Below are positions 1-64,000 of a stretch of 64,000 nt of DNA, piece by piece (positions within the stretch are counted from its first letter, which is position 1; each line of letters begins with the position of its first letter). The stretch is from Tubulanus polymorphus (taxonomy: Eukaryota > Animalia > Nemertea). The DNA is taken from the NCBI RefSeq assembly GCF_964204645.1, contig NC_134027.1, positions 23,150,560 through 23,214,559 on the forward strand, given 5' to 3'. The notes below the pieces were generated by a model that saw nothing but the letters and a program-made list of their open reading frames with translations, ran no database searches and was not told the origin of the DNA. The position numbers and the translations under genes are program-made.

Positions 1-163
1 GAGATCAATTTACAAGAACGCATGGCAGATATCTGCTGCTTGCCTGAACTTTTTGATTTCATTCATAAGTGCTTTAAGTCAAAGAGCAAACATTGTAATG
101 GATTTGTTTTAAAGTTCTTTCACATATACAACGTCAGCGGAGATTTTTTTCAATTTCCTTTAG

Positions 164-3100
164 ATGCACCAAAACTCTCCAGAGAATTCGAACCCGTTGC
201 TGCACAAATAGGAGAATCTCTTGAATTTGCGATAAACTACGACGCGAATCCAACTGCGACAACTTTAAATTGCAAGCATGATGGAGCAAACTTTGAAACT
301 AACGTGATTAAAACCAGTTTAATGCAATGGGGTATCATCATACAATCAGTTCAGGCGTCTGATTATGGATCTTATTCGTGTAGACTCAAAAATTCAATTG
401 GTGGTATAGAAGTCACCCTAAAACTCATTCAGGCGGGTAAGTACTACTGCAGGCGGAAGTGTTTATTTCCCCCGAAACGGCGTTTTCAAATCTGCAGTCG
501 TAAATAACCAGCTTCTTGGTGGCATACAACGACATTCTATTGTGAGATCGTAATCGTCAAGTCTGTTTAAGGTGTGAGGATATCTTATCTCTGGTAGATC
601 GTGTTTTAGTTTGGTTTTTTAATTGAAAATATCTTACCTACAGTTGTAGACTATTTCAGGAAAGGTCTGGATGGCAAAGATTGTGACAAATGATGATGAT
701 CCTTATATTGTGTCTATTATTTCTGTTGTGTACACTCTAAACTGGGAATAGGCACGATCAGTTCTTTTTGAAAGTACCCTTATCTTTTATCTTTTTTTTC
801 ATTTTAGGACCTCCACAAACTCCATCAAATCTGTCAATCGTCGCGAAGACAGCTGTATCTGTGACGCTGAATTGGTTTTCAGAATTCGAGGGTGGCTCCG
901 AACAAACGTTCACCGCCAGTTACAGGGCATCAAACTCCACAAAATCCGTTAATAAAACTGAAATACCCGACCCAGGTTATAGAAAACTGGTGCAAACGAA
1001 AGTAACGGGTTTAAAACCAGCAACTGATTATCAGTTCAAAGTGAAAAGTGTCAACTTAAATCGTGGTGATAATACAAGTCCATTTGCTGATATAGTTACA
1101 GCAAAGACTAACGGTAAGATTGAAGACACGTCATGTGTAAAACATGCATTGGGAAGGGAAGAGATACAGTTAACCTTGCCTAACCTATTAAAGCGGCACC
1201 GGCAAAATCGGTTGGCTAAAGTTCAATTTTTTTAATACGATAGAAAGTCAGAAATGAATTTCGTTTATATCGAGTAAATCACCGGAAGTCCGAGTTGGCC
1301 ATGTGTGAGTAAGCCAAGGTTTTATGCAGTTAAATATCAAATATTACACGTCTCTACTTTGATACGGTGGACTGCTTAAAGATGTATTTTTCCATCTTTT
1401 GGTGCATGCGTTTTCATTACTAGCGGCACTTCATCACAAATTATTTCGTAGTTCACTTCAACAATGTTCACTCATCAATGTTTCAAATCTAGGAGAGTTT
1501 CAGCCTAGGAGAGTGCAATTTAGCCTCTATCATTCAGTTCATGTGCATCTTTTTCAGCTATTCCCACTTCTATAAATACGGTGTTGAAACAAGCTACGAT
1601 CGCACAGGAAGGAAATCTTGTCCTGGTGAAATTATCCTCGTTTCCGTCGAAGTACAGCGTCTATGTGGAATACTGTACGAAGGATACGAACCAGTGTAAT
1701 TCTACCAAACCGAAAAAAACCGATGGTTCGATAAGTATAACGTTTAAAATCGATCCGGGCCATGAATACAATTACAAACTGATTGTTACTGAGAGTAGTG
1801 ACGTTATTGTGAGCAAACTGCTTCAATTGAAAGAAGAAGGTACGTATGAAATATTGTCAGTGAGTTCTATGAAATTCATTTTGGTTAATTTACGCTGGTT
1901 GACAACTCAGAGAGATAATGAACATAAGCAACTCATAGTCTTATCACCGAATTTTCATTTTCACTGATTGAAATTGAACATAATTTGTGTAACTGTATCA
2001 GATGGCGGCTGTGTTTTTCAGTGAGTTAAGCAATACGTATCATATGTGTAACTTGTACACATATTGGTATTCAAAATATCTGAATTACTTCTAAAATTGG
2101 GCATCTTCTTTTCAGTTGATGACAAGCGGACTTTAGTTCCACTGATTATTGCTTGTGTGGTTCTTGGTAGCGGTAGCATAGCGTTTACTCTGGTGATGAT
2201 CTTATTGATAGTACTTCTCATTATAATACTGAGAAATGGAGTTTGGAATATGAGGGGAAAGTGAGTTTTTAAAGCAATTTTTTACCCGATCGTGTCATTC
2301 CCGCACGAAATGCCCTGTTTTGAATGGTCTAAGTAGAACAGCAATGTCTGTCAACCGTTGCTTTGAACTTGGCACAAACCATTAAAAGAAACGACGAAGT
2401 TCCTTTATCAACGATTCACCTCATTAATTCCGAGATAGGTTCATGAATTTTGATGACAAGCATATTTTTCTTGATACTACAAAATGGCTGATTAAAAGTT
2501 TCCAAATTTGATGAGATGATAACCTAAAAGCAAAACGTTTATACTGGACACGGGCGTAACTGGTTTTATTACATGTTATGTCACTTTTGAGTCAATTAGA
2601 ATCCCATTAATTCTTTTAAACCGATCATTGAGGTATCAATGACTTCATTTGCTAGATTTAAATTTGGTACCGAACGTAATTCGTCAAAATTAGTCTTTCG
2701 TTTCAGAAAAACCGATGAGTCAACACTAGGTAAATAAAAGCTTAATGTAGAAGAAGAGTTGAAAAATATTTCATCGCATTTGTGATTGAATACGATCGAC
2801 GATTTATAAAGTCTATGTATTTTGTTATAGTATTGATTATATCGATTGTTCCTGAATGGTTTTCAATATTGTGATTATTACAGTTTATTCAAACAGTAAT
2901 GAAGCCCATTGCAAAGACTCACGTATGTATATTCGTGACATCTTATACCTTCTTATCTCCCTGTGAAATGCGTTCACTATTGATAAAATCATATTTCAGA
3001 CGCTTACGCCGCGGCAAAACCGTTCGAAAATGTGGCTTTTAGCGGTATGTATTCTTGGTCTTCTTATTACCATACATAGGCCCTATAGATTTTCAGGATG

Positions 3101-3433
3101 ATGTCCTGAACAAAAATAAGGCATATCCTGGATTCTCTGTATCCAAACCATTGGTTGGTTGCTTATTTGAAGTCCCTAACAAGTTACCACACGTGGTAGG
3201 AACGAAATAAGGGATCTGAAAATTGGAAATCGATGTACAGATAGTTGGATGTAAATTTCATGGACCTTTGTTTCTAATATTAATTTCCAAAGCTTCCCGG
3301 CCGCATCCTCAATTTTGGTCAAGTCCTGATTTTTTTATCTGCATGCATCTATTACGTTTAGCCTTTTATTTTTCGTAATTTTAAAGCCGAGTCTGAAATC
3401 GAACCGAACCATTATGAAGAAGTGAAGAAATAG
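164..3433 (+). CDS. IgSF receptor R1, 3' part: Ig - FN3 - stalk domain - TM - tyrosine tail (5' exons lie before the window)
   Basis: Exons 164-436 (Ig, DYGSYSC), 808-1113 (FN3, VTLNW...GLKPATDYQFKV), 1558-1839 (stalk), 2116-2260 (TM), 2707-2729, 2884-2922, 3000-3044, 3387-3433. All have AG/GT ends and compatible phases. The tail reads KKTDESTLVYSNSNEAHCKDSHAYAAAKPFENVAFSAESEIEPNHYEEVKK*. Confidence 0.88.
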
Positions 3434-3555
3434 CAAATACGTACTGTTTCGACCAGCCGGAAATGTTTGCTGACTTTGAGAAGACGTGTTACCTGCAATA
3501 GATGACCCTTTCACGCTAGATATTGATTCGAACTTCGCTACTGGATACCATATAA

Positions 3556-3811
3556 TACGGTGGCTGATTCGGGCCGTGTAAAGAAAAATTACAGACGTTG
3601 CAAATTTTTCTTTACGGACGCGTGATAAAACGACTTCTTCTCGCTTTATCGCGCAATTAAACGAATAAATTCCGTTTTATCGTGGCAATTTCAAGTTTCA
3701 ACGTGTTGTAATTTTCGTTTAATTGCGCTATAAAACGAATTTTAGGCGACCGTTAAGAAATTTGCAACGTCTGTGATCTTTTTTTTTACATGGCCCGAAT
3801 CAGCCACCGTA
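3556..3811. mobile_element. MITE with long terminal inverted repeats and TA flanks (Tc1/mariner-type), just downstream of the R1 stop
   Basis: TA-CGGTGGCTGATTCGGGCC...GGCCCGAATCAGCCACCG-TA; the inverted match continues inward (acagacgttgcaaattt / aaatttgcaacgtctgt). Confidence 0.8.
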
Positions 3812-5019
3812 GTTTATCAACTTGTGCGTATGAACGATTTACGTAATCTAACTTGTTTATAAGTTGCATGGATTCAGCGACGTACTACAAAAGTGATGAT
3901 CCTTGCAGCGAATTGGAAAATATATTCTGTTGATTGTCTATTGTTTTATATGAATTGAATTAGATTTTACGTTTTAATATCATTGCTTTGTTATCATAGT
4001 CATATTATTTATGTTAATCTTATGAATGAGGCTTCGCCTTAATTACTCTGTAAAATTGACCAGACGCGAGTTTCATTTAAATTCATGGAAAGTTTTCTGT
4101 AATGAATTAACGAAACAATAGAATTGTGTATAACAAATCCGTTGGTCCTATATCTATAAAGCATCTCCATCGTTGTATTAGTCTGATCATAGTTAATTAA
4201 ACGTGCCTCATGTGACCTGCGGAACATTTAAAGTGTAGCGCAATTCCGAAAGTGTAATAATGATCGAATTTCTGTTGATTGGATTGTAATTTTTGACGTC
4301 TCGGGTGAAGTCCTAAACGCATGTTGAGTGCGAACGATCCCGTTTTGAAAGTGCGGATAAATTGTCAAATGTCTGGTGTTTTATAGTTTATTTTCAATTA
4401 GAAAAATCTCGAGCGAAGGTGAAGGGAGGATTGAGGAAAAGTATTTTATCCCTATCTTGTATGCTCTTTTTATTTTGTAATCAGGAATTTTTACTGTAAA
4501 TAATTTGTGAAAACTGAAATACACGTAAACGTTAATATGATGGTTCCATTTTATTTTTGAAAGGCTCTCAATTTTCTACTTCTTTTAAAAGAGGATTGAT
4601 CTTTAATTTACGTTTAATGAGTTTTGAAGGAGCAATCGATCCACGAAAGCTAACTGGATTTTGGAAAATTATCTGAATTATTTGAAATTCCGTCTTTGGA
4701 CTCGAACCTATTAGGTCAATTTCAGTAAGATGTAGATGAGATCTAAAAAAGCCAAAAAATCAAAAGCCATCCTTTTCTTGAACCATCCGATATAGACATT
4801 ACGAAGTAATCGTGAAGTCGGTTCATGCTGTATGAATGAAAAGTTACCTACTTTTCATCTTTCGTAAAATCAAAATCTGTGAAGACGGTGAAATGACTGG
4901 TCTGTGTCAAATTACAGCAACGGTAACAGCGGGTGAATGACAAATTTTTTTCGATTGAATGCTGTTAAAAAGTCTAAAATCCAGTGTGGTAAGGCAGAGC
5001 CGATTTATTTATTAGAATA

Positions 5020-5455
5020 CAGCAAAACATTTCGCGAAAGTTGGTACTTCGATAGGCCATCACAACATAGTGCCTAGAAACTGGGAATATCTTTATTAAG
5101 TCTATCCAATATGGTACGGCTGAGCTGATTGGTGATATAAGACAGCCACAAATTTAGCGAAAGAGGGGACCACGACAGACCGTCGCACAGAGTGCCTAGA
5201 AACTGGGAACCTCTTTTTATGTCTATCAAGTATGGTACAGCAGAGTTGATTGATTTATCAAAAAAGCGCTACAAACATCGCGAAAGTGGGGACCTCGACG
5301 GAACGTCACAACATGGTGCCTAGAAACTGGGAACCTCTTTATTAAGTCTATCAAGTATGGTATGACAGAGCTGATTGGTGACAAGGACAGAAACAAACAC
5401 CGCGAAAGTGGGTACCTCGACGGAACGTCACAACATGGTGCCTAGAACCTGAAAA
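5020..5455. repeat. Minisatellite, ~122-bp unit, about 3.5 copies
   Basis: tgcctagaa recurs at 5071, 5193, 5317 and 5439, with similar sequence throughout each unit. Confidence 0.85.
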
Positions 5456-6965
5456 CGTCATTATTCTGGAAGCTTATATTATCATTCGACATTGATTTAT
5501 GATATATCTTCGAAAATACTAGACTGTCATATAACAATTCCCAGGCATGAATATGAACTCGCTTTTGCGGGTATTGTTTATGATGACTATAGATGCGTAC
5601 CACGTACCTACCTTAGCGTCACTTACATTCTAGATCTTGATTGAACTCGGTATTTTTTATATCCGATCTCAATCACTGTTTGAAACGAGTGCCCACTTTA
5701 TTAGAAGTTTTCCATTATTAATTCTGGTAAGTAAAATCGGCTACAGATATTTCCTCCTGCGAATAGTTTTTATTTAAGACCATTAAATTCGTTTTCTGGG
5801 TTTTCATAGTTACACCTTTTTGGCTTGATTTAAGTGAAGGAACTTAGAAAGGAATAATATCAATCATTGATTTTAAAATCCATGACGTGTATGTTGCACG
5901 TGGTCAAAATTATACTAGTTTGGTTTTCTCATTCGCGGGATCATGTGGATTCCGTACCAAGGATGCCCCGGCCTGCCTATAGCTCTGAATAGATCGGCCT
6001 ATTACTGAAATATGTTACTGGAGATAAGACTGGCAATACGTCTGTCAAAATATACGAATTGACAGAATAAGATCGAATCTGTTGTGAATGCAATTAACAT
6101 GAGTTAGACGGTATTTTGATGAAGACAGTGTAAAAAGATACAGGCAAAAATACGATTTGATTCATAAGAAAATAAATCTGATTATTCACAGAAAAACATT
6201 AATTATCAATAACAAATGACAAATACTTTTTCTTTCTTCTTTTCTCTCAAACATTTAGGAAATTCATTGAAAGTTCACTTCCCCAATTTCAATTTTCGAA
6301 TCATGGCTAGCTCATTTCCAATTCTTAAGTTTTTAACACCTCTCTTTAAATTCTCAAAATATTTGTAATCTATAATTTTACGGTTCACATATGCCAAATA
6401 AACCACATCTTTGTTTATTAAATAACAATTGTTAGAAATATCAACCTTCGTGATTTTCATCAAGCATTTGTCAGATTATTGATTATTGATTATTGATTTA
6501 CTTTCGTTTTCAATGATTTCACAGCGACGCTATTTTGAGTTGATTCAAGCGTAGAATTCTAATAGGAAATGAAAATCATATTTTGTAATCGATGACGCTT
6601 ATGTTATAATCCAATAAGGCTTAGTCTTGTGAACCAAAATACAAACGACGTAAAGCAAAAAACAAACAAACATGCTGCAAGTTTTCCAAATTATGATAGT
6701 TTGGTACCTTTTTATTTCTATGAACAGGAGCCGCTGGATTCCGCGTCTGGATTGTGCCGAGTGTTGCTGGATATCAGAAATTGACAGAAGCTACGACATA
6801 AGAAAACATCCCACTCGCTCCTGACTCGTGACTAGAAGACATTGATGAATGATTTTGAGGCTTACGTTTGGAAATTTACTATCGTCAATTCGTGAATAGC
6901 ATCCATACATCAATATTGACCACGTGTTATTTCGTTTCCAAAGGAGTTCTGAATCTACAGGCAGC

Positions 6966-9900
6966 ATGTATAGAAACGTAAGAAAACTGCCATTTCAACT
7001 AACACTCTACATCATTTATTTCAAGAATATTATCTACACTGAATTGTAGTTTATTTATCAATTCTGTAGTAAAATGCGCACGTATGAATATAAAACCATA
7101 TCATGTTATGAGTAGCAGAATACGCTGAAAGATATCTTTTTCTATCTAAGTTACGTAAGTGCTTGCTCGTGACTGCGATGCTGTGTCTCACAAACACAGG
7201 AATAAACGGTAAGTGAACATCGATTTTTTCGTACATTTTAACGCTAGGACATCATAACTCAAATGCAATGCAGTTGATTCAACTTGTAATCCTGATGATA
7301 TGGTGATGATGGGTCGATCAATGAATCAATGAATCCGTCATGACTAGCGAGACATGAAATATGTACAATGAAATATAGGTACGCGGCTACGATGTTTATT
7401 TTGTTGTTAAAAATTACTTAAATCTTTGTCATGACTTACTGAGTGCCATTTAAGTGTTGAAAATAACTATTGCTTATGCGTCGATGGAATATCTGATAAT
7501 TGCTGGGTATCCTTTTTAGGACGGGCTCCACCGATTTGTGACCAACGAGAGAACAGATTTTGCCCTCCGAACAATAGTAAGTACATAGATACAGTTTTGA
7601 GATATTCGCGATAAACAATATTCAGCCAAACCATTCATTGTAAGATTGACACAATGAACATAATAAAAATTAGGTTAATATCAACGTCCTGACGATGATT
7701 ACAATGGGTTTTCACATTTTCCTGATATTCAACAATTGTGTCGTATTAGAACAAGTGAAAAATTGATTAGATTTTGGGTATTGTAGGTTCATATTTCCGG
7801 AGCTCTAAAACATACATGGTTTAAGAGAACTTGGTGGAATCTGGATAGCTGATCGGATCCTTTAGGTCAAAGGTCATGGTCATCGGAAGCTGATTTGCAT
7901 TTTTCATTTCCCGCCTTCATTAATGGGTCGACATGTACGCTCAGGGTGTATATTCTGTTGTCAGGCGTTTCACCTGACGTTGGGCATCAGTCGTCTTCGG
8001 CGACATTCTAGTTTGATAATGGATTTCGAGTGGAAGTGCACTTTCTGTCCAGCCAAACCATTGAAGAGAATTTCAGAACGTGCCAAGGTCATTTTCATTT
8101 TATTGTCCGTCACAAACGCCTCATTTCACTTTATCCATCAGCTAAACAACGACAAAAACAAGTAACTTTTCCCCACGCATAAGTGTTCCAGTGTAACTAT
8201 CACTGAAGCCCGGTAAACTTTCACTGTGAGTTAATTTGGTGCTGAACGTTACGATTGGTGCTAAACGATGGTCATGTGACTTTATGAACTCTTTCGAAAA
8301 AAACTGTTATTCCTTTAATAGGTCAGAGTGACGAATAACTAAATTATGCGTCATTTCATTGAGCGTGAAATGTATTTACAAATTGATCTGATCCGAGTTC
8401 GGACAGGGATTATTCTTCTGATCGTTTCGAGTTCAAAGACTTCACCAATAGACAAATTATCGAAATTGTATGACATGTTGTTGGACAAAACCTTTTATTG
8501 ATTTTAAAGTTCCGCCATGATTCAAGATGGCTGATAGGATGTCAATTTTGTTCAGCAAACACTTGTGAGCATGGTATAGGCTATGTCTACTGGCTTCCAT
8601 CTTTGTTCGGCTAATCTTCTTGTGAGCAGGATGCAGGCTTGCTGGATGAAATGTTTTGAAAAATTGTTTTATGAAATGATGTGAGCTTAATTGTGTGGAA
8701 GAACCCTATCGATTTCAGAGGTTCTACCTTTCAGGATGGCTGACTGGCCATAAAGAGAAATCGTTGGAACTGCTTCTTACTCATTGCGGAGTTGAACCGA
8801 GAGTCATTTGCATGTTTTGTATATTCATGCCAGCAACACATTTAGCTTGTTTCTACTAAGATAACGTACCTTAAATCACTCGTAGTCTATTCATTCATTC
8901 TACATGTATCACATAAAATAAAGTTTTGTGGTTGAGGTTTTATATTTATTACAGTACCACCGGATGGACCTCGTATAACATCTCAAACCGACCAACGCCA
9001 TCAACAACATCGTCACGGTACAGGAGTATTCACCATTAACAATCACATGAGACGGTTCCATGCCTTTTGCTACGGGTCTGATGTATAGATGGAGTGGTGT
9101 CAATCTATCAGGACAGTCTAATAATAAACTCAGTTTTATAAGAATCAGACGAACCGATTCAGGTGTTTATACATGTAGAGTATCGAATGGCGCTGGATCA
9201 GTTACTGGCAGTATAACTATCAATGTTTTCTGTGAGTATTCCTTTAACTATAATAGAGGGAAGTTCATAGTAAATAATTAGAGTCTGTTCTTGGGGAACT
9301 ATCACTGAACTCCGATACACTTGTTCACAGAGGGTTAAGTAAGTAACTGCACGTTATGGTAAACGTATCACTAAGGTACATGACTGATGGTGGAATTTGG
9401 TCATACGAACCCATGAACTTTTACGTAAGCAAGTCTTTGGGAGTAAGCGCTGTTTTATATTTGCAGCACTGGCACCCAGGCTAGTGGGCCAGTTCTAACA
9501 TCTCAACCGATCGCAACCATCAACAACATCGTCGCAGTACAGGAGAATTCACAATTAACAATCACATGTGACGGTTCACAGTCTGGAGCTACAGGACTGA
9601 CGTATAAATGGAATGGTGTCAATCTATCAGGACAGTCTAATAATATACTTCGTTTTAAACCCGTCAGGAGAACTGATGCAGGTGTTTATACATGTACAGT
9701 ATCGAATACATTTGGATCAGTTACTGGTAGAGTTAATATCAATATTTTATGTGAGTATTTAAACGTGAACACAATATCATATTACTCTTCATTCAAATTC
9801 TATTAACGTTAAAAACCATTTTTAGAAAATTCATTGATCATCATATCAAATTAAATGAACATTTGAAATAGCTGGATCTCGGCTTAAAAATGTTGAGGGA

Positions 9901-12900
9901 GGCTCGAATTGCAACAGAGAATATCGTGCTTAACCGTTTACACCCCAGACTCGTGTCATTCGAGTGAGTGCCATTTTTGTGAATTGATATTCACTGCAGA
10001 TTTCCATCTGCCTGATGTTCAATCGTCACGGTGGTGATCGGGCATGGCATGATTTTCGAAATCAGTGGCTCTTGGACAGAGCACTGGAACAACCAGATTT
10101 TAGAAAATTATTCGGAACGTATTTGTGTGTTGTTTTTGACATATACACTATGGGTTATATTTCATTCGTTTGTTAATACAAAATCCTGCGTATAATATAT
10201 ATTATGCTAATAAGCTACATTTGGATTTAATTTGACACAATCACTTTTTCCTTTATTTCAGACCCTCCAAGCAGAGTCACATTGCAAGGACCGGCGTCAC
10301 CCGTTCAGGAATCTACATATGTTGCAATAAGGTGTACATCTACAGGGGGTAATCCGGCACCAAACCTTTCCATAACTAGAACACCAGGTGGCAGCACTGT
10401 GAAACAGGGAGTTAGTCCTCCAACATATTCAACATCCGTCACTAAAACAGATAACCAGGCAGAATATCGATGTGCAGCTACTGGGGCTGGTATATCGACA
10501 CCAATGATTAAAAATCAATTCAAATTGACCCTCAACTGTGAGTACTGTAGATAGTTTTAGAATATTTCATGTTCATTGAAATAAGTCAAAATATCCTAAG
10601 CAACATTTTCGGTCCTTCTGATGAAACGGGGTTTTTATTCGACGAAACGATGTCAATATTTTTTTCAATAAATTTTTGGTAAAAGGGCCTGTCATAATTT
10701 ACACATCCAGTTGATTCGCACTAGTTGCAGACGGCAATTCAAGTTGCGAATTCAAGTAGCGAAGCAACTGGCGGAGAGCCTGATATCACATTTACGTTTC
10801 CTAACCAGATTCTAATCAGATTCAACTCACGAGCTGGATATAGATCTGCTTACAATAAAACCTGGTAGATGCTGCTCGGATGAACTATTTTATTTCATTT
10901 ATGTGATTTTAAGTTAAAAAGTATAATTACGCCGAGACTGATTTCTAGATGTTTTTCTGCACACAGCAAATTCAATACGTATACACAACGTAAGCGAAGA
11001 TCTTCTTTTCTTTTTATTCCTATCAGATGCACCGAAACTCCCCGGAGAATTCGATCCCGTTGCCGCAGAAATTGGAGAACCTCTTGCATTGACGATAAAC
11101 TACGACGCAAATCCATCAGCGACAACTTTGAATTGCAATCACAACGACACAAATCTCGAAACTAACGTCATAAAAACCGGTTTGATGAAATGGAGAATCT
11201 TCGTACAATCAGTTCAGGCGTCTGACTATGGATCTTATTCGTGTAGACTCAAGAATTCGATTGGTAGTGTGGAAACAACATGGAAACTCACAGAAACTGG
11301 TATTAAGTGCGGCGGCAGGCTGTAGTTTTTATTTCATCGAGACGGCGTTTTAAAATCGCCAGTCATCGAAAACCTCTCTCTTGAGACAAACAACCAGAGA
11401 TCGTTTTGATGCCTTTATAATCATTTTTTGAAACTGTAAGGAATAGATATCATCTCAGCCTTAGTTTTTGTATAACGTTTCTCATGGATGTTCTGAAGAC
11501 ATGAAAAGTCTGTATGACGAAAATTGCGATAAATGGTGGTGATCTTGATGTGTCGAATAACTTGAATGGGTCTTCAAAAGCCTATTACACAATACAATGC
11601 TTAATCTCTAAACTGGAGCACAAACTGTCTCTTTTCGCAAGAAGCTTCATCTTACATGTTTTCATTCCAGGACCTCCACAAACTCCATCTAATTTATCCG
11701 TCGTCGCGAAGACAGCTGTATCTGTGACGCTGAATTGGGTTTCTGAATTTAAGGGTGGCTCCGAACAAACGTTCACCTTTAGTTACAGGGCATCAGACTC
11801 CAGAAAGTCCGTCGACAAAACTGAAATACCCGACCCAGGGTATAGAAAAAAGGTGCATACGAAAATAACCGGATTAAAACCAGCAATTGATTATCAGTTC
11901 AAAGTGAAAAGTGTCAACTTAAATCCTGGTGATAATACAAGTCCATTTACTGATATAGTTACAGCTAATACAAATGGTAAGTGTGAGGTTATGTTACGTG
12001 TACAGCATACATTATAAGAAATGGGATACAGTTAACCTCTGGCACCGGCAAAATTCATCCGAGTTTTTTCTATATGAAAAGAAATCAGAAAATGATTTCA
12101 ATCGATTTATATCCTAGTAAGTCAACAAAAGTCTGAGTTGGCCAGTTCAGAGTCAAGATTCTTGGCCGGTGAATATTACCGGACAGTAAGTACATTGCAC
12201 GTTGGATTTCTCGAAGGTTTATTTCTCCGGCCAATAAAGAGAATTTCGTATGCTCCTCTATCAACGTCATATCAATTCGTGGGGGAGTAGTAGCCTAGAA
12301 CAGCCATTTCGTTGATCAACCGGTTCAATGAGGACAATACGTCTGCTGTAAAAGTGCGATATCTACAATGTTTTCGTGCTTCTTTTTCAGCTATACCGAG
12401 CGCTGTAAATACTGCACTGAATCAAGCCACGATTACTCGAGACGGAAATCTTATCCTGGTCAAACTACCATCGTTTCCGTCGAAGTACAGCGTCTACGTT
12501 GAATACTGCGCGAAAGATACGAACCGAGAATGTAATTTTACCAAACCGATAGAGAATACCGATGGCAAAATTAGTAAAACATTTAAAGTCGATGCTGGCC
12601 ATGCGTACAACTACAATCTGATTGTGTCTGAGGATGGTGACGTCATTATCTGCAAACTGCTTCAATTGAAAGACGGTACGTAATAGGTTAGCTGGTTCTA
12701 TTCTCATTGCGGTTAATTGAGACGTTTATTGACAATATTCAGAGAGACAATGAAAACATAATTATCACCGCGTCAAATGGTTGTACGGTAGTTATTTTGA
12801 AATGATATTGCGTTTCATTTAACCAATATCATATCCGTAGATTGTAAACATATTCAAATATCTGAATTTTTCTGCACATCATCTTTTTTCAGTTGTTGAC

Positions 12901-14967
12901 AAGTGGCCTTCAGTTCCAGTAATTATTGCCTGTGCTGTTCTTGGTAGCATAGCGTTTTTGGTAGTAATCTTTTTGATCGTACTATTTAGAAATGGACGCT
13001 GTAAATTGAGTGGGACGTGAGTTCTTAAGCTATCTATTTCCGGACTTTGTCATTCCCGTACCAGATACGCCGTTTGCAAGATAGAATTGCAATGCCACCC
13101 GTTGTATCAAATTTTGTCCAATCCATAGAAAAACGACGCAGATCCTATAACGATAACAACGATAAACATCAGTTTTAAGATGGTTTTCTAAATTTTGATG
13201 ATAAGTAACTTCTATCGTAATAACAAAATGGCTGATTGTTGCCAATTTGATGACGATCTAAAAGCAGAATGCTAATAATATTGGACACCGAAGTAACTGG
13301 TTTTACTATAGAAATTATAAGTTTGCTCATTTTCATATGGTTTTAAATTTTACGCCACTCCTGAGAAGATTCGAATCCCATTTATATCCTTAACCGATCG
13401 TTTGTTGATTACAAATGACTTTACAACTGCTAGATTTTATACTAGGTATGTACATAATGCATCAAAATCACTATTTCATTTCAGAAAATCTGAAGAGTCA
13501 ACACTAGGTAAAAATTGCCTTTGAAGTAGAAATAGAATTGCCTCGATTAAATAGATTGTATGCATGATTTACGAAAAATAGATATCTATCTATCTATCTA
13601 AGATTTTATTAGGCTTTTAATTAAATATCATCTAAACGCGTAGGCTTTATGTATTTTTCAATGAATTGATAATGTTTTTTTCTGAATGAAATATTTGTTT
13701 ATTGCAGCTTATTCTGACTGTAAAGAACTCCATGAAACAGACTCGCGTATGTATATCCGATAAATTTTATACACTACCAAATCCTCGTGGATTGAGTTAA
13801 CGATTTAAGAAACATGATATTTCAGACTCATACGCCTCGGCTACGCCGTACGTGAATGCGGTCTTTGGCGGTAAGTAATCTTGGTCTTCAGTAAAGGCCT
13901 TATAAAATTCTTTTAAAAATTTCCTGAACAAACACGAAAGAAATATGTTGAATTCCTCTTATTAGGGTATTCTGCTGTTTGACAGAAAACCCTATTGTAA
14001 TTCTCGTGATTATTAAGATTTTCAGCTACTCTCGCAGAAAACGCTCTTGTACATCGGTTGATTATCATCATAATATTTTTTCGTACATAAAATTCATCTT
14101 CAATCAGATTCGACAACTCAATCTTTTAAACGAAATGTTAAGACAGAAATATTAGTCATATTGGTCTATCACACCGCCCGCAATTTCTTGGACGGACAGG
14201 TTCCCGCTTAGCGGCCACCAGTCGATATATCTAGCCATATCTAGCCATTAGATACGTTGACGTACTGAAAGAGAGTGAATCAGCCGATGAAAAACAACAC
14301 ATCTGAATGGTTTAGTACATAATGCTGAGCGGCAACGTGTCCGCCCATGACATTTTTGGACGTGTAATAGACCAATGAAAGTTTATGTTAGCGTGAGCTC
14401 AGCGGACGGCAGCCAAATACTGGCAAGCGTGGATGTCCGCCAAAGAAACGTTTCTTCGTTATCATCAAAGTCGTATCATCCAAGTTCATCAGAACCTTTT
14501 AGGTAGTAGCCCTTATCCATCCACATATCAAGTATTTGTGCTGACCCCCTATAGGTGGCGTTCCATAGAAAAATACGTACTAACTGAGGAGAGTTATTTG
14601 GACGAAATCCAAGCTTCCAGTACTACATTGTAAGCCGCAAGGTAGAAACATGTTGTTGCAGCTTTATTTGATTTTATTTTTTAATGCCGATTTGATGTCT
14701 CTAACAAACACAATATTAGCTGCCGGTAACGAAATAGAAAATTTGACTTCAATATCGGAAATCATAGCACAGATATAGATGGATCTAAATTTAAGCGACC
14801 TATGATTCGAATATTCTTTTCCAAATTTTGGCGGCTGGCTTGTAATTTTTCGGGCAAGTTCTGGCTTTTTTTATCTGCATGCATTTTCACGTAATTTGTT
14901 TTTAGTTTCGTCATTAAAAGCCGAGTCTGAAATTGACGCGAACCATTATGAAGAAGTCAAAAACTAG
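6966..14967 (+). pseudogene. IgSF receptor R2: damaged 5' half, intact Ig-Ig-FN3-stalk-TM-tail
   Basis: Start exon gcagcATGTATAGAAAC/gtaag (6966-6977) matches those of R3-R5. No V exon was found, and the signal exon is at best a remnant near 7330-7378. Ig exon 8955-9231 has a +1 frameshift and TGA at the first Cys; Ig exon 9467-9750 has an 8-bp insertion; a decayed Ig exon lies near 10720-10810. Open exons: 10262-10537, 11027-11299, 11671-11976, 12391-12675, 12893-13016, 13485-13507, 13708-13746, 13826-13870, 14921-14967 (ends NHYEEVKN*). Confidence 0.78.
14160..14376. mobile_element. MITE-like inverted-repeat element in the last intron of R2
   Basis: attggtctatcacac...gtgtaatagaccaat termini, with a further imperfect internal match (ggacggacaggttcccgcttagc / gctgagcggcaacgtgtccgccc). 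Confidence 0.6.
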
Positions 14968-15639
14968 TGAACATTGACCTGCTGGAAATTCCTGCTGATT
15001 TGAGAGGTTACCGACATGACATGAGCCTTCTAACTGCAAATGGATTCATGGATAATGATGAAATATACTTCTACGTTTTGTTAATTTGTAATAACATAGT
15101 GTTATGAATAAATATTAGTTTATTGTGTATATTAAATGCATACAAGTAGATGATTTGATGTAATTTTGAGCCGTACATTTTGTTTTATGAAATTATGACT
15201 AATGCGATTTAATTTTCATACGTTACAAAATATAAGAATAAACAGTAATATATGAAATATACTCTCAGTAAACATGATGTAAGAATTAAAGATCGATGAC
15301 CGCTTTGAAGCAACTGTACATAGTACAAAGGAAAAAAGAGCCGATTGAAAAGAAACAAAATATAAAGAAATACCGAATGGGAATTGATAATTGAACTTAG
15401 ATTAAACATTCAGAGAACGATAAATCTTCGATTTTAACTCTAGGATTTGATAATACACTAACCATCAAATTTGAAAATAAAGAAGTGAAAATTCCATTGT
15501 ATGTTTCAGAGAAAAGAAAGGAATGATTAACGTTATTTGTTTTTTTAGAATTGATGTTTTTATATTGATATATTTATTCTATGAATTAAATCATGTTCTA
15601 TGCTTGAATCTTTTTACACTGTCGTCATCAGAATACCAT

Positions 15640-16020
15640 GTAACTGCTGTTAATGGGGTACCCGCGAAACCAGCTGTACCACCAGATGGCGCGACAAGCA
15701 GTAGGTCGTGTGTTGTCAAAATTAGTTCATTTTCAATTACATTTAAACTGGATTTTTGAACTCCTCAATCCATATACTATCACAGCACCTACCAATATAC
15801 AATACTTTCATTCTTCTGATCGGATATCGGTAAAGTTTACAAAAATGATTCATTCATTTAAGAGAAAAGTTAATTTAGGTTTAATTGAAATGTAGACGAA
15901 ATCGAACGTGGACGACCAACTATCTACTAGCGACACCTGGCGGATCCTCGCCTGCCATACGTGGAATCCTCGATTGCCACAGTAGCACTGCGGGTACCCC
16001 ATTGCATACGTAACAGACTC
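15640..16020. mobile_element. Degenerate inverted-repeat element carrying CTCF-like motifs
   Basis: aatggggtacccgc in the left arm matches gcgggtaccccatt in the right arm; CCACCAGATGGCGC at 15679-15692 (+) and CCGCCAGGTGTCGC at 15930-15943 (-). Confidence 0.5.
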
Positions 16021-16612
16021 CATCTACGCTGTCAATTCGTGATTTTACCGGATATAACGTTGAGAATCGGGAAAATTGAAATCTTTTCGACGAATAGAAA
16101 TGGTGGTTAAAATTGATCGCTATGCGGTTCATCGCAAATAAGAAGGAATCTAACGAATTTTTTTTCTAGAAATATTTATATTTATCTTTAATGGATATTA
16201 TACTTTATTCCTAGAATTCCTTTGTCCTAGTAAACAGTATGTAGAAAAAAACAAAGTATTGTTTGAATTTGAAAAAGTCTATTGCAGAATGCGATAAAAT
16301 AAAGCATCAGGCATCAACGATTGTATGCATCACCCCAACTTAGACAACAATTGGTTGATAAATGAACCAACGAATGAACCTCACAAACAACAGACATTAT
16401 ACAAAGCTCTCACCACACTTTCAGCGATCTTAAAGTTGTGTCGTGCATCAAAGGTTTCACTAGATAAATTCGTAGAAAATATTGATTTTTTAAAATAAAG
16501 GTTGCGAAGTCTAAGGCCACCAGGTTCGAACAAACAAAATCGTTATTCCTTAATCAATAAGGCTTTATTATTTTAAAGGAGTAATCGGTGTAAGAGATTG
16601 GGGTGCATTTTT

Positions 16613-16860
16613 AACAACACTAAATGTCCACAATAATTGTTGTATATATTTCATCTATATTCTATATTCCTTTAATGTTTAGATGTTTACGTGTAATAGC
16701 TCTTTGTTTCTTGAGACAGTTTGTCTGGGTCTAATGCGTTAATTGTTGTTTGTCTCACTGTCATGTCACTACTCGTCACCTTTGTTTTTGTATCATTTTC
16801 CATGTCTCCACCTGTCTCGTATCTCGAACCATTCGACCATTCTTCACGAATAGGACCGAA
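16613..16860. repeat. Interspersed repeat; a second copy at ~61784-63030 is split by a LINE
   Basis: aacaacactaaatgtc...tttcatctat and gagacagtttg...gtttgtctcactgtcatgtcac...tttgtttttgtatcattt occur at both places. Confidence 0.7.
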
Positions 16861-17579
16861 ATTAAACCATCACACTTCCCCGGCTAAACATTCTTTATCG
16901 TGTGTTGAGAGACTCAGGCCAATAGGAATTAGCACCTGATGCCTGTTCTAGTTTAGAACTAGTTCAATATTCATATGGTGACATAACTGGTAACTAGTAA
17001 AAATCTAAGAACTCACGAAAAAATTGCGATCTGTTCTTGTTCGTAGTTGACAGTGCAGCTATCTCTAAAACGTGAGGCAGTTGTGCTCTCGCTTTGATCT
17101 GAACACCGGCACAACATCTGTTGGCTTAATAAGCTGGAGATAGATTAATAAAGAAATTGCGATGAATTGAAATACCGAGTGAAAACATGCACTCATTCAA
17201 CCCGGATTTACTTTCTTTGCGCGTATTATACCTTTGCTTGAGGAGCAGCTCCGAAATACAATAAAACAAAGGATGAATAAAGATTCTTTTTGCGTGCGAG
17301 ATATCGATTGGCACCATCAAGGATTGAACTATTAAGAATTTTATTAGGAGCGCAAAGAAATACTATGATAATAAGATCGATAATAGCAAACATATTTGAT
17401 AGAATAATAGGATGAATAGTGGTCTCATATCGGAAACAAGTCATCAAGTACTCATGTGTTCATATCTAAAATATCCAGCCGGGTTTCACGATCGATTCGC
17501 TTTGTCGAACATTATTCCAATTCCCCGACACAATGTCTCCCCGATCGCTGTCGAAATGATGGCGACAAAACGAGGCGCC

Positions 17580-17586
17580 TATTTAA
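17580..17586 (+). promoter_or_regulatory. Candidate TATA box of the LamG/C-type lectin gene
   Basis: TATTTAA about 50 bp upstream of the ATG at 17631; positional evidence only. Confidence 0.35.
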
Positions 17587-17630
17587 GTTGACCGTTTCCC
17601 CTTTGCTTGAGCTCAACATCTTCATTCGAT

Positions 17631-18420
17631 ATGGAAAGGCTGACGGGCGCGAAGCGAAATACGATTATTCTTATACTTACTTCATACATATTGCCGTTCG
17701 TTCGTTTTACAACATCGTCGGAATTACCAGGTACTTTTTTACTCATCTTTCATTATTTCGAACTGTGCTTTCAAGTTTTTAAACATTTCGATCACTTTTT
17801 TTCCTATACTATACATAGTAGACAAACATTGATGATACACTATATCAATGCTGTAATAATGATAAGAGATGGAGGGGGCGTTGAGCAGGGGGCTTACGAC
17901 AAGCCACCCTAAATTCGAAACGGTACACATTTTGGAAAATGAATTTTCAGAAATCGAAATAAATCTTGGGCTTGTCGTATGCGTATCAACGGTCCGCAAC
18001 GCAACGTATCACCTTCGAATGCCTTTCGAAAAAACCATGGCCCTCATTTCAATCTCAAATCTGCGTGGCCATATACGGCGATACAATGTTATTCGATAGG
18101 CTTAGGTGTGGTCATCCGCCAGACCTTATGACTTAAATTTCCGCTTGATAGTAAACTAGTCAAATCTGGCCGTTCATACTTCATCGCCTTGCTCTGGAGC
18201 TGTACGGTCGTTTAAAAACAGATTTATCTTCAAAGAATAATCGTCAACGATCTTACAAAGAAACGAACTGCCCATGAAATCAGTGACGCCATGGGCCGAA
18301 ATGTTTCATCCATGAGCTGATAATCTAGTAGATTATTTCGACTATGTCCTAATAGTCATCATCAGGAATGAATTCCAGAAGGTGACAGGGGAAAAGTGTG
18401 GGATTTTCTATGTATACACA

Positions 18421-18481
<61 letters not shown>

Positions 18482-20420
18482 TGGCTTTGCTGCGCTTGAT
18501 TTGGTCAAATGCCAAGTTAAGAAACAATGCAATTATTCTAAATATCTCTGGTTCCTTGCTGAAATTCAATCAGTTACGTGGTTTGCGAAAAGTCGAGTTC
18601 ACTGTATATATGCGTTGACTAAACAGGTTACGAGTTGACCGATTTCGATTAAAGAATCGTCACGCGCCGAGTTCACAATTAATTCTGCATAATATGGCAG
18701 TTTTGTTATTCATATAAAATTCGTTTTCACAGAGCCGATCGGTCGATGGAAATTCATTGAAAACCATCACGATGACATCGGGCATGTGGACGCTTCTCCC
18801 AACCTTACCAAGGGTGATTTTGGGAAGACAGATGCACTGGATGCAAGCCATTCATTCACGACGAAGCATAAATCGGTTAAATTTACATCGGGACGCGAGG
18901 TAAGCGGCACTGCTTTTCGATTCCATAAGAGAAATGAAATTGAGAACATTACTGACTACAGCATGCAACACTAGTTATCCGCACGGTGTTGCCTTTTTCT
19001 CTTGCTTTTGCCTAGGTAAACCTGCAAGAACTACTTGCATATCATCATCCTCGGGTTCTACAGTGAATAGCTTTAAAGCCTTTGTCTGGATGATTCCTCT
19101 GTTCTCAAAACCATGTAATTCATCTGCTTTAATTGGCGTTTTACGTGACCAATTGACTGAAGCAGATGTTTTTCCCTGAATAAGAGGAAAGTCAATGGTT
19201 TTGTCTCGTATTGCGGACACAACAGTACCGCCGGTAAGAGTGGCACAGTGACCGAATCCGTCACTGGTCGGCATTAGTTGTGTGGTTACAGGTTTCTACG
19301 GCGCTCGAGTTTGGCCCTGTCGACCATCTGTAGAATGATACGGAAGTAATAGGGATTAATGCCTTGAGATGCAAAGAATACGATGGGGGCGTATCTAAAT
19401 GAGGAATCGATTGGAGCTCGTTTTTCTATTTCGTTTTCAGATAGTGATTAACCATTGCGAACAGGACTTCAGCCTTTTCTTCTGCATCCACCCAGACAGT
19501 TTGGCTAATGTTACTGGTGTCCGCGATGTCATTCGTTGGGACGATGATGGATCCGACAAAATTGCAACGATTCGTTTCGATTACGACAACGATACATTTA
19601 CATATCTGGACACACCGTTCAAAGATATTGCGGTAACGACCAGTGCCACCGCCGGGCGATGGACCCTCATCGAGTGGAGCCGGATAGGAAAAAAACATAA
19701 AGATAAAGTAAGTCTTTTCCATACACGTACTTCTTGTACATATTTGTATCATTCTTGTTGTCATGACTTGGTATCTATCGCGCGATATACTTAAGCCGAG
19801 TAACCTTACCTCGAAAATACACTAAGATATGTATAGTGATGGCTGATTCGGACCACATAGAAAATATATGACACTCGATCTCAAACATTGTTTTTTTTTT
19901 CATTTTACACTCTTTTCGCTCAACACTATCTTCAAACCAGTTCTTCTTTTTACGTGGTACTTTATATTTCACCGAAATCTTTATTTCTGTTTTAGGCAGG
20001 TTTTATTTCGGTTTGAAAACTAACTTTTCGTTTCATTCATTTCTCTCGTTCTGCGTGATCTAACTACCAGCATTCGTCATGAAGTTATCATACTAACCTT
20101 CAAGGCTTTACAGAATTTATCACCTCACACTTATCTGAACTCATTGCACTTTACTTTCCACTTCGTGCACTTCGATCTGCTAATCAGGTTTCGATAGTTG
20201 TTCCTTCTTTTCATTGTCAGTCTAATGGTGGTCGGACTATTCCATTTGTGTGCCAAAATTGTGGGACATGCTTCCTGGTAGCCTTCGGGCCATCAACTCC
20301 ATCGATCAATTTAGGAAGCAGCTAAATGTTATCTCTTTATTCTAAACAGCCCTTCTATCACATGTGAAGTGCCCTGAGTAGCTTCGCTAGATTTAGCGCT
20401 ATATTCATTACATCATTATT

Positions 20421-20473
<53 letters not shown>

Positions 20474-23400
20474 TATCATCATTAACGTTGCCTTTTAAGT
20501 GTAATACATTTTTATAAGACCTGAATCGGCCACCATTTACATTGATTTCAAACGCAGATATCTTATCAGAACACTTTCAAATAGCAGTCGTCCAGGCTTC
20601 ACCACCAATCAGGACCTCGAAGACGATGATCAAATTCTAACCTCAAACGTCATGTTATCGTCGAACGAGGATCGTCCAGGTGTCAGTCGAATTCAGCGCT
20701 CCATCTGAGATGCTACAAGCGACTATTCATGACCCATTAACCGGACAAGTTGGCAAGCTACGTCTTTCAACGAATACGAATGTTTTGGGATAGTGTTATT
20801 CATGTTTGTACGTAATTTAGTACGATAATATCCTAATTTCTGTTTTTTTATTAAACGTATGTCGCTCCACTCACTTAACAGGTATGCAACGACTACGCCT
20901 GCTTACTGAATAAAAAAACAAATAACTACGTCAACTCTGGCTCGTGTAAGCTCAAACTCGGAAACGCCGATGCTAGTAAATCGTTTATCGGTAGCATGCG
21001 ACACTTAGTGCTTTACAATGTGTCTATCGTTGAAAGTCATACGCTTTTCATGGCTGAACTTTGCAGTGGAAGTAAGTTTAAAGTTCAAATTATTTCATAA
21101 TTCAAAGATAGATACCAACAACATTAGTTCACAAAAACGACATCGCAGAAGTATGCATAAATCCTTTGGTAATCAAACCCTTTTTGCATAAATTGTGTAC
21201 GAACAAAATGAGACACACTCTTAAGATTTCGAAACTAACGTGCAAAGTGAATATTGTTGTCAATCGTTGAGCCTGACCAAAATATGGTCATGTTTTCGTC
21301 TTTTGACAAATTTATGGCCGAAAGAGGCACTGAGCAGATTTCAATTTCGATTTTCATGATCAACATAATATTCTAATTCAGAATTGATCGGGAAATGGCC
21401 ATTGCGCGGTAGTCTGCTAGATCAAACGGGCATGGATCACCACCTTGAAGAAACCGCCGGCGATATCACCGGAGTAGATTCGGACTATTATCAATTCGGG
21501 AAAGACGCTCTAAGTGACCGATATCTGAAAATTGGCACTCGTAAGCTAACCAATTCCCATAGAGAGTTAGTTCTATCCGTGTGTATCTACCCCGAACACC
21601 AGACTTCAAACAGCACGTTCCTCGCATTTCACCCATCTACTACATTCCGAACAGGTAAGAGGGCACCGCAAAGACTACAGAACTCTACGAAACATTCCAT
21701 TGACAAATAATTTCGGGCAGGGATAAACAAACTTATATTTTCTAGACAAAGAAGTGTGGGATGCATTTTGGCATGTTGTCTAGGAACAATTCGTGAGAAC
21801 TTAAAATCATGGGGATAAACGCGCCTATACTGTAAACCCTGTAGATCCTCCTCCACTTTTCATCAACGTTGCATATTTTCGTTGTTACGTGACAGGTACT
21901 GGTGCCGACACCCGAATCTACCTGGAAGGCGAAGACGATAGCACATTCTTCCAAACTTTCATATCTTACAATTGGAATCATTTGATATGGTACACGAAAG
22001 TCGACGTTGACCAATATGTAACGATGGTGACTGAAATACTGTGCCTCAACAGCCAATGCCAGGAGATCAATCGAGACGACACATATAGGAGACTCGTAGA
22101 AACAACTAAGTTTTTGACGCTGAAACTCGGAGGCCCCGGATTCAAAGGAAAAATGAGAGACGTGATGCTTTTTAATCGCCACAAACATTTGATCATCAAC
22201 AATCTGTTCAAGATTGAACACCACTGTAGAACGGAAGGTAAATACGGATATAGGCTTTATACGTTTTACAGGACACGTCTAGATTCTAGGACAAATCTCT
22301 TAAATTGATGGCGTATGTTTTAAGAAATAAAATTTACTTCCAATGAAAAATTATTAGCAATCCTATCTGCGATCTTGTCAACATCCAGATGATCGCAATT
22401 TTGTCAACTGATGATATTTTTGAAATGCATTTTTCATACGATATTTTTGCCAGATCCTATCGCCGCATATTTCATGAACAAAACGCTGAAAGACTTTTCC
22501 GACCAGGGAAACGATCTGCTAGCTACCGGAGCCGTCACATACACCTCAAAATCGATAGATTTTCGCAATAGCGCGCCCGTTCTGGCTATTACTCCGGTAC
22601 CAGCTAGACGCGCCACAATCTACGCGTGCATCAATATCAACCAGACCGAATCGTCGAATAAAACGATTTTTCGTTGGCACAAAGCTACAAAACCAGAAGA
22701 ACAAGATAAACACATCTATTTAAGGTCCGGTGTTTTATACATTGACGGTCACGAGTTTGGACCACTCGTTCTAGATCGGTGGTATTTTCTGCAATGGACC
22801 CACGACGAAACTGATGCAGGCGTCGCTGAAAAGCTATGCCTCGACGATTTGTGTACAACCGTTCCGACTAGTCCACCCGTTAGTGCAGTGATGAATGTCA
22901 CGTTAGGTAACTTTATGGGCTACATGAAACACGCCTTCCTTTTCAACGTCGTATTAACTACAAGTTACAAAGTAGCAATGGATTTGTGTCACGCTAAATG
23001 TAAGTACGATCAACGATATTCTATTTTAAGTTAGCGTTTTAGCACTACGTTTGTGTGGGCGGCTGGTAGCTTTTAGAACACGATAATTATGCTGGTGCAC
23101 GGTGTTACTCAAGGGAAAAATTTTGATGATAATTATTTGGGCTGCCTTTGAGAAAGAAGCCTATTAAAACTAGGGGATTCTACATCATCAAACATTCTTA
23201 TTGCAGCATATTAAGTATCCGAAGCGTTGCGCTATCATTATTTCAATTATGTATCACGATGTTAATCATTATTCAAATTTGAGAACTTTCATTGTCTTTT
23301 GTTGAATGAACGGGGTCCACTACGTTCAAGCTCATTTTTTACGAGTCCAATGTATACAATCTATACATTGTCAATATGCAATGTGTTTGATTCAAATTTT

Positions 23401-26400
23401 CTGATTCAGGTCCTGACTACGGATTTCAACTGACAAACGAGACGCAATATTCATGTGACTTCGGTTCGACGAAATTAGTAAACAGCGGTGGCGTTAAATT
23501 CTTAAAATCTGGCAAACATATGTATTCCTATCTATCGGCATCCGACAAAAGTTCGGTGGGTACATTGTTACAAGTAATCTACAGTCTGAACTGAACGTTC
23601 TCAGAAATTTGACAACATTAGCCTTTATTTCATTTTTCGAATCGTCTTCACTTCGTCTTCACTTATTTCGATTCGGTAAAGGCTGCAAACGTTTGACATA
23701 TCGGTATTGCATAAAACGCTAGCACTTCGTGTTCAGGACAATATCTAAAAACATGTTTCATATCAATGAGAACATTTAAATGAACTCCATAGGCTCGACA
23801 TTTTTTTCTAATCTTTTTTTTTCGATTGAAAGTGATCGCCCGAACTTGCGGCGAAATCATTTTGAGACATGAAATCTTATCACGGCACCTTTGGGCACTT
23901 CACGTTAGCGATGGTAAACATATCGTCGCTGTTTTCACTAACCGTCGTATCTCAAAAAAATTGATTTTTCACAAATGGCATTTGAAAATCGGGAAATGTT
24001 TGGTTGCTCGATCGGTATCGATATTCATTTCATCTCAACCTTATATTTGGCCAAAATGGAACGGTTAACCTTAATTATCATTCGATGTTATTGTTTTAGT
24101 CAAGCTCCAAGAATTGTCCGAATTTAGGGGGCCAAAGTTGTGCGTCAGTTAGTGAAAAAAATTTTATGATTCTCACAAGATACGACATCTTATCCTGTTA
24201 GATACGCCACATATGTTTGGGGCGGTTCCCGGCTTATAATTGACAGATTAACGCGGCTTTCTTAATTCGCTAAATCTGTTTCCGTGAATCTATGCATTAT
24301 GTTTTCAGTTAACTATGTCCGACAGTGTATGTCCCGAGACATTCACGCTGTACGTGTGCTTCAAGCCGAAAAACGGATCGAAGAATCTAAAACGGAGTCT
24401 AATCACGTGGAGTACCGGTAACGCCGCCAATGATCCGCAAATATATTCCCTGAATAAGAGAATAGGATACCTCAATCACGAATCCTTGCGAAAATTTCCT
24501 ACAAGCGACTGGAGTTTTATCGAGTGGACGAAATTCGCATCTAACAATGAACGGGTGAGTAATATCTATTCTCAACCGGCATGGGCAAAAATTCTCTTCA
24601 AAAAGCCTGTACCACTCTTCGTAACATACATTCAACGAGGACTCTGCGTTCGACTGTGATGCCCGATCCAGGATTTGACCTGGATCCACCAGGTGTCGTT
24701 TGTGTGCGTTCATTCGGAAAACGATGCCCGTTTTTTTTTTTACTCATAATAAACTAATATCCATCCGTTATTTCTCAATTTCTATGCATTTTTTAAAGAT
24801 CAATCCAGCCATTTGAATTTATCAAGGCAAACGATTTGCTTAATGTTTGACGAGGGAGACTAATCAATTTACTGAAAGTAAAGTCAATGCTGATAAAGAT
24901 GCTTTCATGATACGTTCGCCATCCATCCGGCATCTATATGGATAACTGATGGCATTTAGGATCCTGTTCGTCCGTACCGCAGAAACATTTGTGCGTGACA
25001 CTATTTGCTGATATATGGGCGCATAGCTTAACAGTGCAGAATTTCTTTGTTATGGGTGGAATTTTAGTCCATATTTAATGAATATCTTTACATTACAGAT
25101 CTGCAGAGATGAAGTTTGTACTGATATCACCGACGGCGGAGTCTACAACAATGGAAGCTGTGATCTTGTGATCGGTTCGGGAAATTACGAAGGTTTCGTT
25201 AAACACGTTTACCTATTCGACGAGCCACTCAGAAAACAATATCGATGGTTGAGGGACGTATGCACTGAAGGTACAGCTTAAATATCTAAGAAGGAATCAT
25301 CCCTGAATTATTACCAATATGTATATTGGATCCCTATTCAGTAGCATTCATCCAACTGCTAATTGTCTACGGAGTTGCATCCAGAATATCAACTGCGGTA
25401 TTCTTTTTGCGAGTAGTCTCTCCGACGGGGTGGTTTCAGGCGAACTCGTTCAATTCTACAGATATAACTTCAGAGTTGTCAGAAACAGTTTATTTTCAAT
25501 AAGTGTGAAGTATGACGTCAACAACAAAGCATTTACTCTGCGTAACAATGAATGATATGCTATGGTGACTTCTATTTATCTACGAATAAATGCAACTCAT
25601 TTTTTGCAGTATATATTGAGAGAGCCAAGAGCAAATTTCCAAAGATGACGCTCGATGAACTATGTGAACTATGGACATACGGATGGCCACGTACGATTAC
25701 CAAAAAATCATTGACTTCCTTTTCACGTGGAGTACAACTCCACGACATCGTAAGACTGCCACATTTTCGGGATACGAATCTGAGAAACTCTGCCACCTCT
25801 TGCCGCAAGCAATGCGTGCGATGTCCTAGGTATTTGTGCCTCGTTGCCAATCGAACCATAGAATGATATCAAATTCCGCATGATAACGATATTACGCTAG
25901 ACGTATCGGCCCAACTCCGCGCGGTTGCGCCACCGCGCGGGATTTACGCGAAGCAGCAAACACAAACATGGCCACTCTCTCAATTTTCAATGATAGAAAT
26001 CGTGTGTGCATTTCAATTATTTCGGCTGTTAGGGTTTTAAGGCACAATATAAGTTGATGATGTGATATGGCGATGTTAATTAATGATAATTCCGCAGTGA
26101 AGCTAGTCACGAACGGTGCCGATTGAGTGTACAGCTGCCAAAAACACTGAAATGTGCATAGTTGCGTAACTATTTGCAGTGAATTGCTGACGACGTTTAA
26201 AAAAATACAAATCGCAATTGTAATATAAAAATGAGATAGAACCTAAGTTAAAATTCTGGCCATTTCTAAAATGTTATTACTAACTATTAATGTTATTACT
26301 GACTATTATTGTCAGTGCCGAACGTTTAGTTTTCCAACAATAATGAGGGGTGGTAGGTAGTCATGCAATTCAAGTCATCATTTATCACACGTTACTTCCG

Positions 26401-28604
26401 TGTCGTTGAAAATCTCGCGAGTCCTGGACCAAACCCCATTGAACAATGTGATCTGTGTGCTGGCCACAAATGCACACAGATCACACTACACCACCCATTA
26501 AACACTCCAGTACCCACAGCTTTCATATATCCATCCAAATATTTAGAGTGTCTTTCTTCCTGGATTGTACTCCATCTATGCTCGACTGGCTGGACTAGTT
26601 CAGCGACTATGGCAGAAGTTCAATACTTACGATGCAATCAGGTTCGAATCCCGGTTAGGCGGAATAACGGAATTTAGCCAATGCTAACTCGTTCGTTAAC
26701 TAATTCGTTTTTAGACGTATGTAATCTGTAATTACTACTGGTTTTGTAGATGCTAAACCGTGCCTGAGAGGACGCTTTCCAGACGGTGAAAAAATCAAAC
26801 ATCAGAAGTTCAGCATAGCTGTCACATACGCGGATGCGCAAAGAAGCTGTTTAGCACTCGGAATGGATATCTTGAATAACCACAGATGCTTGGACACCGG
26901 GAATATGGACGATTAGTGAGTCGAGAAAGAAAACACAATATCCGTGTATGATGAATAAACGCGAGAAATCCCACGATAAATGCAGCCAAATCGAGAAACT
27001 TGTGATGACGCCTGAAGATGGCTAATAGTCTTTAGCCGAAACGTTGCGCAAATATATACTCTTCTATTCAAGTTTCTCGTTTTGGCTGTATTTATTGTGG
27101 GTTGTCTCGTGGTTTGGACGATAAGTCGGTACATCATTTCTTAGTCGCTTTGAGTTGTTTTGCGTGTTTTGATAAATGTTTCATTTCGATTCAATTTTAG
27201 TCCGGATGAATTTTGGCAACACTCGAACATAGGAAACGGGACGATATGTGAAACACTTTCAAAACACGCCACAGAAGATAAGTTTATCAAGTCGAAGCGT
27301 CCGTGTGGTGACGAAATCCCCTTCGTTTGTGTAGAGAAATATTACAGGTCAGTCAGTAAACATTTTATGTTTGGCCCATCTAAAGTTTAATGAATTTGCC
27401 TCCAGCGACTATACAACAGGCAATCCGCTTAGCGGCGCACGTTTTCGAACTAGACTTTCGTAGTTAGTCGAGTGGTCGGAACTACAAAGCGAACGCACTA
27501 TATTTGGTCTTTGAACTCGGTCCGAACTACAGCGACTGTGCTCAATCCCGTGGTCGACTATTGCCGGAACATGGTTCCGACTAACTGGCATCGGGTTTCA
27601 CTTAGTTCGTAAATGATCAACTATTCCCGCTGCCAAACATCCTCTCCTGACAGGGATTCGAACCTGATGGCATTGCTACACTCAGCCACGGCACGAACCG
27701 TGGCAATCTCGATACCATCAGGTTCGAATCCCTGGCGGGGAGGATGGCTACCAAAGTTCGCCTTGCCTCATTGTAAGGTGCGCAATGAGACATCGTGTCT
27801 TGCCGTGGCTGTGTCTCGATGCCATCAGGTTAATATCCCTGCTGAAGGAGGATGTATTTGAAGGAACACAAATCAGTGAAATCAAAGCTTGTTCATGATT
27901 ATATGCTGAACGAGAAATGATATGATTTTTTTTTGTTGCGCAGGTTTCCGTCTAGAACCGGATCGGTACTCCACGAGCTAAATAGAAAAGTCGGGATTTG
28001 TAACAAGCTGCCAGAGAATGACGGAGAAGCGACATACGGGTGGTAAATATCTTTAGACTTCAGAAAGAGGAACCGCATGCCTCTAGGATGATTGAGAAGT
28101 GTTTGGTTATATTAAGTAAAATCAAATTTGTTTTATTTTGTATATAACAGTATTTTTGGTTCATTGGTTTAATTTGCTTAACGTCGTTCGGATCTTGGGT
28201 TCCCAAGACTAACCCTATTAGATTCATTATTAACATCACGACTGGACGACCATTGAGCTGTTACCGCGCGCGCACAATTCACGGTGAATCACTTAGTATA
28301 ATCAAAATTCAACAAAAACCTCTACGATAAAACGATTTATTGGATATGACTAAAAAAGAATTTTGTCCCAACTATAAAAATGTAATTAATCTCACACTGG
28401 ATATAACGAACTATCAGTTATAACGAACGTATTTTCTTGTCCGGTGAATTTCGTCGTAACAAGGTTCCACAGTGTGAATAAACAAATGTTTCTTACTTGA
28501 ATAACTGAATAACTTCAAGTGAGCAAGTTTTCTCTGATTGAATGAATCCAAATAGCGTTTGTTCTTTATATTTCAGCATGTTTAAAGCGTCAATGTGCAA
28601 CTAG
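17631..28604 (+). CDS. Secreted ~989-aa protein: signal peptide, 4 LamG/pentraxin-like (concanavalin-A fold) domains, C-type-lectin-like domain, short Cys-containing tail
   Basis: Exons 17631-17730, 18733-18899, 19441-19707, 20882-21071, 21382-21654, 21896-22237, 22454-22999, 23410-23555, 24309-24554, 25099-25270, 25610-25690, 26750-26915, 27201-27347, 27944-28042, 28577-28604 join in frame (2970 nt). Repeated motifs: PIGRWKF / LIGKWPL / PIAAYFM; F[ST]LxxCxxP; WxxxEW; LG..F.G.MRHLVLYN / GFKGKMRDVMLFN / NFMGYMKHAFLFN / YEGFVKHVYLFD. Lectin-like motifs: TYADAQRSCLALG...FW...C...PCGDEIPFVC. Confidence 0.78.
18415..18480. repeat. Compound microsatellite (GCAC)n(CA)n
   Basis: Directly visible. 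Confidence 0.95.
20060..20485 (+). mobile_element. 3' end of a decayed L2/CR1-group LINE with a (CAT)n tail
   Basis: Broken translation LTFKAL...LSELIALYFPLRALRS...PKLWDMLPGSLR...FRKQL resembles the L2 ORF2 C-terminus and is followed by (CAT)n at ~20405-20483. Confidence 0.7.
27638..27855. repeat. Inverted pair plus a third copy of a B-box (GGTTCGAATCC)-containing repeat, SINE- or MITE-like
   Basis: catcctctcctgacagggattcgaacctgatgg...ccacgg cacgaa ccgtgg...ccatcaggttcgaatccctggcggggaggatg; related copies near 26640 and at 44946-45234. Confidence 0.65.
28393..28475. mobile_element. Possible terminus of a pogo/Tigger-like MITE
   Basis: Repeated atataacgaac / ttataacgaac ending in tcgtaacaaggttccacagtgt; no partner terminus was found. 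Confidence 0.35.
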
Positions 28605-29351
28605 CAGATGAAAAAAGAGTGGCTTCAGTCCTATAGCAGAAGAAATGAATACAGACTTTAAAATTGCACTTTAGCTGTACAATTGAATTTCTATAAATAA
28701 ATGACACATACACATTTCTTTCAAATGTTAGACGATTTTTAATCGACAGAAAAAATGAGATGGGCATTGCTAATTGTTGTTCAATTACCGAACTCTAATC
28801 TTTTCGGAGACAATTTTTCCCATCTTTTTATATCCATTTCCAGTAGAGTTTATATGCCATATATGGTTGGAAATTGTAGGTATTCGAAAACTTGTTTAAT
28901 GATATTTGATTCGGGAGTCTAAAGATTGGTCAATTTGGTATGTGCCGGTACCTCGACACAAGCATCAGTCTGCAGCCATCAACAACCCACTATAGTAGTA
29001 TGAAAATCTTGTCAATCGCTTTATTGGAATGAATACGATGTCTGTAGCTAATTGGTTAGTTACTTGTCAGTCGAGATGAAATCCTGAACGCACAAAACGT
29101 CTGGCTTATCAGAAATATTGCAAGAATGGTGATAATGCCTCGAATACCTTAAGAGACTGGTCTGGGCATATATATTTTATAATAAATCATGATAAATCAT
29201 GAATAAAGATTTCAGTTATCTACAAAAGAAAAGATCCATATTGATGAGAGTTTCTGCGAACAAAATGAAAATAGTGAGAAATAATTCGGGGACCTTAATG
29301 GCAATACTAGGTCGCTTCAGCAAGCATCCAGTGAGTATCCGAGCAAAAGCA

Positions 29352-29567
29352 GGAATATGGACGATTAGTCAGTAAATAATTTTTCATCGATATGAGTCTG
29401 TTTCTCGTGCATTCGATTCACATTCCATTTCGGAAACACACGAACAAAGGAAACGGGACGATGTGTGAAACACTTTCAAAACATGCCACTGAAGATATGT
29501 TTGTCAAGTCGACGCATCCTTGTGGTGACGAAATTCCATTCGTTTGTGTAGAGAAATATTACAGGTC
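29352..29567 (+). pseudogene. Partial duplicate of the two C-type-lectin-like exons
   Basis: ggaatatggacgattagt copies the end of exon 26750-26915; NKGNGTMCETLSKHATEDMFVKSTHPCGDEIPFVCVEKYYR copies exon 27201-27347, but its acceptor is lost. Confidence 0.8.
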
Positions 29568-29639
29568 AAGTTCGAGATCACTATTTAAAATCTGGAAGCC
29601 GGTGGCTGAACAAAAATTGCAATGTGACTCTAAACGCAT

Positions 29640-30440
29640 CATCTAAACATTCCTGGCCATGAAAATATGTTGCAGTTTTGTTCGTCTTCCGAATTAGGAC
29701 AATTTGATTGACTATCGCACACCTGTCTGATTGGTATACATTATGATGCGGGACATTTCACAGTACCAGCTGGGCATTCAAAAATGTTCACACCTCAATA
29801 CGTGCTCAAGATTTCTACAAACAGGGTAATCATTTGCCAACCCATCTAGAATACATCGATGACGTCGAGAATAGCAATTCGGGGAAATAAAAGAACACCT
29901 CTGTTTAACAGATTACGCATAGAGGTTTGGGAAATTAGTCATACAATGATTATCATTACTGCACTGAACCGTAGGATTCACTGTAACATTAGTTGATGTT
30001 AGTATTTCATCTTCTTCTCGGCTTCCACTGCAATCCACGACACCATCCTGATACAACTGGGAACTGATACACAGTCTCCACCGTTACACATGAACCCCTG
30101 ACATAGTTCAATAGTGCACTTCAATTCATCGGATTTATCTTGACAACTATTGACTCCATCACATCTGTTAGATGAACTGACACATTGGTCACTCATACAT
30201 TGGTATTGGCCAGATAGGCACGAAGTATGGAAACACGAGTTATCGTCTGAGCCATCCGGACAATCACGTACGAAGTCACATAAACCGCTCATTGATATGA
30301 CCCTTCCATTCTTACAACGGAATTGACTGTATACATTTATATCCGTACAATCAAGTTCATCTTCACCGTGTTGACAGTCGTCCCTGGTGTCACATACACG
30401 GTGGTCACTGATGTATCTTCGATCATTACATTGGAACTGA
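29640..30440 (-). pseudogene. Inverted 5' part (LDL-receptor class A repeats) of the GRL101-like GPCR pseudogene
   Basis: CDFVRDCPDGSDD, QYQCMSDQCVSSSNRCDGVNSCQDKSDELKC and VCDTRDDCQHGEDELDC on the minus strand, with frameshifts and no introns. Confidence 0.85.
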
Positions 30441-32216
30441 TGTCCCGCATCATACTGTATACCAATCAGACAGGTGTGCGATGGTCAATCAAATTGTCCT
30501 AATTCGAAAGACGAACAAAACTACGACATATTTTCATGGCCAGGAATTTTAGATGTGGCCACGAAAATAGATGTATTCCACAGTCTGAAGTGTGTGACGG
30601 TGTTGTGCACTGTAAAATCAGCACTGACGATGAGGCATTCTGTAACATCACGTGTCCCAACCGTTGTAAATGTCAAGGTCATTCTGTTGACTGTAGAAAT
30701 ATTGGTCTCAGTGATATAACCGGCCTCATCACGATGTCAACCAGAATCCTATTGTTGTCAAATAACCGAGTTATTTTCAATGTTTTCGTCTTTTGTTTAT
30801 CTTCGTATGGTCAACATCTCCTCAAATGGAATATCCTACATTTTGCCCAACTCGATCTCAAACCTACATAACCTACACACCTTAGATCTTACACATAACA
30901 ACATTACGTCCTTACCCGCGAATGCTTTTATAGGCTTGGGTAGATTGAAAGAACTGTTCATAACAGGAAATCCAATTCGATATTTAGAAGAAGGTAGCTT
31001 TCGGGGTTTGATATCTCTTGCAATTTTTGATCTTCATGGACTGCATATTTCGGTGCTTGGCGAAAACGTGTTCGACGGTCTATCCTCAATGGTTATACTG
31101 AACATTAGCAGCACTCGAATCAACCGTATATCGAAGTATGCATTCTCTGGTTTAAGCAATCTTTCGCATCTTGATTTTACCAATAAATCCAAGTACATTT
31201 CTACAGAAAATAGCACTTTCGACAACTTGACATCGTTAGTGTCCCTAAAATCTGATGCTTACAAATTTTGCTGTATGGCTCCGAATGTCGGTCAGTGCCT
31301 TCCCAAAGCAGATCAATTCTCCTCCTCTGATTTGATGGGTAACTCAGTCCTCAGAGCGATCATATGGGTCATCGCTGCGTTCAGCTTTTTCACCAACAGC
31401 ATTGCCAATTTACTTCGCATTAAACTAACATCATCCGCAACGCGCAACAGATCTTCTGACATCCTCATCATGAATCTCGCAGCTTGTGATTGCCTGATGT
31501 CGATTTATTTGTTTGTAATCGCAGGAGCCGATTACATTTATGAAGGCGTTTATTTCATAAATTCTGAAATTTGGACGAGCAGTTCATTGTGTCGGGTTGC
31601 TGGGATTTTAGTAACTGTTTCTTGTGAAGGCTCTTAGACTTTCCTGCCCGTTCTCACACGTCATCGATACTCGAATATCACAGATCTATTTTCCGACAGT
31701 TTGTTCGTATCCCTAAAACATGTCACCAGTATTTGTTGTATCTGCTGGGTCATTCTGAGTATAATTTCTTTGTTACCGCTTTCACAATTGTCATACTTCG
31801 GTCAGAACTTCTATGGCACTACCGGAGTTTGTTTACCTATGAATCTGCTAACCATTGATGTCCACGCCTGGCAATATTCTTTAGCCATTCTTGTCGTATC
31901 GAACTCGGCTATACTTGCTACAATAATGGTGACTTATGCGCAGATGTGCAGACTCGTATCTGGAAGCAGGTCTGGCTCGGGTAGAATTGATCCTACCGAA
32001 CTAATTTTGGTGGGTAGGAGTTTGGTGATTTATCTTTCTAATTTAGTTTGCTGGCTGCCGATATTTACCGTTCAGTTTTGTGCGTTGATCTGAGTAGAAA
32101 TACCAAATCAGGTGGCGGCCTGGCTGGCGGTTCTTTTCCTACCGATCAACTCGTCCCTTAATCCCCTTCTTTACACTATACTGACCATTGATTTAAAATC
32201 CATATGTGCAAAATAA
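30441..32216 (+). pseudogene. GRL101/LGR type-C-like GPCR pseudogene: LDLa - LRR - 7TM, intronless
   Basis: LDLa (VCDGVVHC...DDEAFC), LRRNT (CPNRCKCQGHSVDC), LRRs (LHTLDLTHNNITSLPANAF), hinge SDAYKFCCM, TM2 IMNLAACDCLM, GVCLP, TM7 PINSSLNPLLY. Frameshifts near 30550 and 30780; in-frame stops at 31635 and 32091. Confidence 0.9.
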
Positions 32217-32652
32217 AAAAGTCGTCGACAATAGACTAGAGTAAACTCCCTGTACATAATCAACATTTACGTAACAGATTGGTGTTCCTATATATTATTT
32301 CCGTGCGTTTGCTAGGAGAAAGAACAAAGCTCTTGGCTTATTTTTCTTCAATGCAGGGCCCAGGTACACAGTTCGAGTAACTTTCTAATGTGGCTTGAGC
32401 AAAATTGTTGTCGCACTAGCCTTAAATCTAAACAATGACCATGCTACTTGGTCCAGTGACTTCAGACAATGGAACGATTGACAAAGTCTGGGGATCCGAT
32501 TTTTTTCTGCATTATGGCGGATATATCATTCATGTCTTTAGGGTAAAAAACCGCAGATAGATCCTAGCATGTTTGTTTTGTGGAGTCTTTTGGCGATCGG
32601 TCCTTGTAATGATGGCGAATTTATGTCCATTGTGTGAAGTTGGATACAACAA

Positions 32653-32791
32653 CAGGGGCCTTTAGTCAAGACTTAATACAAAAAGTGGTGTTAAATCTTA
32701 AGACTGGTCTTAAGTCGTTAGATTGGCTCTAGAACTTAGTTGGTCTTAGAACGGTCTTAAGTCTAAGCCCTGACTATGGAACCGGCCCCTG
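32653..32791. mobile_element. ~135-bp MITE (CAGGGGCC...GGCCCCTG), PIF/Harbinger-like
   Basis: Terminal inverted repeats plus an internal agaacttagttggtcttaga core shared, in reverse orientation, with 61342-61477 and ~38093-38226. Confidence 0.75.
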
Positions 32792-33807
32792 ATACCAATA
32801 ATGGATTTATTATTGTACATTACACGGGGATTCAAGCAGAGCTTACGGTCTTCATTTTTCTCACTTATCGTTGTTTACGTGTCGTATAAAAAACAATTTT
32901 CTCGAATTAAGATTCTAAGTCGAATGATGAAAAGGTCGAAGGACTGATTATTTTTTGTAGAGGTTTACATCGTACAAAATTGAACAAAAAGTAGAGCTTG
33001 TTGTAGGTTGGGATGACGACCCCATAATGAGATCCCTCATTATTCGTTTTCGGTTGACTCCTCGTTGAACGACTCAGCTATGAACTTATTTAAAAGATTT
33101 CTTTTTGGAAAGACTTTCCTATCCAATTTCCGCCGTCAAATGTGTGAGAGTAGCTGCGAGAAAGGTGGAATCTAATTGATAGAAATAACAGAGATGATGC
33201 AAGTCCTCCTTAGGTTATCTTTATTTCATTTAAAATACGAACTTTAGCTACGAGTGCATACGTGGTAGCTTCCACGTTGCGCGCCAGTGACGATCTGTTC
33301 GAAAAGAACTGAAATTAGCCGCCTGACTTAGAGATTGAAAAATGCATTGCTTTGAAATGTTCGGAACATATGTTTTAGCCGATTTAGCCGAATTTCCGTC
33401 TTCTAGAAGCCGACTTTGAGACGGATTTGAACAGGAAAATGAACTGAATCCTTCACATTTTCTACATTATAATGATAATGACACATCTAATAGCATAGAG
33501 AGATATAAGAACGTTGAAAATGTTATTCCAATTTAAACTTTATATAATTCATTTCGTACACAGATAATAAGTAAAGTTAAATTTACACAGATATTGTTCA
33601 ACTCTCCAATTACGGAAAAACAAAATTAAATTTTGCAGTGACACATGTAAACCATACATTTATGTGACCTCCAGGTGTTCAGTTCGCTCGCGTCGTCTAA
33701 AATCCTGCCGTCGAGTATCGATATGATACATTCCAGAGCTGCGACTTAAGACGATTACATTTGAGGTGAAACAAAGAAATGGAACCATATAACGTACATT
33801 TTGGTGC

Positions 33808-33870
33808 GACTTACGATGTGTTTACACGACTTACGATGTGTTTACACGACTTACGATGTACGACTTACAG
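33808..33870. repeat. 20-bp tandem repeat (cgacttacgatgtgtttaca), about 3 copies
   Basis: Directly visible. Confidence 0.85.
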
Positions 33871-34352
33871 ATAGATTTTCTATGGTGTATATTTGGCGAA
33901 GAAACAAAATGGGATTTTAAAATGTTTACGACTTTGAAGAGTGTGCGATGCGACTGATGCGACTATTCATCGTGGTGACGATTCTTCCTCGCACCGACTG
34001 CCCCAATATTTGCGTACCTCGGGGAAGATTCGTTGGTCTACCGCATACAATCATCATGTCGCTTGAGCGCAAGTTGAATAAGGGAAAATCACGGTAACCC
34101 ATGTCAATTTTATCTGGCAATTCGCTGAATATTTGATAAAACGTATGCCCTCACTTGAGAAGATTCGCTCCTCAAGGCTTTAAACATCGGAACTGTTCAA
34201 TCAGACTCGCTTATCGTTACCAGCTAGATCCATCTCTGTTGAAACACACTGGGACTGGTCTAGTTATATCAATCGTCGGCCGGGATTGCGTTCGATGAAG
34301 CGATGTAATTTTGCGAGACCGTGGAGCTGTCACGACAGAATTGAAGTAGTTT

Positions 34353-37300
34353 CTAGGTCTTGATATCTTCATACGGGTTTTGATCAATTTCAAGTTCGGC
34401 TTTTATTTGGAAAAAAATAAGAAAATTATTTTCAAAAAGAATCAAAAGACATGTTATTAAGTGAATGAATCGATCGCAATCATGTTCCAGATAGAGCGAG
34501 GATGTTATACTTTCCCCAGTGATGGCGGGTTGCAGAGCTAAGAACGTTTGGAAAAGACAAGATGACATGTACATGTTTTTATGATGTTTTCTATAGAAGT
34601 ATGTTCGCAAGAATGTTAGAGAATACTTACCACTGAATGCTAGATTTACATGCGGCATTGCCACTGCGTAAGCGTCTGAAACATATTTGTTTATTATAAG
34701 AAAAATGATAGCAGAGCACGGGCGGAAATGTGTGGAATATACGTACGTGAATATGTGGGGTCATGCAGCTCATAAGTCTTAGAATAATCTGTAAAGGATA
34801 GAAAACGCTTTCATGAGTACTTACGATATTCAAGTACATTAAAAGATACTCAAGACACGCCCTGTTAAAACGTAATGCCATTTCCAAAAATAACTGATTA
34901 GACATGCTTGGAATTTGTACTATCTACCAATATTGTGTACTTGAATTAAAAACAATTGTAAAGAAAATACTTCCAATTCAAACCATAGAAAAGTTTCCAG
35001 AGGCGGTCCCACAGGTCCCCGCATTGTTGGACAGATTTTATCATTTCCTAAGCTAAAACCTTTAGTCGCGTGATTAATTGTCGTTTATCCCTCTTTTGGC
35101 ACAAAATTCAAATTTATGAATCGTTATCGATTTTCAATGATCAAACTGAATCTTCTTGCCTGAGGACAAAGTATTTGCATGTAATATTATCACTCATTCC
35201 TCTTGATACAAATCTTAGCGTGATACCTATTCCTTTCACTTGAAATTGACAAAACTTTTCGAAATATTGTGTCTTAATATTTTACTATTTTCTTTACTGC
35301 TTTGCACAAATAAAAATCTATCGATTAATCGAGATTATCTTATCAATGATACTCAGTACTCAGTATTGATAACCCGCGAAAACATATATATTATTAGTTC
35401 TTTTACTCATTTCTACGAAGAATCAGTTTTACCTTTTGATGAAACTTTAGCTTTAGTTTGCCTGAAATAAAAGCATTTATTTTAACGTGGCATTTTGTCA
35501 ATTGCAAGTTTGGCAAATATCAATCAAGTTCACCGAAATTGGTCGATTCGAGGAAATAATGGGATTCGAACCTACTCAGATATTAAGTCTATTAACTAGG
35601 AACAATTATGTTCAGAGCCCGTGGTGAACATTCTGCTCTTTGAAACATCATCAAATCGTCCTTATTTTGTGGCCATACGTGATTTTGACAAAATCAAGTG
35701 CTGGATTTTCTCGTTTGATGGCGCTATTCAGAACCGGAATATGTTTATTTTTTAAATATTTTATATGAAATATCGTAAACTCTACGTACCCAATGATTGG
35801 TGAGAGAGTAATAAAAAACATCATTGCTTTGTATGGTGTTGTACACGGATCTAAATTCGCCTCTTTTAGCTTAATCTGTTTGTTTTTTATGACATTTAGA
35901 GTGATTTCTAGGCCTTTGAATTTATAATTTGTCACATCCAATGCATCATGAGCATCATGAGGATACATTTTAAAGGATTAAGCGTGACGACGTATAGTAA
36001 AAGAGTTGAATTTTGTCGAAACCCGTATAGTAAATATTCCTGTTTATAGAAACCCGAAAACAGTATCATTCCGTGTCATCAATTGGTGGTTCATACCTAA
36101 GCTATAGTATCAAGCAGATATAGATAGAATAGATTGATATAGCTAGTTGGTGCGAGATAAAGGGACAGCAGATGATTTAATGAAAACTTACGGTTGATTC
36201 GATTCGTGCTTAACGACAAGACCTCCGTTTCTGAGTTGTCTTGTTATATAAACAAGTGCGAGCAAGAACATCACGACCAGAACGAACGACGTGCTACCAA
36301 GAATCACACCGGCAATCATTAGGGGATTAACTGTTATGGCGTCACTCCACTTGCCACCAACTGAATAGAGAAATGACATTCAAATGAGATGCAAATCCAT
36401 TATCTTTGAGAGGCATGAGATTCGCTGAGGAAGCACTACTAGATTCAGAATAAAACCTAAAAATCTAATAGAACACGGCAAAAACTTAAATCAGACACCC
36501 AACTCAGTGTCACTGATACAGCAGTCTTTGAGACGATTGTTAGATTTGACGGTGTTTTTGGAGGTCCTAAAAACAAAAGCGAATAAAAAGACAAGACGGT
36601 ACGCGTTATTTCTGCAAAGATAACAAAGTTATAAAAAAAAGAATATTCTTTTGAGATGGAATTTTGTAGGAATCATTTTACATTCACGTTTCAGCCATGA
36701 TATTTCAAATTAACTTCATCGATGACCAAATAACTAGTACACATAATCGGCAAATGAAAAAAATGTTTTGAAAACTCCATGTCTGGAAATAAACGTCTAA
36801 TGCTCCAGAACTTACCGAATTCTATGAGTTTTAATGTAATTTCTAAGCTACCAATGGAATGCTTCAGTTGACACGAATGAAATCCATAATCGGACGCCTG
36901 AACTGATTCCAAAATAACCTTCCAGTACATTTTTACCGGGGTTGACCAAATTCCCTTGGATGTTAAATTGGAGCTGCAATTTATAGTTGTCGTTGACGGA
37001 TTTGCATCGTAGATTATCGTGAATTCAGCACTTTCTCCTAATCTCGCTGTGACGGGTTCGAGTTCTCTTGAGAGCCTTGGTGCATCTATGGGGAAAAAAG
37101 GGATATCGTTCATACAACATATCTTCTGTCTGGATCGCTATGACATTTCTCCACGGTTCAATATTTCACTTAACATATGATTGGAAATAAGTTGTCTGGG
37201 AAGCAGAAATCTGGCATAAGTCAAATCCATCAAAATGCGACATCAAAATTAGTTTTCAACAGCGGGAGACGTTTAATGTTTTAGATCGATGTCCTCTCGA

Positions 37301-40300
37301 ATTGTCAATTATTTAGGTATCATCGCATTTGCATCCAGATATTTACTATAAGAATTATTTTTAGCTAGTACGTCAATTGTCATGAGTAAACACTTGTTAA
37401 CCTGTCCATTTATAGATGCTCTTAATGAAAATGAAGTTTTGGGTCCGGTTACTTACATTGAACATCGACAGTAGCAATATTACTGATAGTAAAACCCGCT
37501 GTATTTGTTACTTGACATCTGTATCGCCCTGAATAAGCTTTTGATAAATTGTCCAGGTTGAGATGATCCTTTCTGGATTCAGTTGATTCAATTGATTTCC
37601 AGACACCCGATATAGCTGAGAATTGCCAGCGAAAAGTGTAATTGCTAGGATTACCATCGGTTGCAGAACAGTTAAACCGAATTGAACCGCCTTTTCTTAC
37701 TACACTTTTTAATGGTGTCAACGAAACGGAATCGGCGGGATCTGTAAAACAAGACACAGCCACTTTGCTTTTTAACGTAAGACCACTCGGAATATATCGA
37801 ACTGCCATCATCTGAAATAATGCATCATTTTCATGCAAAATCAATCATAAGATAAATATGTAATGATAATTACTCAAATTGGAATGATTAGATAAACACC
37901 ACTAAAGATTACACAGTACGGACAATGAAGCGTTTTTGGTGACACTATTGACAGGTTGGCGGTTCTGATAAGCTGTATATCTATATTGTCTTCCATTTTT
38001 ATCCTTATCAGTTGGTACTATTATAGACTACTAGAGCAATTGTGAGGTTCGGGTTTATGATTGGTTGCTCTGATATAGGCGTTGACGCCAAAGTAGGCCG
38101 GTTAAGTTGTCAGGGCTTAGACTTAAAACCGATCTAAGACTAACTTAGTTCTATATCCAATCTAACAACTGTTGGATATAAGATCACATTTTGGTCTCAC
38201 GTATAGACGATGGAACTGGTCTCTGAGCTGTTACCGAACTTACAGTGAACGATAACTGTTGTATCTTTATATAGATTTCCAGTTTGACATCTGTATCGAG
38301 CCTGATTCATGGTTTTAATTGCAGTAATCGATAATGTACTAGTAGCCACAAACCCGTGATAGGCTGCACTAGTTTTACTCGTAGCTGGTTGAGGGTCAAG
38401 TATGTGTCCATGTTGTAGAGGAATATGTGAACCACTGAATCTGTACAGCCGGGTTTGACGAGTCAGTTCTACACTCTGTTACGAGTTTATTTGTAGGCTA
38501 CATTGAACAATTTGACAGAATCGAAAAAAATCAAATGTTTGGTAAACGTGTTGTGTCTAAACTTACAGTGAACGGTAATTGTTGTATCTTTGTAAAGATT
38601 TCCAGTTTGACATCTGTATCGAGCCTGATTCATAGTTTTAGTTGCAGTAATAGATAATGTACTAGTAGCCATGAACCCGTGATTGGCTGCACTAGTTCGA
38701 TTCGTAGCTGGTTGGGAGTCAACTGGTGTCCATGTTGTAGTGTAATATGTGAACCACTGAATCTGTACAGCCGGGTTTGACGAGTCAGTTTTACATTCCA
38801 ACTGTTGATTATTGTTTTCTAATACATAATCTGCCGGTTTCTTCATCATCGTCAGTGTTGTTGCTTGAACTGGAAATAATTAGTTTTCATTAAATTGTCA
38901 AAATCCGGGGATATTGACGAAACAGAAATTAGTCAAAGGTGGTAGAACAACATTCACTCCATGAGCAGTACTTACAGTTGACAATTAATTGAACTTTATT
39001 AGAATTCATTTGTGTTGGTATACCAGCCCCAGTAGCTGTACATTGATATTCTGCCCGGTTATCTGTTTTATTGACGGATTTTGAATATGTAAAAGGACTG
39101 ACTCCTTGTTTCACAGTGCTGCCCCCTTGTATTCTAGTTATGACTAGGTTTGGTGCCGGGTTACCCCCTGTAGCTGTACACGTTAAGTCAACAGATGCAG
39201 ATTCCTGAACGGGTGACGTCGGTCCTTGTAATGTAACACCACTGGGCGGGTCTGAAATGAAGTAAAATAAGGATTGACCCGAACTGGAACCAAATTCACT
39301 TCTTGGAATAATAGTTATGAAACTATCTGAGCACTTACAGTTGACAGTTAATTTCACTTTATTAGAAATCATTGGTGTTGATATACCAGCCCCAGTAGCT
39401 GTACATTGATATTCTGCCTGGTTATCCGTTTTAGTGACGGATGTTGAATATGTCAGGGGACTAACTCCCTGTTTGACAGTGCTGCCACCTGGTGTTCTGG
39501 TAATGGCGAGGTTTGGTACCGGGTTACCCCCTGTAGCTGTACACGTTAAGTTAACATATGTTGAGTCCTGAACGGGTGACGTCGGTCCTAATGTAACATT
39601 ACTTGGTGGGTCTTAAATGAAGTAAAATAAAGATCGGCCAATATTACTTATAATTTCGAGAAATGAAATACTTCGGGTGTTGGAGCGATTATGTATATCT
39701 ATGTGTTAGTTGATTTCAATAGGTCTACCCATGGATATTTCAATCGCCTGTCAATCACAGGGACCTGTTTCGCTTGAATCTGGGTTAAGTTAAATTGTGG
39801 GTGTAAAAAATCAAAGAAATAATCGGTATCAAAGCCACTCGCTATGCGACTTTGTCTCTTCCAATCTTCCCGCCATTTGGATTCATTTTTGTGAGTACTC
39901 AATTTCATATTCTCGTCGAATTCTTAAGATATTTTTCTTCCGGTTTATGAGTCATTATTATCGCTTATCGCTGATAGATATATGTTTCGATAATGACAAA
40001 ATTTGAAACGTCAACATCATGTACAAACAAGCGCATGAGTTTTCGTTCAACGGCTCCGTGATCTTTATGACATTTTTTATCTAAACTGCAAAAACGATCA
40101 ACTATTTGAAAAATGACATGTTTGATACTAGTTCTAAGTGTGATCGAATGATTTTAAGTGAAGAGTAAAGTGACCACGTGTTTATGAAATACTTACGTAG
40201 AACATCGATAGTAATACTACCAGTGACTGATCCTGCTATATTCGATACTGTACATGTATAAACACCTGAATCAGTTCTACTGATTCGTGTAAAACGTGTA

Positions 40301-42044
40301 ATGTGAGTTTATTATTAGATTGTCCTGATAGATTGACACCACTCCATCTATACTTCAGTCCCGTAGCTCCAGACTGTGAACCGTTACATGTGATTGTTAA
40401 TGGTGAATTCTCCTGTACTGTGACGATGTTGTTGATCGCGGTGTTTGGTTGAGATGTTAGAACTGGTCCACGCGGGGGTGCTGTAAATTTGAAACCATGT
40501 AGAACTACATAGAACTGGAATTGCATAGTGTCTGAATATATGAAACTTAGATAGAAAATATAAAAAGCCAGCAGGAGAAACGTAGGATGAGAAATTTCCT
40601 ATCATGCTCCCAGAACAGCTGTAGATTTTGAAAATCAATTGAACCAATTCATCAACGTCGGCGGCTATGAATATTTCAACGTTGTCGAATAGATTACGAT
40701 TATAATTCGGCACGATTTTCTAATCTCAATTAATAGAACTAAAGTAATGAGTATTCCGTGAGGAATTCAAAAAGTAACAATCGATTTCAGTTACAAAGAG
40801 CAGCTGGTGAATTGGATTGAAAATGACCGATGATTCATTAATTATTTATCATTTTTGTCATTTTGATATCATTCAATCGTTTTTCATTCTCACCTACTAC
40901 AGTAAGTACTGTTCTAGTATTTCGGAAAGAGTTCATGTAGTTACATGCCCATGTCCCAGCATCAATCATCGGTACATTAGTGATACGCAAACCATAACGT
41001 CCAGCTGTGACGTCACATAGTCCAGTGTACCGGGATTCACTGATAGCGCCACGAGGACAGTTTGTTTTATCAAACGCATACTGTACAGTAGGGATACTGA
41101 ATGTCATTCTGTGACCGCAGAAATTTCTACTGGGTGGTGAAACCTGACATTGTACGACAGTGGTGCCACCTAGTTTTACAACTGCTGGTGTTACAACCAT
41201 CGTGAATGTCGTATCCGCTGCGTCTATACAGTTCTGCTGTTGACCTAAACAAGAAGAATAAACAAGAATTTTGGTCGGGCGATATAGCAATTCTCTTTTT
41301 AACATATCAGAGACCATGGCAAATTACTACTTTACTCATTAACACCAAGAGCAGTTCCCAAGGGCATCGCCGCGGGTCGGGGGCCTGAACGAGGAAACTA
41401 AGTCAAAAAATAAGTTCCGATTTATTCGTCATAAAAGACTTTATTTCTGTCTTTTCGTTTTTAATTCTTGAATTCGCTTAAAATGCCCGAAAAAATATAT
41501 TGCAGAGAATTCAATTTGTTTCGAAGGAACCCCGTACCGCCAATCGCCTTTCGCCTTCGGCGCTTGTGTTCCGGATATTCCCAATTCCAACCTTCCTGCG
41601 GGAAATCCTTGAAAGGACCATGGTTCAATAGTAGTTAATCGAGTTAAACCTTCACAATTTATTATCACTTCTTGGTCTACATTTTAGCTCATCAGTTATT
41701 CTAGTCTTTTATTTTGATTAAACAGGATAGAATCAGATTTGATTATCAATCGTCTCATGATACGTTCGTTCAATGCGTTAATTTTTATAGAACCCTCTTT
41801 TTTATTCTGTTTACCGTTTATTTCTGTGTACATCATTACACACATGAACAGACTCATGAGCAGATTTTCCTGCAATTTGAAAAAAGGCAAAAATGGCAAA
41901 AGGTGTTACTATCTAAACTGTTCGACAAACCCAAAAAGGGCTGCCGCTCATGCAGTAACCACATTTGTGGCTCATATTTGTCGACATATCAATAATAATT
42001 TGGAACTGTATGTACAATAAAAAAATTCTTACCTTCAGAAACAT
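34353..42044 (-). pseudogene. IgSF receptor R3: SP - V - multiple Ig - truncated FN3 - TM - tail, with three damaged exons (may still be expressed by exon skipping)
   Basis: Exons 42044-42033 (MFLK), 41869-41815 (signal), 41244-40894 (V), 40480-40197 (8-bp insertion, frameshift), 39611-39339, 39251-38976, 38869-38567 (extra C-type Ig), 38475-38244 (partial frameshifted copy), 37741-37457, 37085-36816, 36566-~36488 (FN3 start only), 36360-36192 (TM), 35461-35433, 34788-34747, 34675-34631, 34399-34353 (NPYEDIKT*). Confidence 0.75.
38093..38226. mobile_element. Degenerate copy of the ~135-bp MITE family
   Basis: cagggcttagactt...tctaagactaacttagttcta matches the copies at 32653 and 61342. Confidence 0.65.
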
Positions 42045-42977
42045 GCTGCTTACATACGTACGTACAAGAATCCTTCAATGAAAATAGGCGTTTTTAAGGA
42101 AAATGTACAGTGGCAATTTTCTAATGGCAGCGGTAACACCTGACAATAATATCTGGTTTGAATCTCGAAACTTCGTGTCTTTTGAATTAATTTCTGATTG
42201 AATAAGTTCGCCATTTTAAAACATAAATCCGTGTATAGTGGGTTTCTATCTTATTATCTGTTCTCCACGCCTGACCGCTGTTATTTTACTAAAATGGTAG
42301 TGGTTTTTATTAAAGTACATTTCCCAGCTTGTTTAAACTTTAGATATTCGCTTCAAATTAAGGTAACACTGCCCCTGTTCCGTTGCCCCTTCTTCAGATA
42401 ATAACGAAAAGTTCCTTCATTGATGCAGTAACTTCTGCGATTAAAGTTAAGCCCGTAGATGAGGAAACACCAAAAAATGAAAGTTTGTGTATGACGTGTG
42501 TTCATTATTATGATAAATGAAGACAACGCCAAAGCGAAAGTGCGCAAAAGCTTTTTTCCCCAATATACGTCAATGTATATGCGTCAAAAGATCTACTACT
42601 TACCAGAAAAAAATATTTGAATCGCAGATCAGTTGAAGACAGTGTTCCCGCAGTACGGAGATGAATGTTTTAAAAGATCTCATCCGACCAGGAAGAATTA
42701 TACAAGGATATTGATAAAGTTGCGTGGTACAAAACCACGAAAACATGAATTCAAGGGAAGAGATAAGTTTTAATCAATAAAGGCTACAGTCATTAAGTGG
42801 GTGGGTGTACGTAAATAATTCGTGCCCTTGTGTTTTATGTTTAGAAAAACAACGAAAAGAAATATGGAAGTTCAACTTGTGATATGAATGAATAAGAATG
42901 CCAAATATAGTATCTTACCAAGACTGATGAAAAATAAACATTTCATTACCGATCTAAGGTCGAAGGTAAAACAGCAC

Positions 42978-42988
42978 GGGTAATTTCC
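42978..42988. promoter_or_regulatory. Candidate Rel/NF-kB (Dorsal-type) site upstream of R3
   Basis: GGGTAATTTCC inside a non-coding block that is also found upstream of R5. Confidence 0.35.
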
Positions 42989-43403
42989 ATACTGAGGGCC
43001 TAGTATGGTGGCTCATTGGGGACATTAAAAAGGAAACGATTTGAGACTCAAACGCCTTCATTTCTTTTTTAAACTCAAAATCAAAAAACGCAACGTTCAA
43101 TCCAGCTTTTTGTTTTAACGTCGCGTTAAACAAGATCATTTGTAGTTTTGGGTCGCCTTAAAAATTATTCTATGAATCCAGCGAGAATGCATAAGATGTT
43201 GCGGAATAAATTGGATTTAGACTTTGAATTGATTAACGTATGTAGTGAGAAAAGAAACTTGAGTTTCCCCAGAATGGTGACGTAGAACAATATGGTGGGT
43301 TAATCATCAATAAACAATTTTAATAATGATGACAGTCTATTTATATATCAGTGGTATTCTATGAAATTCATAGCCCTTTGAAAAAGGTTGTAATAGTAAT
43401 CAT

Positions 43404-44680
43404 TAGCACATGAAGGTGGTAATTCAATAAATACAAAACTAAGTTAATCAAAGCAAATATTATTCTTGATGATACGTTTCCGCTACAAATGTATGCACCT
43501 TAAATAGGACGAACATTATGCATTAGTTCGAAACATCTTGCAAATATCAACAGTACATAATGGTGCATCAAACGTTGGAGCTGGTTTCAGGTTTCATTGT
43601 TTTCCTATTTTACTGACACGATCTATTTCCAATTTCCCAGAATAAGTACATCGTGACGGGTCATTTATTGATATTCATGAAAGATACGTGACTTTTTGTT
43701 TATGTTCTATATTCAGAAACACGTTGTTTCGCCAACAGTCTGACAGGAGACCTGACACTGCCGAAACCACCCGGGCAATGGCGTAGCCATAATTTCTAAG
43801 TATTGACATAGCAGGCCGTGGTAGTATGCTTGAACATCGAACATTTCGTCATTACGTCAGCGAAAAGAAGTGCTTCCGAATCATTCCGAATAGCTATTTC
43901 GTTTACATCTTAACGTCTTCCTAGAGGCATGGATCGGCTTTTTGTGAGAGAAACAAAGAAAATATTAAACGAAATTAATAGATGTATCGAAATCAGGATC
44001 AAATTGATCCCCACTCAACACAATTTACATCTTTTGTATAGGATTAACATGGACGAATCATAATATAATAATAGCCGATAATAACATAGCACATGAAGGT
44101 GGTAATTCAATAAATACAAAACTAAGTTAATCAAAGCAAATATTATTCTTGATGATACGTTTCCGCTACAAATGTATGCACCTTAAATAGGACGAACATT
44201 ATGCATTAGTTCGAAACATCTTGCAAATATCAACAGTACATAATTGTGCATCAAACGTTGGAGCTGGTTTCAGGTTTCATTGTTTTCCTATTTTACTGAC
44301 ACGATCTATTTCCAATTTCCCAGAATAAGTACATCGTGACGGGTCATTTATTGATATTCATGAAAGATACGTGACTTTTTGTTTATGTTCTATATTCAGA
44401 AACACGTTGTTTCGCCAACAGTCTGACAGGAGACCTGACACTGCCGAAACCACCCGGGCAATGGCGTAGCCATAATTTCTAAGTATTTACATAGCAGGCC
44501 GTGGTAGTATGCTTGAACATCGAACATTTCGTCATTACGTCAGCGAAAAGAAGTACTTCCGAATCATTCCGAATAGCTATTTCGTTTACATCTTAACGTC
44601 TTCCTAAAGGCATGGATCGGCTTTTTGTGAGAGAAACAAAGAAAATATTAAACGAAATTAATAGATGTATCGAAATCAGG
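43404..44680. repeat. 594-bp near-identical direct duplication (43404-43997 and 44087-44680) with an 89-bp spacer
   Basis: Both copies run tagcacatgaagg...tcgaaatcagg; I counted four substitutions by eye. Confidence 0.93.
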
Positions 44681-44945
44681 TCCCAGGTCGAACAGCAATA
44701 CGTCACACAGCTAGAAAAAAGCAGACGTGGGTGAACTTCAGGTTTTGTAGTAACAAAGTAGTCGACTTAATGTCGGAGCTAATAATCGATCGCGCTTTGC
44801 TGTTTTCCGGACCATTTTTGACTTAATTGACATGATTCAGTTTTACTTAGATCGCAAATAGTCGATAACTCCGCTCGCCGAAGTTTATAGTTAAGCTTTT
44901 TACGTAGTCGTCTCTGCATCGCCTAAAAGATATCTTTCTTAATAA

Positions 44946-45234
44946 CATCCTCCCTCGGGATGATTTCGAACCTGATGGCTTCGCTTTGACTCAACCACGG
45001 CACGAAACCCTACCACATTGGGCCACAGGTACACGCAGGTTTGCCGCACGAAAACTTGCGGCACCAATCAGATTTCCCGTTGTATAATCGCCGAGACAAA
45101 TTCCGCAGATAAATTATAAATTGACTATGATAAAACTTGAATTCTGGTTGGCTAATATTTACATCATCTATGTTGCGCATTCAGCCCTGTCAGTCTTGAA
45201 ACAATTAGGTTCGAAATCTAGCCGAGGGAGGATG
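44946..45234. mobile_element. Inverted pair of the B-box-containing repeat flanking about 200 bp
   Basis: catcctccctcgg...ttcgaacct versus aggttcgaaatctagccgagggaggatg. Confidence 0.55.
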
Positions 45235-47979
45235 AGAAATACAGGCATGCTAATTGGGAATACACACCGTTAAAAGTCGTATTTACATACGGAGTGGTCG
45301 AAGCGTAATCACATAAAATATTACAACACACATTTAAACAATATACTGAAGGAGACGTGAGTCTGTTTCATGGAGTTCATTACTTTTAGCATATTCTGTA
45401 ACGATACAAAATTCGTTAAGGAATGATAACATTATCAATGACAATTACATTGTCGATAATGTCCATTCTTATACACGAATTTGTTACCTGTCGTCGATTC
45501 TTTAGTTTTTCTGAAATTAGAAATAATTTTTTTTCATGAAATTCTAAATCCAACGCAAGTGATAGTTTTAAGTGCATATCATAATAGGTTTTTAGTCAAT
45601 TTCAGGAAATACTTTTAAAATTGGAAGGTACAACGTGTGCGTGTCCATTTTGACGTTCAGCTATTTGAAATGCAAACAATTTGGCATTTTGCTACTTAAA
45701 TACTTATTTCTAAAATCAACAAAAACGTTGCAAAGAATGCTTTATTTAAATGTGTTTTCACGCTTTTTGCGTTGATTTGGTGCAGTCACGACATCGACTG
45801 TAAATGGATCATAAGGAACTCACGTTCTGCTTGATTTGTTGTCGAAGACGCAACCTTCATTTCTGAGTAGGACTATTAAAAGTACGATCACCAAGATTAC
45901 TACCAGCACAAACAAAATGATACCAAAGACAACACCAACATTGATCAGTGGAACTAGGGAAGTGACGGCCCACTTGTCAGCAACTGAAAAGATGATTTAA
46001 CTGATGATTTTAATTTTAGAAGTAATTCAGATATTTAAGTACAATGGAATACAAGCCATTGGATAACTGAAACACTATACTATATAACATAGTAACTGCA
46101 GGTATTATGGAGCTTTCATGACATATATTATTGGGCTTTCGTGAATTATATCAATGGGCTTTCAGGAGATATATCATTGAGCTGCAGTAATTAGCTATAG
46201 TTATTATTAACTATAGCAACGCAACAAGTAATGTAATGTACGGAAGCTGGAGTTTGGCCTGTATTGCTGTTATCAGACACCCTGCATTGATGCCTGCGTC
46301 ATACATAAACAATAAATAGAAGTAATGTAAATAAAACATGTCTGGACGAGACGTATGTATCCACGTAGGGAGCCTAAATATGGCGCATCCATGAGCAACG
46401 ACGAGTGCAAAAGGTATTTTAGGATATCGTGACGTGTCGAGAAACATAAACACTCCATACATGGGTCAGTGGAATGTTGTGAAGTATGAATCCGTGAATA
46501 CCTTGCCATGCGTGGTAAAGGGCCTGTATACGTTACTAAACAGTAAACGATATAAATTGGAAGAGCGGGTCTTTGGGGAGCGCTTTAGAAATATAATGTG
46601 TAAATTCGGTTAAGAAATGAATATGGATATATAGACTTAAAATTTAAGAAATCCTGCCAAGTTTTACATACAGGAGCATTAGAAGCAAATCAAGGAACCA
46701 GGACCGAAAATCTGGCCAAAAAACACGGTGAACAATTACTACAACACAGCTAGATATTATATCGCCACAACACAGGTACAAACATCTCGTACAAAGAATT
46801 GTCAACCACTGTTAATTAACCGTGATGATTATTGCATTTACGTAGTGGTCCTATAAAAACCGCCGAATATCATAGAACTCATTAACCATATATTCTACCT
46901 ACGTAGAGATTAAACCTATTGTCGTCTTATATGAAACGGTCTTTTGTAGGTATCAATCTACGAACGGACCGTTTCAAGACATTTGGCTATTAAGATCTCC
47001 ACTCAACACAATTTACGTCGTTCAGACATCACATGTATTAATTTCTTCACACTACCGACATTTCTAATTGATAATAAAACATACATACTAACAACACCAG
47101 TCATTGGGGAGTTCATCCCCACACTCTGCTGAACATCTATAGACCTGACAGGAATAGTTGTTATTAAGAGGGGGGGTCGTGGCAGTAGATTTCGAAACGC
47201 TGTAACACATCTGCCGGAGTTTCGTATATAGTACGGCTAGGCTGTAGTACTTACCAGTCTCAATGAGTTTCAGTGTTATTTTCAAACTCCCAACTGAATT
47301 AATGAGTCTACACGAATAAGATCCATAATCAGACGCCTGAACTGATATTATAATGACCTCCCATTGCCTTAAATCTGTATTAATCACGATAGTTTTATCA
47401 TGTGTTTCCTTGTGACTGCATACCAAAGTTGTTGCTAATGGGTTCGCATCATAGCGTAGCGTAAATTTAGCAGATTCTCCGATTTTTGCGCTCTGGGTTT
47501 GAGTTCTGAGAGCTTTGGCGCATCTATTGGATAAGTAGAAAAAAGGTTGAGTAAATGCACATTCCGTGTGTGACCTAGATGAGAAGAGATCTAGACGACT
47601 GCCTTAATACATTTTTGCGCCCTTGTGAACATGAAAAAGATTGTATGAAAAGGGAAGGTCAGGCATTAAGGTCGTATTGTTTTGTTGCATATGGATCTAC
47701 TCCCGAAGCTATGGATCATATTTGAACGAAGGAGGGAACTGGTTTGAACATGATACGCTGGGTATGATTATACCATTATGTCGATCTCCTTTCAGGCAAT
47801 GACTTTTTAGAAAATTGTGAAGTTCGTATAAAAACATCATGTCCAAAGAAAGAAGTGGCCAATTTCTGTCCATAATGAATGTGAACTTATACTTCTTCAC
47901 GAATACTCCCTTGTCGAGGTAGTCGTGTGGAAATGGAACAACGAGGAAGACTGCAGATCACATGCTTAATAAATAATTA

Positions 47980-48215
47980 AATCGCACATGACTGTGTTAT
48001 ATGGCATTTCACATTCAGGAATGTATCACACGTGTGATTAACCTTCAGGGCTGTTACCCATTTGTGATTCACATGTGTAAAAATGGGACAAAATCACGCG
48101 TATGATTCACATTCAGGGATGTATCACACGTGTGATTTTTAAATCACACGTGTGATCATGTCCTATTTTAACACATATGAATCGCATGTGTTTTTTAAAA
48201 CATCACATGTGTGGA
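47980..48215. repeat. Low-complexity palindromic repeat rich in CACACGTGTG / CACATGTG
   Basis: atcacacgtgtgat occurs three times, plus variants, in an R4 intron. Confidence 0.7.
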
Positions 48216-50299
48216 TTTTTCTGTAAGGGGATATTACTTACATTGGACATCGACAGTAGCGATATTACTGATAGTAAAACCCCCTGTATTTATCACTTGA
48301 CACCTGTATTGTCCTGTATCAGCTTTAGATAAATTGTGCAGGGCAAGCTGATCATTCGTAGTTCCTATCGATTTCCAGACACCAGATACCGTTGAGAATT
48401 GCCAGATGTAAAATGTAACTATTAGGGTTTCCACCAGTTGCTGCACAATTAAACCAAATTGAATTGCCTTCTGTTCTTACTTAGCTGGAATCAGCGAAAC
48501 AGAATTAGCCGCATCTGTAAAACATAGCACCTAAATTGAAAATGAAGGGAGGGGAAACATATATGCCAATATTCCTAACTTGCACAATAAAGACATTGTC
48601 GTGGATTTGGTAACATCATAACAAGTTGACAATCCTAGTAAAATGTTTCACACATGCCATACACTGTTTATTTATACTATCTACAAAAAGTATTTCATTA
48701 GAAGAACAAGTAATTAATAAACTATCTGCATTACTTACAGGTTACATTTAATTCAACTTTATTAGAAATCATTGGTGTTGATATACCAGCCCCAGTAGCT
48801 GTACATTGATATTCTGCAAGGTTATCGGTTTTAGTGACTGTTGAATATTTTAGAGGACTAACTCCCTGCTTCACAGCGCTGCCTCCTGGCGTTCTAGTTA
48901 AGGAAAGATTCGGTACCGGGTCACCGGTAGCTGTACACGTAAAGTCAACAGTTGCAGATTCCTGAACGGGTGACGTCGGTCCTTGCAATGTGGATCTTGG
49001 CGGATCTGAAATGAAGGAGATTTAAGTATCAATGTTGTAGTAGAAAATTTGGATTATCATTCATAGAGCTTTTTGATTGTGATCGTGTGATCTTTATTGT
49101 AAGCATTTTCTCATTATATTTGACACACCTAATGAATACAGTACCACCGACGGTAGATGGGTATGAATATTTGATTAATGGGGGATTTTTGCACTAAATG
49201 GTGGCACGATATTCACTTGAATGCGAAATGAAAACTTATTGTTGCTAGTTCTCAATTAAGGTGAATGTATGAATATATACTTAGACATAAGTTAAATAGA
49301 TAATTACATTGAATGTTAATAGTAATTCCACCAGTAACTGATCCAAATGTATTCGATGCTGTACACGTATAAACACCTGAATCAGTTCTCCTGACTTCTG
49401 TAAACATGAGTTTACTATTAGACTGTCCTGATAGATTGACACCACTCCATTTATACGGCAGTCCTTTAGCTCCAGACCGTGAACCGTCACATGTGATTGT
49501 TTATGTTGAATTCTCCTGTACTGTGACGATGTTGTTTGTGGTGGTGTCTGGTTGAGATGTTAAAACTGGTCCACTCGGGGGTACTGTAAACATCGAAACA
49601 GAATGAGAACTTCAACAGGCTCAATTTCCATTCACATATTCTGAGCGTTTTTAGGCTCTGCTTGATCATCTCATATATTGATTGATTGATTGATTTCATT
49701 TTCATAGAACATAATTGCATATTATAGTAATTTCTCTTCAAAAATGAACTATGAAGGAGTCGTCCGGAGCCTGAAGGTTGTAACTCCGTACAGAGTGGAC
49801 GGAGGCGCTCCGGGGACTATGAAATGGATGGTGATAATGTTAATATCAATATTATCAGGCTTTATCAAGCTTTTTTTCAAAACTACATTCAACAAACAAT
49901 GTCAATACTATAACACCTATTATATGATACAAACATACTATGATTTGAATATTCTAGAGGATCATTTATTGATTTCTTACACATGAAATAAAATTTCCGG
50001 ACTTTCCTTTGAGGGGGTTTTATTCGTAATGCTCAGTTGTCATGCCCATTTCTTTCTAAAGAGATTAGAAAATAGGTGATTTTCTGTGTTTCACACCAAA
50101 CATACAAAAGTCGCATCCTAGGGTACAGTTCCTATGATTCACTATGTACAAGTAGAATTGGCTGTGGCGAGGAGTCTGTCACTGAGATTTCATCTAATAC
50201 ATATTAGGGGGGGGGAAGAGATTTAGATATTCAACACTTATTTATTGATCAGTTGTTTTGTAGATTTGGTGAATGAATGAATCGAAGTGTATTTCTTAA

Positions 50300-50500
50300 T
50301 CGAATTTTGTCATCGATTTTTTTTTTTTATAAATGCCTGGAGCTTTATTGAGTGAGTAATCATTGAACGTATTTGTTTTGTGACGGGCTGATTGTGGATA
50401 ATTTCTTAATCTTGTGTCATGTCTGTGGTTTACTTGGTTGTGTTGAAACAATGCTCTTATTGGCACTTTTCCTTCATAGTACGTACTTGTCGCCAATATT
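50300..50500 (-). mobile_element. Possible LINE ORF2 C-terminal remnant
   Basis: LFQHNQVNHRHDTR...APGIY resembles the N..H.y.TR motif at CR1/L2-group 3' ends; short and degraded. Confidence 0.35.
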
Positions 50501-52193
50501 TGCGAGGTCTAGATTTATAATGTCTTAAAATTTTAGGATTTCATATTTTCTTGATAATTGAGATGTGGGCGCATTATAGCGGCTTTTATCAATAGATTGC
50601 CGTTTTGAAAAATGATGTCGATTTGCTGTTTTAGAGAAGAGTGTTCTCTGTCCTGCATAACAAAAATTTACATATATTTGGCCATGGAACAGCAGTTCTT
50701 TCTCCATGCGAGATATATTGAAAATGCGTCTTGTACTTCGAAATGTAGCATTGAAAAACTGAAAACAAATAATACGAAAGAAAGGGCGGTCCTCTAGCAC
50801 CTAAGGCGAGCCGGCGGATCCGCGTCTGTGATACAGAGCACGAATAGACTGAGTAAAATGTGGCATTTTCCCGCATAATTAGACTAAACTGAATACAGTA
50901 CTTATTCGTGAATTCTTACCTTTGAAAAAATATTTAGAAAGATCATGCATGCACTTGAATCCCCTATCGTTATACTAAAAACACGATTGAAATGAGATTT
51001 ATTTCAACTGTTTTTGATTCTCACCTGCTACGGTAAATTCTGTTTTACTATCTGGGAACATGCTCATGTAATCACAAAATCCTTTTCCCAGCATAATCAT
51101 CTGTACATTACTGATATATATGTTAACCATATCGCCCGGCTGTGACGTCACATTGTCCGGTGTATCGGGGCTCAATATTAAAGGCAGTTTTACGAGGACA
51201 GTTTGTCTTATCAAACTCATACGGTATTAAACGGCTACCAAATATCATTTTCTGACCACAGAAATTTTTACTGGGCGGTGAAACCTGACATTGTACGTCA
51301 GCGGTGCCACCAATTCTAAAAACTACTGGCGTAACAACTACCGTAAGGTTCGTATCCGCTGCGTCTATACAGTTCTGCTGCTGTCCTAAACAAGAAAAAT
51401 TAACACACAACGATTCATATTCTAATTACGGGTTGATAAAGCAATTATTTTGAATTAATTATTAATCATATCAACAGCATGCGGCCATTGCGAGCGAAAG
51501 TCGATGAATGTCGTCACTTATTCGACAGCTATCAAGGTTCGAATCCCAGTCGTCGCTCACTAAGAATCCGACCACACATTTTCATTAGCTCATTACAGAG
51601 CCGTGGGGGGGGGGGAGGTTTCGTGCGAGAAAGCCAAAATGTTTAGACAGGGTAAAATCGTTGAAATATGAATAGCTGCACTAAAGTAACACGTCAACAA
51701 TTTTGAAAGTCTTGTGGTTTGTTTTCTTAAAAGTCAAGAAGGCAATATTGTCAAAATATAACTGCAAAGTAACGGGTTTTCTGTTTGCAGCCGTCTGAAG
51801 TAAATTTGCATTTCCATTGGAATAAGTTACTCCCGACTTCAATAGAATAAGCACGGGCCAAATTTGCCTCAGGCCTGCTCCGTAACAATTTTTCGGAATT
51901 AGAACTCGCCGGTAGGCCTACTTACCGTTTATTTTAGTATACACCATTAGACACATGAACAGCGTCACGACAAAACACTCCTACAATTAAAACATTCCGG
52001 CAAGTCGTGGTCCTCTCAGTTCCAGCAGGGCGAATAGTTGTCGATGCGGCATTTGTCGACAACGACACTGCATGGGTGGAGAGATTCAGCCTCGAGTGCT
52101 GTTCGGTTCCGTGTCGCAGCACCGCCGAAGGGGAAGTAGGGGTCACCACCTCCAGGTGATTTTGTATTTTGTACTTATGTCGCTGACAGTTGC

Positions 52194-52315
52194 AATTTGA
52201 GCGTTTGCGGGGACGTCGAATTTAATTTTCCACACATCCGAAATAAGGGGATAAAATTTGAGCGTTTGCGGGGACGTCGAATTTTATTTTCCACAAATCC
52301 GAAATAAGGGGATAA
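52194..52315. repeat. 61-bp tandem duplication
   Basis: aatttgagcgtttgcggggacgtcgaattt...atccgaaataaggg occurs twice. Confidence 0.9.
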
Positions 52316-53176
52316 CTATTATGTCACTCAATACGTGGTTTTTAACGTGGTTATGGACACATGGACTTAATAATATGTAATTATATTGGCCTTACCTTGA
52401 TAAACATGCTGCTTTGTTGAAATCACTACAAAACTCTCATGAAGATTAATTTTTTTTTAATTTCACTCAGGGTTTTTAATACACAAAGCATCATATAAAT
52501 TCAAATGAATTCAATAATATATGCGCACTAGAACTTGGAGTAATCAGTCTGAATTATCACTTCAAAATTAGACTCTTCGTTATTCGCTACCCATCAACTC
52601 GTCACTGAACGACTCGCCGATCTGTCGAAGGAGCATTCCTATTTGGAACGTTCATTGCCCCGAGCTCTCCTCCCAATTTCTAACTTGGTATTCACGGTCG
52701 CCTTTACAGGTAGCAGCGAGTAACGTAGAGTCAAATGTATATGATTAGCATAGATTACATAATTAGAGCCGATGATGACTACGTAACAAAATATATGGAG
52801 GTAAAATGTTAGAAAAAATACAATTCTATTCATACAAAACTAAAAGTTTATATACACAAATATTTTCCAATGCTATAGAAATAAATATAAGTCTTGTACC
52901 ACGGGTCAATTTAATCATGTACAGGGTGAATTTATGGGGTTGACTCGGGGATCCCGGCCCCTGCCTTCCAATCGAGGTTGCCATTTTTGTCAACACAGAG
53001 GTCGCAAAAATCCATTTGACACTCATCCGGATATTGAATGTTTGTGTTTATCTCTTATATTATGCATAATACTGAGGGAGGGCCCCGCTAATGTGACTTA
53101 GCGTTACACACTCCTAGTATGTCCTATATTTCACGCCGGGAAAATGTCCCTAATCAAAGTTGGTTTTCTATTTCAT

Positions 53177-56100
53177 TCACATCTTCACATCTTCATAAAA
53201 GTTTGGATCGTTTTCATGAGGCTCACCTGATGATGAAGAAAAACAGAAAACAACGAAATTAATGAATGTCAGGTTTGTTCCATATCAGACAAGTACGGCT
53301 TTCTGAAAAGTGACGAGGTCGCAGAGTTTTGAACGAGTCACGAGGTTTTCCCGTAAATTTCCCTCAATTGAAAGAATCTTTGATTAACATTTAGAAACAA
53401 ACGTAGGCATGGCAATTTAGACTCACCACTAAAAGCCACATTTACATACGGCGTCGCCGCTGCATAATCGCCTGAAATATAACAATATAGATATGTACGA
53501 ACACAAAGGACTGTTAAAATTGGCAAAGATACGGGAGGTTTAGAATCCTAAGCTCATACGTACGTGAATCTGCGTCGTGGGTTTTATTTTCATTACAGCT
53601 AGTATACTCTGTAACGATACAAAAAAAAATCCGTTAACATCATCAATGATATTCAATATTATCATATGTGAATGTATATTTCCTTTCTTTTAGAGATCGG
53701 ATTAAGTTTTGTAAATGCTGATTTGTATTTTCAATATGATCAATATTTACCTGTTGTTGGTTCTTTAGTTTTTCTGAAATAAAAGGGTAATTTCATTGCG
53801 ATTTCGATGGTTATCGATTCAAAATACATACATATTTCATTACAGCGGGTCAGTATTTATTTGGGGGGGGGGGGGGGGTAGAATTCGAACCTACTCAGAG
53901 AGGTGTAAAGGTATATGTTCAAACAACCACGTGTTACCCATTATTGACATGCTGCTTTTTGGCATGCAATCGAATTTGGGACTTTCTGTTACTCGGAGGC
54001 AATGGAAAATCTAGTCATTTTGAAAATTGATAAAGCCATTGGAGAGTGTTATTTTCATGTAAAAGCTGTATCCTTTTTGTGCACTCTCTATATAAAGGTG
54101 TAATTAATATCAAATAAGGCAGTCAGGAAAATTCACCCAATCAGTCGCTTGCCGGTTCAGACTGAATGGAAGATTGTTTGAATGAACCAGAACCGAATTT
54201 CCCAATTATGTACTTCGATTTAAACAAAACATTCTGTAAATTTGTCCGTCGATCACACAACTATATCTGTACTTCGATTTCCGATTTCAAAATCAAACCC
54301 CCTGTTTCGTTTTCGGCAGGTGCGGTGAGTCTGTAAGGGGCACTCCATCAAAATATCAAACGAAATTAACCAAACCAAATAAGTAACATCGACAATCCCT
54401 ATTTCAAGATCAATACCAGGCAATCAAAATGATTCACGAAGATAACGCGGTTATACCGCAGTGTATTGGCCAATAAACTTACGTTTTTCTCAATCTGTCG
54501 ATTAAGACGATACCTCGGTTGTTTCTGAGTAGCTGTATCAATACTACGATGAACAATATTACAACCAGAACAAACGATATGCTACCAAGAACAACACCAG
54601 CATCAGATTGATGTACTACTGAAAATTAGATTATGCTTTAGTTGGGATAATCGGTATTTTTCTAAATCTACCGAATACTGCAAAGTTCTTGTAAAAATCA
54701 TCTACCGAACAGGCAAATTTTCCGTTCATATTGATAATCGCTGCGAGTGGCGTAAAGATCGCATAATCATCAGACCACCAACCGGCGCCCGCGTACGTTC
54801 TACATTCTTCCAATGAGCCGTCTGCTCGCAAAGATGCAATCAATAGTTGCAATAAATTTATAAACTTATACATGGCCGGGATCGATATTAACCATTCGAG
54901 CAGAGCACTGATGAAAAAACTCAGTGCTTGAACGACGAGCGAGGAAGCAGGAAGCATTGCGTGCGCATTTGCTTACCATTTGTTTTAGTTGTAACTATAT
55001 CGGTAGATAAACTTGTATTATCACCAGGATTTGAGTTGACACTTTTCACTTTGAACAGATAATCAGTCGCTGGTTTTAATCCGGTTATTTTTGTTTGTAC
55101 CAGTTTTCTATAACCGGGATCGGTTATTTCTGTTTTATTGACGAATTGCGTAGAGTCTAGTGCCCTGTAACTGAGGGTGAACGTCTGTTCGGAGCCACCC
55201 GCAAATTCAGACACCCAACTCAGAGTCACGGATTCAGCTGTTTTTGCAAGAACTGTCAGATTTGTCGGGGTTTGTGGAGGTCCTTAACAAGATAGATACA
55301 AGAATAGGTGATGTAACCTCTCGAATTGATGGTATGCTTAATATTGCGTTTCTAGGATAGATTTCTACTGAAACGTTTTGTAATACTTCATATACTTACC
55401 AGTCTCTGCGAGTTTGATTGTAGCCGTTATGCTCCCAATTGAATTTTTAACTCTACACGAATAAGTTCCATAATCAGACTCCCGGACGGATTTTATGATT
55501 ACATTCCATTGAGTTTTGCTCATCGTGGCAAAATATGAGGCTTCCCTCATTCTGTGACTGCATCTCAAGGTTGTGGGTGTCGGATTCGCGTCGTAATTTA
55601 TCGTCAATTTAGCAGTTTCTCCTATTTTTGCTGCAACCGATTTAACTTTTCGCTTAAGCTTTGGTGCATCTATCGGAAATGAAAAAAAAAGAAATATTTG
55701 GAAGCACTTTCTGCGAGTGACCTGACTACAATATTCATAATCCTAGCATTGGTGCTTCAAGCTAGGCACAGATCAACCCTAACGTGGCAATTCAACTGAT
55801 CGGTGACTGATGTCGACCGTCACATTTCTGCCACCGCGATCTCAATCGATCTGAGTCTAGCTATGGTTGTTTACGGAACCGTCGACGAGTCCCTAGAATT
55901 GAAAATGTTCTACTTCTACGATGCGACGGAACCGGTGTGCGCGCTGCGGTGGGCCGACAACCGGGGCCGACAACAGCAAATGAAATCAAATCCTAACGGC
56001 AGTCTATTGGCCGTCTGATGAATTTGTTTGAAACTATCATCGTAATTCTGTTGGGATAATTGCCTTATCTAGGGGAATTCGGTTATTTCAGTTTTGAAAA

Positions 56101-59100
56101 TGTGAGTAATATCGGCGTAAACAAATTCTAGCCATATTTCGATCAAAATCAAATACGTACTCAACGTTATTTGATTTTTGGTGTTCCGCATCTTCCACCA
56201 AATATATGAAAATTTAAGCGCAATATATCGGCAAATCACTGGAAAATTGTTAAATTTTTCGTAGAGGCAAATGGTGCATTTAACCTTTATTCTGAAGGTT
56301 GTATATTAGAACGAGTCTCATGATTTACCCATAGAGAAACTACGACAGGGGTGTATCTGCATATCAGTACAGATTAACAGGCCAAGGGCGTTGTTGAAAA
56401 AATTTCCTTTGACGATCCGACATTCAGAGGCGTTGTCAATGAAATTTAGGCTGGAATTTCAATGAAGTGGCTGGGATCGAGTCGCTGGTCGTTTGCGTGG
56501 ATTACCTTTATGTAAAGTTGCTGGGATCGAGGGGGCTGTGTGTTAACGCAGATAATCCCTTTATAAAAGTAGCTGGGATCGAACGACTGGGTGTTTGCGT
56601 GGGTGTTTACCCTTGTACAAAGTGGCTGGGATCGAAAGACTGTATGTTATTATGTTGGATATCGGGCGAGCGGGTTTTGATTTTTATACAACAAAAGACA
56701 ACGATGCTTTGCTGATGCGGGCGAGCGCATTTGACTTTTCAAAATTTGTATTAGGGACTTTTTATGACGCAAGCGGCATTTGACCTTTTTTGAAAAATTA
56801 TGGTATTTCTTTGTTTGGCCTAGTACCGGTATTGCAGATTCTCCAATCATCATCTTTAAACGGTTATCACCAAGTAACCTCAAATATAGCTATACACATT
56901 ACAAAATCAATATTCATTTGGTGATTGTCGGATCGTCGAAGAAAACTTCCTCGACATTGCTTGGTTTCTGATTGTCGGATTGTCGAAGGAAATTTTTTCG
57001 ACAATGCTTCTAATTGTCGAGAGAAGTTCTCGGGACGAAAACCGCATTACGCAGTTTGTGCCTACGACCTCGGCACAAATCAACCAGAAAACGGATACCA
57101 GCATACCGATTACTACTTACATTGGACATCGACGGTAGCGATATTACTGATAGTAAAACCCACTGTATTTGCCACTTGACATCTGTATAGTCCTGAATCA
57201 GCTTTTGATAAATCATGTATGACATGATGATCAATGTTCGGTCCGATTGATTTCCAGACACCCGGCGCAGTTGAGAGTTGCCAGGTGTAAGTGAAATTAT
57301 CGGGGTTTCCATCAGTTGCAGCACAGAAAAACCCAATTGAATTGCCTTCTGTAATTAACGACTTAACTGGAGTCAACGAAACAGAATCAACGGCATCTGT
57401 AAAATATTACCCGGCATTCAGAAATGACTGTGTAAAAATAGGCCTGCATGTAGTGATTATTCCACACTTGTTCATTACACACTTTTTCATAGATTAGGTA
57501 AAACCATAGACAGGTTGACAAGTCTGATAAGACATTTCGCAAATTCTTGGGAACTATCTGTATAACTTACGGGTGACCGTTAATACAACTTTATTAGAAA
57601 TCATTGGTGTTGGTATACCAGCCCCAGTAGCTGTACATTGATATTCTGCCTGGTTATCTGTTTTATTGACGGATGTTGAATATGTTAGAGGACTAACTCC
57701 CCGTTTCACAGTGCTGCCCCCTGGTGTTCTAGTTATGGCGAGGTTCGGTTCCGGGTTACCCCCTGTAGCTGTACACGTTAAGTTAACAGATGTTGATTCC
57801 TGAACGGGTGACGTCGGTCCTTGTAATGCAACACTATTTGGTGGATCTGAAATTCAACGAAATGAAGATGGTCAAAATATATCGTTCATCGCATCTGAGG
57901 ATTGGTAAGTGTAGCTAGATTCCGTATTGTTACCGGAGCTCACGCCAACACAAAACCTATGAAATTGTGTGTAGAAAACTACTTACTATTTCAGCACCTT
58001 ATCAAGGATATTATTACTGGACGATGTTATTTGCGGTGTTGACCTTTTGTATGTGAGCAAAATGACACAAGTTAATGAAATACTTACATTGAACGTTGAT
58101 AGTGATTCTACCAGTAACTGATCCATATGTATTCGATACTGTACACGTATAAACACCTGAATCAGTTTTACTGATTCGTGTAAAACTGAGTTTATTATTA
58201 GACTGTCCTGATAGATTGACACCACTCCATTTATACGTCAGTCCTGTAGCTCCAGACTGTGAACCGTCACATGTGATTGTTAACGATGAATTCTCCTGTA
58301 ATGTGACGATGTTGTTGATTGCGGTGGTTGGTTGAGATGTTAGAACTGGTCCACTCGGGGGCGCTGTAAATATCGGAACAGAATAGATTTAAGTTTTTAC
58401 GATTCACCTTTCATTAGCATGCTCCAGATTCATTTATTAGGATTTTCATTATACACAGCTTAAGAATGAAAGTATGACACAATGCATCAATAGACTACGA
58501 GTTAAATGTGGCATTGTCAATCTCATCCGACTAAACTAAATAAAGCATCTATTGGTAAATTCTAACTTGAGGACAAAAATGACGTAGAAAATCAACTCAA
58601 AGCGGCAAATAATTCAATGCCAATAATTATTACTAAACACGATTAAAATGTATGAATCATTCGTTTATAATTCTCACCTACTACAGTAATTACTGTTTTA
58701 CTATTTCTGAAAGAGTTCATGTAGTCACATGACCATGTCCCAGCATCAATCATCTGTACATTAGTGATGCGTAAACCATAACGTCCAGCTGTGACGTCAC
58801 ATTGTCCAGTGTACCGGGGTTCAGTGATAGTTCCACGAGGACAGTTTGTCTCATCAAACTGAAACGGCATAAAAGGGCCAGACAAGACTATCCTGAGACC
58901 GCAGAATTTTTTACTAGGTGGTGAAACCTGACATTGTACGACAGTGGTGCCACCTAGTTTTACAACTGCTAGTGTTGCAACTATCGTGATTGTCGTATCC
59001 GCTGCGTCTATACAGTTCTGCTGCTGCCCTATACAAGGAAAGTAAACAAGTAACTATTCCTCTCTAATTACATGTTAATAAAGCCATTATTTGAATTAAT

Positions 59101-60093
59101 CTTATCATCGACGAAACATAACCCTGGTTCGTATTAATCATAAGAATCCAGCACTTATTTTTCATTTTTACTCGCCGTTTATTTTCGTGTACAACATTAG
59201 ACACATGAATAGAGTCGTGACCAAAAACTCCTGCAATGAAAGAATCATTAGATGAGAGCTCTGAGCTCTACATTGTCGACAAACGAACAGTTACCATGTG
59301 CAATCTTAGCGTTAAAAAAAATCAAGGACAAATATGATTTTCCACCCGTCCGAAATAAGAGGACCCTATTATGATCTTCGTTCAATCTCGAGTACTGCAT
59401 AGAATGAATTAGATTATTCTTTAAGCTTCAAATTACAAATAATTTTTCAATGTAAAATACATGGTTAAATACATGGAAATATACAGTTTACATACTCCTG
59501 CACAGTATTTTAACATAAACTGCAAGTTTTCTTAATCACATTTCTATCGTCTGAATTAGATAATTTACTAAATTTATGAATAGTTGTATTTCCTTTTCGC
59601 AGACGATTCAAGTTTAATTCACAGTAACAAATGCTCTAAAACCCTCGAAACCGAAATGAACTATGAACTCATAGTTCGTCTTATATTACACTATTTTTTA
59701 TATATTCCTGCTACCTTCATATTGTAATTCGAATCGTGGATAAAACATTATTATGACAGATTTGGTATAAAGCGGTTATGTGAGCTCAAGCGGTTATCTC
59801 TCGGTATCGTGGCGATGTAATCCGACAGGTTAGGCGTGGTCACCTGACCGGTAACTTTGATTTCTACCAAGTGGCACACTATAGTCAAAGTGCTGTCTTA
59901 AATCTGCTATAACTATCATAGACAGGGCTAGCAGTAGACAATTTTGACAAGAGTAGACAAAATAACACTGAACACATGCTATCTATAGAATTCGTTCTTC
60001 AAAAAATCTATTCCCCAAAGATTATGGCGGCAGGCTTGAGTCGACCCTGGACTCTACGATATGTATCTATATCGGTCTTACCTTGATGATCAT
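53177..60093 (-). CDS. IgSF receptor R5, intact ~706 aa: SP - V - 4 Ig - FN3 - TM - tyrosine tail
   Basis: Exons 60093-60082 (MIIK), 59230-59176 (signal; GC donor), 59028-58678 (V), 58363-58088, 57846-57571, 57396-57121, 55669-55400, 55282-54977 (FN3), 54618-54483 (TM), 53773-53751, 53608-53564, 53471-53427, 53226-53177 total 2121 nt with no internal stop. The tail ends EYTSCNENKTHDADSRDYAAATPYVNVAFSGEPHENDPNFYEDVKM*. Confidence 0.88.
56464..56665. repeat. ~52-bp minisatellite, 4 copies, in an R5 intron
   Basis: aagt[gta]gctgggatcga recurs at about 52-bp spacing. Confidence 0.8.
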
Positions 60094-60714
60094 GCTGCTT
60101 TATGAAAACCACCACAGAACCTCTTTAATGAAAATAGACAATCTTTTCAAACATTTCAATTTCAAATATTAAATATGAATGTAACGACACCCGTTCACGA
60201 AAACATAACTGATTGTTCTTTTAAGCGATATCTTCAACGATTGAAGTTATGCTAAAATACTCGTAATGTGGTAACATCGAAAATGAAAGTGTGTGTTTTT
60301 GACCTTTCATAAATGAAAGAGGAAAAAGAGGAAATATATAAAAGCCACTTTTCCTGGAATGTAAGATTTTCACGCGTAAAAGAACTACTCACACGAATAT
60401 TTCGAATTGTGAATCAATATCACTAATTGAATGGTGACAGCGTTCGCACAGTGCCTAAGAACGATATTTCGAGATAATCATTCCAACCAGGAAGTAAAAT
60501 ACAAGGACATTATAATGCGCGCTATGGAAATCATGAAAAAAAAAACTAAATTCAATGGACGGGTATTGATTAAGAAGACACGCTATGCAGACAGTTTTAT
60601 TTCGTGCCTTTATACGTTGTATGTAGAAACGAAAATGAAACAAAGAAGTCCAAACTGATATAAATATACGACATAAGATATGCTCCATATTTAACCAATT
60701 GTGACTGGAAAAAG

Positions 60715-60995
60715 ACACACTTCTCTACTGCCGATCTAAAGTCGGGGATTAAACGGCGCGGGTATTTCCTGCACTGAATGTCTACGTATCTTGGCTGATC
60801 CGGGCCATACGCGTATCAAAACAAGAGAAAGGCCCAGTCAAATATATGAGATAGGAATGCTCCGTAATTTACCAAGATTGAACTGCTACCGAAAAACAAA
60901 CACTTCTACTGTCGATATAAGGTCGATAACAAAACGGCACGGGTATTCCCCGCACTGAAGTAGGTCTACGTTTCGTGGCTTATCCGGGCCATATC
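60715..60995. promoter_or_regulatory. Duplicated upstream block of R5 with kB-like cores
   Basis: Two ~95-bp copies containing GGGTATTTCC (60760-60769) and GGGTATTCCC (60941-60950); similar to 42945-43030 upstream of R3. Confidence 0.45.
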
Positions 60996-61099
60996 AAAAA
61001 GAACGACATTCAATATACACTATAATATTAACTTTTTTAAACACACTCGCAAACGCAACCTTGAATGCAACTTTTCTCGTTTTCGGGTTCGCCTCTTAA

Positions 61100-61341
61100 A
61101 TGAAGAAAAACGAAAAACAACGAAATTAATGAATGTATCGCAATCGCAGGTCTCTTCAAGATCATACAAAAATGGCTTTTCGTAAAAAGGACGAGGTCCC
61201 AGAGTTTTGAGGTTAATAGGTTTCTTTTCGTAAATTTACCTTGATTGAAATGATTTTATATCTCCAGAAACATAGGCATGGCAATTGGGACAACTCACCG
61301 CAAAGCCACATTAACATACGGCGTTGCCGCAGCGTAATCGC
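61100..61341 (-). pseudogene. IgSF receptor R6 remnant: penultimate tail exon plus downstream intron
   Basis: 61341-61299 encodes DYAAATPYVNVA with a 2-nt deletion; the adjacent intron matches R5 53230-53426; the final exon is absent and the acceptor is disrupted by a MITE. Confidence 0.8.
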
Positions 61342-61477
61342 CAGGGGCTGGTTGCATAGCCATGGCTTAAACTTAAGACCAGTCTAAGACCAACTAAGTT
61401 AGTTCTATAGCCAATGACCAGTCTTAAGATTTATGACCACTTTTGGACTTAAGGGACGACTGTGCAACTGGCCCCTG
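61342..61477. mobile_element. ~135-bp MITE inserted at the R6 splice acceptor
   Basis: CAGGGGCTGGTTGCATAG...CTGTGCAACTGGCCCCTG; the empty site in R5 reads taatcgcCTGaaatataac. Confidence 0.85.
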
Positions 61478-61854
61478 AGATATAACAGTAAAAATTTATA
61501 ATACAATGTATTCAATGTATGTCTTTATTTATTTATTCATTTCAGAAATAAATCGCAACAAAGTGTGAAACAGTATGAAAGATAATACATAATGTTGTAA
61601 TATTAAGACTTGGACTCAATCTTGGACGCGACGTTATTCGTTAAGAGTCAAGCTTCCTCATTCCACATAATCTGCAACTTGTGTATTAATTTGCACGTAT
61701 TCGTTCTTTAGGCCCGCAGGCAGACTGTCCTTTTGAAAGGTTTGCATACTGGGCGTAATTCATTTTGACGACGCAGACGGTTTAACAACACTAAATGTCA
61801 ATGATAATTGTTTACATATTTCATCTATGTTTCGTATTTCTTTATATATATATA

Positions 61855-62620
61855 TTTTATTCGTAAACAAAGTTTACAATACAAAATTCAAAATTTATAA
61901 TATCCACTGACCAGTTACATTATATACATATCAGGTAATAATTAGTTCGATAATAATGTCGCGCGTTTCCGCAATAATCAACTCATCAGTCGCAGATTGG
62001 GACTAGTGCATGAAGTCGATAATTGCGGCGGCCTTTCTCAATGTATCTTCATCTGACTGATCTCGATAGATTTGTGGTACTGCAAGTTCATTCCTTTCAA
62101 TATCGAAAAGTCGCGAACAGAAGGTAACATTATTCGAGCATTGAGATCCGCTGCCACTAAGAGCAAGATAACCATATGTTCTGACAATTCTATTGGTCGA
62201 ATGTTTGATGGCAGAGAAAAACTTAATAAATCTATTATACACCTGATGTGCAATAGGGTCATCGAAATTAAATGGAACAAGTTACAATGGGTACGATAAG
62301 GTAAACCGAGTACTTTTCTGACGGCTTTTCTCAAAGCAGTGAACATTTTTGCAATATTATTTTTTGTGAAGTCCCAATGTTTACAGCCATACAATGATGA
62401 ACAAAATTATTTGAAAAATTTATAAAAGCGTATATGAGCGTTAACGTGACTGAATTGAGATATTAGTAAATTGACCCGTCTGTTGAAATCCGATATACAT
62501 TCTTGAACGCGTAAAGCGTCAGAGTTGATCCCAATCAAGTTGCCCAAATGTTTAGCGGAATGTGATTCTTTTATAATGGTTCCTTCTAAAATAATACTAA
62601 TGTCAAAAGTAAGAACGCTC
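61855..62620 (-). mobile_element. 5'-truncated, frameshifted non-LTR retrotransposon (RT C-terminal region)
   Basis: AKHLGNLIG...FNRRVNLLISQFSH...KFFK / YGCKHWDF...RKAVRKVLGLPYRTH, typical of the LINE RT thumb region; AATAAA near the 3' end. Confidence 0.8.
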
Positions 62621-64000
62621 ATTCTCACCTGGAAAGTATAGATAAACAGTCTTTTTAGCATTGAAAAGTACATAAAATTCTACCGAGAATTCTACACACA
62701 ATCTTAACGTAGTATTCATGGAGTATTTACTAGGTGCAAGTAATATTATGGTCGACGTCGGAAATCCGGAACAGAGCATAAGAGTAACTAGTGGTTTTAT
62801 GTCTCCATCTAATTACTCATTGTCCTGTGAGACAGTTTGCCTGTGTCAGAATGCGTTGATTGTGGTTTGTCTCACTGTCATGTCACAACCTTTGTTTTTG
62901 TATCATTTCCCATGTATCAACCTGTCATAGTCAGTCCAGTTTTAGTATTCCAAACTGATAGTTCACTCGTTACTCTTTTGCTCTGTTCAGGATTTCCGTC
63001 GTCGACCATTCTTCGAGAATAGGACTGAAAATAGCTGTGCTAAAACTGTGCGCCACTGGTGCACCGGAACAAAATTGTATCTTAAGTTGTAAACTTAAGA
63101 TACAATTTAAAATCCACGCAAAGTATAATCATGGACGTATAAACTAGATTATTCGTCCATGGTATAATACATCGACTGGCCAGCCCGAATATATAAAACT
63201 CATAGAAATCTCGCACCAGGTAGGTCGAATGTAATTCATGTTTAATTGTTTACTTATCGTCGTTAAATACTTTGAAGAAATATGACTGATATTTGTTGAA
63301 GTTCAGCGAGGATTCCTTGACACCGTTTCGATAAAATTCCACACAACAAAGGCCAATCTTATATCATATACGTATATATTTGAGTGTGCATTGTGTATAA
63401 TGACTTATTCAGAACATTATTGATTGGTTTTCATTTTTCCTCTGCTGCGAGTCTTAAATCTTCGGTTTCTCTTTGACTTAGTTGCGCAATCTAACCCTTT
63501 TCTTATCTGCATTCACGCGATGGGAATTATTGTAAAGTAAAAATCGCAATCCGCCTAATACAGACACTTTCGACAGGGTCTATAAATATACGAACACGCA
63601 CATAGGAAATGCGAAGGAAATTCATACATCTGTGGTGTATGTTATAAACGCTATCGATTCTAAATTAAGGATTTGTTGCGTATTTGAAATTTGTTACCTC
63701 GAATTCGAAAATACGCGAAGAAAGGATTTTATCGTATTAGAAAATCAATCGTCAATTATACGGTAAGCTTATTGATCATCGACGCATACGAGGGACCTCG
63801 TTCATTTTTATTTCGTCAAATATATAATATTGGGCAATTCTATCATGTGCGAAGGCCACTGCGACCGCTCATTCTTCGAGGTGTCATTATATAGGCTGCT
63901 AGCATTATCACTTTTTTAGATTGGCTCCCAACAGGGCTTACGTATTCATAGGAAAACCAGTTTAATTACCGAAAATAAGTGTCCTTTATAAACTTTTACG

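Follow-up and report, generated by a model that had tools for sequence, protein, structure and literature searches.

The 64-kb window analysed here, a contiguous stretch of DNA from the nemertean Tubulanus polymorphus, carries repeated exons of Ig/FN3 receptors with tyrosine tails, and raises the question of which kind of recognition these receptors serve. In the original prediction they were taken for an allorecognition or innate immune receptor complex. Vertebrate paired Ig receptors have been studied in depth, and clusters of tyrosine-motif IgSF genes are already known from one cnidarian and one tunicate. In the literature that we searched, neither the present family nor, for nemerteans, any comparable system of Ig pairs was described; supplementary gene tables may list the loci.

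Results

The receptor-gene cluster is real. The window contains two intact, RNA-spliced genes (R1 and R5), three damaged copies (R2, R3 and R4) and one remnant (R6), and paralogous exons are repeated across it with 65-90% DNA identity and E values as low as 1e-136. The loci are built with one phase-1 exon per domain, followed by a TM exon and four tail micro-exons. In the coordinate-based gene model, a 12-nt start exon is present at all four loci that have a 5' end, and the signal exon measures 55 nt in R3, R4 and R5 and 58 nt in R2. All genes in the window are of the short-tail class described below, and comparison of the tail sequences gave no long-tail match within it. In the following, X2 and X5, the latter from a separate, second study, are treated as RNA runs because their contigs skip introns.

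R1 is the 3' part of an intact gene on the forward strand (164..3433; RefSeq XP_074644103.1), supported by the gene model, RNA contigs and the RefSeq match. Its outer exons code for an I-set Ig (164-436), an FN3 (808-1113) and an FN3-fold that is invisible to Pfam (1558-1839), and are followed by the TM exon (2116-2260) and the tail exons (2707-2729, 2884-2922, 3000-3044 and 3387-3433) of a short tail with terminal YEEV. The frame is open and identical to the final 385 aa of the RefSeq protein, which lacks a V domain; the gene is intact and expressed. All seven introns are joined by X2 contigs and one by X5. R1 differs from an X1 contig at 3 of 3658 bases, and from three X5 exon pieces at none.

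R5, on the reverse strand, is an intact spliced gene with the same three kinds of support (53177..60093; XP_074644904.1). From 60093 to 53177 it forms a single open frame of 706 aa, letter-identical to the RefSeq protein, with the start exon at 60093-60082, the signal exon at 59230-59176 (GC donor), V at 59028-58678, four Ig exons in 58363-55400, FN3 at 55282-54977, TM at 54618-54483 and the tail exons in 53773-53177. It has five Ig domains, and its tail contains TPYVNV and a terminal YEDV. Among the joints listed, X2 contigs join at least 10 of the 12 introns, the two 5' introns lying outside that listing, and X5 contigs join two; the R5 pieces in X5 are 0-7% different and may be paralogues. 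Between the intact R1 and R5, dN/dS is 0.2-0.4 in the proximal domains, that is, purifying selection.

R2 (6966..14969, forward strand; gene model and X1 contigs) is a damaged copy without V. Its start exon (6966-6977), signal exon (7151-7208) and a 57-nt Cys-peptide exon (7520-7576) precede two frameshifted Ig exons (8955-9231 and 9467-9750), two further Ig exons (10262-10537 and 11027-11299), FN3 (11671-11976), the FN3-fold (12391-12675), TM (12893-13016) and the tail exons (13485-14969), and its introns still hold fragments of V exons. The frameshift at 8985 is missing from one otherwise identical X1 contig and could therefore be an allele or an assembly slip, and the TM exon in the X1 run has another, different 2-nt insertion. 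Over 1332 bases, R2 and an X1 contig are separated by 36 substitutions and 7 gaps. None of the joints listed is a spliced joint of R2, a blank that carries no weight.

In R3 (34353..42044, reverse strand; gene model and Pfam), the V exon (41244-40894) is intact and the next Ig exon (40480-40197) is frameshifted. Then follow two tandem Ig exons (39611-38976), a C2-type Ig (38869-38567) with its broken partial duplicate (38497-38244), two more Ig exons (37741-37457 and 37085-36816), a truncated FN3 (36566-36486), TM (36360-36192) and an intact tail with terminal YEDI. When the damaged exons are skipped, open frames of 514 aa in R2 and 718/745 aa in R3 remain, so that both copies are damaged but not necessarily dead. 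R4 (44586..52407, reverse strand; gene model and X1 contig) is a pseudogene with frameshifts or stops in the V exon, two Ig exons and the membrane-proximal Ig exon, and with a stop also in the last exon; the FN3 exon is absent and the third tail exon has no acceptor. An X1 contig that shows no differences over 1637 bases matches the frameshift in V. Finally, R6 (61040..61341, reverse strand; exon comparison and gene model) consists of the last two tail exons and is truncated by a short repeat at 61342-61453.

The original prediction of six loci with one exon plan is thus borne out by the shared exons and the micro-exon tail, except that R6 is a tail remnant of ~300 bp only. The copies had been described as V-Ig/FN3 receptors, but in R1 and R2 a short exon for a two-Cys peptide takes the place of V. 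That Ig number and FN3/stalk content vary by copy is confirmed, for example by R4 without FN3 and R5 without the FN3-fold. As to the state of the copies, said to be one intact, one off the edge and four damaged, R5 is indeed intact, the 3' part of R1 is open and R2, R3 and R4 have frameshifts or stops; R6, again, is a mere remnant. In all, four of the six loci are broken.

Sequence searches place these genes in a family of about 22 RefSeq gene models, all from T. polymorphus, a count taken from automated RefSeq models alone with isoforms cut to one per gene by name; heads and tails combine in a 2x2 pattern in four of the long-tail models, which may stand for fewer genes. The automatic names are nephrin-, SYG-2-, NCAM- and contactin-like. 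Full-length TM-bearing models have 3-9 Ig domains and 0-2 FN3-type modules, and two contigs, of 27.8 and 16.5 Mb, each carry both tail classes. Four protein searches, three of them word-limited, found no orthologue outside T. polymorphus, and in three of the four the sole match from another species was one fish FN3 protein (E 5e-4). The best eight matches of the fourth, a V search, are all from T. polymorphus; 11 of its 23 outside matches were inspected. Those with names are multi-Ig proteins from fish, lungfish, frog or acorn worm, the rest are unnamed, and the aligned stretches are mostly short. PDB sequence searches returned generic Ig matches only, and an Atlas search with the long tail gave scores of at most 0.82 and no lead. 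The idea of a lineage-specific, fast-turnover receptor family without a named orthologue is supported.

The two main tyrosine tails of the family, short and long, are unrelated, and BLAST finds no homology between them except via P0009, a hybrid carrying the long-class TM exon. Motifs were surveyed in 19 TM-bearing models (9 short, 8 long) with 300 shuffles each. A terminal YE[ED][VI] is present in 9/9 short and 0/8 long tails (shuffled mean 0.01), mostly preceded by Y[VM]NV (6/9 short, 0/8 long). Seven of the eight long tails together hold 30 copies of Y[AST]x[VI][DN], which occurs in 0/9 short tails (shuffled mean 0.29), and six have EPxYAxV, an EPIYA-like motif of a class known chiefly from bacterial effectors such as CagA. 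The ITIM pattern is found in 8/8 long and 0/9 short tails, the shuffled mean being 3.1 and the maximum 7. It should be pointed out that the signalling signs are not clean, since TPY[VM]NV in 6/9 short tails also fits an ITSM, a motif with an inhibitory role in CEACAM1, since YxN (6/8) and one hemITAM match occur in long tails, and since loose double-tyrosine pairs are present in 6/9 short and 6/8 long tails. Neither a canonical ITAM nor YDxV is found in any of the 19 tails, and none of the 19 TM segments has a charged residue for adaptor coupling of the KIR/LILR/SIRP-beta activating type.

Modules are shuffled among the members of the family. On the ectodomain trees the short and long classes interleave, and a long-tail clade is rejected with p-AU values of 1e-40 for V, 0.002 for IgA, 7e-5 for IgC, 1e-7 for FN3 and 4e-85 for the FN3-fold; P0002, with a truncated V, was dropped from the V trees and the entropy calculation, and two partial IgA rows from the IgA tree. 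The short-tailed P0029 and the long-tailed P0014 are 87-98% identical across all nine outer domains, with 8/20 in the TM and unrelated tails of 70 vs 273 aa. Only one short/long pair exceeds 90% in V. In P0007 and P0028, identity is 100% over the stretch that starts at the last C2-type Ig and runs to the TM, yet it drops to 70% in V, and the V tree rejects the two as sisters (p-AU 4e-6). For P0016/P0017 and P0034/P0035 a sister relation on the V tree is not rejected, and V swapping is thus seen in one of the three tested pairs.

Within V, the variation has its maximum at residues 40-55, matched by 21 of 5000 shuffles. The peak falls on the predicted C-C' strands, residues 45-49 and 54-58 of a low-confidence model (pLDDT 60). 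In R5, this most variable patch of the family corresponds to V codons 38-58 (58853..58915, reverse strand; entropy and V model). V is not the most variable module, the mean entropies being 0.72 for V, 0.88 for the FN3-fold and 1.05 for the membrane-proximal Ig. Six cysteines are conserved in every full-length V domain, the patch differs in 14/14, and the core Trp is lacking. The best structural matches of the V model are antibody and TCR V domains (best Z 8.4, rmsd 2.9 over 97 residues). The FN3-fold module of R1, which belongs to no Pfam family, gives a model with pLDDT 89, and its best structural match is the FN3 of Tie2 (Z 9.1, rmsd 2.0 over 79 residues). Alr structures appear in none of the fold-match lists, which excludes nothing.

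Identity between the V exons of R5 and R3 is 63-76% within the patch and 90-95% in the rest of the exon, and falls to 45-54% in the flanking sequence; in this comparison both genes are short-tailed, R3 is damaged and the patch was picked after the fact. The dS is 0.12 in distal vs 0.62 in proximal exons. For V, dN/dS is 1.17 (interval 0.59-2.76), and in the distal exons it is near 1, not significantly above it. With dN 0.51 and dS 0.23 in the patch and a Fisher p of 0.13-0.28 for the patch contrast, the test for positive selection on V or the patch is not significant.

Discussion

The presence of a second tail class elsewhere in the family points to paired receptors, and closely similar outer parts on two unrelated tails are likely to constitute on/off recognition pairs in the style of vertebrate immune cells. 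On balance, we lean towards species-restricted single-pass Ig/FN3 receptors with short and long tails, which likely work in recognition as activating/inhibitory pairs under pressure from pathogens. We infer for the family an immune function and expression, as well as the following ligand and direction of signalling. The ligand would bind to the C-C' face of V and is probably either an adhesin of microbes or a self protein that they mimic; receptor clustering would lead to tail phosphorylation by Src-family kinases. At the short tails, Src SH2 at pYEEV/I and Grb2 at pYVNV could then trigger uptake or activation, while at the long tails Csk, bound to the repeated EPIYA-like sites, and a SHP phosphatase at the ITIM could damp the response. 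Exon conversion and unequal crossing-over would keep the pairs matched and leave broken copies over. The overall arrangement follows that of CEACAM-type pairs. Weighing against this reading are the mixed tail motifs, the lack of a canonical ITAM or a charged TM residue in the 19 models, the higher entropy of two other modules, the non-significant selection tests, the single close short/long pair, the V-less but expressed R1, the low-confidence V model and the reliance of the family counts on automated annotation. The pYEEV-Src SH2 affinity is 1.1 uM and pYVNV is bound tightly by Grb2 SH2 (PMC2888578), and Csk is bound by EPIYA-A/B and by the Pragmin EPIYA (PMC3593179).

A further reading, possible if doubtful, is an independent CEACAM-like system of ~20 V-Ig receptors, in which EPIYA-like Csk repeats inhibit and Src/Grb2 sites activate without ITAM or adaptor. 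If true, paired Ig receptors would have a third wiring mode, and the system would be a candidate basis of the specific graft rejection long known in nemerteans. Should the paired-receptor reading hold, convergent on/off pairs would extend to the Lophotrochozoa with a different code (Csk-type repeats vs Src/Grb2 sites). Genes that can be tested are currently masked by nephrin- and NCAM-like labels; a ready test pair is XP_074657813.1 and XP_074658381.1, in which nearly all of the difference lies in TM and tail.

The variable V could instead be part of an adhesion or guidance code, which we judge rather unlikely. It would then let particular cell types of nerve, muscle, nephridia or epithelium bind homo- or heterophilically in the manner of nephrin/SYG, Dpr/DIP or Sidestep/Beat, with tails linked to actin through Src, Grb2 or Nck. 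The Ig(n)-FN3-TM order is similar to nephrin (PMC5996060), the RefSeq labels and the purifying selection on the proximal domains fit as well, and the nephrin and VSIG10L-like clusters of the Atlas are tied at 0.95 with Alr2. However, the lack of an orthologue in the protein searches outside T. polymorphus, the varying Ig number, the lack of YDxV in the surveyed tails, the ranking of the PDB sequence search, where SYG-2 comes after titin, Robo2 and FCRL5, and the broken window loci argue against it. Two exchangeable tail classes are also not known from these adhesion families.

To the remaining two explanations we give little credence. One is a Hydractinia Alr-like allo-/xenorecognition locus, where allele-specific homophilic V-V binding would mark self. 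It draws on the architecture (one exon per domain, V-set tip, Pfam-invisible FN3-fold spacer, exon shuffling and clustered pseudogenes; 10.1101/2022.03.04.482883), on the 'Allorecognition 2' cluster at the top of the Atlas list in the above tie, and on xenograft rejection with memory in the nemertean Lineus (PMC2248247), work that concerned grafts between species. However, the residues that define Alr are not those found here, and no allelic hyperpolymorphism was seen in the few samples and contigs, R1 being nearly invariant between runs and the R5 pieces in X5 possibly coming from paralogues. Tubulanus is, moreover, solitary and not colonial, which together with the lack of visible hyperpolymorphism weakens the case for the allorecognition complex originally proposed. 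The other, equally improbable, is near-neutral turnover, in which a repeat-rich array with one or two functional receptors sheds copies by unequal crossing-over, V patch and tail mixing being incidental. The dN/dS near 1 in the distal exons, the four broken loci and the distance of R2 from its X1 contig agree with such turnover, but class-specific tyrosine motifs are retained across the 19 TM-bearing models, the six V cysteines stay constant beside a patch that always differs, and the proximal exons are under purifying selection.

Comparison with known systems

The family is a member of neither Alr nor nephrin. It shares with Alr the clustering of genes and pseudogenes, one exon per domain, the V tip, exon shuffling and tyrosine tails; the analogy drawn originally stands for the architecture, including the Atlas tie and a membrane-adjacent FN3-like fold missed by Pfam (present in R1, absent from R5), while Alr membership fails on the cysteine pattern. 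Domain 1 of Alr is a V-set without both B- and F-strand cysteines, and Alr has six invariant cysteines, divided equally between the last Ig and the FN3-like fold (10.1101/2022.03.04.482883). Here, the core cysteines of V are kept (Cys32 in 14/14, Cys100 in 13/14, one being truncated), and R1 has two plus two, with a canonical FN3 in between. Alr proteins have 1-3 Ig domains, compared to the 3-9 here, and Alr paralogues average 24% identity, compared to 62-85% per domain; unlike Alr, the Tubulanus family has no canonical ITAM and, in the few samples compared, no visible allelic hyperpolymorphism.

Nephrin, Sns and SYG-2, whose orthologue is conserved across bilaterians, have in common with the family an Ig array, one FN3, a TM and a tyrosine tail, the origin of the automatic names. 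The nephrin type is defined by eight Ig and one FN3 (PMC5996060), and nephrin combines this fixed number with YDxV Nck sites, whereas the Tubulanus family has a variable Ig count, 0/19 tails with YDxV, about 22 models and many broken copies.

Among lophotrochozoans, Biomphalaria PTC1/GRC, PTC2 and LG5R (PMC13712769) likewise comprise single-pass membrane genes in clusters that contain fragments and show presence/absence variation. LG5R is EGF/scavenger-F-like, not V-Ig, and is genetically linked to parasite resistance, a link that the Tubulanus family does not have. Botryllus FcoR (PMC12582321; PMC12065747) is also an invertebrate multigene IgSF family. As here, its receptors have a V tip and ITIM or activating-type motifs, and its genes recombine with one another and are spread over more than one chromosome. 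FcoR has a Sushi domain, fester partners and motifs swapped inside one tail, while the present family has FN3 folds and two unrelated tails exchanged between genes; Pfam scans of five whole proteins found no Sushi domain, and an Ig module directly follows V.

Compared to CEACAM1/CEACAM3 and the Xenopus Ceacam pairs (PMC5112662), the family, an invertebrate one, shows no specific sequence homology that we could find, has an FN3 and FN3-fold stalk, a six-Cys V without the core Trp, no canonical ITAM, and a long tail mainly of EPIYA-like repeats. Alike are the V-set tip, the variable Ig number, the two tail types, the signalling motifs within the receptor's own tail and the occurrence of models without a membrane segment. 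CEACAM pairs are also described as homogenised within single exons while their C-C' region diverges (PMC5112662), and R5 and R3, both short-tailed, show this signature.

Receptor loci in the window

When the window is compared with itself, blocks of 270–400 bases recur at 65–90% identity on both strands, and these coincide with open exons whose translations are Ig and FN3 domains. Exon models built from coordinates and splice dinucleotides yield six paralogous loci, R1 to R6, and the cluster is a real feature. R1 (164–3433, plus strand) is open and continues past the window edge. R2 (6966–14969, plus) has two frameshifted Ig exons. In R3 (42044–34353, minus) one Ig exon is frameshifted, a partial duplicate is broken and the FN3 is truncated, and R4 (52407–44586, minus) has five broken exons and one missing acceptor. 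R5 (60093–53177, minus) is intact, encodes 706 aa and has a GC donor 3' of its signal exon. The original prediction of one intact, one edge-truncated and four damaged copies holds in part: of R6, nothing is left but two tail exons. A translated search of the window with 37 fetched proteins, 36 of them from the family, gave no seventh locus; the two additional matches (9286–9424 and 37914–38068) lie inside introns of R2 and R3.

In R5, Pfam detects a V-set domain (E 3.8e-6) followed by four Ig domains and a single fn3, and the protein search proposed earlier for R5 returned an identical RefSeq model of the nemertean Tubulanus polymorphus, XP_074644904.1. R1 is the end of XP_074644103.1 from the same species. 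The claim of V-Ig receptors at all loci has to be abandoned, since neither R1 nor R2 is a V-Ig gene: the complete R1 protein has an N-terminal short two-Cys peptide, and R2 carries a 57-nt exon of this kind, with V fragments persisting in its introns. Contigs of two sequencing runs, taken as RNA because they skip introns, contain joined exons at 10 of 12 R5 introns and all seven R1 introns (X2), and at two R5 introns and one R1 intron (X5, a second study).

As for the damage, the R4 V frameshift is confirmed by a read contig of run X1 with 0 differences over 1637 bases. One R2 frameshift is absent from an X1 contig, and the same run has another in the R2 TM exon. In R2 and R3, skipping the damaged exons would leave open frames.

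A 594-bp tandem duplication of 99.3% identity (43404–44680) runs over R4's final exon into its 3' flank, and is either recent or an assembly artefact. A short high-copy repeat occurs at 61342–61453 and 32672–32791 (77% identity, very high read depth), and one copy truncates R6. An array of about four 120–130-bp repeats lies between R1 and R2 (4970–5465), and a single contig of run X4 links an R1 intron (621–796) to the R2 FN3 exon region (11659–11917), possibly representing an R1/R2 recombinant haplotype or another paralogue.

Other elements are also present. At 30002–32090 there is an intronless, broken LDLa, LRR and 7tm_1 sequence (Pfam), which we take to be of the GRL101/LGR receptor type; its LDLa part is on the minus strand and everything else on the plus, an arrangement like that of a processed pseudogene whose 5' end has been inverted. 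Between R2 and R3 (ca 18700–27400, plus) lies a gene whose several exons encode repeated beta-rich modules; five of its six candidate exon translations were scanned and gave no Pfam match, and one candidate exon weakly matches pentraxin PTX3 (E 0.07). The broken frames at 62006–62679 (minus) resemble a retroelement end by eye and have no Pfam match.

The family and its two tails

Grouped by isoform names, the results of sequence searches and cluster look-ups come to 22 RefSeq models at gene level; a 27.8-Mb contig carries 20 of them and a 16.5-Mb contig two. They are known solely from automatic RefSeq annotation, and no published description of the family was found in the main texts of the open-access literature. 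Outside T. polymorphus, the matches were one fish FN3 protein (E 5e-4) and 23 weaker V matches, 11 of which were looked up and are multi-Ig proteins (fish, lungfish, frog, acorn worm) or unnamed.

Nine modules vary in number between members, and the variation in Ig content noted earlier extends to 3–9 Ig domains in the full-length models. The membrane-adjoining module matches no Pfam family and has an FN3 fold (model pLDDT 89; Tie2 FN3 Z 9.1, rmsd 2.0, 79 residues). Both core cysteines are present in the V domain, together with four further ones, and a C-strand Trp is absent; the model of this domain is weak (pLDDT 60) and matches antibody and TCR V domains. Three models without a TM (P0002, P0037, P0038) are either secreted decoys or incomplete.

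The 19 TM-bearing models comprise nine short tails (60–102 aa), eight long tails (151–300 aa) and two of a third, short type; none has a canonical ITAM or a charged TM residue. All window loci are short-tailed. Every short tail ends in YE[ED][VI], and TPY[VM]NV occurs in six of nine. Among long tails, Y[AST]x[VI][DN] is found in 30 copies across seven of eight genes (0.29 in shuffles) and EPxYAxV in six of eight. The ITIM pattern is in all eight, against 3.1 in shuffles and hence only just above chance, at the same C-terminal site in seven. The two tails are unrelated in sequence, the exception being P0009, in which tail exons of the short type follow a TM exon of the long class. Four long-tail models (P0007, P0028, P0012, P0033) pair two different tail heads with two different distal tails in every combination; this set may reflect fewer genes or chimeric models, and could have arisen by segmental duplication with conversion, by cross-gene splicing or as model chimeras.

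Similar ectodomains on different tails

The short-tailed P0029 and long-tailed P0014 (the pair XP_074657813.1 and XP_074658381.1), both encoded on the smaller contig, share 93% identity in V and 87–98% in the other outer domains, with 8/20 identity in the TM. Ectodomain trees require 3–5 tail-class changes, a number similar to that under label shuffling, and all five domain trees reject a clade of long-tailed genes. Between P0007 and P0028 the stalk is identical and the V domains are only 70% alike.

Residues 40–55 form the most variable stretch across the 14 V domains (a peak reached in 21 of 5000 shuffles), and identity is 54% at residues 38–58, 64% at 93–116 and 78% elsewhere; the two segments fall on the predicted C-C' and F-G strands. 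Overall variability is higher in the membrane-proximal Ig and FN3-fold modules than in V, and the test for positive selection was not significant. The V exons of R5 and R3 are 90–95% identical outside the 38–58 patch and have unrelated flanks, and dS is 0.12 in distal vs 0.62 in proximal exons, a pattern expected from recent exon conversion. Purifying selection acts on the proximal exons, including those of R2 (dN/dS 0.2–0.3), which indicates that the R2 damage is recent.

Proposed mechanism and alternatives

We lean towards paired recognition receptors. A ligand at the V face would cluster the receptor, whose tail would then be a substrate of Src-family kinases. In the short tails, pYEEV would bind Src SH2 and pYVNV would bind Grb2; PMC2888578 gives a pYEEV–Src SH2 affinity of 1.1 uM and pYVNV as a Grb2 site. 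The EPIYA-like sites of the long tails would bring in Csk, which binds EPIYA motifs according to PMC3593179, and the ITIM would attract an SHP phosphatase. Each of these binding and signalling steps is transferred from mammalian motif preferences. That this is a Csk-repeat vs Src/Grb2 paired-receptor system in a lophotrochozoan is a tentative proposal.

It is important to note that the activating and inhibitory signs of the two tails are blurred, as TPYVNV also fits an ITSM and YxN sites occur in long tails. An adhesion or guidance code, in which the variable V domains would give cell-type-specific binding, is rather unlikely. We regard allorecognition as improbable. PMC2248247 reports xenograft rejection with memory in the nemertean Lineus. 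Neutral turnover is likewise given little weight, the purifying selection on proximal exons speaking against it.

Comparison with known systems

The Atlas protein-cluster search does not choose among systems, since Alr2, nephrin and VSIG10L clusters tied at 0.95. The suggested likeness to Hydractinia Alr survives for the architecture, but the Alr cysteine and domain-number features of 10.1101/2022.03.04.482883 are absent here. The family also has neither the eight fixed Ig domains and YDxV of nephrin (PMC5996060) nor the Sushi domain of FcoR (PMC12582321 and PMC12065747). Oyster inhibitory Ig receptors are listed in PMC11999971, and snail clusters are covered in PMC13712769. Closest in presumed working are the CEACAM pairs, with no sign of family membership; for these, PMC5112662 describes conversion limited to exons together with divergence at CC'C''FG.

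What the first reader, a model, noticed from the sequence alone, without database searches (positions are those of the whole stretch)
40894..59028. Hypervariable Cys-bounded segment inside otherwise conserved V domains
Seen: the 63-nt segment reads CGHRMTFSIPTVQYAFDKTNC in R3 (41057-41119), CGQKMIFGSRLIPYEFDKTNC in R4 (51198-51260) and CGLRIVLSGPFMPFQFDETNC in R5 (58841-58903). R3 and R5 share only 3 of the 13 central residues, whereas the flanks (VVKLGGTTVVQCQVSPPS; CDVTAGRYGLRITNV.MIDAGTW.C.YMNSFRN) are almost identical. Segment length is constant. The domain has six Cys and lacks the canonical C-strand Trp. Inference: a disulfide-pinned C-C' face under diversifying selection that sets binding specificity.
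Basis: partly seen in the sequence, partly recalled or inferred. Interest (0 to 1): 0.78.

Follow-up and report, generated by a model that had tools for sequence, protein, structure and literature searches.

The report
Variable-faced Ig receptors of ribbon worm
A ribbon worm carries a clustered family of antibody-like cell-surface proteins whose outermost domain differs in every copy over one short stretch, likely the surface that decides what each receptor binds, which makes them untested candidates for self/non-self recognition in a phylum known for graft rejection.

Summary
The three 63-nt Cys-to-Cys segments lie at the stated coordinates, and R3 and R5 share 3 of 13 core residues against 86 of 103 elsewhere. 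R5 is an intact, spliced gene identical to a Tubulanus polymorphus RefSeq protein. R4 is a pseudogene and R3 has three broken exons. Across 17 paralogous V domains all 17 cores differ, the segment is always 21 residues, and residues 44-56 are the most variable window (permutation 1 of 20,000). AlphaFold models place it on strands C and C'. Predicted outward F-strand residues vary just as much, while strands B, D and E barely vary, so the whole GFCC' face diversifies. Selection is likely but unproven: core dN/dS is 2-3 but not significant (p 0.13-0.69), and core dS matches unhomogenised exons. Ig4, Ig5 and FN3 also have variable windows. The genes are mosaics: near-identical ectodomains carry different tyrosine-motif tails, as paired immune receptors do. 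No close relative was found outside this species. Verdict: an apparently undescribed, lineage-specific diversified IgSF receptor family that likely works like Alr or paired receptors. The ligand is unknown.

The parts
58678..59028 (-). R5 V exon, intact; six-Cys V-set domain lacking the C-strand Trp
   Evidence: Pfam V-set 27.5 bits against cutoff 26; 100% identical to P0001 / XP_074644904.1
58841..58903 (-). R5 Cys42-Cys62 segment; variable core (residues 44-56) at 58859-58897; predicted C-C' hairpin
58724..58738 (-). R5 F-strand codons 97-101; positions 97/99/101 highly variable across paralogs, alternating with invariant 98/100
53180..59248 (-). R5 gene: leader, V, four further Ig exons (58089-58363, 57575-57844, 57122-57400, 55398-55667), FN3 (54978-55283), TM (54482-54619), three tail exons; short tail with YVNV and YEDV
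   Evidence: exon map against RefSeq isoform P0020; V-to-Ig2 splice junction in contigs of run X4
40894..41244 (-). R3 V exon, open frame
41057..41119 (-). R3 Cys42-Cys62 segment; core at 41075-41113
34300..41885 (-). R3 locus (approximate bounds): leader, V, Ig2 with 8-bp frameshift (40200-40483), further Ig exons (one frameshifted at 38245-38476), truncated FN3 (36488-36568), open TM exon and tail exons; a decaying gene, or functional only by exon skipping
51025..51385 (-). R4 V pseudo-exon (frameshift and stop after RYG)
51198..51260 (-). R4 Cys42-Cys62 segment; core at 51216-51254
45262..51991 (-). R4 pseudogene (stops or frameshifts in V, Ig2, Ig4, Ig5)
8985..15000 (+). R2, inverted paralog with two Ig2 exons and a decayed V remnant at 9285-9422 that lacks the core; end approximate
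91..3450 (+). R1, 3' half of another paralog (Ig5, FN3, extra extracellular domain, TM, tail); its 5' part is not seen in the window

Best explanation
This is a tandem, lineage-specific family of single-pass Ig-superfamily receptors of the ribbon worm Tubulanus polymorphus, whose N-terminal V domain likely uses its GFCC' face, with the Cys-bounded C-C' hairpin at its centre, as a specificity surface that diversifying selection likely keeps different between copies while recombination and gene conversion homogenise the scaffold. Shown: the architecture (leader, V, 1 to about 9 further Ig, optional FN3 and an extra domain, TM, tyrosine-rich tail), splicing of R5, a distinct core in each of 17 copies, mosaic genes, and two main tail types on similar ectodomains. 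Predicted: V-set fold with the core on strands C and C'. Inferred: disulfides 32-100, 42-62 and 5-76, with the extra bonds compensating for the lost Trp and fixing the hairpin length. Also inferred: ligand binding through that face leads to tail phosphorylation, with short YxN/YEE[IV] tails recruiting Src/Grb2-type partners and long EPIYA-like/SxYxxL tails recruiting Csk/SHP-type brakes (motif roles recalled). The ligand is most likely non-self or allogeneic cell surface, and this was not tested.
For: All 17 cores are distinct and 44-56 is the peak window, 1 of 20,000 permutations. P0008 and P0029 differ at 8.7% of 1,454 aligned residues with a near-identical C-terminal half, yet at 11 of 13 core residues, the top window of the whole protein (Fisher against the rest of V p 2e-5). 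P0032 and P0015 have 95% identical ectodomains and differ at 4 of 13 core residues against 4 of 103 in the rest of V (p 0.005), and their tails are of different types. Face asymmetry: chemical-class variation is 0.53 at predicted outward C/C' and turn positions and 0.68 at outward F positions, against 0.12 and 0.00 inward and 0.07-0.14 over strands B, D, E. One conversion tract cannot produce alternating variable and invariant codons in F about 120 nt away. Core dN 1.0 exceeds dS of the V flanks, Ig2 and Ig3 (p 3e-7) and of Ig4 (p 0.02). A divergence peak inside a converted gene is a described signature of selection (PMC3924837, passages). In Hydractinia Alr2, specificity-changing and positively selected sites lie on the C/C' side (PMC8282982, passages). 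Pseudogene-rich tandem cluster.
Against: Core dN/dS does not differ significantly from 1 in any of 3 pairs (p 0.13-0.69), and core dN is indistinguishable from Ig5 dS (p 0.51). Two of the three DNA copies are decayed, so some changes may be neutral. Ig5 (peak 0.66, mean 0.41), Ig4 (0.56) and FN3 (0.41) also have clustered variable windows (permutation 0.004-0.015), and Ig5 is more variable than V (peak 0.56, mean 0.30). Some pairs share nearly the same core: P0008/P0014 differ at 2 of 13, and P0003/P0016 show no core excess (p 0.14). No ITAM and no charged TM residue were found. Inward/outward assignment rests on alternation, medium-confidence models (mean pLDDT 69 and 75) and one HMM alignment; the light-chain alignments place the Trp three residues earlier. 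No tissue, allele or ligand data.
Confidence: 0.55

Rival explanations
1. Relaxed constraint plus patchy gene conversion. The paralogs are old, conversion keeps the V flanks, Ig2 and Ig3 alike, and the tolerant C-C' hairpin has drifted neutrally beyond the point where conversion copies it. No specificity is being selected.
For: dS rises from 0.09-0.15 in V flanks/Ig2/Ig3 to 0.37-0.72 in Ig4/Ig5 for the same gene pair, and core dS is 0.32. Core dN is not above Ig5 dS (p 0.51). Comparable variable windows occur in Ig4, Ig5 and FN3. Regions of V have uncorrelated distances (Mantel rho -0.04 to 0.27, none significant). R3 and R4 are decayed.
Against: Core length is fixed in 18 of 18, while Ig5's variable window has indels. 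Point estimates of dN/dS exceed 1 in 3 of 3 pairs (not independent). Variation is confined to one face and includes alternate F-strand codons. The core differs even between copies whose Ig5 is identical (P0008/P0029, P0003/P0016).
Confidence: 0.27
2. A neural or tissue adhesion code rather than immunity. The paralogs are homophilic or heterophilic cell-identity tags like clustered protocadherins or Dpr/DIP, with the GFCC' face setting partner choice.
For: Top structural neighbours are Necl-2/CADM, DIP-theta, Dpr1 and Necl-1 (Z 10.9-11.4, tied with many other V domains). Ig(n)-FN3-TM architecture. RefSeq names are NCAM-, nephrin-, contactin- and SYG-2-like (automatic).
Against: No close relative in any other species among 1.84 billion representatives or by profile search. 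Rapid birth and death with pseudogenes and swapped tyrosine-motif tails fit immune receptors better than conserved wiring codes (general knowledge).
Confidence: 0.15
3. Somatic or cassette-type diversification: cores are copied in from silent donor segments.
For: Pseudogenes flank the intact gene, and similar core types recur on different flanks (R3, P0004, P0024).
Against: The core flanks occur only in the three full V exons of the window (plus one 13-nt two-mismatch match at 42144). The one spliced junction seen matches the R5 germline exons, and the RefSeq isoforms of one gene share one V.
Confidence: 0.03

Closest known systems
Hydractinia Alr family (Alr1, Alr2; PMC9546547 and PMC8282982, passages read)
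   Same: Invertebrate tandem cluster of genes and pseudogenes; one exon per domain; V-set domain 1 mostly lacking Trp41; Ig plus FN3-like ectodomain; tyrosine-motif tails; variation concentrated on the C/C' side; exon shuffling with pseudogenes.
   Different: Alr domain 1 lacks the B-F cysteines, whereas this V keeps them and adds four more. Alr tails have ITAMs and none was found here. Alr diversity is allelic with shown homophilic binding; here only paralogs were compared. No sequence hit to Alr.
Vertebrate paired Ig receptors (SIRP, CEACAM, CD300, LILR, FcR-like; properties recalled; PMC2413239 seen in listing only)
   Same: Clustered birth-and-death family; near-identical ectodomains joined to different tails (P0032/P0015, 95%); variable N-terminal V domain; SxYxxL motif in long tails.
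   Different: No ITAM and no charged TM residue in the short-tail class; long tails have repeated EPIYA-like motifs; no homology beyond the V-set fold; opposing signalling not shown.
Nectin-like/CADM and Dpr/DIP Ig1 domains
   Same: Best structural matches of the model (Necl-2 Z 11.4, rmsd 2.2, 94 aligned; DIP-theta Z 11.1); these bind through the GFCC' face (recalled).
   Different: Only 10-20% identity; tied with antibody and B7 domains; they lack this six-Cys pattern and are conserved across species (recalled).
Oyster Ig receptors CgNCAM1 (PMC11841013, start of abstract) and CgIgIT2 (PMC11999971, passage)
   Same: Lophotrochozoan Ig(n)[-FN3]-TM receptors with tyrosine motifs that recognise microbes.
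   Different: Described as single genes, with no diversified V face reported in what was read; no sequence hit.

Membership tests
IgSF V-set domain | V-type beta-sandwich with C' strand | tested here: met
   Pfam V-set above cutoff for R5; models and fold searches
IgSF V-set domain | B-F cysteine pair and D-x-G-x-Y-x-C motif | tested here: met
   C32 and C100 invariant; motif reads D-[AST]-G-x-W-x-C, with Trp in place of Tyr
IgSF V-set domain | C-strand Trp41 | tested here: not met
   Ile or Met at position 46 in 18 of 18; no Trp between C32 and C62
Hydractinia Alr family | Domain 1 without the B-F cysteines | tested here: not met
   Both present here; Alr pattern from PMC9546547 passages
Hydractinia Alr family | Sequence homology to Alr proteins | tested here: inconclusive
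   No Alr-named hit, but these searches are weak at this distance and no direct comparison was run
Hydractinia Alr family | High allelic polymorphism and allele-specific homophilic binding | not testable with these tools
   Only paralogs and at most 2 samples were available
Paired Ig receptors | Near-identical ectodomains with different tail types | tested here: met
   P0032 vs P0015: 845 of 890 identical, short vs long tail; P0008 vs P0014: 848 of 986
Paired Ig receptors | ITIM consensus in one class | tested here: met
   S-x-Y-x-x-L in 4 of 13 tails examined; a motif match only
Paired Ig receptors | ITAM or charged TM residue in the activating class | tested here: not met
   No YxxI/L-x6-12-YxxI/L in any tail and no charged residue in the 21-residue TM windows
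Paired Ig receptors | Opposing signalling on immune cells | not testable with these tools
   No functional data
Domain under diversifying selection | dN/dS significantly above 1 | tested here: inconclusive
   omega 2.0-3.3, p 0.13-0.69, about 9 synonymous sites

The most novel reading that the evidence does not exclude
This is a nemertean paired-receptor complex that arose independently of Alr and of vertebrate SIRP/KIR/CEACAM. Dozens of exon-shuffled genes combine a disulfide-framed, Trp-less V domain with a selected hypervariable GFCC' face and either activating-type or EPIYA/ITIM inhibitory-type tails, differ between haplotypes, and mediate self/non-self discrimination such as the graft rejection with memory reported for ribbon worms.
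Probability: 0.2. Interest if true: 0.8.

Novelty: new variant of a known kind. Interest (0 to 1): 0.5.

Why it matters
Ribbon worms of the genus Lineus reject xenografts with a three-month memory (PMC2248247, passage), and the searches here turned up no receptor for this. A diversified Ig receptor cluster with two tail types gives concrete candidates and a 13-residue core plus three F-strand positions to swap. If selection and opposing signalling are confirmed, it would be another independent origin of paired, hypervariable V-domain receptors, here in Lophotrochozoa. As it stands, variable C-C' faces in tandem IgSF families are a familiar pattern, the family is known from one species (not Lineus), and selection is not established.

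Tried and rejected
No whole genome is held, so no codon model over all copies could be run; DNA tests rest on R3, R4 and R5. Homodimer prediction of the R5 V domain gave no verdict (score 0.00) and is not evidence either way. No listed run is on record as RNA. Run X1 covers R5 introns at depth 22-24 and the R3 intron at 39 and shows no differing allele at 95% likeness. This could mean hemizygosity or a divergent second haplotype, but contig depth is no copy number and records are filtered (R5's own core has a hole), so it was not used. R3-specific letters were absent at some positions in X2-X4, inconclusive for the same reason. The V-domain tree is mostly unresolved (2 of 11 inner branches supported), so the Mantel nulls are weak evidence of mosaicism. 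Intron alignments (66-79% over aligned columns) were too gappy to serve as a neutral clock. The ESM Atlas gave only generic V-set and unnamed mollusc clusters. Three look-ups in earlier findings gave nothing on this family. No donor cassette was found in the window. Rows dropped: P0035 was left out of the variability counts as the most distant and N-terminally truncated member (17 of 18 used); R4, P0016, P0017 and P0018 were left out of the Mantel tests and the tree as partial; 10 of the 18 clusters found at that point were opened for members. The tblastn used a wrong frame and is disregarded. Not in print: searches of the open-access library found no description of this family in the listings; subscription journals and supplements were not seen.
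Full report
Observation. The three segments translate exactly as reported on the minus strand. They lie in V exons at 41244-40894 (R3), 51385-51025 (R4) and 59028-58678 (R5), each bounded by AG and GT in phase 1. Numbering from the first full codon, the cysteines are 5, 32, 42, 62, 76 and 100; the segment is 42-62 and its variable core 44-56. R3 and R5 share 3 of 13 core residues and 86 of 103 others. Non-synonymous differences are 16.5 of about 29 sites in the core and 17 of about 226 outside (p about 3e-9).

What the genes are. R5 matches Pfam V-set above its cutoff and R3 just below it; the downstream exons are Ig and FN3 domains. The R5 V domain is 100% identical to a Tubulanus polymorphus RefSeq protein (P0001, XP_074644904.1). 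Its isoform P0020 maps exon by exon to 59248-53180: leader, V, four Ig, FN3, TM and a three-exon tail. Contigs of run X4 join position 58678 to letters matching 58346-58363, the start of R5's next exon, which shows a spliced V-Ig2 junction. R4 is a pseudogene, with a frameshift and stop in V and lesions in Ig2, Ig4 and Ig5. R3 has an open V but an 8-bp insertion in Ig2, a second frameshifted Ig exon and a truncated FN3. No R3 protein came back from any search (best 77%), though 90% clustering could hide one. Because the exons are symmetric, R3 could survive by skipping; this is untested. Two more paralogs lie on the plus strand at the window's left end, one with a decayed V remnant.

The family. 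Word-index searches returned 17 longer proteins, 1 near-length protein and, with a 13-sequence profile, 18 proteins, all named T. polymorphus and lying on two contigs of 27.8 and 16.5 Mb. A full HMMER pass over 1.84 billion representatives gave 19 hits. The 7 below 1e-30, plus P0035, are from this family; the other 11 match only partial stretches. With cluster members this gives 18 distinct V domains including R3 and R4. In run X1, summed contig depth over the V flanks is tens of times that of the introns and falls in the core. One 2.6-kb contig matches both flanks but skips 83 bases of the same length as diverged. This shows many copies with the same pattern; it is not a copy number.

Is the core special? 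Among 17 domains (P0035 left out) all 17 cores differ, the median pair differs at 7 of 13, and the segment is 21 residues in 18 of 18. The most variable 13-residue window is 44-56 (1 of 20,000 permutations). P0008 and P0029 differ at 8.7% of 1,454 residues and hardly at all in their C-terminal halves, yet at 11 of 13 core positions, the top window of the protein. P0032 and P0015 differ at 4 of 13 against 4 of 103 in the rest of V. Against this, P0008 and P0014 differ at only 2 of 13, and P0003/P0016 show no significant excess. As a control, the same test on the other domains finds clustered variable windows in Ig4, Ig5 and FN3 but not in Ig2 or Ig3, and Ig5 is more variable than V both on average (0.41 vs 0.30) and at its peak (0.66 vs 0.56), with indels. 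A variable mid-domain stretch is therefore not unique to V. What is particular to V is the fixed length, the invariant frame and a difference in every copy.

Structure. Two AlphaFold2 models (mean pLDDT 69 and 75) give strands B 28-35, C 45/46-49, C' 54-57/58, D 72-77, E 82-87/90, F 96-102 and G 110-115 (strand letters are my assignment). They match V-set domains, best Necl-2, DIP-theta, Dpr1 and Necl-1 at Z 10.9-11.4, tied with antibody and B7-type domains. The profile alignment to Skint1 puts Ile/Met46 on the canonical Trp; light-chain alignments shift it by three, and in any case no Trp occurs between C32 and C62. Cys42 and Cys62 flank the C-C' hairpin, and Cys5 and Cys76 sit in the N-terminal strand and strand D, so 42-62 and 5-76 bonds are inferred from topology, not measured. 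Using strand alternation, predicted inward positions 44, 46, 48, 55 and 57 vary mostly within one chemical class (class-level variation 0.12). Outward and turn positions score 0.53, F-strand 97/99/101 score 0.68 between invariant neighbours, and strands B, D and E score 0.07-0.14. The variable unit is thus the GFCC' face, not the hairpin alone.

Selection. Nei-Gojobori counts (kappa 2) give core dN 1.04 and dS 0.32 for R3/R5, against 0.08 and 0.09 in the rest of V. Core omega is 3.3, 2.5 and 2.0 in the three pairs, none significant (p 0.13, 0.69, 0.26). Along the same R3/R5 pair dS is 0.15 in Ig2, 0.12-0.14 in Ig3, 0.37 in Ig4 and 0.72 in Ig5. The genes are therefore old and their N-terminal exons have been homogenised or exchanged. 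Core dN exceeds the local dS (p 3e-7) and Ig4 dS (p 0.02) but not Ig5 dS (p 0.51). But a peak of divergence within a converted gene is itself a described signature of selection (PMC3924837, passages), so raised dS does not decide the matter. The one-face pattern favours selection; it could also arise if the opposite face is constrained and this one is free.

Signalling end. Among 13 TM-bearing members examined, 6 have short tails ending in YE[ED][IV], with YxN motifs. Five have long tails, 4 of them with EP[IL]YA- or DPIYS-type repeats and an S-x-Y-x-x-L motif, and 2 have a third short type. R3, R1 and R2 end in short-type tails. P0032 and P0015 join 95% identical ectodomains to a short and a long tail. 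No ITAM and no charged TM residue were found. That EPIYA is a tyrosine-phosphorylation motif engaging SH2 proteins, with Csk in the case of Pragmin, is from the title and start of the abstract of PMC4946704; the Src and Grb2 preferences of YEEI and YxN are recalled.

Mechanism and rivals. Most likely (0.55) these are recognition receptors: the frame is kept by purifying selection and conversion, the GFCC' face is diversified to bind different ligands, and unequal crossing-over recombines specificity with stalk length and tail type. Drift in an unconverted, tolerant tract (0.27), a neural adhesion code (0.15) and cassette conversion (0.03) are the rivals.

Comparison. It works like Hydractinia Alr, where the cluster contains genes and pseudogenes, domain 1 mostly lacks Trp41 (PMC9546547, passages), and specificity and positive selection map to the C/C' side (PMC8282982, passages). 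It is not filed as Alr, because Alr domain 1 lacks the B-F cysteines kept here. It meets two of the paired-receptor criteria and fails the ITAM/charged-TM one. A review of invertebrate IgSF has no occurrence of 'nemert' (PMC11999971, passages). A Lineus ruber immunity paper mentions 16 Ig-plus-TM genes as CRIg-like (PMC9835746, passages); whether they are related was not tested. Lineus rejects xenografts with memory (PMC2248247, passage). Eight literature searches showed no description of this family; supplements and subscription papers were not seen.

Verdict. The feature is real. The family appears undescribed and is a new variant of a known kind. Selection and function are likely but not shown. 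Interest 0.5.

Noticed in passing
window 30002-32090: Intronless, frameshifted LDLa-LRR-7TM (GRL101/LGR-like, name recalled) sequence whose LDLa repeats at 30002-30484 lie on the minus strand while the rest lies on the plus strand. It looks like a processed pseudogene with an inverted 5' part.
   Followed up: partly
window 18700-29650 (+): Multi-exon gene between the two Ig sub-clusters, with repeated exons that resemble LamG/pentraxin-like modules by eye and two similar Cys-rich exons (27154-27387, 29380-29643); no convincing Pfam match.
   Followed up: partly
window 43404-44680: Two 594-bp direct copies, 99.3% identical, between R3 and R4; a very recent duplication or an assembly artefact.
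   Followed up: no
window 58380-59400 vs 40700-41400: In run X1 the introns of R5 have about half the contig depth of the R3 intron (22-24 vs 39) with no alternative allele at 95% likeness; a weak hint of haplotype-specific gene content.
   Followed up: partly
window 55398-55667 and paralogous Ig5 exons: The membrane-proximal Ig5 domain has Ile/Val in place of the B-strand Cys and a Cys near the C-strand Trp position, and is the most divergent domain of the family, with indels.
   Followed up: partly
window 1548-1850 and 12294-12680: An extra two-Cys extracellular domain after FN3 in R1, R2 and several RefSeq paralogs has no Pfam match; it is reminiscent of the Alr extracellular spacer in position only.
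   Followed up: no
proteins P0008, P0029, P0010, P0015: Long tails with repeated EPIYA-like motifs (EPIYAQV, DPIYSNV, EPLYAQV) ending in a charged, probably helical C-terminus.
   Followed up: partly
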